A stretch of 64,000 nt of DNA from Candidatus Curtissbacteria bacterium (GTDB lineage Bacteria; Patescibacteriota; Microgenomatia; Curtissbacterales; GWA2-41-24), in the NCBI GenBank assembly GCA_030647775.1, contig JAUSJC010000010.1:200718-264717 (forward strand). The letters are read 5' to 3'. The notes beneath the pieces were generated by a model. The model was not told where the DNA came from, made no database searches, and worked only from the letters and a program-made list of their open reading frames with translations. Of the stretch, positions 1 to 64,000 are shown in pieces (positions within the stretch are counted from its first letter, which is position 1; every line of letters starts with the position of its first letter). Made by a program: the position numbers and the translations under genes.

Positions 1-74
1 GGCGCGAGATTCGGCAGTAAAATGGCAAAAACAGCCACAAATGTTAAAACTTTTTTCCAAAAAATAGTACCCAT
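1..74 (-). CDS. 5' end of a secreted/membrane protein running off the window
   Basis: Manual translation MGTIFWKKVLTFVAVFAILLPNLA..., signal-peptide-like; divergent from the nuclease gene. Confidence 0.5.
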   Translation of the reverse strand, partial: MGTIFWKKVLTFVAVFAILLPNLA

Positions 75-186
75 AGAATTAGCAAAAAGCCATCAAAATG
101 GCCTCATATTGTACCAAAAAACATATCAGAAAGCAAACCTATAGGATTACAGTGAAATAATCGTATGATGGTATAATTTAGTAGAT

Positions 187-969
187 TTGAAAAAGTTTGT
201 GCCTCTATTCTTTTCTGGGCTATTTATCATTTTTGGACTTTTATTGATTACTTTCCCTTTTGAAAAAAATCGTGCGGGTCTTGAGTCAACACTAACTAAA
301 AACCAACCTCAAGTTGCATCTGCAAGTGATTCCTCCCAGCTCTCACGTGAGATCAAAAACACCCAAGAAGCCAAGGTCGCAAGGGTCATCGACGGCGATA
401 CGATTGAACTCGAAGACGGTCAAAGAGTCCGCTATATTGGCATTGATACACCGGAGACAGTTGATCCCCGAAAACCGGTTCAGTGTTTCGGTAGGGAAGC
501 GTCAAATAAAAATAAAGAATTAGTAGAAAGTAAAACCGTTCGCTTAGAAAAAGACGTATCCGAGACCGATAAATACGGCAGGTTCTTGAGATATGTGTAC
601 GTTGAAGATGCTTTCGTCAACGATTTCTTAGTCCGCCAAGGTTTTGCTCATTCATCATCTTATCCTCCGGACATCAAACATCAACAGCAGTTTCAGCAAG
701 CCGAAAAAGAAGCTCAAGAAAACAACCGTGGTCTTTGGGCCGGATGCAATTCCCCGTCCACACCAACAACTCAGGCAACTCCTAGTCAGCAGGCTCCGGA
801 TCCGAACTGCGTCATCAAGGGCAATATTTCATCAACCGGTGAGAAAATCTACCATATGCCAGGACAAAATTATTACAATAAAACGCGAATCGACACATCA
901 AAAGGCGAAAAATGGTTCTGCACAGAAGACGAAGCGGTTGCCGCCGGCTGGCGAAAATCAAAACTATAA
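187..969 (+). CDS. Thermonuclease (SNase-like) family protein with N-terminal anchor and C-terminal small domain
   Basis: VIDGDTI, RYIGIDTPE, DKYGRFLRYVY motifs; C-terminal CVIKGNIS..KIYH..EKWFCTEDEA. Confidence 0.9.
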   Translation: MKKFVPLFFSGLFIIFGLLLITFPFEKNRAGLESTLTKNQPQVASASDSSQLSREIKNTQEAKVARVIDGDTIELEDGQRVRYIGIDTPETVDPRKPVQCFGREASNKNKELVESKTVRLEKDVSETDKYGRFLRYVYVEDAFVNDFLVRQGFAHSSSYPPDIKHQQQFQQAEKEAQENNRGLWAGCNSPSTPTTQATPSQQAPDPNCVIKGNISSTGEKIYHMPGQNYYNKTRIDTSKGEKWFCTEDEAVAAGWRKSKL

Positions 970-2010
970 ATGAAATCTAATTTATCAAAAATTCTTTTAT
1001 TGATTATTGTTCTATATTCAGTGCACCTATCAACCCTTCTTTTCAAAAACTATCAAGGCGTCGACCTCTCGGAACCAATATTCGGTACTTACAGAAGTGA
1101 CGAAAAGATATTTTTAAAAACATATTATTTGGTTAAATCCGGTCATAGTTATTACGACTCGTTTCAAAGCGCATCGGCAAATGACTACGCCAATCTTAAA
1201 CTCGGATCAGACGTTTTCACCTGGAGACTGCCAACAGCTTTTTACATATGGTCTCTCACAACTACAAACGGTTATCAGATACTTGCAGAGTATTGGGTCT
1301 TGGCCATTCTGTTTTTAGTTAGCGTTTTCTTAATTATCAAAAAACTTGCCACCGTCAACGCTGGCCTATTATCAGTTCTCCTCGTCTTGCCATATTTTGC
1401 GGGCAACCTTTCTTATAAAACGTCTTTCTTATTTATAGAATGGTGGGCCCTGTTTTTCTTTACTTTTGGCCTAACATTTTTCTTTTACAAGAAATTTGTC
1501 CCCGCGTGGATTTTATTTTTTGTCGCGATAGCGATCAGAGAACTTATGATAATTCCCATATTGGCGTTTTTGATTCTATCGCTCCTGTTAAAGAAAAATC
1601 GAATCTTCTTTGCAACTCTTATTTTATTTTCTTTAATAATTTTTGTTCTGCATGCCCACTTTGTACTTTCCCGTTTTCCAGATACGCCTCAAACATCCAC
1701 AATTCTTTCTCGTTTCCACACGCCAGACAAGCAAAGTCTCCTTACAATGATTTCTTTCTCGATGCAAAATTATCCGCTGACGAAGTATAGAATCAATTTA
1801 TTATTAATAGTTCTTGCTTTTATAAGTCTCTTGGCAAACATCAAGGAAAAAGGAATCAGCGAGAAGCTATATTATTATTTAGCACCCTGGAGCATGCTTC
1901 TTACTTTCCCTTTTATCACGACAACCCTTTACAATGATTATTGGGGAATCCTATTTATGCCACTTTTAATCTCAACAGTATCGTCATTATTTTCAAAACA
2001 AAAAACCTGA
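970..2010 (+). CDS. Polytopic membrane protein, possible GT-C glycosyltransferase
   Basis: Many hydrophobic helices; SDE motif in first loop. Confidence 0.55.
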   Translation: MKSNLSKILLLIIVLYSVHLSTLLFKNYQGVDLSEPIFGTYRSDEKIFLKTYYLVKSGHSYYDSFQSASANDYANLKLGSDVFTWRLPTAFYIWSLTTTNGYQILAEYWVLAILFLVSVFLIIKKLATVNAGLLSVLLVLPYFAGNLSYKTSFLFIEWWALFFFTFGLTFFFYKKFVPAWILFFVAIAIRELMIIPILAFLILSLLLKKNRIFFATLILFSLIIFVLHAHFVLSRFPDTPQTSTILSRFHTPDKQSLLTMISFSMQNYPLTKYRINLLLIVLAFISLLANIKEKGISEKLYYYLAPWSMLLTFPFITTTLYNDYWGILFMPLLISTVSSLFSKQKT

Positions 2011-2013
2011 AAA

Positions 2014-3534
2014 ATGCTAGCCAAAGTTACCTCCGCAGCTGTTGTTGGTTTAGATGCCGTTCCTATTACCGTTGAGGTCGATATTGCTTCCCAGGGGTTA
2101 CCAAGTTTTACCATAGTCGGTCTTCCCGATAAAGCCGTTGAAGAATCAAAGGAAAGAGTTAGGGCCGCGCTTAAAAACAGCGGTGCCGATATCCCCCCAA
2201 AAAGGATAACGGTCAATCTTGCCCCGGCAGACTTACCAAAAGAAGGCCCCGCCTATGATCTTCCAATCGCCCTCGGTATTCTAATAGCCAGTGAACAATT
2301 AAAAGCGGATGTCGAAGACTCAATTTTTATTGGCGAACTTTCTCTTGACGGGTCACTGCGCCGAATTTGGGGCGTTTTGCCCTGTACCCTTATGGCCCGC
2401 GACAAAAATTTTAGTAATATTTTCCTTCCTCCGGATAATACTGGAGAAGCCGGGGCTGTCGATAAAATCAGCATTATTGCCCCAAAAAACTTACGCCAGC
2501 TTTTTGATCATTTTGCCACAGACACCAAGATTCCACCTCTAAAATTTAAAAAACAAATCTTTAAAAATATTATTGACGAAGACTTTGATTTTGAAAATAT
2601 TTTAGGGCAGGAAAATGCCAAACGCGCCCTAACTATTGCCGCCGCCGGCGGTCACAACATTTTAATGAAAGGTCCACCCGGAGCCGGCAAAACTCTTATG
2701 GCCAGAAGCTTCACGACTATCCTGCCCAGGTTAACTTTTGATGAAAGCCTTGAGGTGACAAAAATTTATTCTGTTGCCAACCTCTTAAATGCCGAAACCC
2801 CCCAAGTCCTGTCACGTCCGATTCGTAGCCCTCACCATACCACAAGCCATATTGGCTTAATCGGCGGCGGTAATATCCCGCGCCCCGGAGAAATTTCGCT
2901 TGCCCACCGTGGAGTTTTGTTTTTAGACGAATTGCCGGAATTCCCAAGACAAGTCCTCGAAGCCTTAAGACAGCCGATGGAAGATGGGCATATTACCATT
3001 TCCCGTGCCGCCGGGTCTGTCAAATTTCCCTGCCGTTTTACTCTGGTTGCCGCCGCCAACCCCTGTCCTTGCGGCTTTTTTGGTGACGAAACTAGAAATT
3101 GTGTTTGTGCTCCAAGCGCCATCACCCGTTATCAAAAAAGGATCTCCGGTCCAATCTTGGACAGAATCGATATCCATATCACGGTCCCGGCAGTCAAAGT
3201 GGAAAAGCTGACAGGGCAAACAAGGGGAGAGTCAAGCGCAAAGATTCAGGCCCGTGTCCAAAAAGCCCGCGCCCTTCAAGAAAAAAGATTTAAGAATCTG
3301 GCTATTGCCTCAAATGCTGAAATGTCGGCAAAACTGATGAAAAAATATTGTAATCTCGACGATCAGTCAATTCTGCTTTTGAAACAGGCTATTTCCAAAC
3401 TCAATCTTTCCGCCCGTTCATTTCATAGAGTCATTAAAATTGCCCGGACCATCGCCGACCTTGAAGCGTCAATCAAAATAAAATCCAATCATGTTGCAGA
3501 AGCGCTTCAATATCGTCCTGCTGCTGATATTTAA
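2014..3534 (+). CDS. comM: YifB/ComM Mg-chelatase-like AAA+ ATPase
   Basis: IVGLPD, GPPGAGKT Walker A, LFLDELPEF, NPCPCG, VAEALQYR. Confidence 0.95.
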   Translation: MLAKVTSAAVVGLDAVPITVEVDIASQGLPSFTIVGLPDKAVEESKERVRAALKNSGADIPPKRITVNLAPADLPKEGPAYDLPIALGILIASEQLKADVEDSIFIGELSLDGSLRRIWGVLPCTLMARDKNFSNIFLPPDNTGEAGAVDKISIIAPKNLRQLFDHFATDTKIPPLKFKKQIFKNIIDEDFDFENILGQENAKRALTIAAAGGHNILMKGPPGAGKTLMARSFTTILPRLTFDESLEVTKIYSVANLLNAETPQVLSRPIRSPHHTTSHIGLIGGGNIPRPGEISLAHRGVLFLDELPEFPRQVLEALRQPMEDGHITISRAAGSVKFPCRFTLVAAANPCPCGFFGDETRNCVCAPSAITRYQKRISGPILDRIDIHITVPAVKVEKLTGQTRGESSAKIQARVQKARALQEKRFKNLAIASNAEMSAKLMKKYCNLDDQSILLLKQAISKLNLSARSFHRVIKIARTIADLEASIKIKSNHVAEALQYRPAADI

Positions 3535-3546
3535 AGCGCTTCAAAA

Positions 3547-3566
3547 CCCTGAGTGAAATCGAAGGG
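3547..3566. repeat. Family A palindromic micro-element
   Basis: ccctgagtgaaatcgaaggg. Confidence 0.85.
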
Positions 3567-3624
3567 TCGCCGAGGCACTTCAATACCGTCCGCAAATCGA
3601 AAATTAATCTGATAAAATATACTT

Positions 3625-4245
3625 ATGAAGAAAATCATCATTCTGTTGGTTGCTTCAGTTATCATAATTTTGATCGGGCTTATTTGGTACGCCATCAATA
3701 TCTCTTTCAATCAAGTTCGGCCGGCTACTGCCGAAATTAACAAAAATATCGTCAAAGATCTATCTAAGATCGTCCGTATCCCCGAAGGGATTGCGCCGCC
3801 GATGCAGGATTTTAATCAAACCATTTATTCATGGGAAATGGAAACGCCTGCGGGAGAGGTAACAGGTATTACTTTTAAGTACACGCCATCATTTGCCAGA
3901 AAAGATGACAAAATCATCGCGACTTTAGAAATGCCCGAAAACGGTGACCCGAGTATTTTTAATAAGGTTCTTGAAGCAATTATTGTCGACGAACAGTCAC
4001 TGGCAGCTGCCCGTGATCCCCAAAAAGCGAATCTTGGTGCAAACGGGAAAAGCGGTTACAACTCGATCAAACTGGCCGTTTCGCCAAAATCCGGGCAAAC
4101 GACAAACATTACCTGGGAATTTGAAAAGAAAACCCTTTCCAAAGAATTAAATAGCTCCTATGACCAAATTAATAAAATCCCCAGTTTCGCCTTGAATTTT
4201 TTGTATGGACTACCGGGTTTTATCATTGGTTTACTAAAAGGATAA
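3625..4245 (+). CDS. Hypothetical protein with N-terminal TM anchor
   Basis: 206-aa ORF, hydrophobic N-terminus. Confidence 0.7.
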   Translation: MKKIIILLVASVIIILIGLIWYAINISFNQVRPATAEINKNIVKDLSKIVRIPEGIAPPMQDFNQTIYSWEMETPAGEVTGITFKYTPSFARKDDKIIATLEMPENGDPSIFNKVLEAIIVDEQSLAAARDPQKANLGANGKSGYNSIKLAVSPKSGQTTNITWEFEKKTLSKELNSSYDQINKIPSFALNFLYGLPGFIIGLLKG

Positions 4246-4282
4246 CCAAATTAAACTCGGCTTGAAAGAAGATTTTTGAAGT

Positions 4283-4335
4283 AGAAAAAACCCCCGGAGA
4301 CAATTCTGAAGCCAAAATTATCGTGGGGTTTTTTC
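4283..4335. terminator. Bidirectional hairpin/terminator between convergent genes
   Basis: agaaaaaaacccc ... ggggttttttct inverted repeat. Confidence 0.5.
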
Positions 4336-4425
4336 TTTTACTCGCAACCCGATTTTTCAAAAGGGTCGAAAGCAGTATCTACATTGAAAATCAACCACCG
4401 CGTCAAACGCGGTAGGCTAGTTTGA

Positions 4426-4566
4426 CTAGCCACCAATCTTGAACATGGTCGTACCGCAAACTGGGCACTTACCTTTTGAAGCTGGTTTGCCGTTTTTCAT
4501 TGTTACTTTTTGAGCATTGGGATCATCTCTCTTTGCGCGGCACTTAACACAATACATTGTAGTCAT
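4426..4566 (-). CDS. Small zinc-ribbon protein (DUF5679-like), 46 aa, not in ORF track
   Basis: MTTMYCVKCRAKRDDPNAQKVTMKNGKPASKGKCPVCGTTMFKIGG; two CxxC; strong AGGAGGTGA SD upstream. Confidence 0.85.
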   Translation of the reverse strand: MTTMYCVKCRAKRDDPNAQKVTMKNGKPASKGKCPVCGTTMFKIGG

Positions 4567-4665
4567 TCTAGTTAATCACCTCCTTTTGGCAGAGAAGTTT
4601 TAAAGAAGTCTGCTTTAGCGTCAAAGCTAAATTAGCTTCAATTAGCCTCAACCATAGCATAGGCT

Positions 4666-4905
4666 TTAAGCTAGTGTCAAGCGTAGCATTATTTGAGCTG
4701 CAAGAATAAATGCGCTGATTATAATAATTTTTAAAAGATCGCCTCTTAAATATGAAAGGTTTTCTCCTGTGGTAACCTGTTTTTTATAGCCGGCGTCGTT
4801 TTTAAATTCTTCTTCCGCCGAGTCGATAATCTTAATCGCGCCTTCGTTAAAGACAAAATGGCGCATGCCGGCTTTCAGTTTTCTCTTTTTAGTTTTAAAA
4901 GGCAT
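4666..4905 (-). CDS. Hypothetical small protein with C-terminal TM helix
   Basis: Basic N-terminus, hydrophobic C-terminus. Confidence 0.65.
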   Translation of the reverse strand: MPFKTKKRKLKAGMRHFVFNEGAIKIIDSAEEEFKNDAGYKKQVTTGENLSYLRGDLLKIIIISAFILAAQIMLRLTLA

Positions 4906-5040
4906 TTTTCTCTTAAATAATGTAAAATATTATTTAAAGCATCTTAGCACAAACACTCTTCCGAAAAGCCGAACCATTGACAAGCGAAAGCAGCAAGTGG
5001 TAAAAGAGTGGGTACCAATATTATCCAAAGTTAACAGTGG

Positions 5041-5529
5041 ATGGAAAAACTTCAGCTTGTCGATTATTTTTTGGGAGCCATTCTTGTTTGGTTAGTAGTT
5101 TTGAGCGTTTATTTCATAAAGGTACTTAGGTCATGGAATAAACTGACAAGAAGCGGTAAAGATCTAAATCTGCAGGGGATCTTAGAAAATATCATTGGGA
5201 ACCAGCAGTCCATTAACAAAAAAGTCGATATTCTTGGAGAAGAAATCAAAAGGCTGCAAGGGGAGAGCAAAAATTATTTTCAAAAGCACGCACTAATTCG
5301 CTTCAATCCTTTTGAAGATACCGGTGGGGATCAGAGTTTTATTGTTGCGCTCATGACAGGTGTCAACAATGGCTTTGTTATTTCATCTTTGCACTCTAGA
5401 AACGGGACAAGGGTGTATGCCAAACAGATTGCCGGTGCCAAGGCATCTGGCAATGAACTGTCAAAAGAGGAAAAAGAGGTAGTTGAAAAAGCTGCCAAGA
5501 GCCGGGGAGAACCGATTGACAAAAATTAA
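5041..5529 (+). CDS. DUF4446-like membrane-anchored protein
   Basis: RFNPFEDTGGDQSF, SSLHSR..TRVYAK motifs. Confidence 0.8.
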   Translation: MEKLQLVDYFLGAILVWLVVLSVYFIKVLRSWNKLTRSGKDLNLQGILENIIGNQQSINKKVDILGEEIKRLQGESKNYFQKHALIRFNPFEDTGGDQSFIVALMTGVNNGFVISSLHSRNGTRVYAKQIAGAKASGNELSKEEKEVVEKAAKSRGEPIDKN

Positions 5530-5554
5530 ATGATAAATAAACAAAAGTTTTTCT

Positions 5555-6685
5555 GTGAATAAAAAAGTATTATTGGTTATTGCGGGAGCCCTTGTCCTGT
5601 ACGCTGCTTCAGCCGGCGTTTCTTATTTGGTTTTTAATTCCATAAAGGGGCCGATTAATATAACTACCCCGTTTGGGAGCCTTACGGATATTACTTCCAT
5701 TTCAGAAGAAGGGGCAAAAGACCAGGCGTGCCCTCTAAATGGGGCTCTTTATACTAAAACCAGAAAAGACGCATGGGAAAAAAGAAGGCCGCTTGGGGTA
5801 ATGATCGAAAACCACCTCGATGCAAGGCCCATAATCGGGCTTTCGCGCGCCGACGTTATCTATGAAGCTGTCGCGGAAGGCGGAATTCCCCGTCAGCTGG
5901 CAATGTATCTGTGTCAGGATGCCGGAGATATCGCACCCATCAGAAGCGCCAGAACCTATTATGTCGATTGGCTTTCCGAATATGATGGGCTTTATTCTCA
6001 TGTCGGCGGAGCAAATGATTCCGGAGGCGATATCAACCCCAAAGCAGACGCCTTAGGCCAAATTAGAAAATATGGGATACGCGATATGGACCAATTCGGC
6101 TTGGGCTTCCCAACCTACTGGCGCGGGACAGATCGGCTTGCGCCTCATAATGTCCATTCTACAACGACAAAACTTTGGCAGGCAGCTGCGGATAGAAACT
6201 GGGGCCCCACAGACGATAACGGTGTAAGGTGGGACAAAAACTTCACGATTTGGAAATTTAAAGATGACGCTTCTCTTGAAGCGAGAGGTAACCAAAAACC
6301 GATTGCCGTCCCATTTTGGCTGAGCCAGCCGGAGTATACCCAAACGTGGCAATACGACAAAACCGCCAACGTTTACAAAAAATACTATGGAACTGAAGCG
6401 GCAGTCGACCCGCTTACAAAAGAAAATTTAGCACCCAAAAATCTGATAGTTCAGTTTGAAGTTGAGACCCAAACCCAGGATAAAGACGGCCATCTTTTAT
6501 ATGGTACAACCGGGTCTGGCAACGCTTTAATATTCATGGACGGTAATGTTACCCGCGGAACATGGAACAAAAAAGACCGGATAAGCCGCACAATCTATAA
6601 AGATGCCGGCGGGAAAGAAATTGCTTTTGACAGGGGACAAATTTGGATCGAAATAGTCCCTGTCGGAAATACGGTCACGTACTAA
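5555..6685 (+). CDS. DUF3048 (YerB-like) surface protein
   Basis: RPLGVMIEN, ADVIYEAVAEGG, PIRSARTY, APHN. Confidence 0.85.
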   Translation: MNKKVLLVIAGALVLYAASAGVSYLVFNSIKGPINITTPFGSLTDITSISEEGAKDQACPLNGALYTKTRKDAWEKRRPLGVMIENHLDARPIIGLSRADVIYEAVAEGGIPRQLAMYLCQDAGDIAPIRSARTYYVDWLSEYDGLYSHVGGANDSGGDINPKADALGQIRKYGIRDMDQFGLGFPTYWRGTDRLAPHNVHSTTTKLWQAAADRNWGPTDDNGVRWDKNFTIWKFKDDASLEARGNQKPIAVPFWLSQPEYTQTWQYDKTANVYKKYYGTEAAVDPLTKENLAPKNLIVQFEVETQTQDKDGHLLYGTTGSGNALIFMDGNVTRGTWNKKDRISRTIYKDAGGKEIAFDRGQIWIEIVPVGNTVTY

Positions 6686-6740
6686 GTCTGCCTGTTTACC
6701 CCGCTAAGGCGGGGCCGGATATCAGCCTGCCCATAAAATT

Positions 6741-7319
6741 ATGTTGATAGATCTTTTAATTTCTAAAGTCAGAGTCAAGGTTCTCGAACTCTTTTTGGGT
6801 AATCCGGACCAGTCCTATCACGTCCGCGATATTGTCAGGCGTGTCGAAGAGGAAATCAACGCCGTAAGGCGTGAGCTGGCCAGGATGGAAAAAATTGGTT
6901 TTTTGGCAAGCGAATGGCGCGCAAACCGCAGGTTCTACTCCGTAAAAAAAGACTTTATCTTCTATTGGGAATTGTTATCAATTATTAATAAGCAATCAGG
7001 CCTCGGCGGCCAAATTATCAAAAACCGCGGCAAACTCGGCAAAATTAAATACGCTATGCTTTCGGGTTCCTTCGTCCGCGGCAAACCGTATAGCCAGAAC
7101 GAAGTCGATCTTTTCATAGTCGGTACAATTATTCTGCCGGAACTGGGCAGTTTAGTTCGTGAAGAGGAAACCAGGCGTGACCGTGAAATTAACTTTACAC
7201 CCATGACAGAAGAAGAATTTAGTTTCCGCAAAAACAGGCGCGATCCGTTTATCATGGGAATCCTTTCCAAGCCCCGGGTTATGTTAATCGGGGAAGAAGA
7301 GGAAATGGTAAAGTTGTAA
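6741..7319 (+). CDS. Winged-HTH plus minimal nucleotidyltransferase-like regulator
   Basis: HTH (YHVRDIVR..NAVRREL) and GSF..EVDLFIVG. Confidence 0.75.
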   Translation: MLIDLLISKVRVKVLELFLGNPDQSYHVRDIVRRVEEEINAVRRELARMEKIGFLASEWRANRRFYSVKKDFIFYWELLSIINKQSGLGGQIIKNRGKLGKIKYAMLSGSFVRGKPYSQNEVDLFIVGTIILPELGSLVREEETRRDREINFTPMTEEEFSFRKNRRDPFIMGILSKPRVMLIGEEEEMVKL

Positions 7320-7320
7320 A

Positions 7321-7373
7321 CCCTGAGCGAACGAAGTGAGTCGAAGGGCTATAGTCCTGAGCTTGTCGAAGGG
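7321..7373. repeat. Two family A micro-elements
   Basis: ccctgagcgaacgaagtgagtcgaaggg and cctgagcttgtcgaaggg. Confidence 0.85.
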
Positions 7374-7412
7374 CTCTAACCTTCTGAACTACTAATCTGC
7401 TAAAATCTTTCT

Positions 7413-7465
7413 TAGGCCCGCAGTTCTGAGTGAAGTCGAAGGACGAGGACCGCATGGCTTTGTAT
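7413..7465 (+). repeat. Family D leader element with nested family A, in the secD 5' UTR
   Basis: taggcccgca[gttctgagtgaagtcgaaggac]gaggaccgcatggctttgtat. Confidence 0.8.
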
Positions 7466-7466
7466 C

Positions 7467-8783
7467 ATGTCAAAACACCCGAGGCGTATTCTCTTTTTTA
7501 TCATCATCCTCGTTCTAGCCGCCGTTTATATCGACCTGCCAAAATTCTCCTGGAAAGGCATCAACTTTTCCCATAACCCGAAAGTTACCAATTTTATAAA
7601 AAGGGACCTTGAACCAAAGCTGGGCTTAGATCTTGCCGGCGGCGTGCAATTAACGATGTCTGCCGATATGAGCGGCGTGTCCGCCCAAGACCGTGACAGT
7701 GCTCTGGAGAGCGCTAAAAATGTCATCGAAAACAGAGTTAACGCCCTTGGAGTTGCCGAGCCGGTCATTCAAACTGCCAAAACAGGCGGCCAATACCGTT
7801 TAATCGTTGAACTTGCCGGACTTAAAAATATCGACGAAGCAGTTGCCACTGTTAAAAAAACGGCCCATTTGGAATTTAAGACTCTCAAGAAAGATATACC
7901 CCCGGAAGCAACTCAGTCGGCAGACTTAATACCCGATAGTTACGAAAGTTCAGGCTTAACAGGGAAAGATTTAACAAGGGCAATCGCCCAGCCCAGCACA
8001 GACCCGAGTAGCCCCGGTTATGTTGTTAGTCTCCAGTTTAGCAGTGACGGTGCTAAAAAACTGGCGGAAATCACAAAAGATAATCTTAGCAAACCCATGG
8101 CGATGTTCTTGGATGACCTTCCTATTTCCTGGCCGCCGCCGAGAATCCAATCCGTAATTTCCGACGGTAACGCCCAAATTACCGGCAATTTTGATTCCAA
8201 TTCGGCAAAACAGTTAGCCATTCAGCTTAACGCCGGCGCGCTTCCTATTCCCTTAAAAATTGAAAGCCAAACCAGAGTCGGTCCAACTCTTGGTCTTGTG
8301 GCAGTCCAAAAAAGTATTCTGGCCGCCGCAATTGGTATTGCCTCCGTCATCATTTTTATGATTGCCTATTACCGCCTGCTTGGAATCTTTGCCGCGCTTG
8401 CCCTTTTAATCTACACACTACTTGTCTTTGCTCTTTTCAAATTAATTCCTGTAACCCTGACTCTTGCCGGTATCGCCGGGTTCATTCTTTCTATTGGCAT
8501 GGCAGTCGATGCTAACATCTTAATTTTTGAAAGGATGAAAGAAGAACGCCGTTGGGGTAAGCCCAAGCTTGAAGCATTTTACAGCGGTTTTGAAAGGGCC
8601 TGGTCTTCCATCCGTGATTCAAATGTTTCATCCTTGATTACAACAGCCGTCCTTTTCCAGTTTGGTACCGGCTCAATCCGCGGTTTTGCCTTGACTCTAG
8701 CCATCGGAATTTTAGTTTCCATGTTTAGCGCCGTAACCGTAACCAGAACACTACTGCGATTATTTTGGGCGAGACAAGCATGA
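7467..8783 (+). CDS. secD: Protein translocase subunit SecD
   Basis: KLGLDLAGG, RVNALGVAEP, AGALP, GMAVDANILIFER. Confidence 0.97.
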   Translation: MSKHPRRILFFIIILVLAAVYIDLPKFSWKGINFSHNPKVTNFIKRDLEPKLGLDLAGGVQLTMSADMSGVSAQDRDSALESAKNVIENRVNALGVAEPVIQTAKTGGQYRLIVELAGLKNIDEAVATVKKTAHLEFKTLKKDIPPEATQSADLIPDSYESSGLTGKDLTRAIAQPSTDPSSPGYVVSLQFSSDGAKKLAEITKDNLSKPMAMFLDDLPISWPPPRIQSVISDGNAQITGNFDSNSAKQLAIQLNAGALPIPLKIESQTRVGPTLGLVAVQKSILAAAIGIASVIIFMIAYYRLLGIFAALALLIYTLLVFALFKLIPVTLTLAGIAGFILSIGMAVDANILIFERMKEERRWGKPKLEAFYSGFERAWSSIRDSNVSSLITTAVLFQFGTGSIRGFALTLAIGILVSMFSAVTVTRTLLRLFWARQA

Positions 8784-8835
8784 GAAGCGGGTGGCACGAC
8801 AGGAAGGAAAGTCGTGACAGGACCCGCAAAATAAA

Positions 8836-9726
8836 ATGAACATTATTAAATACAGGAATTGGTTTTTTGCTTTATCACTGGCCATTATTATTCCCGGCCT
8901 TATTGCGCTTGCCCTGTGGCACCTAAAACCCGGAATTGATTTTTCCGGAGGGACTCTTTGGGAAGTAAAAACAAACACTGCGCCCAAAAATCTTCAGGAC
9001 TTTATATCCAAAAATGGAGTAGAGGTATCACAAGTCACCAAAACAAGCCAGGGATCAATTCTTTTGCGCCTTAAAGTCACGGATGACGCAAAGATCAAAG
9101 AGATCAAAGATAAAGTATCTTCAAACATCGGCCCATTTGAAGAAGTAAGGTTAGAAACTGTCGGGCCGGTTATTTCCAAAGAGCTTACTCAAAAAGCCGC
9201 TCTTGCTGTCGGTATTGCGCTTTTAGGTATCGTGCTTTACGTAACTTGGGCTTTTAGAAAATTGGCCAAACCCGCTTCGCCAATTGCTTTTGGGGTATGT
9301 ACAATTATTGCCCTTATCCACGACATCATTGTCGTTGTCGGTATCTTTGCAATTCTTGGTCACTTTTTCGGTGTCGAAGTCGACTCGCTTTTTATTACGG
9401 CCCTTTTGACAGTTCTTGGTTTTTCCGTCCACGATACGATTGTAGTTTTTGATAGGATCCGCGAGAATTTAAGAAAGCACAGTGATTATTCTTTTGAAGA
9501 AGTTGTTAATCACTCACTCCTGCAAACCATTGGCCGTTCTCTCAACACATCATTAACCGTAGTTTTTGTTCTCCTGGCGCTTCTCCTTTTCGGCGGCGAG
9601 TCGATAAAAACTTTCGTCTTAGCGCTTCTAATCGGCATTATTTCCGGGACCTATTCCTCCATCTTCAATGCCGCCCCGCTCCTCGTCGTCTGGTCGGAGT
9701 TTATTAAAAATAAACGCAGATCCTGA
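8836..9726 (+). CDS. secF: Protein translocase subunit SecF
   Basis: GIDFSGG, GFSVHDTIVVFDRIRE, GTYSSIF. Confidence 0.97.
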   Translation: MNIIKYRNWFFALSLAIIIPGLIALALWHLKPGIDFSGGTLWEVKTNTAPKNLQDFISKNGVEVSQVTKTSQGSILLRLKVTDDAKIKEIKDKVSSNIGPFEEVRLETVGPVISKELTQKAALAVGIALLGIVLYVTWAFRKLAKPASPIAFGVCTIIALIHDIIVVVGIFAILGHFFGVEVDSLFITALLTVLGFSVHDTIVVFDRIRENLRKHSDYSFEEVVNHSLLQTIGRSLNTSLTVVFVLLALLLFGGESIKTFVLALLIGIISGTYSSIFNAAPLLVVWSEFIKNKRRS

Positions 9727-9739
9727 GTTTATCGAAGGG
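9722..9739. repeat. Family A micro-element supplying the secF stop codon
   Basis: cctgagtttatcgaaggg overlaps the TGA at 9724-9726. Confidence 0.8.
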
Positions 9740-9761
9740 CAACAATTCAAAAATAAATAAG

Positions 9762-11108
9762 TTATTTAAGATCAGAAAGTCTACGAGTTAGAAGGTCTTT
9801 CTTATTTTTCTTTGGGTCTTCTTGGACTTCTTCAAAAAGTTTATTCAAAATCTCTCCGACTTTTGGCCCGGGCTTCAGATTAAGCATCTTCATAACGTCA
9901 TTACCGCTAATTTTTAAATCGGCAACCGTAAACGGTTTTTTCAAAACATCCGTTATCTTTTGTCTAAAAAGTTTAAGCCGCCAAGATTCCGGCTGTTGCA
10001 GGCCGCCGCCAAGCCGGTCTCCAACCCGAAGATCCATCATATCCTCGACATACTCCAGTCCCACATTATGAATAAAACGGCGAATTGCCGCGTCCGTCTG
10101 GTTTTCGTTGACCGAAAATTGGTGCCAGCGCACCAAAAGAAATAACTTCTCCTTTTGCTCACGCGATAAATGCAGTCTATCGGCAATTTGCTTAACAATT
10201 CGCCCGCCAACAACTTCGTGATTATAAAAAGTCCGTACGCCTTCTTCCGTAACTTTGGCAACTTTTGCTTTGCCAATATCGTGAAGCATTGTCGCGAGTT
10301 TTGTAATCACGTCTTTGGACGGGCAAAACTTCAGGCTCATTACGCAGTGTGTTCCGACATCGTGAATATGATGCCTCTGCGGACTTTTTTGGGGAACGCT
10401 AAAACACTCGTCAAGCTCCGGCAAAATAACAGCAAGAATTCCGGTCTCTTTCGCCAGAAAAATTCCGTCCGCGCCATTATCACTAGCTACTATTTTAAAA
10501 AGCTCGTCCCTTATTCTCTCACCGGAAATTTTGGAGATCAGCTGCGCGTTTTTGGCGATAGACTTTTGGGTTTTTTCTTCTATCTTAAATCCCAAACCCG
10601 TTGCAAACCTTATTGCTCTTAAAAGTCGGAGTGCGTCCTCGCTAAACCGCGCGTCAGGTTCTCCGACAGTTCTAATAATTCTATCTTTAAAATCTTCAAC
10701 TCCGCCGTAAGGATCGACTGGCGTCTCATCTAGTTTACCCTGAGCGAAGCGAAGGGCTACGGCATTAATTGTAAAATCCCGCCTTGCCAGGTCTTCTTCC
10801 AAACTCTTCCCCCAGGCAACTTTTTCGGGATGACGTGAGTCTTCATATTTGCCCTCGGTTCTGTATGTGGTGATTTCGGCAATCGTCTTGCCGCTTTTGG
10901 CAATTCCCACAGTGCCAAAACGGTTGTTGTAAAAAGCTTCAGGAAATATCTTTAAAATTTTCTCGGGCGTGGCGTTGGTCGTCAAATCGAAGTCGGAAAT
11001 ATTTTTCCCAGCCAAAACATCCCTTACGCCGCCGCCTACCAAAGCTGCTTCATATCCGGCTTTTTCAATCTTATCCAGAATTTGTTTTACGTCAGTGTTA
11101 ATAGTCAT
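9762..11108 (-). CDS. cca: tRNA nucleotidyltransferase (CCA-adding family) with HD domain
   Basis: VGGGVRD, DFD, RRDFTIN, EDALRLLRAIRF, LHDIGK. Confidence 0.9.
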   Translation of the reverse strand: MTINTDVKQILDKIEKAGYEAALVGGGVRDVLAGKNISDFDLTTNATPEKILKIFPEAFYNNRFGTVGIAKSGKTIAEITTYRTEGKYEDSRHPEKVAWGKSLEEDLARRDFTINAVALRFAQGKLDETPVDPYGGVEDFKDRIIRTVGEPDARFSEDALRLLRAIRFATGLGFKIEEKTQKSIAKNAQLISKISGERIRDELFKIVASDNGADGIFLAKETGILAVILPELDECFSVPQKSPQRHHIHDVGTHCVMSLKFCPSKDVITKLATMLHDIGKAKVAKVTEEGVRTFYNHEVVGGRIVKQIADRLHLSREQKEKLFLLVRWHQFSVNENQTDAAIRRFIHNVGLEYVEDMMDLRVGDRLGGGLQQPESWRLKLFRQKITDVLKKPFTVADLKISGNDVMKMLNLKPGPKVGEILNKLFEEVQEDPKKNKKDLLTRRLSDLK

Positions 11109-11122
11109 AATGACCTTCGTAT

Positions 11123-11173
11123 GTCATGCTGAACTCGTTTCAGCATCTAGATCCCGAAACAAGTTCGGGATGA
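11123..11173. repeat. Family B (GTCAT-tagged) double-hairpin element
   Basis: gtcatgctgaactcgtttcagcatc-ta-gatcccgaaacaagttcgggatga. Confidence 0.85.
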
Positions 11174-11239
11174 TTAAATGTTTGGCAAGTTCATTATATT
11201 ATGATTGTGACTTAACGTGCGATTTGTTGCTAAAATGAC

Positions 11240-12871
11240 TTGATGATAGATACCGTTTGGAAAGTTAAGGAAAAAAATCCCGACAAGGGAAGTAAGGATT
11301 GGCTAACCCATGTTCTTGCTAAAAACAGGGGGCTGATAACACCCCAGAAATTACAAGAATTTCTCAATCCCACGCTTGATCAAATCTTAGCCGTAGAACT
11401 TTCCCAAGTGGAAACAAGTGTCAAAAGAGCTATTAACGCAATCAAAGGCAAAGAAAAGATCATTGTCTACTCCGATTACGACGCCGACGGTATTTGCGCG
11501 GCAGCCATCCTCTGGGAAACACTTTATGATCTTGGTGCCGACGCGATGCCTTATGTTCCTCATAGAATCAAAGAAGGTTACGGACTTTCCAAGCCGGCCA
11601 TATCCAAGCTGGCCAAGGAGGGCGTTAAGTTAATAATCACTGTCGATCACGGTGTTACCGCAACCGGCCAGGTTGAACACGCGAGTTCCCTCGGGCTGGA
11701 TGTTATTATTACCGACCACCATGTTCTCCCCAAATTACTACCAAAACCATTTGCCATGTTTCATACAACGAGTCTTTGCGGCGCGGGTGTTGCCTGGTGC
11801 TTTGCCTGGGAAATTGCAAAAAAGTTAAAACCCGATTACAAAGAAAAACTTTTAGAAAAGTTAGAGCTTGCTGCCATTGCCACCATTGCCGATCTTGTCC
11901 CTTTAACCGGCGGCAGCCGCGCAATTGTCAAAATTGGTCTCGAAAAACTCGCTAGAACCAAAAGGCCGGGCCTAAAAGCCTTAATCCGTGCATCCCACGT
12001 CAATGGGAAAGTCGGCACATATGAAATTGGCCATATCCTGGCTCCCCGCATCAATGCCATGGGAAGAATCGAACATGGCCTGGATTCACTCCGCCTCATT
12101 TGTGCCAAAAACCAAAATCAGGCAGATGAGCTTGCTCAGCTTCTTTCTAAAACCAATACCAGGAGACAAGATCTAACCACCAAAGCAATAACAAACGCGA
12201 TGAGTTTGGTGAGAGACGATCATGTTGTCGGAGTGATTGCCAGCGAAAGTTGGCATGAAGGTATTATCGGTCTTGTTGCGTCTCGCTTAGTCGAAGCCTA
12301 CAAAAAACCGATGGTTGTCATATCTATTGGTGAGAATTTTTCCAAAGGTTCCGCTCGTTCCATTCCGGGTTTTAATATCGTCGAAGCAATTCGCGCATCC
12401 AGCGAATTTTTGATGGACGCCGGCGGCCACCCGATGGCGGCAGGTTTTACCATCGAAACAAGACATATTGAAGCCTTCTCCGCCAAAATCAATCAACATT
12501 CTAAAAGCTTAATTACCGATGAACTTTTAACGCCGCTTATCGAAATCGAGTGCCAACTCGAAACATCCGATATTAATCATCATGTTTTGGCTCAAACCGA
12601 ACTGTTTGAACCATATGGTGTTGCCAATCCGATGCCTTTATTTGTGACGAAAAATCTGTTGGTTGAGGATGTCCGGACGGTTGGTGCGGCAAACGATCAT
12701 CTAAAACTGCAGGCTTCCGGTCTTTCGGCAATCGGTTTTAATATGGGCAGACTGTCAAGCGATATCCGCCCCGGCTATTTAGTTGATTTGGTCTACACAC
12801 TTGCCAAAGATAAATATGCCGGCAATGGCGGCCTTCAGCTAAAACTCAAAGACCTAAGGGTTAAGAATTAA
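11240..12871 (+). CDS. recJ: Single-stranded-DNA exonuclease RecJ
   Basis: DYDADG, TDHH, APRINAMGR, GSARS, GGHPMAAG. Confidence 0.95.
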   Translation: MMIDTVWKVKEKNPDKGSKDWLTHVLAKNRGLITPQKLQEFLNPTLDQILAVELSQVETSVKRAINAIKGKEKIIVYSDYDADGICAAAILWETLYDLGADAMPYVPHRIKEGYGLSKPAISKLAKEGVKLIITVDHGVTATGQVEHASSLGLDVIITDHHVLPKLLPKPFAMFHTTSLCGAGVAWCFAWEIAKKLKPDYKEKLLEKLELAAIATIADLVPLTGGSRAIVKIGLEKLARTKRPGLKALIRASHVNGKVGTYEIGHILAPRINAMGRIEHGLDSLRLICAKNQNQADELAQLLSKTNTRRQDLTTKAITNAMSLVRDDHVVGVIASESWHEGIIGLVASRLVEAYKKPMVVISIGENFSKGSARSIPGFNIVEAIRASSEFLMDAGGHPMAAGFTIETRHIEAFSAKINQHSKSLITDELLTPLIEIECQLETSDINHHVLAQTELFEPYGVANPMPLFVTKNLLVEDVRTVGAANDHLKLQASGLSAIGFNMGRLSSDIRPGYLVDLVYTLAKDKYAGNGGLQLKLKDLRVKN

Positions 12872-12887
12872 TCCACATCGCAAGAGA

Positions 12888-12908
12888 GTTCTCGACTTCG
12901 CTCGAACA
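12888..12908. repeat. Family A variant, reverse orientation
   Basis: Reverse complement gttcgagcgaagtcgagaac; compare gttcgagcttgtcgagaac at 28944. Confidence 0.7.
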
Positions 12909-12967
12909 ATATCGTTCGACTTGATGGAGAACTTCCTTAATATCTAAAGATAAGTTAAAATCAAGCC

Positions 12968-14290
12968 ATGCAAAGAACAATTATTGCCGATTGTCCGAAA
13001 AAGGTTGGAGAGAAGGTCGAAATCTACGGTTGGGTAGACACAAAAAGAGACCATGGAAAAATCACCTTTATCGATATCCATGACTTTAGCGGTCAAATTC
13101 AGGTTGTTGGTAGTGGAGAAGATCTTTCCGCCCTCAAACCCCAATATGTCGTCAAGGTCGAAGGGGTAGTTCAAAAACGCCCGCCAGAAATGGTCAATGA
13201 AAAGTTAAAAACCGGCGAAGTTGAAATCAAAATCGATAAAGTAGAAGTCTTATCAAAAGCCGACGAATTACCTTTCGATTTGGGTATGGGAACTTTGGAT
13301 TTGGAGCTTCCGACCCTGCTCGATTTTCGCGCCCTCACACTGAGGCACCCCAAAGTGAAAGCGATTTTTAAAGTTCAGGCAAAAGTTTTAGAAGGTTTTA
13401 GAAAAGCCGCCGAAGAAATTGGTTGTACAGAAATCATTGTTCCTACCATCGCCGCTTCGCAAACAGAAGGCGGCGCCGAAGTTTTTAAAGTCGATTACTA
13501 CGGTCACAAGGCTTTCCTTACCCAAAGCCCCCAGCTCTACAAACAAATATTAATCCCGGTTTTTGAAAGAGTTTTCACCGTAACCAAAGCTTACAGGGCG
13601 GAACCTTCGGTCACAACAAGGCACTTGTCGGAAGTCACCCAGATGGATTGCGAGATCGGTTTTGTCCAGTTTACCGATCTTCTGGATCTCTTAGAAAAAG
13701 TTGCCGTCGAGACGATCAAATACGCCGAAAGCGAGTGTGAAGAAATTTTAGATTCGTTGGGTCATAAAAAAATTGCTTTTGGGAAAATTCCAAGACTTAC
13801 ACTTCGAGAAGCTCAAGAAATAATTAAGAAAGAATATGGAAGGGATAACACCAAAGAAAAAGATTTAACTCCTCAAGACGAGCAAGACCTTTGCAAATGG
13901 GCGCTTGAAAAACATAAAAGTGATCTTGTCACTGTTACCCATTTTCCAACTGCCGCCAAACCTTTTTATACAAAACCGGATCCCGAAAATCCTAAGTTAT
14001 CTCTAAGTTACGACCTCCTTTTTAGGGGAGTTGAAGTTCTTTCCGGCAGCCAGAGAATAGAAGGTTATGACCAGTTGGTAGAGAGCATAAAAAGTCGGGG
14101 AATGAACCCCAAAGATTTTGAAATGTATCTTATGGCTTTCAAATTTGGTATGCCCCCCGAAGGAGGATTTTCTTTTGGGCTGGAAAGAATAACAATGCAC
14201 ATCTTGAACCTTGCCAATATCCGTGAAGCATCCCTTTTCCCCAGGGATATGGAACGAGTAGATATTCGTTTCTCTAAATTAGTAAAGTGA
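12968..14290 (+). CDS. aspS: Aspartate--tRNA(Asp/Asn) ligase, archaeal/non-discriminating type
   Basis: TEGGAEVF, LTQSPQLYKQ, YRAEPS.TTRHLSE, GMPP.GGF.GLER; short form without GAD domain. Confidence 0.9.
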   Translation: MQRTIIADCPKKVGEKVEIYGWVDTKRDHGKITFIDIHDFSGQIQVVGSGEDLSALKPQYVVKVEGVVQKRPPEMVNEKLKTGEVEIKIDKVEVLSKADELPFDLGMGTLDLELPTLLDFRALTLRHPKVKAIFKVQAKVLEGFRKAAEEIGCTEIIVPTIAASQTEGGAEVFKVDYYGHKAFLTQSPQLYKQILIPVFERVFTVTKAYRAEPSVTTRHLSEVTQMDCEIGFVQFTDLLDLLEKVAVETIKYAESECEEILDSLGHKKIAFGKIPRLTLREAQEIIKKEYGRDNTKEKDLTPQDEQDLCKWALEKHKSDLVTVTHFPTAAKPFYTKPDPENPKLSLSYDLLFRGVEVLSGSQRIEGYDQLVESIKSRGMNPKDFEMYLMAFKFGMPPEGGFSFGLERITMHILNLANIREASLFPRDMERVDIRFSKLVK

Positions 14291-15213
14291 AATTACCCCA
14301 AGCCGCTGTTGCCGCTTTAATTCTTGCCATTTCAATCTCCTTTTTCATATTGCCGAAGTATCGGCAGGATTTTCCGTTTACCGGGAGAGTCCAGAAAATC
14401 GATTTTCAGGATTCCTTAAAACTCGAACCATACCCGATTACCGTTTCCGGTTTTGAAAGCGCTCCAACTCTTTCCGCCCAAGCCGCCACCGTCATCGACA
14501 ACAAAACTGGTGTGACCCTATTTGAAAAAGACCCGGATTTGAAACATCTTCCCGCTTCCACAACAAAGCTGATGACCGCCTTAGTTGCTTTAGAAAATTG
14601 CCTGCCCCAAACCGTCGTCAGGATCGGTTTCGTTGAAGAGAAAGGTACTAAAATGGGTCTTGCCGCCGGCGACCAATTGACAGTTGAAAGCCTCCTTTAT
14701 GGACTGCTGGTTCCTTCCGGAAATGATGCGGCATTCGTACTTGCTTACTCTTGTAACGATTCTTATTTGGGGTTTATTGCCGAAATGAACAAAAAGGCTA
14801 AAGATTTAGGGATGGTAAATACCCATTTTGTAAATCCGGCCGGATTTGATGACCAGTTTCAATACTCGACGGCCCGCGATCTCACAAAACTTTCCCGCGC
14901 CGCCGTTGCTAATCCGCTAATTTCTAAAATTGTGGCAACCAAAAGTATCGTAGTCAACGATGTTACCGGTACAAAAACGTATTATCTGGAAAATGTTAAT
15001 AAGCTTTTGGGTAAAGTTCCCGGAGTTGAGGGTGTAAAAACCGGTCAGACAGAAGGGTCTTTAGAAAACTTGGTCGCCAGAGCAACCCGCGGCGGCAATA
15101 CCATTATCACTGTTGTACTTGGGTCTGGCGACCGATTCGGTGAAACCGGCCAGCTCATTGAATGGGCTTACAAAAACCACAAATGGATCTCACCCGGCCA
15201 GCCGAAGCCCTAA
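14287..15213 (+). CDS. D-Ala-D-Ala carboxypeptidase (peptidase S11)
   Basis: STTK, SGN and KTG PBP motifs. Confidence 0.92.
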   Translation: MKLPQAAVAALILAISISFFILPKYRQDFPFTGRVQKIDFQDSLKLEPYPITVSGFESAPTLSAQAATVIDNKTGVTLFEKDPDLKHLPASTTKLMTALVALENCLPQTVVRIGFVEEKGTKMGLAAGDQLTVESLLYGLLVPSGNDAAFVLAYSCNDSYLGFIAEMNKKAKDLGMVNTHFVNPAGFDDQFQYSTARDLTKLSRAAVANPLISKIVATKSIVVNDVTGTKTYYLENVNKLLGKVPGVEGVKTGQTEGSLENLVARATRGGNTIITVVLGSGDRFGETGQLIEWAYKNHKWISPGQPKP

Positions 15214-16226
15214 CGGGAAATCCATGCGTCATCTACAGCGTCAATAAAAGCTTTCAAACTGCCTCTTGATGTAAAAATATAAACCGGCGTAAGATATTGA
15301 CTCGTTTTGCTGCTTTCTACGTAACCCAGATTAATATTCGTTATTTCAAAAGTGTCTGAACTGGAATTGGCATTGAATACTCCTTGCCCATTTTGCAGCT
15401 CTGTGTATGCTTTGGTGACTCCCTTCAGTGGATAAGTAGCGAATTTGAACCTTTCAAGGTTGTAAATATTCATTTTTGCTCCAACAATACCTTTATCGGT
15501 AACTTGGGCAACCACCTGACTTTTGCCGTCAGCAATTGGCAAAATTGGCAATTTATCTACGTCTGCCCTATAAAAATCGACTCTCACCAAATCGGAGCTG
15601 GAAAGTGACGAAGCCGGCACTAAATCGCTGGCGCTAAACTTTAAATTAGTCGTATAGACTCTATTATATGGAAATTCCTTGTCGCTTAAATTGAAGTTGT
15701 TGAAGAAGGTACGGGCTGTTCCAATGGCGTCATCCGTACTTTTTGGTTTTGAAATACCCTGCAGGCTTGTTTGATATAAAAAATCGCCGCTGGAACTGTC
15801 AACTGTAAATATCCGCGAGCTGTCTTTTGCATCAACAAACCTAAAGCCTTGGGGGATAATCTGTGGGGCTAGGGTAAAACCGATACTTTGTGCTTTCTTC
15901 TTTACGTCCTCAAGCTTCCCGAACGAAGAATTACTCGCCGATATTGCAAAAACTTTGGCACTGGTGGAAAGCTGTGGCAATTCGCCACTTATTGTTTCAA
16001 TCTTGTAATTTATTGTCCCTTGTTGTCTTATTCCATCGGAAAAGTCGGTTTTGGGTAATTTTCCAAAAGCCACTATTGCTGTTGGCGGCGGCGGCGGAAA
16101 GAGGGAATTTCTAATACTCTTTCCGAAGAGAAACAGAACAAAAAGGATCAAAATTCCGCCTATCCCTAAAGCTGTAAAAACCGATGCTCTTCGCCAAAAA
16201 CTGGCAAAGTTTGTTAAGGTAATCAT
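15210..16226 (-). CDS. Hypothetical membrane-anchored protein
   Basis: 338-aa ORF with TM followed by a proline run. Confidence 0.75.
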   Translation of the reverse strand: MITLTNFASFWRRASVFTALGIGGILILFVLFLFGKSIRNSLFPPPPPTAIVAFGKLPKTDFSDGIRQQGTINYKIETISGELPQLSTSAKVFAISASNSSFGKLEDVKKKAQSIGFTLAPQIIPQGFRFVDAKDSSRIFTVDSSSGDFLYQTSLQGISKPKSTDDAIGTARTFFNNFNLSDKEFPYNRVYTTNLKFSASDLVPASSLSSSDLVRVDFYRADVDKLPILPIADGKSQVVAQVTDKGIVGAKMNIYNLERFKFATYPLKGVTKAYTELQNGQGVFNANSSSDTFEITNINLGYVESSKTSQYLTPVYIFTSRGSLKAFIDAVDDAWISR

Positions 16227-16246
16227 GCCTTTGATACAATTCTAGC

Positions 16247-17569
16247 ATGTCTAAAGTCATAGATCCCAAGCGCAGTCGAGTCATCGAGACCCTGAGTTTA
16301 TCGAAGGGTCGAAGGACCACAGGTCCTGAGCGCAGTCGAAGGATTCGCGTTCGATACGCCCCTTCGCCTACAGGCATTCCGCACATCGGTAATATAAGAA
16401 CCGCCCTTTTCAATTACCTATTTGCAAAAAACCAAAATGGCGATTTTCTACTGCGCATCGAAGATACCGATCAAAACCGGTTAATACCCGAATCCGTCGA
16501 AAAAATCAAAGAAAGCCTCGAGCTCCTGGGCCTAAAGTGGGATGAAGAGGAACACCAATCAAAACGGTTGGAAATCTACAAAAAGCATTTGGACATTCTT
16601 AAGGGAAAAGATTTGGCATATGAAGATGACGGTGCCTGGCGTTTTAAAGTTGAAAAGGGCAAAACACTGCAGTGGGATGATGTCGTTCATGGACAGGTTA
16701 AATTTTCATCAGACGTTATCGAAGACTTCATCATCATAAAATCCGACGGATTTCCCACTTATCACTTTGCTTCTGTTGTAGACGATCACGATATGCAGAT
16801 TTCCCACGTTTTCCGCGGCGATGAATGGATTTCTTCAACACCAAAACACCTACTAATATACCAGGCGTTTGGATGGGAACCGCCAAAGTTTGTCCACTTG
16901 CCGCCAATTCTCGGGGCTGACCATAAAAAACTTTCCAAGCGCGAAGGCGCCAAATCGGTAATTGAATACATAGAAGAAGGATATCTTCCGGAGGCGATTG
17001 TTAACTTTTTAGCATTTCTGGGTTGGTCACCCAAAGATGATAGAGAAATTTTCAGTCTTGAGGAGCTCACTCGCGAATTTTCCCTCGACCGCATCAACAA
17101 AAACAGCCCAATTTTTAATTTGGAAAAATTAAATTGGTTCAATAGTCAGTGGCTCCGAAGACTTCCACAAAAAGAATTATCCAAAAAAATCAAAAAAGCT
17201 TTTCCAAGATATGATCCAAAAATTGTCGGGAAACTCACCCCCCTTATCCAGAAAAGGATTACAAATGTTAACGATTTTCCAAAACTTTGCAATTTCTTTT
17301 TTGAAGTGCCAAAACCTTTAGATTCGGTTGTCGAAAAAGGTGTTCTGTCAAAAGTAGCCGAGAATTTTGTTAAAGTTTCGTGGAATGCGGAAGAAATTAA
17401 AAATTCGATAGAAGATTTTGCCCAAAGTCAAAAAGTCGACAAGAAAGATTTAATAGTCAGCATAAGAAATATTGTGGCAGGCAGACCTGTTACGCCCCCG
17501 CTTTACGAGTCGTTAGAAATATTAGGTAAAGATGAAACTATTGCAAGGCTCAAAAAATATGTCAGCTAG
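16247..17569 (+). CDS. gltX: Glutamate--tRNA ligase with repeat-derived N-terminal extension
   Basis: RVRYAPSPTG.PHIGN, LRIEDTD, KLSKR. Confidence 0.95.
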   Translation: MSKVIDPKRSRVIETLSLSKGRRTTGPERSRRIRVRYAPSPTGIPHIGNIRTALFNYLFAKNQNGDFLLRIEDTDQNRLIPESVEKIKESLELLGLKWDEEEHQSKRLEIYKKHLDILKGKDLAYEDDGAWRFKVEKGKTLQWDDVVHGQVKFSSDVIEDFIIIKSDGFPTYHFASVVDDHDMQISHVFRGDEWISSTPKHLLIYQAFGWEPPKFVHLPPILGADHKKLSKREGAKSVIEYIEEGYLPEAIVNFLAFLGWSPKDDREIFSLEELTREFSLDRINKNSPIFNLEKLNWFNSQWLRRLPQKELSKKIKKAFPRYDPKIVGKLTPLIQKRITNVNDFPKLCNFFFEVPKPLDSVVEKGVLSKVAENFVKVSWNAEEIKNSIEDFAQSQKVDKKDLIVSIRNIVAGRPVTPPLYESLEILGKDETIARLKKYVS

Positions 17570-18221
17570 AAAAACTATTGTTGCAGTTTTTGCCCATCCG
17601 GACGATGAGGCCTTTGGCCCTTCCGGAACTATCGCCAAGTTTACCAAAACCCACGACGTTTATCTTCTTTGCGCGACAAAGGGGGAAGCGGGCAAAGATT
17701 TCGGCAACCATAAAAATCTGGCAAAAGCCCGGGTAAACGAATTAAAAAAATCGGCCAAAATATTAGGTGTTAAGAAAATTTATTTTCTAGGGTTTATCGA
17801 TGGGACACTGTCCAATTCTCTTTACCATGCGCTTGCTAAAAAGATCGAAAATCACCTAAAAAGATTAAAGCCGGAAACGGTAATTACAACTGAACCAAGA
17901 GGCGTTTCCGGCCATATCGACCATATCACCGTTTCCATGACTACAAGTTTTGCCTGCCGGAAATTGCCGTTTGTCAAAACCATCCTTTACCATTGCATAA
18001 CGGACAAGATGCGCAGTGGGTTTGGCGACGATTATTTTGTTTATTTTCCGCCCGGTTATAAAAAAAGTGAAATCGGTAAAATTGTTGATGTTTCCGATGT
18101 CTGGGACGTAAAAATGAAAGCAATGTTTGCCCATAAATCGCAGATTCAAGATGCCAAAAGGATACTTGAAAGGCGTCAAAACTTTCCCAAGAAAGAATAT
18201 TTTCTAGTCGTCAGTAAATAA
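17532..18221 (+). CDS. PIG-L family deacetylase (MshB/Mca/BshB-like); start probably 17559
   Basis: AHPDDE, T.GEAG, GHIDH, AHKSQ. Confidence 0.88.
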   Translation: MKLLQGSKNMSARKTIVAVFAHPDDEAFGPSGTIAKFTKTHDVYLLCATKGEAGKDFGNHKNLAKARVNELKKSAKILGVKKIYFLGFIDGTLSNSLYHALAKKIENHLKRLKPETVITTEPRGVSGHIDHITVSMTTSFACRKLPFVKTILYHCITDKMRSGFGDDYFVYFPPGYKKSEIGKIVDVSDVWDVKMKAMFAHKSQIQDAKRILERRQNFPKKEYFLVVSK

Positions 18222-18224
18222 TTA

Positions 18225-19379
18225 ATGAAACTTTTTAATAGTTCCGCCAAAAAAGAGGAAGCTGTTGATCTTTCAAAACCCATCGGTATCTATGTCTGCG
18301 GCGTAACCCCATACGATACAACTCACCTCGGTCACGCTTTTACATTCATAACTTACGATGTTTTGGTCCGCTATCTAAGATTTCTTGGTGCCAAAGTTGC
18401 TTATGTGCAAAATGTTACCGATATTGACGACGTCATTTTAATCAAGTCAACATCCATTGGAGTTAATTGGAAAAAACTTGGGGAAAAAGAGACTAAAAAC
18501 TACCTTGCCAATATGGATTCGTTAAATATGCTTCGTCCGGATTTTTATCCTCTTGCCACCGACCACATTACTACGATGATACGAATCATCGTAGTACTTT
18601 TAAAAAGGGGTTTCGCATACGAGAAAAATAAATCCGTATACTTCAGTATCAAGTCTTACAAAAAATTTGGCCAGCTTTCTAAATATGGTTATGACGCCAT
18701 GCTGCAAATTGCCAATGACCGCGGCAACTTCCCGCTTGACCCCGATAAAAATGACCCTCTGGATTTTGTGCTCTGGCAGGCGCAGAAACCTGGTGAACCG
18801 GCTTGGAATTCACCATGGGGAAAGGGTCGTCCCGGTTGGCATATTGAATGTTCGGCTATGTCCATAAAATATCTGGGCCCGACTGTAACAATCCATGGCG
18901 GGGGAGAGGATTTAATTTTTCCTCACCATGAATGCGAAATTGCCCAAAGTGAAAATTACACAGGGAAGCAGTTTGTAAAAATCTGGATGCACACCGCTAT
19001 GGTTTATTGTCAAAACAAAAAAATGAGCAAATCTCTTGGCAACATGATTTTTGTCCACGACCTCTTAAAAAAATATTCGGCAAACGAAATTCGCCTTTTT
19101 CTCCTAATGCACCACTGGCGCCGTTCTTGGAATTATCAGGAGTCGGATCTTAAAACTGCAGAAATTTTAGCCAAAATATTTGAGTCTCAATCTAAAGATG
19201 GGAATTTAAAAAAAGACGAGCTTAAAAAACTAATCCCGGATTTTTTCCATGCCCTGGATGATGATCTTAACACCCCAGATGCAATTACCGCCCTCGACAA
19301 CTTCGCTAAATCAAACGCGCAAAATAAAGGCTCGGTTATTAAAAATTGCTCTGAAATTCTTGGACTGCGGTTTAGCTGA
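18225..19379 (+). CDS. CysRS paralog, MshC-like cysteine ligase
   Basis: CGVTPYDTTHLGH, GRPGWHIECSAM, FPHHE, KMSKS; no C-terminal anticodon-binding domain. Confidence 0.8.
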   Translation: MKLFNSSAKKEEAVDLSKPIGIYVCGVTPYDTTHLGHAFTFITYDVLVRYLRFLGAKVAYVQNVTDIDDVILIKSTSIGVNWKKLGEKETKNYLANMDSLNMLRPDFYPLATDHITTMIRIIVVLLKRGFAYEKNKSVYFSIKSYKKFGQLSKYGYDAMLQIANDRGNFPLDPDKNDPLDFVLWQAQKPGEPAWNSPWGKGRPGWHIECSAMSIKYLGPTVTIHGGGEDLIFPHHECEIAQSENYTGKQFVKIWMHTAMVYCQNKKMSKSLGNMIFVHDLLKKYSANEIRLFLLMHHWRRSWNYQESDLKTAEILAKIFESQSKDGNLKKDELKKLIPDFFHALDDDLNTPDAITALDNFAKSNAQNKGSVIKNCSEILGLRFS

Positions 19380-19872
19380 CTATTTCGAGCTTGCGAGAAA
19401 CAAGCTTTCTTATTTTAATTTCGATAATTCTGTAGTCTGCTTTTCCGCTTGGCGAATAAACGCTAACAATATCCCCAACCCTTTTTCCAAGAAGCGCACT
19501 GCCGATTGGCGAGCTGTCGGAAATTTTCCCCTTTAAGGGATCAGCTTCTTGCGCGCTGACTATTGTAAATTGCATATTATCTTCGCCGGCATTAATTACC
19601 ACTTCGTTTCCAAAACCGACAATTTCCGCTTCCTCGGCTTGTGTTACTTCGCCAAGCCGCATCATTAGTTTTAACTCGCGGACGCGGCTGTCTATTTTTC
19701 CAAGTTCTTCTTTTGCCGCGTGGTAGCCCGCGTTTTCCGAAAGGTCTCCCTGTTCGCGCGCGGCCACAAGCCGCGTCAAAACCCCCGGCCTTCTGGCGGC
19801 AAGCCCCTCAAGTTCTTTTTTTAGGTTTTCAAAGCCTTCCGGCGTAAATTTAAAGCTCGGTAGTTTTCTCAC
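19372..19872 (-). CDS. greA: Transcription elongation factor GreA family, paralog 1
   Basis: GDLSENAGYHAAKE, SPIGSALLG. Confidence 0.9.
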   Translation of the reverse strand: MRKLPSFKFTPEGFENLKKELEGLAARRPGVLTRLVAAREQGDLSENAGYHAAKEELGKIDSRVRELKLMMRLGEVTQAEEAEIVGFGNEVVINAGEDNMQFTIVSAQEADPLKGKISDSSPIGSALLGKRVGDIVSVYSPSGKADYRIIEIKIRKLVSRKLEIVS

Positions 19873-20006
19873 AGAACAATTATATAAGCACGAATAGAAA
19901 ATTTGTTAATACCAAAATCTTCCGTTGGCACTGGTTTATCCTTCGTACTCGAAGGGTTGACTATGCTGGAACGTTCTATTTGAGTATCTAAGGCTGTTCT
20001 TTGAAT

Positions 20007-20636
20007 TTATGCAAGAGATTTAATCAGTTCAGGTAATTTCTCGAATTGTGAAGTAATTGCATCTACGTTTTTATACTGACTTTGTGAAAAAATAATCACC
20101 TTCATGCCTGCAGCTTTCCCTGCAACAATGTCGTTTTCGACGTCGCCAATATAAACTGCTTCTCTGGGACTTATATTTAGCTTTTGACATGCCAGAAGAA
20201 GCGGTTCTGGATGAGGTTTATGGTTAATAGTGTCTTGATAGGAGATTGTAACCTTAAAATACTTTTGTAATTTTGCAAGGGCAGGAGCTTCGTAAACACT
20301 TTCTTTAATCCGACTTGTAACAATCCCAAGAGAATATATTTTGCTTAAAGTTTCGATGACTTCCCCTGCCTTTTCAGGCATAGTCAACAATTCAAGATGA
20401 TATTTTATTTTACGACTTCGTCCTGTTTCCCATATTTGTTTAATTTCTTCATCTGAGGTGGATTTTGTAAGAGTTTTGATTGCGTCCATCATGCTCAAAT
20501 GAAAAATCGGGGGAAATTCTTCTCTTGTTGGTGGTCGATAACCAACTTTCGTCATTAAATCTTGAAAGAATTTTAAGTTTGCCTCAAATGAATTAAGTAA
20601 AACGCCATCAATATCAAAAACTACCGCTTTTATCAC
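20007..20636 (-). CDS. HAD-superfamily hydrolase
   Basis: FDIDGVL, KPHPEP, GDVENDI. Confidence 0.9.
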   Translation of the reverse strand: MIKAVVFDIDGVLLNSFEANLKFFQDLMTKVGYRPPTREEFPPIFHLSMMDAIKTLTKSTSDEEIKQIWETGRSRKIKYHLELLTMPEKAGEVIETLSKIYSLGIVTSRIKESVYEAPALAKLQKYFKVTISYQDTINHKPHPEPLLLACQKLNISPREAVYIGDVENDIVAGKAAGMKVIIFSQSQYKNVDAITSQFEKLPELIKSLA

Positions 20637-20672
20637 AACGTTATTATAGCAGAGTTTGAAGCTAAATGAGGG

Positions 20673-20743
20673 CTGCGGGACTAGGATTCGAACCTAGATA
20701 AACGGATCCAGAATCCGTTGTCCTACCATTAGACGATCCCGCA
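20673..20743 (-). tRNA. tRNA-Gln (CTG)
   Basis: TGCGGGA/TCCCGCA acceptor stem, ACGGA-TTCTGGA-TCCGT anticodon arm, GGTTCGAATCC T-loop. Confidence 0.95.
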
Positions 20744-20746
20744 AAG

Positions 20747-21013
20747 CTACCTACTTAATTGCTTTAAACTATTTTCAATCTTTCCTTTTAAGACTTCTCT
20801 CCCGTAACCAGATTTGTAAAACTTTTCTTGTTTAAGTGCGTCCTCTTCAGTTAAAAATGCTTCATAAAATACAAGTTTATACGGCCTATTATCTCTAGTA
20901 TATTTGCCTCCAATTCCGTCGTTATGCTCTCTAAACCTGCGCCTTAAATCATTTGTTGATCCTGTATATAATCTTTTATTCTTCAGACTTAATAAAACAT
21001 AAACGTAATACAT
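20747..21013 (-). CDS. Stand-alone GIY-YIG endonuclease, 88 aa
   Basis: MYYVYVL..LYTGSTNDLRRR..H..EKFYKSGYGR. Confidence 0.9.
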   Translation of the reverse strand: MYYVYVLLSLKNKRLYTGSTNDLRRRFREHNDGIGGKYTRDNRPYKLVFYEAFLTEEDALKQEKFYKSGYGREVLKGKIENSLKQLSR

Positions 21014-21018
21014 AAAAG

Positions 21019-21083
21019 TCCGTTGTCCCTGCCTCATCGGCAGGTCGCCGAAGAGGCGACTACCATTAGACGATCCCGCAAAG
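21019..21083 (-). pseudogene. Duplicated 5' half of tRNA-Gln interrupted by two mini-palindromes
   Basis: Matches 20714-20746 apart from an insert at 21029-21059. Confidence 0.85.
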
Positions 21084-21320
21084 TTAAATCCTTCTTTTCA
21101 AATATGCTCTACCAAAACCTGTTTTTAATTGTTTTTCTCTTCATATAGCTTTTTCCTTAGACAAACACGCTTCGTAGTAAATCAAAATTAATGGAACTCT
21201 ATTTTTTGTTGAGACAACTAGTTCTTGATTGTGAGCTTTTACTCTTTTTTCTAGATTGTCAGTCCAACCTGTGTATAAATTTCCATCCGTTTTGCTTTTT
21301 AACACATAGGTAAAGTACAT
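21084..21320 (-). pseudogene. Second GIY-YIG endonuclease with an in-frame TGA
   Basis: MYFTYVLKS..LYTGWTDNL..KEKAI*REKQLKTGFGRAYLKRRI*. Confidence 0.85.
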
Positions 21321-21408
21321 ACCATTAGACCTGCCCGCAATGCTACGCTCGCCAGAAACGCTGTATCTACTGCGAGCTGGCATAGCGTTGCAGGCGGGCG
21401 ACTCCGCA
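21320..21408 (-). pseudogene. tRNA-Gln-like 5' fragment split by a 69-bp nested family C element
   Basis: Minus strand tgcggagtcg[element 21330-21398]tctaatggta. Confidence 0.75.
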
Positions 21409-21488
21409 TCGCATTAAGATTTTAGCATTTTTAGCCTGCTTTGGATAATTTTGTTAAATTTCTTGAACTTGCTATAGTAGAAGTGTAA

Positions 21489-22055
21489 ATGGCCGGTTCA
21501 AGAGCAGAATTCGTCAAACAAATTCCCGAAACTAAACTTTCCCGCCTGCTTTTTGCGGACACCCGCCTGGCAGTCATTTGGCTTATTATCAGGGTTTATG
21601 TTGGCTGGCAATGGTTTTTTGCCGGTTATGAAAAAGTTATCAGTCCTGCTTGGACAGGGGATAAAACCGGAATGGCGCTCAAAGGTTTTCTTGCCGGGGC
21701 CATTTCCAAGGCTTCCGGTCCGCATCCCGATGTCCAGGATTGGTACGCAGCCTTCTTAAACGGTTTTGTGCTCCAGCACACGACACTTTTTTCCTATATG
21801 GTCGCCTACGGTGAACTTTTAGTTGGTATTGCTCTTATTCTTGGAGTTTTTACGGGAGTGGCGGCCTTTTTTGGAGCTTTTATGAATATGAACTACCTCC
21901 TTGCCGGTACCGTTAGCACAAATCCTATTTTGTTATTGCTCGAAATCCCAATTATTATCGGTTGGCGGGTTGCCGGCTGGTTTGGGCTGGATCGTTTCAT
22001 TTTGTCAAAATTTGGAGTTCCCTGGCACCCCGGACCATTTTTCAGGAAAAAGTAG
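21489..22055 (+). CDS. DoxX/TQO family membrane protein
   Basis: RVYVGWQW..G.EK, GELLVGIAL, AGTVSTNP, G.D. Confidence 0.85.
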   Translation: MAGSRAEFVKQIPETKLSRLLFADTRLAVIWLIIRVYVGWQWFFAGYEKVISPAWTGDKTGMALKGFLAGAISKASGPHPDVQDWYAAFLNGFVLQHTTLFSYMVAYGELLVGIALILGVFTGVAAFFGAFMNMNYLLAGTVSTNPILLLLEIPIIIGWRVAGWFGLDRFILSKFGVPWHPGPFFRKK

Positions 22056-22062
22056 TAAATAT

Positions 22063-22392
22063 ATGGATTTAACCAGCCAAAAATGCGTCCCATGCGAAGG
22101 CGGCACCAAACCAATGACGCAAGATGAGACAAAGCCATATCTGGAAGAGGTCAAAGATTGGCAAGTCGTAAAGCCAAAAGGGATAGACACACTAAGAAGA
22201 GAATTTAAGTTTAAAGATTTCAAAGAAGCTTTAAACTTTGTCAATAAAATTGGCGAGATTGCCGAAGAAGAAGGCCATCATCCGGATATCGAACTGGGGT
22301 GGGGGAAGGTCAAAGTCGAACTTTCCACGCACGCCATCGGCGGCCTATCCGTTAACGACTTCATTCTTGCTGCCAAGATCGATAAAATCTAA
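22063..22392 (+). CDS. Pterin-4-alpha-carbinolamine dehydratase
   Basis: KCVPCEGG, EGHHPD, STHAIGGLSVNDFILAAKID; ATG at 22063. Confidence 0.92.
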   Translation: MDLTSQKCVPCEGGTKPMTQDETKPYLEEVKDWQVVKPKGIDTLRREFKFKDFKEALNFVNKIGEIAEEEGHHPDIELGWGKVKVELSTHAIGGLSVNDFILAAKIDKI

Positions 22393-22989
22393 AACCCGCT
22401 CCTCCGTCACTACAAAATCCATTTTTAGATCATGGTTTTCTCTCGGGATCACATCGACTATTTGCAGCTCATATGCCAGTCCAACGCGAACCGCCTTGCT
22501 TTTTGCAAATAGCGTGTCAAACACTCCCTTACCGTATCCCAGTCTCACACCATTCTTATCAAAAGCCACACCGGGGAAAAATGCCAAATCGATTTTACCC
22601 GTGTCGATCATCCCGCCGCTCTTTGGCTCGAGTATTCCCAGCGGTCCTTCTTTTAGATCGCCCCAGCCGCGAAACCGCGCTAATTGATATTCATCAGTCT
22701 CTTTTAAATACTTGGGAAGATAAACCTCCACACCAGCTTCGACAAAAAAATTGATAATATCGTGAGTTTCCACCTCGTTTTTTATTGGTAAATAGAGAGA
22801 AACTCTGTTTCCGGTAGAAAAAATACTGCTCCCAATGATTTTTTTGGTGATTGCTAAGCTTTTCGCGCGAACCTTGCTCGCTGAAAGCTCTACCCTTTGG
22901 GCAATTATCTGTTTTCTAACCCCATTTTTATTTCGAGTAATCGAGAAATAAGCTCTCTTATCCATAAGCCCATTATACATTAGCTTCAA
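22345..22989 (-). CDS. 5-formyltetrahydrofolate cyclo-ligase; start may be further downstream
   Basis: GILEP, PGVAFD..G.RLGYGKG.FD, HD..MD.VVTE. Confidence 0.9.
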   Translation of the reverse strand: MKLMYNGLMDKRAYFSITRNKNGVRKQIIAQRVELSASKVRAKSLAITKKIIGSSIFSTGNRVSLYLPIKNEVETHDIINFFVEAGVEVYLPKYLKETDEYQLARFRGWGDLKEGPLGILEPKSGGMIDTGKIDLAFFPGVAFDKNGVRLGYGKGVFDTLFAKSKAVRVGLAYELQIVDVIPRENHDLKMDFVVTEERVLDFIDLGSKNEVVNG

Positions 22990-23106
22990 ATGGGTAAAAT
23001 AATGAGCCTTGAATAAGCGGAGCTTTTCTACGAATAAGCAAAGCTTTTCTTCGAATAAATATTTGGCTCACTTGCCAAAACAAAGTCTTAAAATTAGAAT
23101 TATGGA

Positions 23107-24186
23107 ATGCTCTTCACCCTTTGGGCCCGCCTCTCGTATTTTCTTGGAGATTTCGCTCTTTATTTAATCCTGTTATCAGTCTCTCTTGCTTTGGTGGTTT
23201 TTGGATCTTACAAAGTTTACAAGTCCGATTTTACCGAAAAGAAAAAGAAAATTGCGCTTGCCGTCATTTTTGTAGTCTTTTTCCTGATTTTAGTCTTTAG
23301 CGCCTTCGAAGCCTACTTCCGCTACAGGTATGACCAGTCAGACGGCTTGGGGTTTCTGAAGGTTAACGCCCGCTGGCAGGCCAGACACGTCGTTTTTAAT
23401 AGCGATTTTTTTAGGGACAGGAATTTTGGGGATAAAAAAGAGGGGACTAAAAGAATTTGCGCCATCGGTGATTCTGTAACCTTGGGCGGAGGCATTAAAA
23501 ATACGAGCGACAGGTTTACGAATCTTCTGGAAAAAGAACTCCGTGCGGCAAACTACAATGCCGAAGTCTACAATCTCGGCAAATCGGGCTACGACACCGA
23601 CGGTGAAAAGGCAATTTACGAAAGTACGAAATTTTTAAATTGCGACATTATCATTTGGGCGTATTTTTTAAACGATGTTCAGCCGCAGGGCGCTTCAACC
23701 GGGTCACCGATAATTTCCGCCGAAAGCCGTACCACAAAACTCGTCGCTTTCGTTTCCAATCACTCTTATTTTTTCGATTATCTATATTGGAGACTTTCTG
23801 CCAGGTACGAAAAGACTTTCGGCGAGCTAAGAAATGCCGACCTTGGAGCATACCAAAACCCGCAGGTATTCGAGAGCCACAAAAAAACAGTTATTTCATG
23901 GCTAGGAGAGATGAAGGCGGATAATAAAAAAGTTGTTGTCATCATTTTTCCGTTTGTCCATTTGCTTCCGAACTATCCGGCCGTAGAGATTCATCAGGAA
24001 TTGTGGGGAATTTTCAGAGAAAATGGAGCCGACGGGACTGTTGACCTTTTAGATTACCTAAAAGGCAAAAATGCCAAAGATCTTGTCGCCAGCAAATTTG
24101 ATAACCATCCCAATGAATATGTCCACAAACTGGCCGCCGAAAAACTATTTGAAACAGTAGCCCCGCTTCTTGAAAAAACCAACTAA
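23107..24186 (+). CDS. Membrane-anchored SGNH/GDSL hydrolase
   Basis: GDSVT.G, N.GKSG, LND, DNHPN. Confidence 0.85.
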   Translation: MLFTLWARLSYFLGDFALYLILLSVSLALVVFGSYKVYKSDFTEKKKKIALAVIFVVFFLILVFSAFEAYFRYRYDQSDGLGFLKVNARWQARHVVFNSDFFRDRNFGDKKEGTKRICAIGDSVTLGGGIKNTSDRFTNLLEKELRAANYNAEVYNLGKSGYDTDGEKAIYESTKFLNCDIIIWAYFLNDVQPQGASTGSPIISAESRTTKLVAFVSNHSYFFDYLYWRLSARYEKTFGELRNADLGAYQNPQVFESHKKTVISWLGEMKADNKKVVVIIFPFVHLLPNYPAVEIHQELWGIFRENGADGTVDLLDYLKGKNAKDLVASKFDNHPNEYVHKLAAEKLFETVAPLLEKTN

Positions 24187-24190
24187 AAAA

Positions 24191-24589
24191 TTACTTGCCC
24201 TTTTTCATCGAACCCGTAGCCTTAACAACACCCCATTGGACCAGTGTCAGGACGACTCCGATAATCGCAACATAGACAAGACTCGAAATCCCTAGGCCTA
24301 AGACCAGAGCGAACCTTTTTATCAGCCACAGCGCCGTGACGTTATAAACAAGGTATATGAGCCCCCAAATGTTTTGGTTTGTCACCTTGTAGCCCGATCT
24401 CTTAACCGCCGGTTCGACAACAAGCATTAAAGTTGTCAGGACGAACCCGGCAATCACAGCCGCCATGGGCGTAGACACCTTATCGTTGCCTAAAACGACA
24501 TTGCCTACGAGTATTAAAGAGGCAGCCAAAAATACCAGGGAATTGGCTATCCAAAGGCTAAAAAAGCTAATTAATTTCTGATTACTCAT
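24191..24589 (-). CDS. Four-TM membrane protein
   Basis: Hydrophobic ORF with GGAGGTGA SD upstream. Confidence 0.75.
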   Translation of the reverse strand: MSNQKLISFFSLWIANSLVFLAASLILVGNVVLGNDKVSTPMAAVIAGFVLTTLMLVVEPAVKRSGYKVTNQNIWGLIYLVYNVTALWLIKRFALVLGLGISSLVYVAIIGVVLTLVQWGVVKATGSMKKGK

Positions 24590-24692
24590 AAAATCACCTC
24601 CTTTTCCTCCAGTGTAGCAAAATAAGCCGTTGTATTCTAGCTTGAGTAGCCTTGCTATTGGCCCGTGGCATGTAATATAGTTAGGCTAGCAA

Positions 24693-24995
24693 ATGGTTTC
24701 CCAGGAAGAAGTTATCAAAAAATTACGGCTTTGCCTTGATCCGGAGTTAGGTTTAAACATAGTCGATCTGGGTCTTGTCTACGGCGTAAATATCGAAGGC
24801 GCCAAAGTTAACGTTCTCATGACTCTAACCACCCCGGGGTGTCCGCTTGATTCTTATTTTGTCCGGGACATTACAGATAAACTCAAATCACTTAAAGGTA
24901 TTTCCGATGTTTCCGTGGAACTCACATTCGAACCGTCCTGGAGTCCGGATAAGATGTCCGAAGAGTCCAAAGACCTTCTGGGGTTTGTAAACTGA
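24693..24995 (+). CDS. DUF59/SufT-like metal-sulfur cluster assembly factor
   Basis: DPELGLNIVDLGLVY, TLTTPGCP, FEPSW. Confidence 0.9.
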   Translation: MVSQEEVIKKLRLCLDPELGLNIVDLGLVYGVNIEGAKVNVLMTLTTPGCPLDSYFVRDITDKLKSLKGISDVSVELTFEPSWSPDKMSEESKDLLGFVN

Positions 24996-25244
24996 CCCCT
25001 GCCCCTCAAATTCGCACCTTGAGCCGTGTATGCCTGCCCGCCTCTGGAGGGAATAATACTGGAAAGACGAAAGGGAAGAATTGTGGGGTTGACCTTCGCC
25101 TTTTCTTCGGGTATCATCAAACCTACAATACAAATTTAAATCTGGCTTTGCCAGTTTAAATTTACCCAATGAGGGAAAGAGAAATATTAAGGCAGATATC
25201 CGCAGGTTGTCTCCTTAAAGTGTCTTAAATTGCCCACTTGACAA

Positions 25245-25292
25245 GAACTATATCTAGTGTCTAATGTGGAATTAGACCACAATATATTGTGC
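25245..25292. promoter_or_regulatory. Tandem NrdR boxes overlapping a promoter (TTGACA at 25238)
   Basis: gaactatatctagtgt (25245) and ccacaatatattgtgc (25277), 32 bp apart, upstream of nrdR-nrdJ. Confidence 0.85.
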
Positions 25293-25407
25293 TTTTGGCA
25301 AATTCGTGAAATAATCCCGTCCCGTTTGACGGGAGCAGTCTGCAAAAGTCAGAAGTACATTTTCATATAAAAGGGCAGTATAAATTAATGTGTAAGGGAA
25401 AGCTAAC

Positions 25408-25872
25408 GTGATTTGTCCGTTTTGCGGTTTCGAAAAGACTTCGGTTGTCGACAAACGTGAAGGCACAAGCGGAAAAACAACAAGGCGCAGGCGCTCTTGT
25501 CTTAAATGCGGCCGCCGGTTTACAACTTTTGAAAGGGTTGAGACGCTTGATCTTTTAGTTATTAAAAAAGACGGCAAAAGGGAAATTTTTGACCGTTCAA
25601 AGTTAAGAAGCGGCGTAATCAAATCTTGTGAAAAACGGCCGGTTTCGGCCGACGATATTGAAAAATTAATAGACGAAGTTGAAGGTGAGCTAAGACGCGA
25701 CGGCAAAGACGAGATTTTGTCAAAAAGGGTAGGTGAGCTTGTCATCCGCAAGCTCAAAAAATTAGATGAGATTGCCTACATCAGGTTTGCATCGGTTTAC
25801 AGGCAATTTGCAGATCTTTCGGATTTTGAAAAAGAACTGGCAAAATTATCAAAAGGTTTAAAAAACAGCTAA
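25408..25872 (+). CDS. nrdR: Transcriptional repressor NrdR
   Basis: CPFC, RRRRSC..C..RFTTFE, ATP cone, AYIRFASVY. Confidence 0.97.
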   Translation: MICPFCGFEKTSVVDKREGTSGKTTRRRRSCLKCGRRFTTFERVETLDLLVIKKDGKREIFDRSKLRSGVIKSCEKRPVSADDIEKLIDEVEGELRRDGKDEILSKRVGELVIRKLKKLDEIAYIRFASVYRQFADLSDFEKELAKLSKGLKNS

Positions 25873-25877
25873 ACAAA

Positions 25878-28835
25878 ATGAAACAAAGAAAATTCGATAT
25901 TGATAAAGTTGACACCAGAAGCGCAGTCCGCGCCAAGGTTAGGAAAATTGGCCGCCAAATCCCCAAAGCGCCTAAAGACTTATCTGAACCCGCCCTTTCC
26001 GAAAACGCCGCCTATATCGCCAAAACCCGCTACGCTTTTAGAAACGAAAAGGGCGAACCCATCGAATCTCCAAAAGACATGTTCTGGCGGATTGCCTACT
26101 ACATAGGTGCAGCCGATGAAATCTACCTGCCTCGCGGCAAGGCGGGCCACGGCAAGAAGACCCACGAAAAATCGTCCCGCGAATTTTACGAAATAATGGC
26201 AACCCAAAAGTTTATCCCCAACACGCCGACTTTAGTTAATTCCGGCAAAACCGGTCAGTCGCTTTCGGCCTGCTTCGTTCTTCCGGTTGAAGACAACCTC
26301 GAAAGCATTCTAAAAACCATGCACGATATGGCCATGATCCACAAGATGGGCGGCGGTACCGGTTTTTCTTTTTCCCACCTGCGCCCCAAAGACGATGTTA
26401 TCGGGACTTCCAAGGGTAAGACCACCGGCCCGGTAGCCTTCTTGCAGGCTTATAACGACGTTACTTCCCAAATCCGTCAGGGCGGCGTCAGGCGCGGTGC
26501 CAATATGGGGATTCTCCATTACACCCATCCGGATATCCTGCGCTTTGCCGTCCACAAAGTCGACGAATTTTCCCTAACCAACTTCAATATTTCCGTCACT
26601 GTTACCGAAAATTTCATGAAAAAGGTTAAGGAAGATGAAAAGTATGTAACCCAGGAAGCCGATTTCGACCCGGTTATCGAAGAAATTAAAGAAGCCTACA
26701 CCATCCGCGACTTGGATCTCAAAACCGTCAGGATTGAAGAAGGCGTTATCAAACTTTACGATATTTGCCGCTCCAAAACCCAAGGCGAAGGTTACGACCT
26801 TATAAATCCAAAAACGGGTAAAGTTACAGACCGGTTAAACGCCAAGAAATTCTTCGACCTTATCACCAAACTTGCCTGGCAGTATGGCGACCCGGGCATG
26901 ATCCTGATCGACAGGATTAACAGTTCCCGCGCCAACCCGGTTCCCAATATCGGCCCGATCGAAGCAACCAACCCCTGCGCCGAACAGCCCCTGCACGCCT
27001 ACGACGCCTGCACTTTAGGCTCCATCAACCTTGCCAAGTTTGTCGTAGATGCTGACGAAGGAAGCATCGCAGACCCTGAGCGCAGTCGAAGGGTCGTAGA
27101 CGATAAATCAATCGACTGGCAGGAAATGGGAAATGTGATCGCGACTGCCGTCCATTTTCTCGATAACGTCTTGGATATGAATGAATATCCTGTTCCCGAG
27201 ATCGACAAGATGACATCCGCTATTAGGAGAATCGGCCTTGGGGTTATGGGTTGGGCCGATATGCTTGTCAAACTTGGAATCGGCTACGATACCCGGGAAG
27301 CTTTCGACTTGGCCGAGAAAGTTATGAAATTTGTGCAGCGGGAAGCCGACAGTGCCAGCGTGGATCTTGCCAAAACCCGCGGCGTCTTTCCGGCTTTCAA
27401 AGGTTCCATTTACGACAAACCAGCCACTGGCCCTGAGCGAAGTCGAAGGGGCCAGATTCGTCCCCGAAACGGCGCCAGAACCACCATTGCCCCAACCGGC
27501 ACCATTTCCCTTCTTGCCGATTGTTCTTCCGGCATCGAACCGCATTTTGCCTTAACCTATGCCAAAAACACCATCGAAGGTAAACGCCTTTTTAACACCA
27601 ACTCTTATTTTAAAGAAGCGTTGGACGCCCGCGGGTTAGATTCCGAAGACCTGCTTGCCAAGATTAGCGAAAATAAGGGTTCCATCCAAAACATGGACGA
27701 AATCCCCGAGGGCCTGAAAAAAACCTTTGTAGTCGCCGGTGATATCGCTCCGAAAGATCACGTCCAAGTGGCCGCCGCTTTCCAAAAGTTTACCGACAAC
27801 GGCATTTCCAAAACAATCAACTTCTCCAACGAGGCAACTGTCGAGGATGTGCGCGAAGCTTACTGGTTAAGTTACGAACTTGGCTGCAATATGATCACTA
27901 TTTACCGCGACGGTTCGCGCGTCAAGCAGGTTTTGGAAGTCAAAAAAGGTAAATCCTATTACGACCAGCTTACCGGTAAAAGAACAGAGGCAGAAGCCAG
28001 CCAGGAGCCGGCGCTTCCTATAAAGCGCCGCACACCGCAGGAGGCTTGGGGCATGCGCGTTCGTAAAAAAGCCGATGTCGGTCAAGTCTATACTTCCGTT
28101 TTTCGTGATGTTGATGGTGCCCCGATTGAAGTTTTTGTCACCATCGGCAAAACCGGCGGCTATGTTGCCGGCGCGGCCGAAGTTACCGGGCGTCTGGCTT
28201 CGCGCGCCTTAAAATACGGCGCCACCTTGGAAGAAGTTGCCTCCGATCTTATCGGTATTGCCTGCGGCACTCCCTACGGTTTTGGTACTGAAAGCGTCCT
28301 TTCCGCCTTTGACGCTATCGGCAAATCCTTAATCGAAATTTCCAAGGCCAAACAGCTTCAGCTACCGATGGACAGTCAAGCACAGGCGCAAAACTCGGAA
28401 GTTACCACCCTTTCAATTTCGAATCCTACAAACGGTAACGGCCCGCTTCGCCCGCTCAGCGAGGCGAGCCATACCAACGCCAATGGCAACTCCAACGGAC
28501 ACACCCGCCCGACAACGCCTTCGACGTTAGTCGATGGCGGGCGGGCCAACGGTAATGGTCATACAAACGGTCCGCTTCGCCCGCTCAGCGAGGCGAGCCA
28601 TACCAACGGTAGTAATGGGGTGCAGACAACCCTAAGCAGCCTGGTTGGTACTCCCGTTCCCCAGGTCGAAATCAAGCAGGGGAATAACGGTCTGGTTATT
28701 GCCGCTTTGCACGATGAAGAAAAAGCCCTGGAAACCAAATTCACTTCCTGCCCGGACTGCGGATCACCGCTTGTCTACGCCGAAGGCTGCCGCAAATGCG
28801 TCAACGTCACCTGCGGCTGGAGTAAATGTAGTTAA
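25878..28835 (+). CDS. nrdJ: Class II (adenosylcobalamin-dependent) ribonucleotide reductase with TSCPD domain and C-terminal Zn ribbon
   Basis: PNTPTL, SACFV, QGGVRRGANM, TNPCAEQPL, TIAPTGT, CPDC..C. Confidence 0.93.
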   Translation: MKQRKFDIDKVDTRSAVRAKVRKIGRQIPKAPKDLSEPALSENAAYIAKTRYAFRNEKGEPIESPKDMFWRIAYYIGAADEIYLPRGKAGHGKKTHEKSSREFYEIMATQKFIPNTPTLVNSGKTGQSLSACFVLPVEDNLESILKTMHDMAMIHKMGGGTGFSFSHLRPKDDVIGTSKGKTTGPVAFLQAYNDVTSQIRQGGVRRGANMGILHYTHPDILRFAVHKVDEFSLTNFNISVTVTENFMKKVKEDEKYVTQEADFDPVIEEIKEAYTIRDLDLKTVRIEEGVIKLYDICRSKTQGEGYDLINPKTGKVTDRLNAKKFFDLITKLAWQYGDPGMILIDRINSSRANPVPNIGPIEATNPCAEQPLHAYDACTLGSINLAKFVVDADEGSIADPERSRRVVDDKSIDWQEMGNVIATAVHFLDNVLDMNEYPVPEIDKMTSAIRRIGLGVMGWADMLVKLGIGYDTREAFDLAEKVMKFVQREADSASVDLAKTRGVFPAFKGSIYDKPATGPERSRRGQIRPRNGARTTIAPTGTISLLADCSSGIEPHFALTYAKNTIEGKRLFNTNSYFKEALDARGLDSEDLLAKISENKGSIQNMDEIPEGLKKTFVVAGDIAPKDHVQVAAAFQKFTDNGISKTINFSNEATVEDVREAYWLSYELGCNMITIYRDGSRVKQVLEVKKGKSYYDQLTGKRTEAEASQEPALPIKRRTPQEAWGMRVRKKADVGQVYTSVFRDVDGAPIEVFVTIGKTGGYVAGAAEVTGRLASRALKYGATLEEVASDLIGIACGTPYGFGTESVLSAFDAIGKSLIEISKAKQLQLPMDSQAQAQNSEVTTLSISNPTNGNGPLRPLSEASHTNANGNSNGHTRPTTPSTLVDGGRANGNGHTNGPLRPLSEASHTNGSNGVQTTLSSLVGTPVPQVEIKQGNNGLVIAALHDEEKALETKFTSCPDCGSPLVYAEGCRKCVNVTCGWSKCS

Positions 28836-28845
28836 CCCAACCGAC

Positions 28846-29026
28846 CGTCATTCTGGAGCGAAGCGATAGAATCTTGTTTACCATTCCGAAGTCTTGACGA
28901 AGGATGGTCATTGCGAGCAAAGCGAAGCAATCTCTCTTATATTGTTCGAGCTTGTCGAGAACTTTCCTTTTTGTCATTCTGGCCATTCGGCCTTGAGCTC
29001 ATGGTCGAAAGACTTGACCAGAATCT
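28846..29026. repeat. Intergenic cluster of at least four family A/B elements
   Basis: gtcattctggagcgaagcgatagaatc; gtcattgcgagcaaagcgaagcaatc; gttcgagcttgtcgagaac; gtcattctgg..ccagaatc. Confidence 0.85.
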
Positions 29027-29041
29027 GCTACAATTTCCCTT

Positions 29042-29704
29042 GTGAAACTACTTTTAACTTCCGGCGGGATCACTAATGGCACCATCAAAAACGCCTTGGC
29101 CGATCTTATCGGCAAACCGTTTTCCGAAACTTCTCTTGCCTTTATTCCAACGGCGGCCGATGTCGAAGACCATGACAAGTCCTGGCTCGTTAATGATCTT
29201 AACAACTGTAAGAATCTAGGCCTAAAACTCTTGGATATTGTCGATATTTCGGCTCTTTCCAAAGAACAATGGGAGCCAAGGCTGCAATCTGCCGACATTT
29301 TATTTTTCGGCGGCGGCAACACTTTCCATTTAATGTATTGGATCAACAAATCCGGCCTTGCCAAAAAACTGCCTGGCCTTTTAAAAACAAAAGTTTACGT
29401 CGGCCTAAGCGCCGGCAGCATGGTTGCCGGTAAAACAATTAGTCTAAGCGACTCCAAAAAACTTTACTACGAAGATATAAAAGGTTATCAGGGCGAAAAA
29501 GTTTTGGGTTTTGTCGATTTTCAAATCCGCCCGCACTTAAATTCTCCCCATTTTCCAGACGTTCAAGAAAAAAAATTGAGAAAATTGGCTAAAAACGCAA
29601 AAGAAAAAGTTTACGCGATCGACGACAACATGGCCATAAAAGTGGTAGACTGCAAAGTGGAAGTAGTCGGTGAAGGCAAATATCTAATCCTTAATTCTAA
29701 ATAA
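29042..29704 (+). CDS. Peptidase E (S51) family
   Basis: AFIPTA, GGGNT, GLSAGS, PH. Confidence 0.9.
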   Translation: MKLLLTSGGITNGTIKNALADLIGKPFSETSLAFIPTAADVEDHDKSWLVNDLNNCKNLGLKLLDIVDISALSKEQWEPRLQSADILFFGGGNTFHLMYWINKSGLAKKLPGLLKTKVYVGLSAGSMVAGKTISLSDSKKLYYEDIKGYQGEKVLGFVDFQIRPHLNSPHFPDVQEKKLRKLAKNAKEKVYAIDDNMAIKVVDCKVEVVGEGKYLILNSK

Positions 29705-31182
29705 TGGACATGGTCTTCGATATAAAAAACAATGCACGTAGGAAAAAATCTGTCAAAATCATAGAAGCAGCATTAAAACGTGGCATAGATCTATCATCAT
29801 TGTCAGAGGATGTAGTCATAACAGAGGTTAAAGAAGGTGGGGTTGGTGATGATTATCATATAACTATCACTTACAGTTCGGATCAACTAAACAAAAAGAA
29901 GACTATGCCTGTCCCAAGTACGTCAATGCCACTTGCGGCTGATCAAAATGCAGCTAACCCTGCGTCATACCCCTCCAAAAAAATGGGAACATATTTCTTT
30001 AGATTTATAACACCTACACGTTTAACCTTCAGTGACTGGTTAGTACACCAGAAGTGGGAACAGAATGGAATAAAAGTAAATCTACCTTCGGTTAACGCCG
30101 AGATGATGGTTTTTGATAAAAGAATAAAACATAAAGGGACTTTTATGCACTATGGCCTCGGTTGCGACATAAAAATAATGAGCCAAAACGAAAAAGAAGC
30201 AAAATTACGATCAGAAGTAATAGTCCTAGAATTTTTAACACTCATTTCCTATCTAGAGAAATGTTATTTTGGCGCTCCGTCAATGATCTTAGAATACGAA
30301 TATCCAGAAGAGGGCACAAGCATTAAAAATTACTCAGCAATTATATTTGATAACAACTATATTCCTAAGGAAATAAGTCCGAGGCCGATTAACATTCAAA
30401 GGCTGCAAATTTTTTTAAATAAATTTGAACCACTGGAACCCAATAAAAAAATGTCCATAAGTCAAACATTACATTGGTTTTGGAAAGCTCTTGGTGCTGC
30501 CGACAAAAGAGACAGATTCTTAAGTCTTTGGATTGCACTGGAATTTTTAGAGGAGGAACTTAAAAAAAGATATGGTCTGGCAGCTTCCAAGTCCACTTTG
30601 CCTAAGTGTCCACACTGTAAAAACAACATAGACGCTTGCCCAAAATGTAAAAAGCCAGATCCTTTTTATAAAACAAATACCGGTTTTACAGGCTATAAAG
30701 AAATTGAGAAAGCTATCAAGGGAAAAACACTAAAATTTGACCAAATCCATGCTTACAGAAGTAAATTAATTCATGGTAATAACATCACCGTTAGGGAGGT
30801 AGACGACTCAATAATGTCTACAGTCATATTGATTAATTTGGCAATTTTGACATTAATGGACATGAGTACCGATCCTGATGTTAATGCTAGTGATGCAATA
30901 GAAATGGCAAAAGGATCAATAAGGAAATTAGCATTGCCAATAATGTATAGATTTGATGGGGAGATCAAAGTAAGCGAAATACCAGAAATAGACCATACGG
31001 AAAAGCAACCCTTCGTTTCTGGCGATTTTGATTTACATTTTAAGATTATTAACGGTTTTAAGATTGAAACAGATGGTAAATTAAGACACCAATTCCATGG
31101 AGTTTTTCAAAGTGGTAAGGTTAAAAAGATTTTAATGGTTGATGAGTCTGAAATCGTGGAAAAAGTTTGGGAAATTATTTAA
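29704..31182 (+). CDS. AT-rich hypothetical protein, HEPN/ApeA-like with zinc finger
   Basis: RFLSLWIALE, CPHC..CPKC, RSKLIH (Rx4H). Confidence 0.6.
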   Translation: MDMVFDIKNNARRKKSVKIIEAALKRGIDLSSLSEDVVITEVKEGGVGDDYHITITYSSDQLNKKKTMPVPSTSMPLAADQNAANPASYPSKKMGTYFFRFITPTRLTFSDWLVHQKWEQNGIKVNLPSVNAEMMVFDKRIKHKGTFMHYGLGCDIKIMSQNEKEAKLRSEVIVLEFLTLISYLEKCYFGAPSMILEYEYPEEGTSIKNYSAIIFDNNYIPKEISPRPINIQRLQIFLNKFEPLEPNKKMSISQTLHWFWKALGAADKRDRFLSLWIALEFLEEELKKRYGLAASKSTLPKCPHCKNNIDACPKCKKPDPFYKTNTGFTGYKEIEKAIKGKTLKFDQIHAYRSKLIHGNNITVREVDDSIMSTVILINLAILTLMDMSTDPDVNASDAIEMAKGSIRKLALPIMYRFDGEIKVSEIPEIDHTEKQPFVSGDFDLHFKIINGFKIETDGKLRHQFHGVFQSGKVKKILMVDESEIVEKVWEII

Positions 31183-31339
31183 ACCCTATCTATTCCAAAT
31201 GCTATACAAAATTATGCCTGCCCCAAAAAAAAGGAATCGCCCAATCCTTCCGCTCCGCGCCATAATTCGCCCGAAATAGTATAATACCAGGACGGAAAGG
31301 AGGATAAGTAAATTTAATCAATAAATTTACTAAAATACT

Positions 31340-31540
31340 ATGAATGGAGTAGTTAAAACAAAAATAGATAAAGGATTCGGATTTATTTCTCGTGAAGGAG
31401 AATCAAAGGATCTTTTCTTTCACTCTACGGATTTGAGCGGTGTCACTTTTGAAGAACTTCAAATAGGGGCAGCCGTCACGTTTGATGTTGAGAATGGTGA
31501 AAAAGGCCCAAGTGCAAAAAATGTAAAACTTGCTGCGTAA
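31340..31540 (+). CDS. Cold-shock protein
   Basis: KGFGFI and LFFH RNP motifs. Confidence 0.95.
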   Translation: MNGVVKTKIDKGFGFISREGESKDLFFHSTDLSGVTFEELQIGAAVTFDVENGEKGPSAKNVKLAA

Positions 31541-31557
31541 AGTTTACAAAGTAATAC

Positions 31558-31589
31558 AAAAAAGCCTTGCTTTATGCAAGGTTTTTTTG
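31558..31589 (+). terminator. Rho-independent terminator
   Basis: aaagccttgc-ttat-gcaaggttttttt. Confidence 0.8.
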
Positions 31590-31713
31590 TGCTCTTACAC
31601 GCCGTAATTTCTCGAGGCAAAACGTTGCCGAAGATCCAGAGAGCAAGATAGCGAGCTGGAAACCTTAATTAGCCTCATTTTCGTTTGTTTCCAATTACTG
31701 ATATACTAAAGTT

Positions 31714-32370
31714 ATGTCTGCCAAAAGTCGAGTTATCGAGACCCTGAGCCTATCGAAGGGGGGATTTGCCCAACCCGCAGTAGTTCTTATCCTGCTCGGC
31801 ATTTTTGCCGCAGCTTTTTTTAACTTCAAAAATATCACAAAATGGGTTGCCTCTTTGGCGCCGCCGCCCCCCGTCTATCAAAACACCATCCCCCAGTGGC
31901 AAGTTTATAAAAACCAGACTCATGAATTCTCCATTGAATATCCCAACGGTTGGTTTGTTAGAAGTTACGGTGATTACGCCGCCAATTTCCAAACGACCGA
32001 CCTAAAACTGGGCGAAGCGACCCCTGGTGCAATTAGGGTTAAATTTGCGGCTCTTAAAGAAAACGTGGATCAAGCCGAATTTGAAAAGATTTATAAAATC
32101 GGCGTGGGCGTTGATATTTATGAGCCCCTTGATGTCAAATCAATAATCGCCAAAGTCAAAAACCTGATGTTTGGTCAATACAGGGGAGTGGAATATGTCG
32201 TTAACCGCAGCTTTTCCGCCCTCGAAGGCCCCCGCGGCCAGTTTACCCATTTTTACTCGGTTAATAAAAATGGGGTAATCCTACAGTTTTTCTCGGCAGC
32301 CGATACAAAAGATGCCCATCAGAAATCCGACGCGATTTTCCGGAAGATGATTGCCACGCTTAGGTTTTAG
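31714..32370 (+). CDS. Membrane-anchored PsbP-like hypothetical with repeat-derived N-terminus
   Basis: WQVYKN..FSIEYP.GW motif; N-terminal SRVIETLSLSKG. Confidence 0.7.
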   Translation: MSAKSRVIETLSLSKGGFAQPAVVLILLGIFAAAFFNFKNITKWVASLAPPPPVYQNTIPQWQVYKNQTHEFSIEYPNGWFVRSYGDYAANFQTTDLKLGEATPGAIRVKFAALKENVDQAEFEKIYKIGVGVDIYEPLDVKSIIAKVKNLMFGQYRGVEYVVNRSFSALEGPRGQFTHFYSVNKNGVILQFFSAADTKDAHQKSDAIFRKMIATLRF

Positions 32371-32971
32371 ATCTGCCTTTCCAAATCCGTTCTGTTTCCC
32401 CGTCCAATTTGTTGGCGTATCTAGCCAAAACGAATAGCCAATCTGAAAGCCTATTAATATAAGGGAGGATCGCCGCGTTTATTTTTTCCTCTTCCGCGAG
32501 TGTCACAATTGCCCGCTCGGCCCGTCTTGCCGTTGCCCGGGCCAGATGTAATTTCGATCCGCTGGAACTTCCGCCCGGCAAAATAAAATTCTTGAGTTTG
32601 AGCAGCTGCCGATCCATCCGGTCGATTTCTTTCTCTAAGCGTGTAATATGAGCTCTAGTAATTTTGGGAATTTTCACCTTTACATTTTTTGGCGTGGCTA
32701 AATTACTTCCTAAAACCATCAGTTCTGCCTGAACTCTTTCTAATTTTTTTGTCATCGCGAGCGAAGCGAAGCGATCTCTTTTATAATCAGAATCGAGATT
32801 GCTTCGTCGTTCCACTCCTCGTAATGACAGGTCGGATAGAACAACTCCTATCAAGCTGTTCAGCTCATCCACCGTTCCATAAGCCGCTATCCTCGCCGAA
32901 TTTTTCTCCACCCTCTCGCCGCCAAATAGGGAAGTCGTACCGCTGTCTCCGGTCTTTGTGTAAATCTTCAC
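32360..32971 (-). CDS. pduO: ATP:cob(I)alamin adenosyltransferase, PduO type, with a 26-aa insert
   Basis: MKIYTKTGD.G.T, YGTVDELNS, FILPGG, RRAER, NRLSD. Confidence 0.93.
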   Translation of the reverse strand: MKIYTKTGDSGTTSLFGGERVEKNSARIAAYGTVDELNSLIGVVLSDLSLRGVERRSNLDSDYKRDRFASLAMTKKLERVQAELMVLGSNLATPKNVKVKIPKITRAHITRLEKEIDRMDRQLLKLKNFILPGGSSSGSKLHLARATARRAERAIVTLAEEEKINAAILPYINRLSDWLFVLARYANKLDGETERIWKGRSKT

Positions 32972-33009
32972 CGGTCAAATAATATCATAGCCGGTCGGTT
33001 CTGTTAAAA

Positions 33010-33047
33010 TATACAGTGCCATGCGGTCCTCACAGGCTGCGGGCCTA
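33010..33047 (-). repeat. Family D element, reverse orientation
   Basis: Reverse complement taggcccgcagcctgtgaggaccgcatggcactgtata. Confidence 0.8.
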
Positions 33048-33071
33048 ATACAGTAGAGGAGGTGACTCTAT

Positions 33072-33299
33072 ATGTTTGTACTACTTGCTCAAATGATGCG
33101 CTACGGTAACCAGTCCGGTGTTACTACAAGGTCAAATGACGGTACGGATCTACATAGCTCAATGATGGGCTGGGCGGGCAGCAACCAGAATATTTTCTGG
33201 ATCGACTCACTCCTGAGTTTGGTCACTTGGATTTTGGTTATTGCCGTTTTGTTTGCTCTTTTCAGATGGCTTTGGAAAAAGGGAGACAAGGGAAGATAA
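33072..33299 (+). CDS. Small membrane protein
   Basis: GGAGGTGA SD; C-terminal TM helix. Confidence 0.7.
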   Translation: MFVLLAQMMRYGNQSGVTTRSNDGTDLHSSMMGWAGSNQNIFWIDSLLSLVTWILVIAVLFALFRWLWKKGDKGR

Positions 33300-33341
33300 A
33301 GCGGATTATTCCTTGTTGACACCAATGATATATTTTCCCTA

Positions 33342-33366
33342 ATATATCCTCATAGGGAGGATATAT
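33342..33366. promoter_or_regulatory. Probable CsoR operator
   Basis: Perfect 10-bp inverted repeat atatatcctc-atagg-gaggatatat over the csoR RBS; TTGACA at 33316. Confidence 0.7.
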
Positions 33367-33637
33367 GGCATACAGGCCAAAAGACACACAAGAACGCATA
33401 CTCCATAGACTCAAAATAGCCAAAGGTCATCTCGAAAAAGTAGTAACAATGGTAAAAGATGATGTCTACTGCATCGATGTCTTGCAGCAATTGCAAGCCG
33501 TTGAGGGAGGACTCAAAGAGACAGGCAATCTTATTCTTGAAAATCACCTAATGTGTTGCGTTGCAGATGCTATCACGAAAGGTAAAAAAGACCAGACGAT
33601 TGCCGAGGTTATGGAAGTTTTCCGAAAGAAGCAATAA
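33365..33637 (+). CDS. csoR: CsoR/RcnR metal-sensing repressor
   Basis: RL....GH......M.....YCIDVL.Q..AV, ENHL.CC. Confidence 0.9.
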   Translation: MAYRPKDTQERILHRLKIAKGHLEKVVTMVKDDVYCIDVLQQLQAVEGGLKETGNLILENHLMCCVADAITKGKKDQTIAEVMEVFRKKQ

Positions 33638-34134
33638 TGAAAGGCAAAAATCTTATTTTTATTATTGCATTTATTACGCTAATAGTCCTCATTGGAGGCG
33701 TGTTCTTAGTAAGTAAAACAACACAATCTCCTCAAGTGGCCGGGTTCCAAGATGCAAAAGCATATGTTATCGATGCGACAAGTTTTGACTGGGGAAATAT
33801 TCCAATGAACGGAGGATTAATGACCAAAACGTTTACTATTAAAAATACGGGAACCGATACTTTAAAGCTTTTGAATATTAAGACATCCTGCCATTGTACG
33901 AAGGCTCATGTAACAATTGACGGTAAAAAAAGTCCCGATTTTGGAATGGATGGAATTTCCTCATGGGTTGGGGAAGTTACGCCGGGAAAAGAAGCAAAGT
34001 TGACCGCTATTTTTGACCCTGCTTATCATGGACCGCAGGGAGTAGGTCCTATGAATAGATTTGTTTCGGTTGAAACAAATGACCGAGGTATTTCAAAATT
34101 AGCGTTTACGCTTACGGGGACGGTAGTAAAATAA
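33637..34134 (+). CDS. DUF1573-like protein
   Basis: F.IKNTG..L......TSCHCT. Confidence 0.8.
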   Translation: MKGKNLIFIIAFITLIVLIGGVFLVSKTTQSPQVAGFQDAKAYVIDATSFDWGNIPMNGGLMTKTFTIKNTGTDTLKLLNIKTSCHCTKAHVTIDGKKSPDFGMDGISSWVGEVTPGKEAKLTAIFDPAYHGPQGVGPMNRFVSVETNDRGISKLAFTLTGTVVK

Positions 34135-34135
34135 T

Positions 34136-35107
34136 ATGAAAATAAGCAAGTTCCAAAAAATTCGTTCGCGACGTTTTAGACAAGCGAAAAAACTTTTGTC
34201 AAAAACAATACCTATTTGGATGGTTACCGTAGTGCTTTTAAATTCCGTTTTGGCAACCGGGTTTATAGAATATTACATTATGAAAAAGAATTTTAATAAC
34301 GCACTTGTTTCTCTTTCAAAAACAACAAAAAGTCCCGCAGAGCTTGTCCAAATTTTAAAACAGCAAGTATTGCCCCAAGGCGGGTATACGCTAGGAGTGC
34401 GGTGGGATGATATAGGGAAAAAACTTTTGGAGTCAGGGGTTATTGATAAGGCCAAATATGAAGGACTTTTTGTAAACGATCCGGAAGCAAAAAACCAAAT
34501 GAAATATTTATCGCAGGACTTGCAAGATAACATGATGATAAACGAGAAAAACGCTCATTTTATGGTAAATACCCTGTGGGCTCTTGGTCTTGTCAATAAA
34601 AGTGACGTCCTTGACAAAGGATCGATGAAAACGTACGGAAAAGGAAATGTTATGAATTTTGCCTCTACCGGCGGATGGAATCTGGGCGCAAAGGAAACAA
34701 GTCAGCTTTATTCTTCAGTGGAAATTATAAAACTGACACCCGAGCAGCAGGAACTGGTTAAAAAGATAGCGCAAAATATCTACCGCCCCTGCTGCGGCAA
34801 CTCCACTGAATTTCCGGACTGCAACCATGGTATGGCAGCGCTTGGATACATAGAACTTGCAATAAGCCAAGGTGTGCCGGAGGAAAGAATTTATAAAGAT
34901 ATTCTTGCTCTAAATTCTTTTTGGTTTCCTCAGAATTATGTAGAGCTTGCCGCCTACATGCAGAAGCAGGGGACCCAGTGGAAAAATGTTGACGCAAAAT
35001 TGGCTCTATCCTTCCAGTATTCATCAGCGCAGGGAGCACAAAGTATTCATCAGGCAGTACAAGACGTACCGGGTTTAGGTAGCGTGGGTGGAAGTTGCGG
35101 ACAATAA
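34136..35107 (+). CDS. Hypothetical Cys-rich membrane-anchored protein
   Basis: RPCCGNSTEFPDCNHG motif; GGSCG C-terminus. Confidence 0.75.
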   Translation: MKISKFQKIRSRRFRQAKKLLSKTIPIWMVTVVLLNSVLATGFIEYYIMKKNFNNALVSLSKTTKSPAELVQILKQQVLPQGGYTLGVRWDDIGKKLLESGVIDKAKYEGLFVNDPEAKNQMKYLSQDLQDNMMINEKNAHFMVNTLWALGLVNKSDVLDKGSMKTYGKGNVMNFASTGGWNLGAKETSQLYSSVEIIKLTPEQQELVKKIAQNIYRPCCGNSTEFPDCNHGMAALGYIELAISQGVPEERIYKDILALNSFWFPQNYVELAAYMQKQGTQWKNVDAKLALSFQYSSAQGAQSIHQAVQDVPGLGSVGGSCGQ

Positions 35108-35113
35108 AATAAG

Positions 35114-35947
35114 ATGGAAGGCGCAATACTGCAAACATCGCTAGTCGCCGCCTTTGCCGCCGGTATAGTTGCCCTTTTTGCGCCATGCTGTATCACATAT
35201 CTTTTGCCAGCCTATTTAGGTAGCGTATTCAAGGAGAAGGAAAAAGTTCTACTTATGACGCTGGTTTTTGGCCTTGGTATTTTTATTGTCATGATGCCGG
35301 CTATTTTAGGAGTAGCGCTTCTTTCAAAAGCTCTTTTTATATACCATGGCCCGATCTATTTTGTCGGAGGATTGGTAATGATTGCAATAGCTCTAATTAC
35401 TATTCTTGGTTTGCGTCTTCCCATGCCTCATTTGCCGGGCAGAGCTCAAGGCAAGACAGACATTCTCTCGATTTTTACGCTCGGCATTTTTTCCGGAATC
35501 ACCAGCGCCTGCTGCGCGCCTGTTTTAATAGGAATTCTTGCTCTTACATTCCTTTCGCCGAACTTTTTAGGGGCACTGGGGATAGGGGCAGTCTATGTAT
35601 TGGGTATGATAACCCCGCTCCTTATTATTTCATTGTTCCTCTCCGGTAAGATTGAAAGATTTATGTTTTTGAGAAAACCCGTCAGGCAATTGAGCTTTTT
35701 AGGGAAAGACAGGACTCTTCTTATGAGCAATTTTATTGCAAGCACCATTTTTTTTATAACGGGTGTTGCCATCATTATTTTGAATACAACGGGAAGGCTT
35801 GGGAAGGAAGATGTAAATGGATTTACAAAACTCATAACAGGCGCGGGAAATTATGTAAATCAATTAGTTGGCGGAAATATAGCCATAAATATAATTTTTC
35901 TTATGGTAATAATTTTTGGGCTTTATAAACTTATAAAGAAAATATAA
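35114..35947 (+). CDS. CcdA/DsbD-family thiol-disulfide transporter 1
   Basis: FAPCC...LP.Y, ACCAPVL. Confidence 0.85.
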   Translation: MEGAILQTSLVAAFAAGIVALFAPCCITYLLPAYLGSVFKEKEKVLLMTLVFGLGIFIVMMPAILGVALLSKALFIYHGPIYFVGGLVMIAIALITILGLRLPMPHLPGRAQGKTDILSIFTLGIFSGITSACCAPVLIGILALTFLSPNFLGALGIGAVYVLGMITPLLIISLFLSGKIERFMFLRKPVRQLSFLGKDRTLLMSNFIASTIFFITGVAIIILNTTGRLGKEDVNGFTKLITGAGNYVNQLVGGNIAINIIFLMVIIFGLYKLIKKI

Positions 35948-35956
35948 GGTGGTATT

Positions 35957-36115
35957 ATGAATAAAAGTATTGTACTACTTATTATTGTTGCTTTTATTGT
36001 CGGAGGTGTTCTTGCGGGAAGAATTGATATTTCAAGATTGCTTCCTTTTGCTATTATTTTGATTTGTCCACTAATGATGATGTTTATGATGAAAGATCAC
36101 CATAAACATAAATAA
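35957..36115 (+). CDS. Small DUF2933-like membrane protein, 52 aa, not in ORF track
   Basis: ...LICPLMMMFMMKDHHKHK. Confidence 0.8.
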   Translation: MNKSIVLLIIVAFIVGGVLAGRIDISRLLPFAIILICPLMMMFMMKDHHKHK

Positions 36116-36128
36116 AGGAGGTGAATAA

Positions 36129-36395
36129 ATGTTAAATGCAAAAGCGTTTGCAAACGCAGCAGCAACAGTAATGGCAGTATGGGTACTGGCGTGTGCCCTG
36201 TTATCATTCCTTGCACCCGATTTGCTTTTCACCGTTGCCCAGTCCTGGATGCATACCATAAACCTGGAGTCGGTTAAAACGACTCTCAATCCAAATTTAG
36301 GGTTTTTACTTTGGGGATTGATCACGGCAACAGGTTTGACTTGGCTGACAACATACTCATTTGCCAAGTTGTACAACCGGTTTACAAAGAAGTAA
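36129..36395 (+). CDS. Small two-TM protein (DUF5676-like)
   Basis: AGGAGGTGA SD; CA.....P....SW.H. Confidence 0.7.
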   Translation: MLNAKAFANAAATVMAVWVLACALLSFLAPDLLFTVAQSWMHTINLESVKTTLNPNLGFLLWGLITATGLTWLTTYSFAKLYNRFTKK

Positions 36396-36404
36396 AAAAG
36401 TACT

Positions 36405-36572
36405 ATGTTCTGGCCAAAAAAATCTAAAAAAGCAGCCGATCCTGTTTGCCTTATGAAAGTAAAGGTAGAAGACGGTGCAGTCTCATTAGGCCATAAGGGT
36501 CAAAGGTATTATTTTTGTTCCGAAAATTGTAAGGGACAATTCAAACAAAATCCGCAAAAATATTTATCATGA
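36405..36572 (+). CDS. YHS/TRASH metal-binding protein, 55 aa, not in ORF track
   Basis: DPVCLMKV..YYFCS..C...F..NPQKY. Confidence 0.88.
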   Translation: MFWPKKSKKAADPVCLMKVKVEDGAVSLGHKGQRYYFCSENCKGQFKQNPQKYLS

Positions 36573-36604
36573 AAAATATTTTTGAAAACGAGCCGCATCA
36601 TTAA

Positions 36605-37486
36605 ATGGATTTATTAGTAAGCGCGTCATTTATTGCTTCATTCTTTGCGGGAGTCGCCGCTCTTTTTGCGCCTTGTTGCGTGACTGTTCTTTTACCCACA
36701 TATCTTGCTTCGGTTTTTAAGCAAAGAACAACCGTGTTTTTAATGACCTTTGTCTATTTCTTAGGCCTACTGTTAGTATTTTTGCCAATTGGGCTGGGGG
36801 CAGCCGCCCTAACCCAGGTTTTTAGTTCGTATCATAATGTCATTTTTTACTTAGGCTCAATCTTTTTACTTATGCTTGGGTTTAGTCTGGTCCTCGGCTT
36901 GCAATTTTCATTTCCTGTCGTAGTCCACCCGCGGCTCAGGGGTTCGGGATTAGGTTCGGTTTTTGTTTTAGGGGTATTTTCCGGCATAGCCACGACTTGT
37001 TGTGCCCCGGTTTTAGCCGGCGTTTTAACTCTTGCCGCCATGCCGGGGTCATTTCTCTTGGGTGGGGCTTACACGCTTGCCTACGTTTTGGGCATGGTTA
37101 TTCCTTTATTTGTCCTGAGCGCACTGCTCGACAAGAGTAAATTTACACAAAAGTTTTTCATTTTTAGAAAAACAGTAAGCTATAGCTTTTTTGGTAAAAA
37201 AATCCGCCTGACCATATCAAATCTTTTTTCGGGATTAATGTTTTTAACTCTCGGAGCACTTATTTTTTACTTGGCCAGGACAAATAATCTGGCATCTCAT
37301 GCTTCCTATCAAATTACGGTTAATGTATTCCTTACAAAACTTATACGATTTGTGAGTACCTATACAAAAATTATTTCGGAGCCCATCTGGGCCATTATCT
37401 TCTTTGTCGCGTTTCTGGCAATTATTGGAATTTCCGTCAGACAATTCTTAAACTCAAACGATAAGAAAGAAGGTGGTCACAAATAA
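36605..37486 (+). CDS. CcdA/DsbD-family thiol-disulfide transporter 2
   Basis: FAPCC, TTCCAPVL. Confidence 0.85.
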   Translation: MDLLVSASFIASFFAGVAALFAPCCVTVLLPTYLASVFKQRTTVFLMTFVYFLGLLLVFLPIGLGAAALTQVFSSYHNVIFYLGSIFLLMLGFSLVLGLQFSFPVVVHPRLRGSGLGSVFVLGVFSGIATTCCAPVLAGVLTLAAMPGSFLLGGAYTLAYVLGMVIPLFVLSALLDKSKFTQKFFIFRKTVSYSFFGKKIRLTISNLFSGLMFLTLGALIFYLARTNNLASHASYQITVNVFLTKLIRFVSTYTKIISEPIWAIIFFVAFLAIIGISVRQFLNSNDKKEGGHK

Positions 37487-38106
37487 AAAAACAAACAATT
37501 TTTATCATAGTCCCGGTTGCACTATTTATCTTGGCCGCCGTAGCCTTCTTTTTAGCCGGAAATAGCGGCAATGACAATCAATCGACAAACGGTAACGATC
37601 ATCATCAAGAACAGGCCACACAAGACGAAAATAAGTTCAACGCCCTTCTCGGCAATGAAGCCCCCAATTTTACTCTAGAAAGTTTCGACGGCAAAAAAAT
37701 CAACCTGCAAGACTTAAGAGGTAAAAAAGTCGTCTTATTTTTTAACGAAGGCGTTATGTGTTACCCAGCCTGTTGGAACCAAATTGCCGCTTTCGGAAAA
37801 GATAATGCCTTCAATAATGAAAGCACGTCTACCCTTGTAATTAACCCCGATACAAAAAACGACTGGAAAACCGCTGTTTCCAAAATGCCGGAACTAGCAT
37901 CAGCCAATGTTCTTCTAGATTCAAATAAAAACGTTTCAAGAGAATATGGGGTACTATCCCTGCCATCTTCAATGCATAAAGGAACTATGCCCGGCCATAC
38001 ATATCTTATTCTCGACAAAAATGGTGTCGTCCGTTTTCTCAAAGACGATCCGCAAATGGCCGTTAGAAATGACGAACTGCGAAAGGAGCTTGAGAAGCTG
38101 AATTGA
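37483..38106 (+). CDS. Peroxiredoxin/redoxin family membrane-anchored protein; start ATA 37483 or TTG 37531
   Basis: APNFTL, L.DLRGK.VVLFF, CYPAC. Confidence 0.8.
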   Translation: MKKQTIFIIVPVALFILAAVAFFLAGNSGNDNQSTNGNDHHQEQATQDENKFNALLGNEAPNFTLESFDGKKINLQDLRGKKVVLFFNEGVMCYPACWNQIAAFGKDNAFNNESTSTLVINPDTKNDWKTAVSKMPELASANVLLDSNKNVSREYGVLSLPSSMHKGTMPGHTYLILDKNGVVRFLKDDPQMAVRNDELRKELEKLN

Positions 38107-38564
38107 TTGCCAGAGAGATGAAAGCTGTGCTTAGTATAACAGCCTGGGCAGTTTTAAAAGGAGTATTAGCGGCACTTTTTTTACTGACACTTTATTTTGC
38201 CGTTGTCTCTCTGGTGTCAGGCTGGGATTTTGCAAAAGACCAATTCACTAAATTTTGGTACTTTACAATAACTCTCGCACTTGGATTTGGGATCCAAATT
38301 GGTCTTTATAGTTATTTAAAAAGTGCCATCCGTCAAGCTGTTTCGGCAAAAGTAGTAGCAGCGTCAGGCGCAACATCAACTGTAGCCATGATTTCTTGCT
38401 GTGCTCATTATTTGGCCACTATTTTGCCAATATTAGGAATAACCGGAATAATTACAATCATTAGTCAATATCAGGTTCGTTTATTCTGGATTGGCCTAGC
38501 ATTTAACTTAGCCGGTATTTCGTATATGCTAAGTAGATTAATAAAGTACACTCGCCCGGTATGA
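38103..38564 (+). CDS. Membrane protein with CCAH motif
   Basis: AMISCCAHY; TM helices. Confidence 0.7.
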   Translation: MIAREMKAVLSITAWAVLKGVLAALFLLTLYFAVVSLVSGWDFAKDQFTKFWYFTITLALGFGIQIGLYSYLKSAIRQAVSAKVVAASGATSTVAMISCCAHYLATILPILGITGIITIISQYQVRLFWIGLAFNLAGISYMLSRLIKYTRPV

Positions 38565-38983
38565 AAACAAACAGGTTAATTTTCCTTAGCGTTTTAATTA
38601 TCCTAACGAGTGTCTTTCTCGTTTCAAAGGTTGTCAATAAACCTGACAAGTTACAAAATAGTGCTGCGCCTTCTCAAACAAACTCACAAGGTACGGTAAG
38701 CATCGCAGTAACCCTAAAAAATGTGTCGCAGCCGGTCTTTAAAATTGTTTTAGATACACATTCCGGCAGTCTCGATGAGGACATAGCCGCGAGTTCTGTG
38801 CTTATTGACGATCAGGGCAATACAAAACAGCCAATTGCCTGGGAAGGTAATCCAGCCGGTGGTCATCATAGAGAAGGGGAATTGAAATTTCAGGCTATTA
38901 CTCCCGGATCGAAATCAATCACACTCAAAATACGAGATATCGGAGAAGTGTCCGAGAGGAGCTTCACTTGGAATCTTGAGTAA
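38561..38983 (+). CDS. Exported His-motif protein
   Basis: LDTHSG, GGHHREG.L.F. Confidence 0.7.
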   Translation: MKTNRLIFLSVLIILTSVFLVSKVVNKPDKLQNSAAPSQTNSQGTVSIAVTLKNVSQPVFKIVLDTHSGSLDEDIAASSVLIDDQGNTKQPIAWEGNPAGGHHREGELKFQAITPGSKSITLKIRDIGEVSERSFTWNLE

Positions 38984-38998
38984 TGTATAAGTAAGCAC

Positions 38999-39496
38999 AT
39001 GAGAAATTCTATTTTAAAAGTAACTATATTTGCTATCGCCTTTGCTTTTGTTGAAGCCGCAGTTGTAGTCTACTTACGCCACCTCTTGGGAGCCAGCCAG
39101 CCGCAATTTAACCAAAGTGAAGTATTATTGCTTCTTCCCGGTATAACTTTTTTAGAACCACAAACCGCGGTAAAAATTATCAAAAACACCGCAATCCTTA
39201 ATGTTGAAAGGATCAGGGAAGTTGCAACGCTTGTCATTTTGGCATCGGTTGCCGCCACGGCCGGAAAAAACCTCAAGCAAAAAATTGCCTATTTCTTTTT
39301 AGCCTTTGGGGTCTGGGACATTTTTTATTATGTTTTTTTAAAACTGATTATAAACTGGCCTAATGCTTTAACTGATTCAGATACATTTTTCTTACTTCCC
39401 GTCCCCTGGGTTGGCCCTGTTTTTGTACCAGTCATAATCTCTTTCTGTATGATTTTGCTGTCGCTTTTTTATCTGACTAAATCAAAAAAATCATGA
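38999..39496 (+). CDS. Hypothetical membrane protein
   Basis: EAAVVVY, RE.AT, WDIFYY, PVPW.GP. Confidence 0.75.
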   Translation: MRNSILKVTIFAIAFAFVEAAVVVYLRHLLGASQPQFNQSEVLLLLPGITFLEPQTAVKIIKNTAILNVERIREVATLVILASVAATAGKNLKQKIAYFFLAFGVWDIFYYVFLKLIINWPNALTDSDTFFLLPVPWVGPVFVPVIISFCMILLSLFYLTKSKKS

Positions 39497-40197
39497 AATA
39501 CACTTGGCTTGCCGGAAGCCTAATTATGCTAGGAGTCTGGTTCTTAATATTCCTAAAGGCTAAGAATAAAGATACGCGCGTAAAAATGTTCAGAGTAAGC
39601 CTCGTAACTTCACTGCTGGGTTTTACCGAACCAATTTTTGTGCCTAAATATTGGAATCCACCTTCGCTTTTTAACTTGGCTCAAACTACAAGGTTTGACG
39701 TGGAAAGCCTAATTTTTGCTTTCGGAATTGGTGGTATTGCGTCAGTAGCGTACGAATGGCTGTTCAAGACTAAGCAAATGGGAATGCCGTCTTCTCAAAT
39801 GCATAACACGCGCCATCGTTATCATCTTTTGGCTCTGTTTTCAACGCCGATAATTTTTGGAGTTTTATATTTTTCAACTAATTTTAACCCGATCTATTCC
39901 ACCATAATCGCACTTTCGACTGGGGGATTATTTACCTGGTACTGTCGCCCGGACCTAAAAGCAAAAATGGTAATTGGCGGTCTTATATTTACAATCTGTT
40001 ATTTTCTTATTTTCCTATTCCTTGTTTTAATCGACCCTGATTTTGTTAAAAAGGCTTGGAATCTTTCGGCCATTTCGGGTATTTTAGTTTTAGGTGTGCC
40101 GCTGGAAGAAATAATGTTCGCCTTCGCACTTGGCTTTATGTGGTCAAGCGTTTATGAACATGTCATGTGGCAGAAAGTGATACACTCAAACCGCTAA
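39493..40197 (+). CDS. Lycopene-cyclase-domain-like membrane protein
   Basis: G.PLEE..F motif; multiple TMs. Confidence 0.65.
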   Translation: MKYTWLAGSLIMLGVWFLIFLKAKNKDTRVKMFRVSLVTSLLGFTEPIFVPKYWNPPSLFNLAQTTRFDVESLIFAFGIGGIASVAYEWLFKTKQMGMPSSQMHNTRHRYHLLALFSTPIIFGVLYFSTNFNPIYSTIIALSTGGLFTWYCRPDLKAKMVIGGLIFTICYFLIFLFLVLIDPDFVKKAWNLSAISGILVLGVPLEEIMFAFALGFMWSSVYEHVMWQKVIHSNR

Positions 40198-40216
40198 AAA
40201 TTTGGGATACATAAAA

Positions 40217-42460
40217 ATGGAACATCAAATAGAAAACCAAAAACCCAAAAATCTTTACACCTGCCCCATGCACGCAGAAGTTTTAAGCGCCAACCCTGGC
40301 ACTTGTCCAAAGTGCGGAATGGTTTTGGTCAAGGCAGAAGGAAAAATGTCTCACCAGAATATGGAAATGCCTGCCCGCAATGCTACGCATAGCGTTGCAG
40401 GCGGGTCCTTTTGGGAAAAATTCAAAATGGGTATGACTATGGTGATGGGTATGGAGCATGGTGGGCTTGCCGGCCGCGAAATGGCCAAATTGATGGAAGA
40501 AGATATTAGGAACAAATTCTTTTTCTCGCTTCTGCTCTCTTTGCCGATCATTGCTTACTCACCGCTAGGGCAACAGCTTCTCGGCTTAAAACTGCCGACA
40601 CCAATACCATCGGCATGGATCTTATTCATTCTAACCACCCCCGTTTTTTTCTATTCCGGCTGGATATTTCTTTACTCGAGCTTCAGAGCGCTTCAAAAAA
40701 AGATCCTCAATATGGCGGTTTTAATAGCCGTTGGTATTACGGCGGCTTACGCGTTTAGCATTGTCCTGACGGTTATCGGGTCAAACGATTCCTACTACGA
40801 GGCGGCAGCCCTTCTTATCACCTTTGTCCTTTTCGGCCACTGGATGGAAATGAAGTCCCGTCGCGGTACAACAGACGCCCTGCAGGCTCTATTTGCACTG
40901 GTTCCGCCAAAAGCCAGAATTATTAAAAACGGCCAAGAACAGCAAATTCCAACCTCTGAAGTTAAAGTCGGCGATATTTTAATTTTAAAACCCGGAGACA
41001 AGGTACCAGTTGATGGCGAAATCGTTGAAGGCGAAACGGCAATTGACGAGTCCCTGGTAACAGGAGAATCAATTCCGGTAGCCAAGGCGAAAGGCGATAA
41101 AGTCATCGGGGGTTCTATAAACCAATCCGGATCTGTGAAATTTAAAGCGACAAAAGTAGGTAAAGATACGGCACTCGCCCAAATTGTAAAAATGGTTGAA
41201 ACAGCCCAAAACTCTAAAGCCCCCGGGCAAAAGATCGCTGACAGGTTTGCGCAGTACTTGGTTATCGTGGCTGTTGGAGGCGGGTTAATCACGTTCGGTG
41301 TTTGGTTTTTTATCATTGGTCAACCGCTTCTTTTCGCTTTAACATTTGCAATTTCTACAGTTGTTATCGCCTGCCCGGACGCGCTTGGTCTTGCCACACC
41401 GACTGCTGTTGCCGTCGGCACCGGCCTTGGCGCCAAGCACAATATCCTAATAAAAGACGCCTCGACGCTTGAACAGGTTTCCAAAATACAAGCCGTGGTC
41501 TTGGATAAAACAGGAACATTAACGGAAGGGAAGCCCAAAATTACAGATGTAATAGCCGCTGGGGGATTCTCCGAAAATGAAATATTAAGGCTGTTTGCCT
41601 CGGCGGAAGCAAAATCAAGTCATCCGTTAAGCAAGGCAGTCCTTGAAGAAGCCGCCAGAAGGAAAATTTCAGTGTCGCAAAAAGTCGAGAAATTTATTTC
41701 TATAGCAGGACATGGCGTCGAGGCGCGAGTAGCGGGTAAGCAGGTTTTAGTTGGAACCGTAAAACTGATGAAAGATAGAAGCATTGATTTGACATCAATT
41801 GAAAAAGAAATCGGCCGTTTAGTCGGTGAAGGCAAAACAATCATGGTTCTGGCAATAAATGGCCAAGCCGCAGGGGTCGCGGCAGCTGCGGATCCAATTA
41901 AAGAAAATGCAAAACTGGCTATAAAACGAATGCAGGAACTCGGTTTGGAGATAGCTATGATAACCGGTGATAACCAGAAAACTGCCGAGTCCATTGGCCG
42001 GCAGCTTGGAATAAAAAGGATTTTTGCCGAAGTTCTACCGGGGGATAAGGCGAAGTACGTTAAGAAACTACAGGACGAAGGCAAATTCACGGCGATGGTC
42101 GGAGACGGCGTAAATGATGCGCCTGCTCTTGCTCAAGCTGATATAGGTATAGCAATAGGCGCCGGTACAGACGTGGCTATTGAAACAGCAAACGTAGTTC
42201 TCATGAAATCCGACCCGGCGGATGTGCTAAGGGCAATCCGTTTGTCCAAAGCCACAGTTACCAAAATGAAACAAAATCTTTTCTGGGCATCGATTTACAA
42301 TTTGTTGGCAATCCCGATAGCGGCCGGTGTTTTATACCCCGGTTTCGGTATTTCCCTGCGTCCTGAAATATCGGCGCTTTTAATGAGTATATCTTCAATC
42401 ATTGTTGCTACAAACGCAGTTCTATTGAAAAGGGTAGAAAAAAGCCTTGTAAGCGTATAA
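40217..42460 (+). CDS. copA: Copper-translocating P1B-type ATPase
   Basis: YTCPMH, TGES, CPD, DKTGT, HP, GDGVND, YN and MSISS. Confidence 0.93.
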   Translation: MEHQIENQKPKNLYTCPMHAEVLSANPGTCPKCGMVLVKAEGKMSHQNMEMPARNATHSVAGGSFWEKFKMGMTMVMGMEHGGLAGREMAKLMEEDIRNKFFFSLLLSLPIIAYSPLGQQLLGLKLPTPIPSAWILFILTTPVFFYSGWIFLYSSFRALQKKILNMAVLIAVGITAAYAFSIVLTVIGSNDSYYEAAALLITFVLFGHWMEMKSRRGTTDALQALFALVPPKARIIKNGQEQQIPTSEVKVGDILILKPGDKVPVDGEIVEGETAIDESLVTGESIPVAKAKGDKVIGGSINQSGSVKFKATKVGKDTALAQIVKMVETAQNSKAPGQKIADRFAQYLVIVAVGGGLITFGVWFFIIGQPLLFALTFAISTVVIACPDALGLATPTAVAVGTGLGAKHNILIKDASTLEQVSKIQAVVLDKTGTLTEGKPKITDVIAAGGFSENEILRLFASAEAKSSHPLSKAVLEEAARRKISVSQKVEKFISIAGHGVEARVAGKQVLVGTVKLMKDRSIDLTSIEKEIGRLVGEGKTIMVLAINGQAAGVAAAADPIKENAKLAIKRMQELGLEIAMITGDNQKTAESIGRQLGIKRIFAEVLPGDKAKYVKKLQDEGKFTAMVGDGVNDAPALAQADIGIAIGAGTDVAIETANVVLMKSDPADVLRAIRLSKATVTKMKQNLFWASIYNLLAIPIAAGVLYPGFGISLRPEISALLMSISSIIVATNAVLLKRVEKSLVSV

Positions 42461-42496
42461 AAGGAGGATCATATTTTTAAGATTCTGCAGTATTTT

Positions 42497-43168
42497 TTGA
42501 TTATCATCCTTTCAATAATAATCATTCTTGGAAATTTTAATTTTCTGATTTTCAATAAAAACCATTACCGGTCTCTTTATATAAAAGTAGGAGTTTACCA
42601 AAATTTCCAAAATCAAAAAATTATAGATAGCGCTACGGATAACCTTTTCGGCTACTTTCGGGGACAAAACAAACTCGATCAAAATTTTTTCTCAATGCAG
42701 GCTGTTTCACACCTAAAGGACGTCAAAGATTTACTGCAGGTTTCAAACGGCCTATTCTATTTTTCTTTTATCGCGGTAATCTGCTTGGGAATTTTTCTTG
42801 TCGCCAAGAAACGATCAAAAATCGTTTTTAAATCTCTTTTTATTTCGTCAATCGTCACGATTATCTTTGTTGTCATGCTTGGGCTGGGAGCAGCTACGGC
42901 TTTCGATAGTTTTTTCCTTAAATTCCATCAGCTTTTATTCACTAATACCCTTTGGCTTTTTCCGCCGGACGATAATTTGATACGTCTTTTCCCCCAGCAG
43001 TTTTTTGTGGAATTTGCCAACCGCCTAGCCCTAAACATTTTGATCACATCAATTATAATAGCCTCTGTTGCTTTTTCTATCTCACATTCTGTCATCCCGA
43101 ATTTATTTCGGGATCTACAACTAAAGATGCTGAAACGAGTTCAGCATGACAAGAAAGGAATGACATGA
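42497..43168 (+). CDS. TIGR01906/DUF1461-like membrane protein with repeat-derived C-terminus
   Basis: HL.DVK.L, F..FH..LF...W.F, LIRLFP..FF. Confidence 0.8.
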   Translation: MIIILSIIIILGNFNFLIFNKNHYRSLYIKVGVYQNFQNQKIIDSATDNLFGYFRGQNKLDQNFFSMQAVSHLKDVKDLLQVSNGLFYFSFIAVICLGIFLVAKKRSKIVFKSLFISSIVTIIFVVMLGLGAATAFDSFFLKFHQLLFTNTLWLFPPDDNLIRLFPQQFFVEFANRLALNILITSIIIASVAFSISHSVIPNLFRDLQLKMLKRVQHDKKGMT

Positions 43169-43917
43169 TCCCTAATTCATTCCCCATCGGTCCCCTCACC
43201 ATCCATATTTACGGTCTAATTATCGCCATTGCCATTCTTCTGGGTTGGACCATAGCCAAAAAACGGGCGCTTTCATACAAAATCAAAGCCGATTTATTTG
43301 ATGACCCGCTTCTTCTCCTGCCATTTATTTTTGGGATCGTCGGCGGCCGTCTCTACCACGTTATCGATAAATGGGATTTTTACTCCCAAAATCCAAATCA
43401 GATCTTTGCTATCACAAACGGGGGATTGGGGATTTTCGGAGCACTGGCCGGAGTTTTTATTGGATTTTGGTTCGTTGCCAAAATAAAGAAGGTCGATTTT
43501 TTAAAATTATTAGATTTGATATCACCGGCTCTCATCCTTGGTCAGGCAATCGGCCGCATCGGTAATTTTATCAATCAGGAAGGCTTTGGTCCACCAACGA
43601 ACCTGCCATGGGGAGTCGCCATCGATCCGGCCCATCGTCCAGGCCAATATTTATTCTCGACCCATTTCCACCCGACATTTTTTTATGAAGCAATTTTAGA
43701 AGTATTAGCTTTTATTGTCTTGATTAAAATGTCGAGTAAACTAAAACTTCCCGGCCAAACATTCGGCCTTTACTTGGTCCTCTACGCGCTTTCTCGCGCA
43801 GTTGCCGAATACTGGCGCATCGATACAGCCAAAATCGGGGAGATAAAAGTGGCTTATATACTGGCCTTTTTGAGTTTGATTTTTGGTATCTATTTGGTAA
43901 AAAGAAGGGAAAATTAA
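43165..43917 (+). CDS. lgt: Prolipoprotein diacylglyceryl transferase
   Basis: YG, GGRLYHV, GGL.I.G, QAIGRIGNFINQE.FG, HPTF.YE. Confidence 0.95.
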   Translation: MIPNSFPIGPLTIHIYGLIIAIAILLGWTIAKKRALSYKIKADLFDDPLLLLPFIFGIVGGRLYHVIDKWDFYSQNPNQIFAITNGGLGIFGALAGVFIGFWFVAKIKKVDFLKLLDLISPALILGQAIGRIGNFINQEGFGPPTNLPWGVAIDPAHRPGQYLFSTHFHPTFFYEAILEVLAFIVLIKMSSKLKLPGQTFGLYLVLYALSRAVAEYWRIDTAKIGEIKVAYILAFLSLIFGIYLVKRREN

Positions 43918-44315
43918 GGTTTCCCGGGCTGGCCACTAACTTCGTCTTTACGATCCCTACCGATACCTTCTTTTTTGTCCCAAATGCCCAGAATCTGATC
44001 AGAATCCATCCCCATTTCCATCATCGCTCGAACCCAATCGCCATCACTTTGCACTTTTCCCTCATAAGTTCCCGCATCCAAAGCTTCTTTTATCTCATCA
44101 ACCGATTCATCTTCAGGCTTTGTTTCGAGTCTACGAGCCAGCCGGTCAAATATGCCGTCCACTTTAACACCAGACAGCTCTGCTTTTTTAATTTGCTCGC
44201 CAACGCGCTGAACTAAGTTGGCTTTGGATTGTTCACCCGGTTCTGCCACGTTCTTATTATCTCTTATGAGGAGCTCAGTGTGCAAATTGTAGGCTTGACA
44301 CGACTTAGCACTCAT
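43914..44315 (-). CDS. Hypothetical protein; start uncertain, ORF-track extension overlaps lon
   Basis: Protein-like C-terminal ~130 aa fills the gap between lgt and lon. Confidence 0.5.
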   Translation of the reverse strand: MSAKSCQAYNLHTELLIRDNKNVAEPGEQSKANLVQRVGEQIKKAELSGVKVDGIFDRLARRLETKPEDESVDEIKEALDAGTYEGKVQSDGDWVRAMMEMGMDSDQILGIWDKKEGIGRDRKDEVSGQPGKP

Positions 44316-44356
44316 GGTATGCTCTCTGCTAACCCCAATCCGAACCATTCGGATTA

Positions 44357-44407
44357 TAGACCCGCAGTCCTGAGTCGCGAAGGACGAGGATCGCATGGCA
44401 CTGTATA
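44357..44407 (+). repeat. Family D leader element with nested family A, upstream of lon
   Basis: tagacccgca[gtcctgagtcgcgaaggac]gaggatcgcatggcactgtata. Confidence 0.8.
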
Positions 44408-44450
44408 TTCGGACTAACAATTCGGATAAATTCGGGTGTAAAATAAAGAC

Positions 44451-46874
44451 GTGGCAATATTCATTGATCCGCAAAAACCCAGAATTAAAAACGAACTCCC
44501 GATAGTTCCGCTTAGGGATACTGTTGTTTTCCCGTCTTCCATGGTTCCAATTACCGTTGGTCGTCCTAAGGTTAAGCTTGGACTCGATAGTGCTTGGGCC
44601 ACCGACCACTTGGCTGTTTTTGTCGCCCAGAAAAATCCGCGCATCGAAAACCCGGCCCCGGGCGACATCTATTCCGTCGGCACCGTCGGTTTAATCCGTC
44701 GGCTTTGGAAGGTCGATAATGAATATAATCTGGCCGTCGAGGGCATCAGCCGCGTTTACCTTAAAGAATTCTCCCAAATCGATCCATATCTTGCTGTCAA
44801 AGTCGAAGAAATTCCCGAACTCACCCAAAAAACCGAGGAAGTCGAAGCGCTTTTTAGAAATATCCTGGCTAAAATCAAGAAATTCGGCGAACTAGGCGGT
44901 ACCCTCACCCTTGAATCTTCGATCCATATCTTTTCAACGGATGACCCGAACCAGCTTGTTAATATTGTCGCCGCCTCCATCGATCTTAAAACTGCCGATA
45001 AACAGCAAATTCTGGAAATGGTCGATACCAAAGCCAGGCTCGACAGGCTTTCGGAACTTTTAACGCGCGAAATCCGAATCTTAGAAATTTCCTCAAAAAT
45101 CGACACCGAAACCCAGGAAAGGGTCGGCAAAGTTACCAAAGATGCAATCCTGCGCGAGAAAATGAAATCTATCGAAAAAGAGCTGGGTGAAGATGAAGAT
45201 GGTCAGGAAATTGCCCAGTTCAGGAAAAAAATCAAAGAAGCCCAAATGCCAACCGATGTCAGGACTAAAGCCGACCGTGAGCTGATTCGTCTTGCCAAAA
45301 TGTCGTCTTATAACCCCGAATCATCCTATATCCGCACCTATTTGGAGTGGCTGGTCGACCTGCCTTGGCAGATCAAGGACAAGAAAAAATCAACCGATGT
45401 CGAGCTGGCCGCCAAAATTTTAGAGGAAGACCATTACGGTTTGCCAAAAGTTAAGGAAAGAATTTTGGAATATTTTGCCGTCCATAAGCTAGTCGGCAAA
45501 ATTAAAGGACCAATCTTGTGCTTTTACGGTCCGCCCGGCGTCGGTAAAACATCAATCGGCAAATCAATTGCCCGGGCGCTTGACCGTAAATTTATAAGGG
45601 TATCTTTAGGCGGCATCCACGATGAAGCGGAAATTCGCGGCCACAGAAGAACCTATGTTGGTGCTATGCCGGGCAGAATAGTCCAGGGTATTAAAAACGC
45701 CGGCACCAAAAACCCGGTCTTTATGCTGGACGAAATCGATAAAATCGGTGCCGATTTCCGCGGCGATCCGTCATCGGCGCTCCTGGAGGCTCTTGACCCG
45801 GAACAAAATAATTCTTTCTCCGACCATTATCTGGAAGTTGCCTACGACCTTTCCGATGTTTTGTTTATCGCAACCGCCAACATTTTGGATACTATTCCGC
45901 CGGCGCTTCGCGACAGGCTTGAGGTAATCAGTTTCCCAGGTTACACCGAAGACGAAAAATTCCACATCGCCAAGCGCTTCCTGATCCCCAAACAGCTTGA
46001 AGCCCATGGTTTAAATAAGGAGAAAGTGGAAATAACGGATAGTACCTTAAAAGACATCATTTCCCATTACACCAGGGAAGCAGGTGTTAGGGAATTGGAA
46101 AGGGAAGCGGCAGCGATCTTTAGAAAAGTAGCTAAAAAATTGGCCACAGCCAAAGTAAAGACCAAAATCGCGATTAGTCCAAAACAGCTCCATGCTTATC
46201 TTGGAGCGGCTAAATTTACAAGAGCCATTGCCGAAGAAAAGGATGAAATTGGAATGACAACCGGTCTCTCGGTAACTTCCGCCGGCGGCGAAATCCTCTT
46301 TGTTGAAGTAACACCTATGCCCGGCAAAGGCCTGTTAATTTTAACCGGCCAGCTTGGTGATGTTATGAAGGAATCGGCTCAAGCCGCACTTTCCTATGTG
46401 CGTTCCCGCGCCAAAGTTTTGGGTATTCCCGAAAACCTTTTTGCCAAAAGCGATATTCATATCCACGTTCCGGAAGGCGCCGTTCCCAAGGAAGGCCCGT
46501 CTGCCGGTATCGCCATCACCACAGCGCTTGTTTCTGCTCTTACAAAAATTCCCGTCCGCCGTGAAGTCGGCATGACCGGAGAAGTCACCCTGCGCGGCCG
46601 GGTTTTGGAAATCGGCGGCCTTAAAGAAAAAACCCTGGCAGCTCATAGGGCGGGTCTAACAACAATTATTATTCCAAAACAAAATGCCAAAGACCTGGAA
46701 GATATCCCTAAAAATGTTAAGCGCGACCTGCAGTTTATTTTGGCCGAGCACATGGACGAAGTCTTAAAAGTGGCACTGACTAAATCTCTTCCTAAAGAAA
46801 AAGCCGCGGAGTCTCCAAAGCTTCCTGTCCGTCATCCTGAACTTGTTTCAGGATCTTCCCAACCAACTAATTAA
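44451..46874 (+). CDS. lon: ATP-dependent protease La
   Basis: [30 protein letters not shown]. Confidence 0.97.
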
Positions 46875-47034
46875 CTCAATTAACTTTTCACTTTGACTTT
46901 CGACTTTGACTTCCTTCGCTCTTCCCCGGCCGACTAACTAAATATCTTGCATTTTTCAAAATCTCTTTGTATCATTGCGGGAAAAGCATTACTTGCCCCT
47001 TGCCAGCTTTTTCAAAAAAAAGTTTAATTAATCC

Positions 47035-49044
47035 GTGATAAATATCGATCCACAAATTGGCCTGCCGTTTGCGCTAGTTGCGGCTGTTGCTGCGATTCTT
47101 TACGGCGTGGTTACGTCGTTTAAAATCGTGTCCCTTCCGGCAGGTACTCCTAAAATGCGCGCCATTTCCGACGCTATTGCCGAAGGAGCCGCGGCTTTTC
47201 TTCAAAGGCAGTACATGGTAATAGCCGCCGTTGCAGTCGTTATTTTCGGCTTCATTTGGTTTTTCTTAGCACCCCAAACTGCCATTGGATTCCTAATCGG
47301 TGCCCTTGCCTCCGCCGCCTCCGGCTTTATCGGCATGAATATTTCGGTTCGCGCCAATGTCCGTACGGCCCAGGCGGCTCAAACCGGTCTTGCCAAAGCT
47401 CTTGATGTTGCCTTTCGCGGCGGCTCGGTTACCGGGCTTCTTGTCGTTGGCCTTTCCCTGCTTGCCGTTGCCGGTTATTTTGGTGCGACGGGGGATCTCA
47501 CCGGCCTTATCGGCCTTGGATTTGGCGGATCGTTAATTTCTATTTTTGCCCGTCTTGGCGGCGGTATTTTTACCAAAGGCGCCGATGTTGGTGCCGATCT
47601 GGTTGGTAAAGCGGAAGCCGGTATTCCCGAAGATGACCCCAGAAATCCGGCAGTTATTGCCGATAATGTCGGTGATAATGTCGGTGACTGCGCCGGCATG
47701 GCCGCCGACCTTTTCGAAACCTATGCTGTCACAATGATCGCGGCGATGCTTTTGGGGTCGCTAATTTTTAAAGGTTCAGTTGGCGCAATTCTTTATCCCA
47801 TTGTTTTGGGAAGCGTTGGCATTATCGCCACTATCATAAGTATCTTCTTCGTCAAATTGCCAAAAAACAGAAGCATTATGGGTGCTCTTTACGCAGGCTT
47901 AATCACAGCCGCCGTTCTTTCAATCATTGGTTTTTATCCGGTAACGCAACTTATGCTCAATGCTAATGGCATTTATGATCCTCTCAATATTTATTTCACT
48001 TCTATTGTTGGTATCGTCGTTACCCTCTTGATGGTTTTCATTACCGAATACTACACCGCTACCAAGTATAAGCCTGTCCAGTCGATTGCCGCCGCTTCTC
48101 AAACGGGCCATGCTACAAATATTATCGCCGGGCTTGCTGTTTCCATGCGCTCCACTTTCTGGCCGGTATTGGTAATTTGTGCGGGGATTCTTGTGGCCTT
48201 TACCCTAGCCGGAATTTATGGTGTTGCGACTGCCGCAACTTCAATGCTGTCTTTGACCGGGATAATCGTGGCCATTGATGCCTTTGGTCCGATTACCGAT
48301 AACGCCGGCGGTATTGCCGAAATGGCCCATCTTCCCAAACGGGTGAGAAACGTTACCGATCCCCTGGACGCTGTCGGCAACACTACCAAAGCCATAACCA
48401 AAGGCTACGCCATCGCCTCTGCCGCATTGGCGTCATTGGTTCTGTTCGCTTCTTATTCCGAGGAGCTTGCCGCGCGCGGTGCCGGTGTCCAATTTTCGCT
48501 TTCAGATCCAAAAGTACTCATCGGTCTTTTAATTGGTGCGTCCCTGCCGTTTTTGTTTGCCTCTTATGCTATGGAGGCAGTCGGTAAAGCGGGCGGGGCA
48601 GTGGTCGAAGAAGTCAGGCGTCAATTCAAAGAGTTCCCCGGGATTTTAAAAGGTACCCAAAAACCCCAGTACGATAAAGCTGTCGACATTGTCACTAAAA
48701 AGGCCTTAAAGCTGATGATTGTACCGGCTTTGATTCCCATTATCGCCCCGGTTATTGTCGGTTTCACTTTAGGGTCAACGGCGCTGGGCGGTCTTTTAAT
48801 GGGGACAATCGTTTCCGGGCTTTTCGTTGCCATTTCCATGACAACCGGCGGAGCCGCTTGGGATAATGCCAAAAAATATATCGAGTCAGGGGAATTTGGC
48901 GGTAAAGGTTCGGACGCTCACAAAGCCGCCGTTACCGGCGACACCGTCGGTGATCCGTATAAAGATACAGCGGGGCCTGCTATAAATCCCATGATTAAGA
49001 TTATCAATATCGTAGCGCTTCTTTTGATACCCTTCTTGATCTAA
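47035..49044 (+). CDS. hppA: Membrane-bound pyrophosphatase, probably K+-independent H+-translocating
   Basis: [24 protein letters not shown] (Lys at the K+-dependence site), [10 protein letters not shown]. Confidence 0.93.
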
Positions 49045-49057
49045 TCCAAGCACCCCT

Positions 49058-49151
49058 GTCATTGCGAGCGAAGCCCCGCCTGCCGGACGGGCAGGGAAGC
49101 AATCTCAACAATTTAACAATAAGAGAGCTTATTGCTCGTAAACTCGCAATG
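49058..49151. repeat. Family B element pair with nested family C hairpin
   Basis: gtcattgcgagcgaagc[cccgcctgccggacgggcagg]gaagcaatctc ... ctcgcaatg. Confidence 0.8.
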
Positions 49152-49173
49152 GAGCAATTTAACAATTTGCCTT

Positions 49174-49869
49174 TTAATAAATTATTCTGTTGGGTTTTAT
49201 GGACGCTGAAGCCTCAATAAAACCGGGTGCTTTGGGGGCACTGTTAAGCAGATTTTCCTCCTGTGCCGCGGTGTCGGTTGCGTTTTTAAACCGGTCGCGG
49301 ATTCCCGGCCTGAAGTTGTTAAGGGCATTTACTCCATCGACAAAACTAGCCGCCGCCTTGTCGTAGTTTTCCCGGAAATTATATCCGTCCCCCAGTCCTT
49401 CCGTTCTTTTGCCGATCGCGAAGAACAAGACTTCTTGGCTTTTCAAATTCTCGGCAATTTCGCCGATCAAATTGGCTATATCCTGGTTTTGGGATTTGGC
49501 ACGGTCAAGTCCGCTGGTCATTTCCCGAAGCTTATCCCCATATCGAATCATGTTCGCGCTTGCGTTTTTAATATCCCCATTGGCAACCAAAAGGTAAGCT
49601 TCTTTAAGTCTTTTACCGGAAAGTGTCATATCAAACTCCGCCCTCTTTACGCTCGAAGGCTGAAATACCCGAAGTATCATTTCCTTGCCGGTAATTAAAA
49701 AATAGAAAGGATTAGAAGGAATTATTCGCAGCGGCACAATTTTGGAAAGAGCGCCATTTATTTGTCCGTCCGATGCTTGCGGGAAATCAACTTGAGCATG
49801 CACAGGAAGAACCGTCGCCCAAAAAAGCAGCAAAAATGATACTAAACAGACTAAGACTTTTTTTATCAT
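49174..49869 (-). CDS. Secreted DUF5667-like protein; ATG at 49869, ORF-track extension runs through the tRNA
   Basis: Signal peptide; P.NPFYFL...E, KRL.EA. Confidence 0.7.
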   Translation of the reverse strand: MIKKVLVCLVSFLLLFWATVLPVHAQVDFPQASDGQINGALSKIVPLRIIPSNPFYFLITGKEMILRVFQPSSVKRAEFDMTLSGKRLKEAYLLVANGDIKNASANMIRYGDKLREMTSGLDRAKSQNQDIANLIGEIAENLKSQEVLFFAIGKRTEGLGDGYNFRENYDKAAASFVDGVNALNNFRPGIRDRFKNATDTAAQEENLLNSAPKAPGFIEASASIKPNRIIY

Positions 49870-49964
49870 AAATATCCCAAAATTCGAAGAATTTTGGAAA
49901 GGAAGAACAAATTTGCGATAAGTCCGCAATTTGCGGACGGAAGCAAAATTTAGTTCTGACGCAG

Positions 49965-50036
49965 TGCCGCTTACGGGAATCGAACCCGTGTTACTAGGTT
50001 GAGAACCTAGCGTCCTGACCATTAGACGAAAGCGGC
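49965..50036 (-). tRNA. tRNA-Glu (CTC)
   Basis: GCCGCTT/AAGCGGC acceptor, CTAGG-TTCTCAA-CCTAG, GGTTCGATTCC. Confidence 0.95.
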
Positions 50037-50043
50037 ATTGTTT

Positions 50044-50137
50044 TGGCTCCTACATGGATGACCTGCCCGCCATAGCTTGCGCATCAGGCGCTAGCAGGCG
50101 GGGAACGCTAGGTCCTAGGCCACTAGACGATGGAGCC
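50044..50137 (-). pseudogene. Disrupted tRNA-Glu-like gene with a family C element in place of its 3' arms
   Basis: GGCTCCATCGTCTAGTGGCCTAGGAC 5' half, element 50062-50103, residual GGAGCCA acceptor end; no T-loop. Confidence 0.75.
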
Positions 50138-50259
50138 AAAGCCGTGCTGATTATAACTGAACCTAAATAACATAACAATATTATTGACTGGCAATTTGCA
50201 AAGATTTATGATAATATCTCTGTTCGCGTAGAGCGGTATAATCATTTTATGGCAAAAAT

Positions 50260-51036
50260 ATGAAAATAGCAGCAGCAGATTCAATGCGAGAACCAATTAT
50301 GGCTCAATTCCAGAAGGCAGGCCATGGTTTCGAGTTGCCTGGAGCCATTATTTCGGCCAGAACCGAAAGCGGGCACGAAATTTTTATGGTCAGATCTCCT
50401 CAGCTGGTCGAAGCTCTCCAAAATGGTTACGCGGACATGGCACTTGTTGGCACGGATATTTTGCACGAGAGACAATTATTGTACGCAGATCACCAGAAAA
50501 TAGCGCCACCGCTTCATACCCTCGCAACATTTAAAGGCTATGGAAGGCAATTCATAACGCCGAGTGTAGATATTGTTGTCCCACCTGGGTCTGAAAAAGA
50601 TCATCTTGATCCAGGAATGATAATCGTTACCGAACACCCTTACATACTTAAAGATCACTTAGAATCTCAAGGCTATAATACTGCACGAATCGGTGACAAG
50701 GGGGTTCCACTTCAGCACGATGAATTCAGGATATGGGCCGAAGCAAACAATGTTCATATTGGAATCCATCCAGTTTCAGGCAAAGAACCGGCTCTTTTGC
50801 TGTTGAGGTTTTGCGACGCTGCGACAATAGTCACCGAATCCGGAAGGACTAACACGGACAACGGCCTTAGAGTTATAGAAAGTATAGAACCAGTCTACAT
50901 ATCTCTTATTGCAACTGATGAAGCTGTAAGAGAACATGCCGAAGGCGCCATGCAATTCGCCGAGGACCTAAGAAAAGCATACTACAGTTCTAAACAAGAA
51001 TTTGAAGCAAGCCGGTTTTCCGCCGAGAGGGCTTAG
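50260..51036 (+). CDS. Divergent ATP-phosphoribosyltransferase (HisG)-like protein
   Basis: G.AD..LVG.DIL.E, VTEHP, G..E, DA...VTESG.T..DNGL. Confidence 0.6.
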   Translation: MKIAAADSMREPIMAQFQKAGHGFELPGAIISARTESGHEIFMVRSPQLVEALQNGYADMALVGTDILHERQLLYADHQKIAPPLHTLATFKGYGRQFITPSVDIVVPPGSEKDHLDPGMIIVTEHPYILKDHLESQGYNTARIGDKGVPLQHDEFRIWAEANNVHIGIHPVSGKEPALLLLRFCDAATIVTESGRTNTDNGLRVIESIEPVYISLIATDEAVREHAEGAMQFAEDLRKAYYSSKQEFEASRFSAERA

Positions 51037-51486
51037 TAATTCTTGACTCTTCTAGATCTTTCCCCTAGAATAAGCGTCCTTACATATCCATGTATCCTAT
51101 GGTGAAAAAAATTTATTCTCACCCCTCGGGACAGAGAAGCAGTTATCAATCTGGCACAGAACTTGGGTCTTGAGCTGCCGCACGCGCAAGCACTCGAAAG
51201 TCTTACAAGAACAAGATATCGAATCGAAAATCCTACCGCTCGGGGACGAGAACGCCTTTAAATGTCCCCTTGCAATTAGTCTTCAATTATTAACTACCCA
51301 GTAATCCTCTGATTAATCCACGTTATATAATCGAAGGCAGGCTAAGTCCAGAAATTACTGTAAGATTTATTACAGTAATTTTACGGTAATTATGAGATAT
51401 TAATTTCAATTACAGGACATGTTAATTTAGCCGGCATCAGCTTGACGCCAGGCTTATTTTTGGACTAGAATTAGCGTCCTGATAAC

Positions 51487-51948
51487 GTGATGGCAAAAAA
51501 GTTCATCCTCACACACGAGGGACTAGACCAAATAAAAAGAGAATATGATGAGCTGGTTAAAAATAAAAGGCCGGATGTAGTTGCTAGGATCCAAAGGGCA
51601 AGGGACTTTGGGGATCTTGCCGAAAACTCCGAATACGACGCCGCCAAAGAAGATCAATCCCTGGTTGAAACCAGAATCTCTCAGCTTGAAGGCGTTCTCC
51701 ACTCCGCCCAAATTATCGAAACAGAAAAAACCGATTTTGTTATCATCGGCTCTACAGTTGTGGTTGAAATGAACGATGAAGTCCACAAATTTCAAATAGT
51801 TGGCTCCATGGAGGCCGATCCCGCCAATAGGAAAATATCAAACGAGTCCCCGGTTGGTAAAGCAATTCTAGGTTTAAAAATCGGTGAAGCAATCGAAATT
51901 TCAGTTGGTCCCGTCAAAAGTAAAGTGAGAGTCTTAGAAATATTATGA
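51487..51948 (+). CDS. greA: Transcription elongation factor GreA, paralog 2
   Basis: GDLAENSEYDAAKE, ISNESPVGKA. Confidence 0.93.
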   Translation: MMAKKFILTHEGLDQIKREYDELVKNKRPDVVARIQRARDFGDLAENSEYDAAKEDQSLVETRISQLEGVLHSAQIIETEKTDFVIIGSTVVVEMNDEVHKFQIVGSMEADPANRKISNESPVGKAILGLKIGEAIEISVGPVKSKVRVLEIL

Positions 51949-53303
51949 TAAAAACCCCAATTGTTAAATTTAACATAAAAGATCTGGATCTAACTACATC
52001 TGAAAAGAAAGTGGCTCAAACCCTCATGAAAGCCGCTGAGTCGATTGCTCCGATATACGAAAAACAGGAAAATCATGAATTCCCGGGCGCCAATTTCTAT
52101 CCCCATGATGCAACAAAGGAAGAAATAGAAAAAGCAGCCGAAAAAAATCCCGGAATTCTCAACCCGTATACCATGGTAGAGCGCGGTGCCGGCGGAAAGT
52201 TAATAGCAATTCCTTATCACGTCAAATTTAAATCACAACTTGGAAAAACCTCAAAGCTCTTGGAAGCTGCTGCCAAGCTGACGAAAAATCACGACCTTGC
52301 CCACCGTCTCCATCTTCAGGCCCATTCACTTCTCGATGGTAATTATGAATTGAGCGATATTTACTGGCTTTCAATGAAACCCTACAAGATTGACATCGCC
52401 ATCGGACCCATCGATAGGTTAGACGACAAGTTATTTTTTAAGAAAGCCTCATATGAAGCCTGGGTAGGAATTATGGACGAAGAAGCTACCCAGAAAGCTA
52501 AAATCATTCAACAGGAAATTTACGACGTAAGAAGGAAGATTTTTTCCTCTTCTCAAAAGGCAGATTTTCTGGACAAAACTAAGCTTCGGGTCGATAAGAC
52601 CCTTATCTTTTCAGGGCTTTTCGCCAGAGGCATGTTTACCTCAAATAGCCTCCCGGTTGATCCCAACTTAATGGAAAAATACGGGATCGAAATAACCTTT
52701 TTTGATTCCTCTCTTGATGTTAAATTCGCAAAGCAACATTACCCAATTTTCCAGAGTGTTTTTGAGAAAGAATTCCAGAAAGATTATTCAAAAGAAGTTT
52801 TAAGAGAAGGTTCATTTAGAAATGTGCTCTTGCACGAAATCGGCCACTCACTTTTAAGATATAAAGATTCCGAAGAAAGGCTTAAGGAATTATTTCCGGT
52901 CATTGATGAACTTGCCGCTACCATTTATGGAATTAAAAGCTGCGCCTCACTTGTTCTCAAAGGAATTATGACCGAACAGGAACTGGAAGCAATTATGATC
53001 ATGTTCATATGCCGTGCATTTACCTGGTGGCTGGATTCACAGACCCAGCCGTCCGTTGAACCATTCGCCCTCGGCCATGCTATTGCTCTGAATTACTTTC
53101 TTGCCGCCGGCGCCCTTCAGGAGCAAAACGGCATCTCATGGCCAAATTTTAGCAAAATGTTCATGGCCATCGAAGAACTTTCAAATGGGCTGGAGGCTTT
53201 AATATCATTAGGTTCACGCTCAGATGCCAAGTATTTCATTGATAAATACGGCTCATTTATGATATACTCATCGTTCGTCAATCGTCTTAAAGGACTAAAA
53301 TAA
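51945..53303 (+). CDS. Peptidase M49 (DPP III)-like zinc protein
   Basis: PGANFYPHD.TKEE, IPYH, LHEIGH. Confidence 0.7.
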   Translation: MIKTPIVKFNIKDLDLTTSEKKVAQTLMKAAESIAPIYEKQENHEFPGANFYPHDATKEEIEKAAEKNPGILNPYTMVERGAGGKLIAIPYHVKFKSQLGKTSKLLEAAAKLTKNHDLAHRLHLQAHSLLDGNYELSDIYWLSMKPYKIDIAIGPIDRLDDKLFFKKASYEAWVGIMDEEATQKAKIIQQEIYDVRRKIFSSSQKADFLDKTKLRVDKTLIFSGLFARGMFTSNSLPVDPNLMEKYGIEITFFDSSLDVKFAKQHYPIFQSVFEKEFQKDYSKEVLREGSFRNVLLHEIGHSLLRYKDSEERLKELFPVIDELAATIYGIKSCASLVLKGIMTEQELEAIMIMFICRAFTWWLDSQTQPSVEPFALGHAIALNYFLAAGALQEQNGISWPNFSKMFMAIEELSNGLEALISLGSRSDAKYFIDKYGSFMIYSSFVNRLKGLK

Positions 53304-53310
53304 ACGATAT

Positions 53311-54663
53311 ATGACTGTAGAAAGAAGAATGCCGCCCGGAGCTGGAAGATTTTCCCTCAATGATTCTGGTCGTTTTACAAACAGCCACATTGAAGGCGGC
53401 CAGCCGCGTAGAAAAGATCAGGATCCAACTGCAGAGAATCTGTCCAAAAGAATAATCGCCGACCTTAGGGCTTTTGATGCTGGACTGAAAAAACGCGATC
53501 GTGATGACTTTTGTTTGGATATGGATTTGTCCCCTCAAGATGAGAATTCTCCAGCACCAATAAGTTATCAAGAAGCCAGGCCCAGATTTATTGCCCATAT
53601 AGCCGAAATCGAGGCTACAGCTCCAGAGTTACACTCCGGAGTATTACCTTTAGCAGCCGCTCGTTTAGATGGAATTGTTGCCTATTATGACGAGAAGGAA
53701 AGAGTCGCGAAGGGCGAACCAAAAGCAGAGTATAAAACACTCTTTGCAGCCGTTAATGGCTATGATCCATATCTCATTCCTGAGGCCCACCTGGAAGATA
53801 CACGAAAAGAAGAATTAATTGATCATCTCAAAGCCGTTGGGTATCATCCGGCAAGTGAATCCCCCGAACATGTTGCACGAGCAATCAGAGATTATCATGA
53901 GGCACATAGACTGGTTGCGCCGAAGGACGTACAAGAGGAATATTGGAGGTTTGCGAGAAGATACAGATCTCAACTTGCACAAGCTGTAGGCAGGGATTTA
54001 AGTTTCGTAAACTACGACACACCCATCAAATATCAAGATACTTTCTGGAGAATGTATGAAAGGCTTGGCCCGGAAGGCGCACATGTTTGGCTCAACTGGC
54101 ATAAGAGGCATAGCAACTCTTACGACATATCTGTCGTCCAGATGTACTCTAATCATGAAGATTTCCATATGGTTGTCGGAATGCTTTATAAGGCAGCAAT
54201 CGAATCACAAGACCTGGATCCTTTAGCCGGGCTAATTCCTATTCCCGGCCCTGACAGCTATGCCTTGGAAGGCGGCGCCGTAACTATTAGCGAGCTAGCT
54301 GGTTATAACACCACACCCGATACTAGGTTAGGAACGACTCTTTACTACCTTTCAAAAGTGGCAATAGCAAACGGAATTTATCTAGTTGAGCAAGGTGAGC
54401 CGATTCCAGGTGTCGCAGCCAATTTAGCCCCATACATGCCATCCAACACAGTTGAAGAAATAGAAGCTTCACTGACGGAGGCAACGACCCATACTTTTGA
54501 TCGTGTCTATCAACCAGTTTACGGCTTAGCTGGCTATGAATTCCTACAACTGAGTCGTAATGTTACCGGAAGCAAAAAAGTAGAATTTATAAGACGCTTT
54601 ATGGAAGTACCAAGGTCGAGACACCAAATCCACGACTTGGCTGACGATATTCTGTTTTCTTAA
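53311..54663 (+). CDS. Hypothetical, possible metallopeptidase-like protein
   Basis: HEDFH (HExxH) with downstream LEGGA. Confidence 0.55.
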   Translation: MTVERRMPPGAGRFSLNDSGRFTNSHIEGGQPRRKDQDPTAENLSKRIIADLRAFDAGLKKRDRDDFCLDMDLSPQDENSPAPISYQEARPRFIAHIAEIEATAPELHSGVLPLAAARLDGIVAYYDEKERVAKGEPKAEYKTLFAAVNGYDPYLIPEAHLEDTRKEELIDHLKAVGYHPASESPEHVARAIRDYHEAHRLVAPKDVQEEYWRFARRYRSQLAQAVGRDLSFVNYDTPIKYQDTFWRMYERLGPEGAHVWLNWHKRHSNSYDISVVQMYSNHEDFHMVVGMLYKAAIESQDLDPLAGLIPIPGPDSYALEGGAVTISELAGYNTTPDTRLGTTLYYLSKVAIANGIYLVEQGEPIPGVAANLAPYMPSNTVEEIEASLTEATTHTFDRVYQPVYGLAGYEFLQLSRNVTGSKKVEFIRRFMEVPRSRHQIHDLADDILFS

Positions 54664-54715
54664 ATTACGCCAACTTTTCGTTGATTAATTAAGCCCCTTC
54701 TCGTATACTCTAGCC

Positions 54716-56176
54716 ATGGAGTCGCTGGAGAAAATTCGTCAAACTCGCCTCGAAAAGCTGGAAAAGATTAGGAAACTTGGCATCAATCCCTTCCCTGCCA
54801 AAAGCGCCAAAAAACAAGACGTCGCCACTTGCCTCAAATCAGCAGGCAAGATTGTCCAAACTGCCGGCCGCGTCATGGCCATCCGCGGCCACGGCGGCTC
54901 AAGCTTTATGGACTTGGTCGACGAGTCCGGCAAAATCCAACTTTTTTTCTCCGCCGACAAACTATCCACAATTAACCGTCAACTTTTAACTCTTCTGGAT
55001 ACCGGTGATTTTATTCAGGTAGAGGGGAAAGTTGACAAAACTGCCGCGGGTCAACTGACAATTTTTGCCGACGGCTTTAAACTTCTCACCAAATCTATTC
55101 GCCCGGTCCCCGCAACTTTTTACGGTTTAAAGAACCCAGAAACGCGACTGCGAAAAAGATATTTGGATTTGATAGCCAACCCCGAGGTTCATGACCTTTT
55201 TGTCAAAAAAGCAAAATTTTGGACCAGTGTCAGGCAGTTTTTAATAGAGGACGGATTTTTGGAAGTAGAAACTCCGGCCCTCGAACTTATTCCCGGCGGC
55301 GCAGACGCAACCCCCTTTATCACCCACCACAATGCTTTGGATGCCGATTATTACTTAAGAATCTCGCTGGAGCTTTACCAAAAAAGGTTGCTTGTCGGCG
55401 GCTTTGAAAAAATTTTTGAAATCGGGAAAATCCTCAGAAACGAAGGCATCGATACCGAACACTTGCAAGACTATCTCCAGATGGAATTTTACTGGGCGTA
55501 TGCCGACTACGTTGCTCTCATCGATTTTGTCGAAAAATATTACCGCTTCATTGTCAAAGAAACCTTTGGGTCAACAAAAACAAAAAGCGGTGAAATCGAA
55601 TTAGATTGGGGAAAACCATGGGAGAAAGTCGATTACATCGATGCTTTTAAGGTCGAAACCGGTCTGGATCTTTCTAAAAATCCTAAAGTCGACGAGCTTT
55701 TAAAACTGGCAGACAAAGTCGGTGCCAAGCCAAACAAGAAATTAGCAGAGGGGAGACTCATTGATTTGATTTACAAAAAGACAATTCGGCCAAAACTCAT
55801 CCAGCCATCCCTCCTTATTAATCATCCGGTTGCCGTATCCCCGCTGGCCAAAAGGGATGAAAAAAATCCCAATATTGTCCAAAGGATCCAGGTTTTGGCG
55901 GCTGGCACGGAAATCGGTAATGGCTGGTCGGAACTTAATGATCCGATAGACCAAGCTCAAAGATTTGAAAAACAGCAGGAAATGAGAAAAGAAGGTGATA
56001 CAGAAGCCCAAATGTACGATCACGATTTTGTCGAAGCTTTAGAATATGGTATGCCGCCCGCAGCCGGTTTTGGACTTTCCCAAAGATTATTTGCCGTGCT
56101 CGTCGACAAACCCATCCGCGAAACAGTCTTTTTCCCAACAATAAGAGGGGAAAATGAGACCATTACACTACGATGA
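54716..56176 (+). CDS. lysS: Lysine--tRNA ligase, class II
   Basis: R.RYLDL, GGADATPF.TH, LRISLELY.K, YGMPPAAG.G. Confidence 0.97.
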   Translation: MESLEKIRQTRLEKLEKIRKLGINPFPAKSAKKQDVATCLKSAGKIVQTAGRVMAIRGHGGSSFMDLVDESGKIQLFFSADKLSTINRQLLTLLDTGDFIQVEGKVDKTAAGQLTIFADGFKLLTKSIRPVPATFYGLKNPETRLRKRYLDLIANPEVHDLFVKKAKFWTSVRQFLIEDGFLEVETPALELIPGGADATPFITHHNALDADYYLRISLELYQKRLLVGGFEKIFEIGKILRNEGIDTEHLQDYLQMEFYWAYADYVALIDFVEKYYRFIVKETFGSTKTKSGEIELDWGKPWEKVDYIDAFKVETGLDLSKNPKVDELLKLADKVGAKPNKKLAEGRLIDLIYKKTIRPKLIQPSLLINHPVAVSPLAKRDEKNPNIVQRIQVLAAGTEIGNGWSELNDPIDQAQRFEKQQEMRKEGDTEAQMYDHDFVEALEYGMPPAAGFGLSQRLFAVLVDKPIRETVFFPTIRGENETITLR

Positions 56177-56203
56177 TACGAATCATCGTAGTGGGAGTAC
56201 GAA

Positions 56204-56800
56204 ATGAAAAAAGAAACACTTAAAAAAATTCTCAAAGTTTTCTTAACTTTGCAGTGGGCCAAAGAACTGCCGCGCCAGGGTTTTATCGCTTTGGGTTTTA
56301 AAAGAAACGAAGCCGATTCCGTTGCCGCCCATTCCTGGACGACAGCCATGCTGGTTTATTTCCTTGGCAGCGAAATGAAAAAACAAGGGCAAAAAATCGA
56401 TGTCGATAAAGCAGTCAAAATGGCGATGTTTCATGATATGGCCGAAACCATTGTCGGGGACGTCGGCACTTTCGTTAAAGCTATGGCCAAAGGCGCTTTT
56501 GCCCCGATTGAAGAAGAAGGCCTGAAATGGCTCGTCAAAGACCTGCCGTCAAATAAAGAAGTTATCGCGCTTGTCGAAGAATATATGGCTAGGAAAACCC
56601 TGGAAGCCCGTCTTTGCAAAGTCGCCGATAATCTGGATGCTCTGGCTCAGGCCAAAGGTGTTCCCGGCGCCCAAAGCGCGCTAAAGTATTTTAAAGAGGT
56701 TTACCATATCACCAAAATCCCATGGCACAAAGACGCCGTTGGAATGATTTTAAAAGACGAAGTGGAGCCCGAACGCTCTTGGCAGGAAAATAGTCACTAA
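56204..56800 (+). CDS. HD-domain phosphohydrolase (YfbR/HDDC2-like)
   Basis: RQG, SVAAHS, FHDMAE..GD, AD.LD. Confidence 0.85.
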   Translation: MKKETLKKILKVFLTLQWAKELPRQGFIALGFKRNEADSVAAHSWTTAMLVYFLGSEMKKQGQKIDVDKAVKMAMFHDMAETIVGDVGTFVKAMAKGAFAPIEEEGLKWLVKDLPSNKEVIALVEEYMARKTLEARLCKVADNLDALAQAKGVPGAQSALKYFKEVYHITKIPWHKDAVGMILKDEVEPERSWQENSH

Positions 56801-56812
56801 TCGCCCCTCCCT

Positions 56813-56910
56813 GTCATTCTGGAGCGAAGGGACAGAATAAGCTCTCTTATTCTGGGGACGAGCGAAGTCGAAGACTCTGAGTGAAATCGAAGAGCGAGGA
56901 CACCAGAATC
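56813..56910. repeat. Nested cluster of family B and A elements upstream of serS
   Basis: gtcattctggagcgaag..; attctgg..gagcgaagtcgaag..ctgagtgaaatcgaag..ccagaatc. Confidence 0.8.
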
Positions 56911-56927
56911 TAAAAAAGGAGAAACAA

Positions 56928-58148
56928 ATGCTTGATATTAAATTTATAAGAGAAAATCAAAAACTGGTCGAAGAGAAATCCGCCCAAAAGGGTTATTCAC
57001 CCAACATTAAGAAATTATTGGAAGTAGACGGATCTCGGCGCAAGTTAATAGAAGAAGTCGATAAACTCAGGTCAGACCGGAAAGCGGCCGCAGGCATTAG
57101 GGATGAGGAAAAAGGAACGAAAATCAAATCCTCACTGAAAATTAAAGAAGACGAACTGGAAAAATTAAACGAGGAATTTTATACACTAGTCCGCGAGGTC
57201 CCAAACTTGCCAAAAGATGACGTGCCTCTTGGCCCCGATGATAAGAGCGATAAAGTCATAAAAGAAGCGGGTAAAAAATCCAAATTCGCTTTTGCACCTA
57301 AAGACCATTTGGAACTCGGAGTCGGCCTGGATTTAATCGATGTCGACCGGGCTTCAAAAACTTCCGGCGCAAGGTTTGGGTTTATAAAAAATGAACTGGT
57401 AATTTTAGAATTGGCGCTAGTTAGATTAGCCTTTGATCTTTTAACTGCGGAAGGATTCATCGCCGTCATTCCTCCCGTCATTATTAATAAGAAAATAGCC
57501 GAAGGCCTTGGCTATCCCGAATACGAAACAGGAGAGGGGTATAAACTAGACGACCAATTTTTAGTTGGTACCGCCGAGCATTCAATCGTCCCGATGCACA
57601 TGGACGAAACATTTGGCGAAAGCGATTTACCAAAAAGGTATGTCGGGTTTTCAACCGCTTTCAGGAGAGAGGCCGGATCGTACGGCAAAGATACCCGCGG
57701 AATCTTTCGTGTCCACCAGTTTGATAAAGTCGAAATGGTCTCCTTCGTCGATCCAAAAGACGATGACAAAGAGCATCAATTTCTGTTATCTCTCGAAGAA
57801 AAAATGGTAGGCCAGCTTGGATTGCCATATCGTGTTGTGAATAAGGCAGCGGGAGAACTCGGGTTTCCGACCGCCCAAAAATATGATATTGAAATCTGGA
57901 TCCCTTCACAAAAAATGTATCGCGAGACACACTCAGCATCAACCAATACCGATTTCCAATCAAGACGTTTAAACATTAAATACCAAAGCAAAAATCAAAA
58001 GGGTTACGTCTATATTCTCAACGCCACGGCCTTTGCTATCGGCAGGACCCTTATCGCCATTATGGAAAATTACCAGCAAAAAGACGGATCAATTTTGGTT
58101 CCAAAAGCCCTCCAAAAATACACCGGTTTTAGCAAAATCCCCCGTTAA
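56928..58148 (+). CDS. serS: Serine--tRNA ligase
   Basis: MLDIKFIREN, GTAE, FRREAG..GKDTRG.FRVHQF.K.E, LNATA. Confidence 0.97.
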   Translation: MLDIKFIRENQKLVEEKSAQKGYSPNIKKLLEVDGSRRKLIEEVDKLRSDRKAAAGIRDEEKGTKIKSSLKIKEDELEKLNEEFYTLVREVPNLPKDDVPLGPDDKSDKVIKEAGKKSKFAFAPKDHLELGVGLDLIDVDRASKTSGARFGFIKNELVILELALVRLAFDLLTAEGFIAVIPPVIINKKIAEGLGYPEYETGEGYKLDDQFLVGTAEHSIVPMHMDETFGESDLPKRYVGFSTAFRREAGSYGKDTRGIFRVHQFDKVEMVSFVDPKDDDKEHQFLLSLEEKMVGQLGLPYRVVNKAAGELGFPTAQKYDIEIWIPSQKMYRETHSASTNTDFQSRRLNIKYQSKNQKGYVYILNATAFAIGRTLIAIMENYQQKDGSILVPKALQKYTGFSKIPR

Positions 58149-58168
58149 ATTTTAACTTCAGCCGCCAT

Positions 58169-58194
58169 GTCATTCTGAACTTGATTCAGAATCT
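58169..58194. repeat. Family B single hairpin
   Basis: gtcattctgaacttgattcagaatct. Confidence 0.85.
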
Positions 58195-58240
58195 TTTGGG
58201 AGCTTGACATAGATTTTTTCACATCCTAATCTAAATATTA

Positions 58241-58275
58241 GAAAAGCCTTCCATCTGCCGAGGAAGGCTTTTTCT
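58241..58275. terminator. Intrinsic terminator-like hairpin
   Basis: aaaagccttcc-atctgccga-ggaaggcttttt. Confidence 0.75.
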
Positions 58276-58312
58276 TTGCTAAAATGCATATCGTAAGTTA
58301 AAATTGACTACT

Positions 58313-58465
58313 ATGCGTCCTACACTGCCAGACGTGGAAGTTGCCAGACTTAAAAAGAGAAACCGCATAAAGAAACTTTCCCCAAAAGTTCATAAAGTAG
58401 TTCACGAATCCGGAAGGTCTACAAAAAGTCTATGGCGCCTAATTATTGAAAGGGCTAAAAAATAA
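58313..58465 (+). CDS. Small basic protein, 50 aa, abutting secA; not in ORF track
   Basis: MRPTLPDVEVARLKKRNRIKKLSPKVHKVVHESGRSTKSLWRLIIERAKK; TAA directly precedes secA ATG; TGCTAAAAT -10 upstream. Confidence 0.55.
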   Translation: MRPTLPDVEVARLKKRNRIKKLSPKVHKVVHESGRSTKSLWRLIIERAKK

Positions 58466-61414
58466 ATGTTTGGAATATTCGAAAAATTTTTAGATTCAAA
58501 TGAAAAACAGGTTAAAAACCTTCAGCCGATTATAGATCGCGTCGCGGGAGAGTCCAAAAAAATCCAAAAGCTGACAGATGGGCAGTTAAAATCAAAAACC
58601 GCCCAGTTCAAACTCCGTCTTGAGCGGGGAGAGTCACTCAATGATATTTTGCCGGAAGCATTTGCCGTTGTCCGCGAAGCGGCAACTCGTACTTTAAATC
58701 TCCGCCATTACGATGTCCAGGTTCTTGCCGGTATTGTCCTGCATCAGGGTAAAATTGCCGAGCAAAAAACGGGTGAAGGAAAAACCCTTACCGCATCCCT
58801 CGCGCTCTATTTAAATTCCCTAACCGGCCGTGGCGTTCATCTGGCGACAGTCAACGATTATCTTGCCCGGGTTGGCTTGGGATGGATGGGTCCGATCTAC
58901 GAGGCACTGGGGGTCTCCGCCGGCTGTATTATGCAGGATGCCGCTTTTATCTATGACCAAAAATATACCGACAAAAAGCAAACCGATTGGCGTCTCCAAC
59001 ACCTTCGGCCGGTTGATAAAAAAGAAGCATATAAGGCCGATATTACTTACGGTACCAATAACGAATTTGGTTTTGATTACCTGCGTGACAATATGGTTTG
59101 GGATCTTGCCGACATGGCTCAAAGAAGCCACCACTTTGCCATTGTCGATGAAGCAGACTCTATTCTAATCGATGAAGCCCGCACCCCGCTTATTATTTCC
59201 GCTCCCCAAAACCAGGCCTCCGATAAATATTTCCAATTTGCCAAACTTGTGGGCGAACTTTCCAAAGATACCGATTATGTTATTGACGAAAAATTAAAAT
59301 CGGCAAGCTTAACCGAGCATGGTATCACCAAAGTCGAAAAGCGCTTAGGGGTCGAAAATCTATACGAAAAAGATTTCGGCACTATTCACCATATTGAACA
59401 AGCCCTTCGCGCCAGAACTCTTTTTCATAAAGATACGGATTACGTTGTTAAAGATAACGAAATTATAATTGTCGACGAGTTTACGGGCCGTCTGATGCCG
59501 GGCCGCCGCTGGTCGGAAGGTTTGCATCAGGCGATTGAAGCCAAAGAAGGGGTGAGTGTCCAGCAGGAATCGCAAACCCTAGCCACCGTTTCTTTCCAAA
59601 ATTATTTTCGCCTTTACGAAAAACTTGCCGGGATGACTGGAACGGCCGCGACCGAAGCCGAAGAATTTCACAAGATTTACAAAGTCGAAGTTATTGTCAT
59701 TCCGACAAACAAAGACATGGTCAGGAAAGACCATTCCGATATTGTCTACAAGACTGTCAAAGCAAAGTTTACAGCCGCAGCTGCCGATATCGCCGAGCAT
59801 CACCAAATCGGTCAGCCTGTTTTAATCGGTACTACTTCAATCGAGAAGAATGAATTTTTAGCCGAACTTTTAAAAAGAAAAGGCGTCCCTCATCAGATAT
59901 TAAACGCAAAGAACCACCAGCGTGAAGCCGAAATTATTTCCCAGGCCGGAAGACGCGGGTCAGTTACTCTGGCAACCAACATCGCCGGCCGCGGTGTCGA
60001 CATTATCCTTGGCGGCACTCCGCCGACCGATAGGCTGGGCAGACCAAGAACGACCGGTCCCCAGTTTAAAAAATGGCAAAAAGAACATGAAGAGGTTGTT
60101 TCTCTCGGCGGCCTTCACGTCGTCGGAACCGAAAGGCACGAGGCCAGAAGAATTGATAACCAGCTCCGTGGCCGTTCCGGCCGTCAGGGAGACCCGGGCT
60201 CAAGCCGCTTTTATGTTTCCTTGGAAGACGATATTATGCGCCTTTTTGGTGGCGACCAAATCGCCAAAATAATGACCGCCTTCAAACTCCCGGAAGATAC
60301 CCCGATTGAACACGGTATGGTGAGTAAGGCTATCGAGAATGCGCAGGTCAAAGTCGAAACCCATAACTTCGATATCCGCAAACACCTGGTCGAATACGAC
60401 GATGTCGCCAATAAACAAAGGGAAATTATCTATGGTATGCGCAAAGATGTGCTTCTGGCAGCCCAAGACAAGGAAATGGCCGCCAAGATGCGGGAAGAAG
60501 TTAAAGACAAGATCGGAAGAGAAGTTGAAAACATTGTCCTTGCCCAAACCGTAGAAGGCGCGTCGCCTGATATTGGAAAAATTCTCCAGGATTTTTCCCT
60601 CATCATTCCTTTTGACGAAACTTCCCAAAAAAAACTTTTGTCCGATGCGCCCGCCAATTCCGAAAGATTAATAGAGTTTTTAAAAGGGGTCACAAGCCAG
60701 GTTTATGAAAGCCGCGAAAAATCTCTCGGGGAAAAAGTCGCCCGCGATATCGAAAAGTTTACGACTCTTTCCGTTATCGATACCCTGTGGATTGAACATC
60801 TGGATAGTCTAGATGATCTGCGCGAAGGCATTGGCCTTCGGGCTGCCGGCCAGCGCGACCCGTTGGTTGAATATAAACAGGAAGCATTTAACCTCTTTGA
60901 AAAATTAGCCGGGTCAATCGATTACGAAATCGTCCATCGCATTTTTAAAGTCCAGGTCCGCCAGGAACCGGCCGTAGAAAAACAAGAGGAGAGAGGAATC
61001 GAAGTCCATGCTCAGCCCGAGCTGGTCAGTCAAGAGCCGGCAATTACTAGCCAGGAGCCGGCAGTCGATCCTCTAACCATGCCGGATGACGAGCTGGACC
61101 GCGAGATCGCCCGGCTCGAAAAAGAACAGGGGACTACCGGTCAACAAACGCCCGCGGAAAGCCAGTCATTCTCCAAAGACCCGAACGAGATGACCGATGA
61201 GGAACTCGACGCCGAGATCGCCAGGATGGAGGCTCTCAAAAAAGGGTCCGACCCTTCGAAACTTCAAGCATCAAGCCCTTTCTTAAAAGGGTCGGACCCT
61301 ATCAATAAGCCACTCCGGATTCAAAAAATTGGCAGAAACGATCCCTGTCCTTGTGGATCAGGACTCAAATGGAAAAAGTGCGGCTTGATTAACGCCCCCG
61401 AACATAAAGGATAA
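58466..61414 (+). CDS. secA: Preprotein translocase ATPase SecA
   Basis: TGEGKT, DEAD, QLRGRSGRQGDPG, GRNDPCPCGSG. Confidence 0.98.
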   Translation: MFGIFEKFLDSNEKQVKNLQPIIDRVAGESKKIQKLTDGQLKSKTAQFKLRLERGESLNDILPEAFAVVREAATRTLNLRHYDVQVLAGIVLHQGKIAEQKTGEGKTLTASLALYLNSLTGRGVHLATVNDYLARVGLGWMGPIYEALGVSAGCIMQDAAFIYDQKYTDKKQTDWRLQHLRPVDKKEAYKADITYGTNNEFGFDYLRDNMVWDLADMAQRSHHFAIVDEADSILIDEARTPLIISAPQNQASDKYFQFAKLVGELSKDTDYVIDEKLKSASLTEHGITKVEKRLGVENLYEKDFGTIHHIEQALRARTLFHKDTDYVVKDNEIIIVDEFTGRLMPGRRWSEGLHQAIEAKEGVSVQQESQTLATVSFQNYFRLYEKLAGMTGTAATEAEEFHKIYKVEVIVIPTNKDMVRKDHSDIVYKTVKAKFTAAAADIAEHHQIGQPVLIGTTSIEKNEFLAELLKRKGVPHQILNAKNHQREAEIISQAGRRGSVTLATNIAGRGVDIILGGTPPTDRLGRPRTTGPQFKKWQKEHEEVVSLGGLHVVGTERHEARRIDNQLRGRSGRQGDPGSSRFYVSLEDDIMRLFGGDQIAKIMTAFKLPEDTPIEHGMVSKAIENAQVKVETHNFDIRKHLVEYDDVANKQREIIYGMRKDVLLAAQDKEMAAKMREEVKDKIGREVENIVLAQTVEGASPDIGKILQDFSLIIPFDETSQKKLLSDAPANSERLIEFLKGVTSQVYESREKSLGEKVARDIEKFTTLSVIDTLWIEHLDSLDDLREGIGLRAAGQRDPLVEYKQEAFNLFEKLAGSIDYEIVHRIFKVQVRQEPAVEKQEERGIEVHAQPELVSQEPAITSQEPAVDPLTMPDDELDREIARLEKEQGTTGQQTPAESQSFSKDPNEMTDEELDAEIARMEALKKGSDPSKLQASSPFLKGSDPINKPLRIQKIGRNDPCPCGSGLKWKKCGLINAPEHKG

Positions 61415-61452
61415 ACCCCTAAGTTTTTGCTACAATTGCTCAAAGCAACCGG

Positions 61453-63000
61453 ATGAAAGAAAAAATTGTAATAACTCTCCTCGTGTTTTCGGCAGCCATA
61501 ATCAGGTTCCTACTAATTGCGCGTGATTCGGTTCCTTTTGCCTACGACATGGGTCGCGATCTCCTGTGGGCTAAGGATATAAGCTTCTATCACACCCCAA
61601 CGCTAATCGGTCCGGCCGCCAGCATTTGGGGAGTCTATTTCCAGCCGTTTTGGTATTACTTTCTATCGATCCCGCTTCTTTTGACAGGAGGCAACCCGCT
61701 TTCGGCGGTCTTCGCTACTGCCGCTATGGTTTTGTTAACCGGGTTTTTGGCCTTTATCTTATTTAAAAACTACCTCCCGAAGATCTATATTTTTACTCTT
61801 GCGGTTTTGCTTCTTTTTTCATCCAATTTAATCAATATCTCAACGTTTGCCTTCCATGCCAATCTTTTGCCCCTTTTAACTTTACTGACAACTTATTTTA
61901 TTTTCGCGTCAATTGTTAAAAATCCCCTGAACTTCTCACTCGCGGCGTTTTTTGTCAGCTTGATGTTTAGTGCCGATCCGGCACCTGCAGTGGCCTTTAC
62001 GATAGTTCTGGTTTTTTTCTTCTTTTTCCTTAAACTTTACAAATCGCGGGAAGCTATAAAAACTGCTGTTACTTCAGCCGTTTTTTACCTTATTCCGTTT
62101 ATTCCCCAAATTATCTTTGAGCTTCGAAATAACTTTATCCAAACGAAATCCCTGTTTGCCTACTTTAGCGGAAATAACCCATCCCTTTCGGGCCAACTGC
62201 CGCTTTTAGGAAGAATCCCAAACCGCCTGTCCGTCTATTTTGATTTTGTAAAAGCAAACTTCGCCCCTCAAAATATTTTGACGCTTACTCTAATAATTTT
62301 TACTATTTATGGCCTCTACAAATTTTCAAAATCAATCAGCAATCGACAATCAACGATCAACAATGCACTTCATACTCTATTTAGAATTAACCTTTATATT
62401 TTTATTATCACTTTTCTCATAAATACTTTTTTGGTAAATGTGGAAATAAAGAACTGGTATCTTTCGGGGCAAGCGGTCAATGCCGCTTTCTTAATTGTAT
62501 TTGCTCTTGTTGGAATAAGATCCAAAATCTTAACTTTACTTTTTTTAACAATTTTTCTGCTTGCAAATCTTTTGCCGGTTACCAGTTCCCATAAAATAGC
62601 GCGAGCGGCGGCAGATCCGGCCACACTTTCAAATCAGCTTAAAGTTATCGATACCATTTACGCAGATAAGACAGATCCTTTCTCCGTTTATGTTTATACC
62701 CCTTCGATCTATGATCTGAATTACCAGCACCTTTTCTGGTGGCAAGGGATCAAAAAAGGAAAAGGATTACCTGCCGACTTTGCCTATTTGCCGCAAGAGC
62801 CGGATTATGTCAGAAATAAATCAAAATACTTCGTAAGTTTGGGGTCATCAAACACGATTTATCTAATCATCGAAAATGCTCAAGAGAACCAATTTTATAC
62901 AAGTGCCGATTGGCAAACTAACTTTAACGAATATAAAATTGTCTGGGAGAAAAATATAAATGGGGCAATAAGAGTCCAAAAAAAGGTTAAGCAAAATTGA
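61453..63000 (+). CDS. GT-C (PMT/ArnT-like) membrane glycosyltransferase
   Basis: F.YD.GRD, LIGP, P.WYY; many TMs. Confidence 0.75.
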   Translation: MKEKIVITLLVFSAAIIRFLLIARDSVPFAYDMGRDLLWAKDISFYHTPTLIGPAASIWGVYFQPFWYYFLSIPLLLTGGNPLSAVFATAAMVLLTGFLAFILFKNYLPKIYIFTLAVLLLFSSNLINISTFAFHANLLPLLTLLTTYFIFASIVKNPLNFSLAAFFVSLMFSADPAPAVAFTIVLVFFFFFLKLYKSREAIKTAVTSAVFYLIPFIPQIIFELRNNFIQTKSLFAYFSGNNPSLSGQLPLLGRIPNRLSVYFDFVKANFAPQNILTLTLIIFTIYGLYKFSKSISNRQSTINNALHTLFRINLYIFIITFLINTFLVNVEIKNWYLSGQAVNAAFLIVFALVGIRSKILTLLFLTIFLLANLLPVTSSHKIARAAADPATLSNQLKVIDTIYADKTDPFSVYVYTPSIYDLNYQHLFWWQGIKKGKGLPADFAYLPQEPDYVRNKSKYFVSLGSSNTIYLIIENAQENQFYTSADWQTNFNEYKIVWEKNINGAIRVQKKVKQN

Positions 63001-63033
63001 CTTTTAGGCTCCTTTGCCTAATACTAGGTTCAT

Positions 63034-63729
63034 ATGTCTTTCTTGCCCCGAAAAGGTTTTAGTCACTTAGTCATCTTAATTCTTGTCGCGATTTTAGGTA
63101 CAGTCTTCTTTCTAAGCCCAATAAAAAAATACCTATATATGGCATATCAAAATGCCGGTATGGCTGTCGGCATCAATCTAAATAATATTGCTACCGCAAG
63201 CTATGTCAATTTCATCAAATCCCAAAGCGGCCAGTATGAAAACGCCAGTACCGCAATTTGGCTAAACCAAAAAATCGCTTACAATAATTTCTTGGCCGAA
63301 GGCCCTGAGCGAAGTCGAAGGGCCGACGCGAACGTTTTGGGTAATCAATCTCCCGCTGATCCCAATAAATGGATTGATATTAATTTATCTGAACAAAGAC
63401 TTTATATGAAGCAAGGTGCCAGCACCGTTGCTAGTTTTTTAGTTTCTACCGGTAAATGGGCGCCGACCCCGACAGGCACTTTTGCCATCTGGACAAAGTT
63501 AAGATATACCACAATGGCAGGTGGAAACCAGGCGCTCGGTACTTACTATAACCTTCCAAATGTCCCCTACGTAATGTACTTTTACCAGGGTTATGGAATG
63601 CACGGGGCTTATTGGCATAACAACTTTGGCCAGCGCATGAGTCACGGCTGTGTCAACATGAGGCCGGAAGAAGCCGGCATTGTCTTCAACTGGGCAGATG
63701 TCGGCACCCGCGTAGTTGTCCACGATTAA
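63034..63729 (+). CDS. L,D-transpeptidase (YkuD family)
   Basis: I.INLSEQRL, VSTG...TP.G, HGAYW..SHGCVN. Confidence 0.93.
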   Translation: MSFLPRKGFSHLVILILVAILGTVFFLSPIKKYLYMAYQNAGMAVGINLNNIATASYVNFIKSQSGQYENASTAIWLNQKIAYNNFLAEGPERSRRADANVLGNQSPADPNKWIDINLSEQRLYMKQGASTVASFLVSTGKWAPTPTGTFAIWTKLRYTTMAGGNQALGTYYNLPNVPYVMYFYQGYGMHGAYWHNNFGQRMSHGCVNMRPEEAGIVFNWADVGTRVVVHD

Positions 63730-63856
63730 ATTTTAGATAACCCTGAGTATACCGTCAGCTTTTCAGCTGAGGCGACCTGCTGATATGTCTTCCTCTCCGT
63801 TGGAGAACGACATATATCAGATTGTCCGGAGGACAAGGCTGATATATAATCCCCCT

Positions 63857-63891
63857 TAGATCCCGTTCACGGGATCGCATGGCACTGTATA
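63857..63891 (+). repeat. Family D leader element between a TATAAT box and the next ATG
   Basis: tagatcccgttcacgggatcgcatggcactgtata. Confidence 0.8.
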
Positions 63892-63893
63892 TA

Positions 63894-64000
63894 ATGGACA
63901 ACCAGCAATTATTAACCAACCTTGAAGAAAGGTTTACAATCATCAAGAAAAATTTTGATGTCTCGGCCCGGCAAAAAAAGCTAAGGGAACTTGAGGCCCA
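63894..64000 (+). CDS. prfB: Probable peptide chain release factor 2, 5' fragment
   Basis: MDNQQLLTNLEERFTIIKKNFDVSARQKKLRELEA resembles the RF2 N-terminus; near secA; only 35 codons visible. Confidence 0.5.
   Translation, partial: MDNQQLLTNLEERFTIIKKNFDVSARQKKLRELEA

Follow-up and report, generated by a model that had tools for sequence, protein, structure and literature searches.

The window, by which we mean the whole stretch of 64,000 nucleotides analysed here, belongs to a 965-kb genome (G000) and contains 40 short hairpin repeats under strict patterns, scattered between and within genes. A preliminary description had given about 30 copies in at least four families; the number of sites is higher, and the families exceed four, with A2, A3, F, G, H, M and heptamer arrays in addition. 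The host is an ultra-small groundwater bacterium. Repeats outside genes or at gene ends are as follows (G001 and similar labels below denote other genomes).

3548-3565, plus strand: family A hairpin, intergenic
7322-7372, plus strand: two tandem family A units, the first long-looped, intergenic
7413-7456, plus strand: D/E element (TAG-hairpin-CGCA tail) whose loop holds an A unit
9722-9738, plus strand: family A copy that supplies, with its TGA, the stop codon of ORF 8836-9726
11123-11173, unstranded: gene-less inverted B1 pair, with ends sharp in other contigs
12889-12908, minus strand: family A2 hairpin, intergenic
28847-28961, plus strand: intergenic cluster of a B3-type arm, a B2 arm and an A2 hairpin
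33008-33050, minus strand: D/E element, intergenic
44357-44408, plus strand: D/E element upstream of lon, with an A unit nested in it
49058-49150, unstranded: B2 arm with a clean 21-nt C1 insertion, then an A3-type copy, intergenic
56813-56893, plus strand: nested intergenic cluster (B arm, A3 tail, A units)
58169-58195, plus strand: single B1 arm, intergenic
63877-63889, plus strand: D tail at the window end

The dispersed system of short hairpin repeats in the window is real. Each of 20 order-5 Markov windows yielded 0 to 3 sites and the reversed window 0 under the same strict patterns, although the ratio of window to control flatters, since the patterns were tuned on this genome. Genome-wide we counted about 290 sites, about 120 of them in ORFs, and all of the families A (54 versus 3-7 in reversed, complement or Markov sequences), B1 (69 versus 0), B2 (35 versus 0), C1 (63 versus 4-19) and D (21 versus 0) exceeded their controls. 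A loose C pattern, with 320 matches against 61-215 in controls, was dropped, and a short C5 pattern that matched ordinary codons was left out of the genome counts. Many copies are letter-identical. Stable hairpins were predicted by DNA folding for B1, C3 and H (z of -3 to -7) and found no support for A, A2, B2, C1 and D/E under a model that may miss tandem G-A pairs; an Rfam search returned two tRNAs only. Identical units of 21, 33 and 78 nt with clean ends occur at unrelated sites, copies often lie inside the loop of another hairpin, and some add sequence while others replace a stretch of similar length. The target-site duplication of DDE-type MITEs is not a feature of these elements: a flanking repeat of at least 3 nt (3-4 nt, directly at the ends) accompanies only 3 of 69 B pairs, and C1 inserts cleanly.

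About 20 of the 40 repeats lie in 13 ORFs of the window and keep the frame, in line with the at least 12 proposed before. Gene by gene, the sites are these.

10739-10755, plus strand: family A, antisense, in the CCA-adding enzyme gene (ALRFAQG); no length gain relative to G015
16263-16342, plus strand: A-type units at the GltX N terminus (SRVIETLSLSKG, GPERSRR)
18570-18595, unstranded: perfect family H palindrome in CysRS that leaves the length unchanged
19383-19406, plus strand: family A3 copy in a GreA C-terminal extension
22931-22961, plus strand: family A3 copy at the 5' end of a gene (start codon uncertain) for 5-formyl-THF cyclo-ligase
26126-26146, unstranded: 21-nt C1 element in NrdJ (LPRGKAG); +7 residues relative to empty alleles
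27075-27092, plus strand: family A unit in NrdJ (DPERSRR), in predicted low-confidence loop 394-407
27432-27449, plus strand: family A unit in NrdJ (GPERSRR); +9 residues, in predicted low-confidence loop 519-527
28443-28469, plus strand: 27-nt C-like hairpin in an NrdJ linker predicted to be disordered
28572-28598, plus strand: second copy of that 27-nt hairpin, part of a local duplication
31743-31759, plus strand: family A unit at the N terminus of ORF 31714
32751-32828, unstranded: 78-nt inverted B2 pair in PduO; +13 residues relative to G006
40370-40405, unstranded: 36-nt C3 element in a CopA linker; only +1 residue relative to G009
43091-43150, unstranded: 60-nt inverted B1 pair lengthening a TIGR01906-like protein; tail of 53 versus 36 residues in G001
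46831-46857, plus strand: single B1 arm encoding RHPELVSGS in the tail of Lon, which has 31 versus 29-30 residues
56167-56192, unstranded: family H palindrome providing the LysRS stop codon
61244-61299, unstranded: two family G palindromes in a SecA linker (GSDP); elsewhere in the genome, G palindromes bracket a RAYT-type gene
63304-63321, plus strand: family A unit in an L,D-transpeptidase (GPERSRR); +9 residues relative to G001

The ten host proteins named in the preliminary description all carry the peptides in open frames; as to their identities, eight score above the NCBIfam cut-off for the family proposed and the L,D-transpeptidase passes Pfam YkuD, while the TIGR01906-like protein falls just below and ORF 31714 is without a family. 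About a hundred in-frame copies lie within protein genes genome-wide; beyond the ten named proteins, the window has such copies in CysRS and at the ends of GreA and LysRS. Compared with a genome of the same genus, 43 of 63 testable in-gene sites show net in-frame gains, in unrelated genes and with empty orthologues, a behaviour shared with Rickettsia palindromic elements (RPEs), and 13 show no length change, a few of these possibly being chance matches. Empty alleles in relatives thus bear out the idea of dispersed non-autonomous hairpin elements that add peptides to housekeeping proteins, with the exception that the CCA enzyme, CopA, Lon and SecA gain 0 to +4 residues over repeat-free orthologues. 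Five inserts of 24-34 aa, which are short queries, had 0 matches in NCBIfam, a collection that presumably contains RPE peptide models. In NrdJ, the CCA enzyme and PduO, the same loops received repeats that differ from relative to relative: the PduO loop holds other repeats in G001 and G003, and the CCA copy is common to G001 and G004, in a loop that accepts many different repeats. GltX carries none, one, two or three A-type units in relatives, and the unit in ORF 31714 is common to G001, where a further insert is nested.

The share of copies found in genes, 26 of 34 for C1, 26 of 51 for A, 25 of 94 for B1 and 2 of 21 for D, which is almost absent from genes, tracks tolerance of the reading frame in a genome that is about 88-90% coding; the 21-nt C1 element has 6 open frames. 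Lengths that are multiples of three are intrinsic to C1 (21 nt), C3 (36 nt) and M (33 nt), not to B1 pairs, D or F, and several clean non-coding insertions break the general rule put forward earlier; elsewhere such lengths reflect selection. A search for genes broken by repeats detected frame-change junctions in both genomes, 5 in the 476 ORFs of G001 and 8 in the 448 proteins of G000; a single junction was near a D/E element, which lies upstream of the called start. The STOP rows of this search, mostly spurious antisense ORFs, were not used. The inserted peptides are likely tolerated passengers. The repeats had also been called active, which is not supported: three runs, of which only X1 covers the inserts, revealed no polymorphism at any insert, and several sites are common to G001 at 73% median protein identity; a metagenome scan for a close relative had a best match of 65% identity and so supplied no strain-level empty sites.

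The window also holds a locus in which two small GIY-YIG nuclease genes are interleaved with pieces of a tRNA gene.

20673-20743, minus strand: intact tRNA-Gln(CTG)
20747-21013, minus strand: intact gene for an 88-aa single-domain GIY-YIG protein, enclosed between direct 24-nt repeats of the tRNA-Gln 5' end
21028-21059, unstranded: 32-nt C-type insertion within a tRNA-Gln 5' fragment
21084-21320, minus strand: another small GIY-YIG gene, interrupted in frame by a TGA at 21141-21143
21330-21398, unstranded: 69-nt C3 element (36-nt unit plus 33-nt nested hairpin) within a second tRNA-Gln 5' fragment

Small GIY-YIG nucleases had been proposed as the candidate mobilisers, and they are still the best candidates, although the window's own two, one of them with an internal stop, belong to that half of the tree which is linked to tRNAs and lie outside the clade flanked by B arms. 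The 965 kb contain ten such genes, of which B1 arms enclose two and A2 arms another two; genes for single-domain proteins of about 95 aa lie at C7:478800-479081 and C6:70008-70280. Full cassettes (arm, nuclease gene, inverted arm), the layout of Ssn/SRM loci in which a gene is flanked on both sides by genome-dispersed hairpin repeats, coexist in this genome with gene-less arm pairs, and the gene-less pair at 11123-11173 matches the arms of the Ssn-like gene at C7:478800-479081, its right arm being identical and its left differing only in the loop. In a quick tree of 109 proteins (87 columns), B flanks 10 of the 14 genes of one clade versus 0 of 95 others, and A2 flanks 5 of 5 of a second clade versus 1 of 104 others; pairing is weak for family A (12 of 32 versus 10 of 77, for a hand-drawn group) and family C (8 of 58 versus 1 of 51). 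B1 arms flank 36 of 80 relatives of the B-paired nuclease, across phyla, and 16 of 80 close relatives carry the published SRM pattern, which has 6 matches in G000 against 3-6 in controls and 0 in the window; the B-paired nuclease itself had no NCBIfam or PDB match above cut-off. The B-paired clade is present in 8 of the 9 genomes with at least 5 B1 copies versus 11 of the remaining 32, while five genomes have B1 and no detected Ssn-like gene and four the reverse. Correlations between copy number and GIY-YIG gene number are not clade-specific: B1 rises with non-Ssn GIY counts as well (rho 0.51), as does A with Ssn counts (0.47), among kin that are not independent. Of the three Y1_Tnp genes in G000, one (C7:481266, RAYT-type) is bracketed by family G, and none of the three has A, B, C or D arms around it; the earlier statement that the window has no RAYT therefore holds for the window, while RAYT-type genes lie elsewhere and the palindrome found in SecA brackets one of them. 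ComEC and DprA are present.

Family A orientation follows GC skew and not transcription: 44 of 50 copies in G000 lie on the C-rich strand, as do 21 of 24 intergenic copies and all five that are antisense in genes on the other strand, and the bias recurs more weakly in G001 (18/25), G012 (43/63) and G017 (32/49). Local gene direction was rejected as a predictor (38/54), GC skew explaining orientation better. D/E orientation likewise follows the skew, and B1, B2, A2 and C1 show no strand bias. A arms beside nuclease genes are mostly oriented with the gene, and 9 of the 10 small nuclease genes in G000 are on the G-rich strand, opposite to dispersed A. Literature searches, outside which most subscription papers lay, returned nothing on such repeats in CPR, on unusual skew or on mobility driven by GIY-YIG proteins.

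The phenomenon extends one known from Rickettsia and Neisseria. Family B has a (C/T)GTC tag, an 8-9 bp stem and a 4-5 nt loop, close to the 8-bp stem and 5-nt loop of CGTC REPs (Di Nocera et al. 2013, PMC3733652), with which it shares inverted dimers, intragenic copies, nesting in palindromes and the lack of a transposase; its tails, in contrast, are TCT or similar and not CCA, families A, C, D, G and H have no tag, and neither a nuclease link nor a strand bias appears in the available part of that account. The Ssn system of Neisseria likewise combines a single-domain GIY-YIG gene of about 95 aa with GTC-tagged, oriented, bracketing hairpins (NTS/SRM) dispersed in many copies (PMC11893778). 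Unlike there, B1 and B2 deviate from the published SRM pattern, additional GIY-YIG clades have different hairpins or tRNA ends as partners, and 27-76% of A, B and C copies lie in genes, compared with 2% for NTS (PMC11893778). Patescibacteria are absent from the text of that paper, and among 13 of its 14 supplements a word search gave one Saccharimonas row, without SRM or ssnA. RPEs (Ogata et al. 2000, 2002, as reviewed in PMC10969869) are likewise palindromes that have joined unrelated housekeeping genes in frame within a reduced genome, but those described measure about 150 bp and encode a conserved peptide, whereas the present elements span 17-80 nt, are read in several frames and in part replace sequence. 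REP/RAYT and IS200/IS605 elements are hairpin-guided and ssDNA-dependent with a replication-strand preference, and family G resembles them in bracketing a Y1 gene; families A-D, by contrast, have no GTAG tag, and their partners are GIY-YIG and not HUH genes (PMC6006769).

We propose that the gene-less hairpins of most families are recognition hairpins of GIY-YIG nucleases that cut ssDNA, the pieces being pasted elsewhere by host repair, a reading to which we assign a probability of roughly 60%; family G probably relies on a RAYT-type gene. To our knowledge, no strand-transfer chemistry has been described for a GIY-YIG nuclease. Movement could then proceed as follows: (i) small single-domain GIY-YIG proteins would cut ssDNA beside hairpins, by analogy with SsnA; (ii) the released piece would integrate through short homology at replication-fork gaps or during DNA uptake; and (iii) a copy within a gene would survive only in a loop, a linker or a terminus, and only if it preserves the reading frame. 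For SsnA, cutting of ssDNA next to its hairpin is documented, and Chenal et al. (2025) noted the IS-like layout of Ssn genes and raised mobility only as an idea (PMC11893778). The link between nuclease and hairpin is already published for the B-like type (PMC11893778); new here are the match of the window's gene-less B pair to a nuclease cassette, the pairing of clades with hairpins and the skew bias of family A.

Other explanations have to be weighed against this one. It is unlikely, though the most serious competitor, that RAYT/Y1 transposases or phage recombinases spread the hairpins while GIY-YIG genes ride along or restrict incoming ssDNA, as SsnA does in Neisseria. Y1 transposases insert without a DDE signature and prefer the lagging-strand template, so that a strand bias would be expected (PMC6006769), three Y1_Tnp genes exist with one inside family G, and what Chenal et al. 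demonstrated was restriction, not mobility (PMC11893778); yet no G000 Y1 gene sits within A, B, C or D arms, the pairing of B and A2 with GIY-YIG clades is tight across phyla, and Di Nocera et al., in the part available, linked no transposase to CGTC repeats (PMC3733652). Template switching, slippage or gene conversion from taken-up DNA, aided by hairpin fragility and needing no dedicated enzyme, would account for the sites without length change, for tandem A units and heptamer arrays and for the different perfect palindromes on the same CysRS codons in G000 and G001. Such processes fit poorly with identical, clean-ended units at unrelated sites, with families that pair with nuclease clades and with a B1 count that drops from 69 to 4 in 607 kb of G001, and we regard them as improbable.

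A role for the repeats themselves, as regulatory hairpins, operators or useful peptides, might be read from the many copies at gene ends or providing stop codons and from family H, located after a small gene. We consider it very improbable that they are kept for function rather than as parasites, because a single element occurs in five reading frames, in sense as well as antisense direction, the same loops in relatives are empty or hold unrelated inserts, and family A ignores transcription. That the inserts are assembly artefacts or chance matches is scarcely credible, and the artefact reading is refuted in substance: separately assembled contigs of run X1 span the inserts in CCA, GltX and CysRS and three of those in NrdJ, with 0 differences and about 35x coverage, and the same families occur in 20-35 of 41 genomes with near-zero controls. 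X1, the sole run with this DNA, the organism being absent from X2 and X3, is possibly the source sample and hence not independent of the assembly; no RNA data set containing it was among those listed.

Returning to the nuclease-hairpin reading, we tentatively extend it: small GIY-YIG nucleases may be the mobilisers of an undescribed class of ssDNA transposons, in which each clade would move its own hairpin or tRNA-end cassette at the replication fork, without strand transfer or target duplication, and in CPR derivatives of 17-80 nt may have written peptides into roughly a tenth of genes, stop-free 21-nt families being favoured by a gene-dense genome. The matched full and empty cassettes, the clade-to-hairpin pairs and the strand bias make the mobility question testable, and the movement of RPE- and CGTC-type palindromes, a question since 2000, can be addressed here with a few small proteins and oligonucleotides. 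Our results also warn that PERSRR, LPAGRQ and RHPELVSGS in CPR proteins are repeat-derived, and point to ssDNA nucleases with new specificities beyond the described Ssn set and to a route by which gene-dense genomes may gain new loop sequence.

The repeat system of the window is real: 40 repeat sites were counted, against 0-3 per simulated window, and about 20 of them lie inside 13 ORFs. The window corresponds to positions 200718-264717 of contig C7 of the host genome (965 kb, 94% complete, and present in a groundwater run). Across that genome there are ~290 repeat clusters; looser patterns place 133 clusters inside 105 genes and strict patterns 120 sites within ORFs, in-gene counts that are approximate because genes were called with a custom hexamer script (957 ORFs, 88% coding). 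Families A-D of the preliminary description were all recovered, but they are not the full set, as A2, A3, F, G, H, M and heptamer arrays are also present, and D is the tail portion of a longer TAG-hairpin-CGCA element. Repeats of different families frequently nest, one within the loop of another. Relatives share these families: of 41 genomes, 20 contain B1, 35 contain A and 34 contain C1, with controls close to zero. Contigs of a possible source run span the inserts in the CCA-adding enzyme, GltX, CysRS and three NrdJ sites with 0 differences, and contigs from other organisms diverge from the gene-less B1 pair precisely at 11122 and 11173. Features of the window referred to here, and others observed beside the repeats, are as follows.

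11123-11173: inverted B1 pair enclosing no gene
18570-18595 and 56167-56192: copies of a 26-nt perfect palindrome (further copies in the host genome at C6:66629 and C7:172976, 271073 and 337886)
20673-21400: two small GIY-YIG genes in tandem; a duplicated tRNA-Gln 5' piece stands at the head of each, and the upstream one has an internal TGA
33072-42460: gene cluster including CopA, resembling a copper/redox island; its other genes we take to be small metal-responsive repressor-like, DUF1573-like, two CcdA-like and redoxin
46875-46900: heptamer array between genes
63774-63846: family I, TATATCAG-type motif pairs recurring upstream of genes genome-wide

Tandem arrays of a 21-nt unit akin to the A3 tail also lie in frame within ORFs of the host genome (C7:318807-318956, C7:399476-399575 and C9:3455-3564).

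Comparison with relatives revealed empty alleles. The GltX N-terminus reads M-x-x-VRVRY in many of 29 relatives and carries 1-3 A units in others, and three NrdJ loops, compared across the 18 of 23 loci that aligned, have no insert in most or some relatives and differing repeats in others. In an AlphaFold model, the sites of the NrdJ inserts are a loop between two helices, two further loops and a linker, the last three modelled with low confidence; the cysteines and the N-x-C-x-E motif, which do not vary across the alignment, are unbroken. Against 607 kb of a same-genus relative, 63 of the 120 in-ORF sites could be anchored (of the rest, 33 had no orthologue and 24 no usable anchor): 43 gain at least 4 residues, 13 keep the same length and 7 are longer in the relative. 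Isolated C1 insertions add 7 residues in 5/5 cases. The peptides, which are predicted from open frames, had been described as written into named host proteins; a net gain is seen in GltX, NrdJ, PduO, the TIGR01906-like protein and L,D-transpeptidase, but not in the CCA-adding enzyme, CopA, Lon or SecA, where the element therefore took the place of sequence or a later deletion offset it. The CCA loop is filled by heptamer arrays in several relatives (among loci L384-L403) and by hairpins in others. The 26-nt palindrome sits at identical codons in both CysRS paralogues, with length unaltered, and provides the stop codon of three genes; CysRS of the same-genus relative has a different perfect palindrome in the same layout and place. 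One NrdJ homologue (L128, on G027:C1) has a 1309-aa open frame with a gap in its match, possibly an intein.

Since selection alone predicts frame-keeping in intact genes, the proposed bias toward lengths divisible by 3 was judged on non-coding copies. It holds there for C1 (21 nt), M (33) and C3 (36; nested, 69) but fails for D/E (+28, +35, +36), F (+10) and the most frequent B1 pair, which spans 52 nt and lies outside genes in 8/9 cases. Spans of B pairs are divisible by 3 in 10/18 cases in genes versus 8/39 intergenic. The share of copies in genes (C1 26/34, A 26/51, B2 31/63, B1 25/94, D 2/21) declines from C1 to D as stop codons and non-3n length increase, and no gene disrupted by a repeat was found in this analysis.

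The host genome encodes ten small GIY-YIG proteins in addition to UvrC. The two in the window, earlier named as candidate mobilisers, both belong to a tRNA-linked group, each being preceded by a tRNA-Gln 5' fragment split by a C element. Elsewhere in the genome, inverted B1 arms bracket two GIY-YIG genes and A2 arms another two. The arms of the gene-less pair at 11123 are those of one B1-bracketed gene. In a quick tree built from 109 small GIY-YIG proteins of the host and relatives, a subset of all matches, strict B patterns flank 10/14 genes of one clade and none of the 95 others; for A2 the figures are 5/5 in another clade and 1/104 outside it. Pairing is weak for A (12/32 versus 10/77) and C (8/58 versus 1/51), in groups drawn by hand. 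The B1-bracketed cassette occurs in 36/80 genomes of many phyla, and the published hairpin repeat pattern of Ssn nucleases (SRM) matches at 16 of these 80 loci. Across 41 genomes, B1 copies correlate with the B-paired clade (rho 0.60) but also with other GIY-YIG genes (0.51), and related genomes do not count as independent. Direct repeats of at least 12 nt, mostly tRNA ends, enclose 20/100 small GIY-YIG genes (shuffled control, 3), and tRNA-end duplications around such genes are common in relatives.

Strand bias was defined against GC skew. Every one of the 11 family A matches within the window reads on the + strand, and 44/50 genome-wide are on the C-rich strand, independent of gene direction, as are D 17/21, E 23/26 and A3 9/9; B1, B2, A2 and C1 showed no such bias in this genome. 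In three relatives, the bias of A is weaker (18/25, 43/63 and 32/49, excluding 2 and 11 copies scored as ambiguous, and 4 from contigs outside the retrieved set), and 35/42 A copies in genes of the G-rich strand are antisense. Skew at four-fold sites keeps a single sign along the whole 527-kb contig C7, including across dnaA (C7:31867-33219); the ribosomal-protein and rpoBC operons of C7 lie on the C-rich strand, and on C3, C6, C8 and C11 the majority of genes are on the G-rich strand, a pattern that may represent inverted or unidirectional skew. Small GIY-YIG genes are on the G-rich strand in 9/10 cases versus 41% of all genes (p 0.002).

In-frame palindromes (RPE, reviewed in PMC10969869), intragenic CGTC REPs (PMC3733652) and Ssn/SRM nuclease-hairpin pairs (PMC11893778) have been published. 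A literature search, with the Chenal supplements nearly complete and those of Di Nocera excluded, turned up no published account of such repeats in CPR genomes, of other GIY-YIG clades paired with hairpins, or of a strand bias in such hairpins. Under the main rival explanation, Y1 or phage enzymes would spread the hairpins. The genome has three Y1 transposase genes, and family G brackets one; this RAYT-type Y1 gene (C7:481080-481727) has its GGGTC(C/G)GACCC palindrome around and within its reading frame, and the other two each have their own short palindromes. Of 69 B pairs, only 3 are directly bordered by a duplication of 3-4 nt. The lack of target duplications, nesting at hairpin tips, equal-length replacement and strand bias would all follow from a route through nuclease and host repair. 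SsnA of Neisseria binds its hairpin solely as ssDNA and cuts just upstream (PMC11893778); by analogy, the hairpin-paired nucleases of the host may bind their own ssDNA hairpins and cut beside them, and host repair could then insert the freed hairpin-bearing pieces, either in gaps at the replication fork or as DNA is taken up; the genome has ComEC and DprA. Given the observed pairing, layouts and biases, and the analogy with SsnA, we consider it probable (about 0.6) that the gene-less hairpins of most families are spread by cognate ssDNA nucleases together with host repair.

Follow-up and report, generated by a model that had tools for sequence, protein, structure and literature searches.

The known system closest to the one described here is that of the Ssn proteins, single-domain GIY-YIG enzymes of about 90 amino acids with matching Tyr, Tyr, and Glu residues, whose genes likewise lie beside a cognate hairpin (NTS/SRM) (PMC11893778). 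SsnA itself (94 aa) binds the hairpin and cleaves single-stranded DNA immediately upstream of it, and Chenal et al. proposed in 2025 that NTS-ssnA-NTS is an IS-like unit and that there are many co-evolving pairs; the main text of their paper does not contain the word "tRNA" (PMC11893778). A second point of reference is SegB of phage T4, a GIY-YIG gene that sits among tRNA genes and spreads with them; we also count as a likeness that it is co-transcribed with the tRNAs and preceded by a hairpin proposed to damp translation (PMC2330249). SegB departs from the proteins described below in several ways: a C-terminal part of it binds DNA, its cuts fall in double-stranded DNA at the T-loop/3' end, its homing takes place between homologous phage genomes, and no tRNA 5' duplication is reported for it (PMC2330249). 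Integrase islands resemble our locus in that an intact tRNA and a displaced fragment surround foreign DNA and in that they form tandem arrays. In the Islander collection, 159 of 3919 islands have a 5' fragment, yet such islands need an on-board tyrosine integrase and were filtered to 2-200 kb (PMC4383910). The units described here carry only a nuclease and are about 0.3 kb long, so that the Islander pipeline would discard them.

Two further comparisons concern how such elements move and how their host genes survive. REP/RAYT and IS200/IS605 elements differ from the present case in that they are mobilized by a Y1 (HUH) transposase, and the organellar elements that duplicate part of their host gene include free-standing cases. 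What the former share with our locus is short hairpin repeats that can nest in each other and whose insertion causes no obvious duplication of the target. The main text of one paper on such systems does not contain "GIY" (PMC3733652). The organellar elements share a second, sometimes foreign, copy that keeps the gene alive, as in the N-terminal duplication in Tremella, whereas they reside in mitochondrial protein genes, are driven by intron or multi-domain endonucleases, and lack cognate hairpins (PMC8393795). The available text of one other paper mentions neither GIY nor CPR nor hairpins (PMC9897764), and no description of the present cassette design was found in the literature searched, which was largely openly accessible.

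The window analyzed here is a stretch of 64,000 nucleotides from a genome of 0.97 Mb. On its minus strand, an extended -10 promoter-like box (21419..21427), whose promoter function is putative, lies 10 nt ahead of fragment 1a (21399..21408), which corresponds to nt 1-10 of tRNA-Gln in an acceptor allele other than that of the intact gene. There follow the 69-nt hairpin A (21330..21398), with a nested 33-nt insert at 21380-21348 and an RNA fold z score of -4.55 for 21330-21400, and fragment 1b (21320..21329; tRNA nt 11-20), the last base of which is the A of the start codon of GIY-YIG #1 (21084..21320; 78 codons, broken by a TGA at codon 60). The second unit starts with fragment 2a (21060..21083; 3 nt plus tRNA nt 1-21) and continues with hairpin B (21028..21059), a 32-nt double hairpin with a single copy in the genome, fragment 2b (21019..21027; tRNA nt 22-30, identical to the intact gene at 9/9 positions), and the intact, single-domain GIY-YIG #2 (20747..21013; 88 aa). 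Three nucleotides further on lies the intact tRNA-Gln(CTG) (20673..20743), recognized by ARAGORN and by Rfam RF00005 (64.7 bits) and the only tRNA-Gln(CTG) called in the genome. Both GIY-YIG open reading frames score above the Pfam cut-off for PF01541 (#2 with an E value of 1e-19), and the cassette units measure 337 bp and about 325 bp. Fragment 2a is also the left copy of an exact 24-bp repeat (20723-20746 = 21060-21083), each copy of which abuts a stop codon and which would arise by chance with a probability of about 1e-7.

The original prediction, made from the letters of the window alone, had described the -10 box, the two GIY-YIG frames, the intact tRNA-Gln downstream, the overlap of the #1 ATG with a tRNA fragment (at tRNA nt 20), and the stop codons abutting one 24-bp repeat, and all of these were recovered. 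Both of its tRNA fragments are present as well, although neither is continuous: the first (nt 1-20) is split by hairpin A after nt 10, and the second is not a contiguous nt 1-30 because hairpin B sits between nt 21 and nt 22. It had missed both hairpins as well as the stop codon inside #1. A tRNA intron was rejected, since the complete tRNA comes after the inserts, whose removal does not rejoin one tRNA, and no Rfam intron family matched at an E value of ≤10. The absence of an integrase at the locus, also part of that prediction, holds: the genome has four tyrosine recombinases, the nearest about 200 kb away, and the units neither carry such an enzyme nor approach the 2 kb or more of integrase islands.

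Where the tRNA originally stood can be judged from the promoter motif. Among cassette-free tRNA-Gln genes of the family, 26 of the 26 tested have an extended -10 motif within 60 nt, 8 to 12 nt ahead of the gene in 16 of them. The box at 21427-21419 is the only such motif between 21430 and the tRNA, and it is likely to be the original tRNA promoter. Given its distance of 10 nt, comparable to that in most cassette-free genes, fragment 1 would mark the original position of the tRNA, and the cassettes do lie between promoter motif and tRNA, as predicted. No 3' remnant of an old tRNA was found within 1.7 kb downstream of the intact gene. The 10 nt of fragment 1a equal the first 10 nt of the intact tRNA-Gln(CTG) in a genome of the same genus (G001) and in G016, G009, G022, G014, and G020; at nt 6-7, fragment 1 differs from the window's intact tRNA and matches this other allele of the family.

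Related genomes show different states of the locus. In G015, from another genus of the family, a short hairpin A and then an uninterrupted #1 lie between the fragment and the tRNA, without #2, and this cassette adjoins the same nrdR-nrdJ and 5-formyl-THF cyclo-ligase genes as in the window (gene names were read from translations). In G001, the tRNA-Gln lies in the cysS-PCD interval, inverted and without a cassette. This interval is rearranged between the two genomes of the genus (L147:7265-7340 in G001, 19372-22055 in the window), holding metK and the inverted tRNA-Gln in the former and greA, a HAD hydrolase, the cassettes, and DoxX in the latter. Across 40 tRNA-Gln genes from 25 genomes of the family, a GIY-YIG gene lies upstream in 5 and downstream in 7, and an upstream 5' fragment accompanies 12. 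#2-like genes were absent from 26 of 26 family genomes (E ≤ 1e-28) and hairpin B from 31 of 31 others of the family; the two co-occur in distant CPR genomes. Relatives thus include empty sites, a #1-only state, and other two-gene arrays (L155 with Gln, L037 with Cys, and L176 with Lys; L187 repeats one unit), not the fixed identical arrangement that would have spoken for a single local event. Such an event, a one-off tandem duplication, would account for two similar-sized units in a row and for the exact 24-bp repeat, yet it is refuted by the single-cassette state in G015 together with the sequence divergence, and we grant it only a vanishing chance: the two proteins are merely 42% identical, which rules it out, their DNA does not align beyond 19 nt, their hairpins differ, and the closest relatives of each unit are in other genomes.

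The simplest order, we infer, is that #1 inserted first and #2 then entered the tRNA behind it, #1 having since died through its stop codon and the nested hairpin insert. The TGA (21143-21141) lies ahead of the conserved catalytic Glu62. A code that reads through TGA was rejected, given that TGA ends 113 of the 369 long open reading frames in the genome. The #1 ortholog in G015 is an open reading frame, and a 577-nt contig of sequencing run X3, 94% identical to 21060-21401, carries a sense codon in place of the TGA; its other 231 letters do not align with the DNA upstream in the window, and no contig spanning the locus was found in other runs. #1 and its G015 ortholog share 90% of their amino acids and 46 of 68 third codon positions, compared with 60 to 76% of amino acids and 566 of 1212 third positions for gltX, cysS, nrdR, and nrdJ (Fisher P = 0.001), a transfer signal read from only 68 codons of an AT-rich gene; by this sequence comparison the #1 gene is shown to be younger than the divergence of its hosts. 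What the locus contributes is an array dated to two steps, in which the two nuclease-hairpin pairs differ. With its anatomy, the empty and single-cassette states of relatives, and the pairing of nuclease and hairpin described below all directly observed, we consider it probable that two unrelated mini GIY-YIG and hairpin cassettes inserted successively into the 5' part of tRNA-Gln, leaving a dead front piece and an intact tRNA downstream.

In #2, the PF01541 domain covers residues 1-72 of 88, and Y5, Y16, G18, R26, H30, and E63 are invariant in 42 aligned homologs; #2 thus has the superfamily's Tyr, Tyr-Gly, Arg, His, and Glu residues, and #1 is cut before its Glu. The predicted model of #2 (pLDDT 95) suggests that the protein consists entirely of the nuclease fold and two short helices, with no separate DNA-binding domain, and its nearest solved folds are UPF0213 and Slx1, structure-specific nucleases that cut branched DNA. 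Compared with Seg-type enzymes, #2 scores far below the cut-off of TIGR01453 and has no separate C-terminal DNA-binding region; filled and empty alleles of one locus do exist in relatives, as for Seg-type genes. At the present locus, the target 24-mer is restored unchanged. Its size, 88 aa in a single domain, agrees with that of Ssn proteins (cd10448). In a quick tree of 83 columns with few well-supported branches, used only for separating the #1 and #2 groups, both lie apart from two genes of the genome that we take, judging by motifs, to be Ssn-like. Unlike in Ssn, the cassettes are set within duplicated 5' parts of tRNA genes, and their hairpins have other sequences. The SRM pattern occurs 6 times in the genome, but within 500 bp it occurs 0 times beside #1 and #2 and also 0 times beside the two Ssn-like genes, so that this comparison has no working positive control. 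Those Ssn-like genes of another group (G000:C6:70071-70274 and C7:478890-479078) are flanked by GTCAT-tagged inverted hairpins that do not match the published SRM pattern.

Homologs were surveyed by protein similarity alone, yielding 14 #2-like loci from 400 genomes of the class and 400 of the phylum and 27 #1-like loci. All 14 #2-like genes have a same-strand tRNA starting within 25 nt downstream of the match (9 Gln, 3 Gly, Leu, and Ser), and 13 have an exact piece of the same tRNA's 5' end upstream. Among #1-like genes, 22 of 27 have a same-strand tRNA downstream, of 10 amino-acid types (Asn 7, Gln 5, Leu 3, Lys, Val, His, Thr, Ile, Gly, and Met), and on visual inspection four of the remaining five precede an interrupted or contig-cut tRNA 5' part. 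Hairpin A precedes 24 of the 27 #1-like genes and none of the 14 #2-like genes; hairpin B, searched by pattern, precedes 7 of the 14 #2-like genes and none of the 27 #1-like genes, with reversed or variant forms in some others. P values given here are overstated because kin are not independent. According to these counts, the nuclease group is a better predictor of the hairpin than of the tRNA. Hairpin B occupies the same place beside #2 homologs in distant CPR genomes, with T-A/C-G stem swaps, and a 36-nt form of hairpin A without the nested insert occupies the same place in G015 and G042. A pattern scan of metagenomes for hairpin B found four loci, all with a #2-like gene and tRNA-Gln, which were kept out of the counts because the pattern included tRNA bases.

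The association that the original prediction expected between stand-alone GIY-YIG genes and duplicated tRNA 5' ends thus exists near #1 and #2 and fades with distance. In the best 80 of 261 relatives from the species collection, a tRNA lies directly downstream in 20 and upstream in 15, with none on the other strand, leaving 60 of these more distant homologs without a tRNA directly downstream. Seven of the 80 have at least 63% identity; six of these show the full design, and the contig of the seventh ends at the gene. Mobility, recurrence at tRNAs, arrays, and the lack of a linked integrase are borne out by relatives and survey.

These patterns bear on whether the nuclease is the agent of movement or a passenger. 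The hairpins might instead be moved in trans, by a REP-type Y1 transposase or by a reverse transcriptase acting on precursor RNA, with nuclease genes carried along between hairpin and tRNA. Three Y1 transposases and one reverse transcriptase are indeed present in the genome, GTAG precedes hairpin B as in GTAG-type REPs (PMC3733652), and nuclease-free scars were found. Relatives of hairpin A form about 60 palindromes dispersed in the genome far from any nuclease gene, six of which have a tRNA within 300 nt; the 69-nt nested form itself recurs once, as a 94% identical copy near tRNA-Asp (G000:C7:497479-497547). In G016, moreover, the same tRNA-Gln fragment and nested hairpin A are followed by an unrelated 111-aa open reading frame and then the intact tRNA (L084:1500-2059). 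This frame has no Pfam match and a motif that we take to be HNH-like, and its position in the same slot implies that the GIY-YIG gene is replaceable. This HNH-like frame, together with the Y1 transposases and the reverse transcriptase encoded outside the locus, provides the strongest evidence against the preferred reading. Nonetheless, a passenger model predicts neither the pairing of nuclease and hairpin across tRNA types and hosts nor invariant catalytic residues, and these enzymes are all unlinked to the locus (no Y1 transposase within 250 kb, in contrast to REP/RAYT and IS200/IS605), so that movement in trans appears unlikely to us.

It is even less plausible, and in our view improbable, that these are host-useful repair or defense nucleases gathering at tRNA promoters, the fragments being by-products of recombination at tRNA hot spots. 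The UPF0213 and Slx1-type folds of the nearest solved relatives and the 10 such genes in the genome would fit a host function, yet presence is patchy (one GIY-YIG candidate in G001, up to 18 in other genomes), broken copies are frequent (#1, L161, and L162), and the hairpin-in-fragment design is fixed. The preferred reading, that the cassettes are selfish and invade tRNA genes across CPR bacteria without an integrase, is likely on the sequence evidence. Named homolog records are mostly from Patescibacteria, for which reason we take the window's genome, too, to be that of a CPR bacterium. Two viral-contig scans for a phage vector gave one distant match each (37% and a 22-residue piece, respectively), with neither a cassette nor a phage-borne close copy of its nuclease in the contigs scanned.

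The duplicated tRNA piece distinguishes the preferred reading from classical homing, in which the nuclease would cut a double-stranded empty tRNA gene and recombination would copy in a cassette with its carried replacement 5' half, the process that the original prediction had assumed. Of the 49 loci considered, a downstream tRNA was present in 45, and the alignment was good enough for scoring in 40; in 35 of these 40 (the alignment favors identity, and L143 and L165 may be one locus), fragment nt 1-7 equal the local tRNA, with 26 different acceptor heptamers. The duplication reaches at least 3 nt upstream of the tRNA in 11 loci, and 47 nt in L001 and 49 nt in L194; the 68-bp duplication in L001 (L001:1390-1790) takes in the final 15 nuclease codons, within which an extended -10 motif lies. 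A fixed cargo cannot give such a local match, while copying from the target or later homogenizing can, which argues against both the fixed replacement half and homing as originally stated.

Homing has a precedent in SegB, which belongs to the free-standing GIY-YIG homing endonucleases and cleaves tRNA genes (PMC2330249), and the tRNA is sometimes donor-derived. At fragment 1 of the window and in 5 of the 40 scored loci, fragment and intact allele differ. A minority of cases, fragment 1 among them, have an intact tRNA whose two acceptor strands both belong to another allele; in L107, L117, L123, and L142, a whole different intact allele is enclosed by the two halves of the old gene. The window's tRNA-Gln, moreover, differs from that of G001 at 22 of 71 positions and from that of G007 at one; other tRNA-bearing matches to G001 are 85 to 96% identical (some with flanks). 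On the other side, the 88-aa protein, unlike SegB (PMC2330249), has no separate DNA-binding domain, the regenerated tRNA is an unchanged target that was struck again here, a single nuclease group is found at many types of tRNA, and hosts share no DNA beyond the tRNA itself, their flanking genes being 62 to 70% identical. We therefore judge homing to be about as improbable as movement in trans. Both outcomes, target copying or homogenizing and the arrival of a donor allele, seem to occur, and the identity of fragment and tRNA could stem from later gene conversion instead of copying at insertion. Elsewhere in the genome, intact tRNAs (Gly, Lys, Arg, and Thr) are flanked by the 5' and 3' remnants of an older copy, partly in hairpin arms (G000:C4:69780-69960, C7:523548-523747, C4:79869-80113, and C5:27993-28170).

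By analogy with SsnA, successive insertion could proceed as follows. The nuclease would bind its cognate hairpin in single-stranded DNA and nick beside it, and the structured D-arm region of a tRNA may be a preferred landing place. Repair at the D-arm would join the incoming piece and copy 15 to 70 bp of the target or, less often, install the donor's tRNA allele. Insertions that fail to restore a single-copy tRNA would be lethal, for which reason only tRNA-restoring ones would be seen, and the restored tRNA could then be invaded by another cassette. A single transcript from the old tRNA promoter is predicted to contain both the nuclease mRNA and the tRNA.

The cassette is real and recurrent, apparently undescribed, and likely a selfish element, akin to nuclease-plus-repeat and to tRNA-restoring elements. 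It is tempting to speculate further, as a possibility we hold tentatively and find somewhat doubtful, that it represents a new class of minimal transposable element whose sole enzyme is a GIY-YIG protein of 80-90 aa, in which each nuclease clade mobilizes itself along with its cognate hairpin, inserts into the 5' arms of tRNAs, restores or replaces the tRNA on landing, and drives a constant turnover of essential tRNA genes across CPR bacteria. If the preferred reading holds, these cassettes, at about 0.3 kb, would rank with the smallest autonomous mobile elements and would be the first direct example of what has so far only been proposed, that single-domain GIY-YIG nucleases move themselves together with hairpin repeats. 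It would also account for the numerous fragments of tRNAs, tRNAs nested in one another, and exchanges of alleles in CPR genomes that island finders discard for their size, and would point to very small hairpin-guided nucleases as possible tools. The present locus, with two natural nuclease-hairpin pairs side by side, is suited to comparing their cross-specificity.

Variation on this design is found in several directions. Many other, more distant homologs lie between inverted repeat arms away from tRNAs; in L031, L032, L058, L071, L073, and L017, the GIY-YIG gene occupies the loop between such arms, some inside or at the start of protein genes, and these loci resemble an insertion sequence whose only gene is the nuclease. 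In L153, L156, L161, and L164, the nuclease frame runs into the intact tRNA-Gln and ends at a TAA in the D-stem. In L177 (1735-1900), the tRNA-Asn after a #1-like gene is itself interrupted at the anticodon loop by what looks, by eye, like a group I intron.
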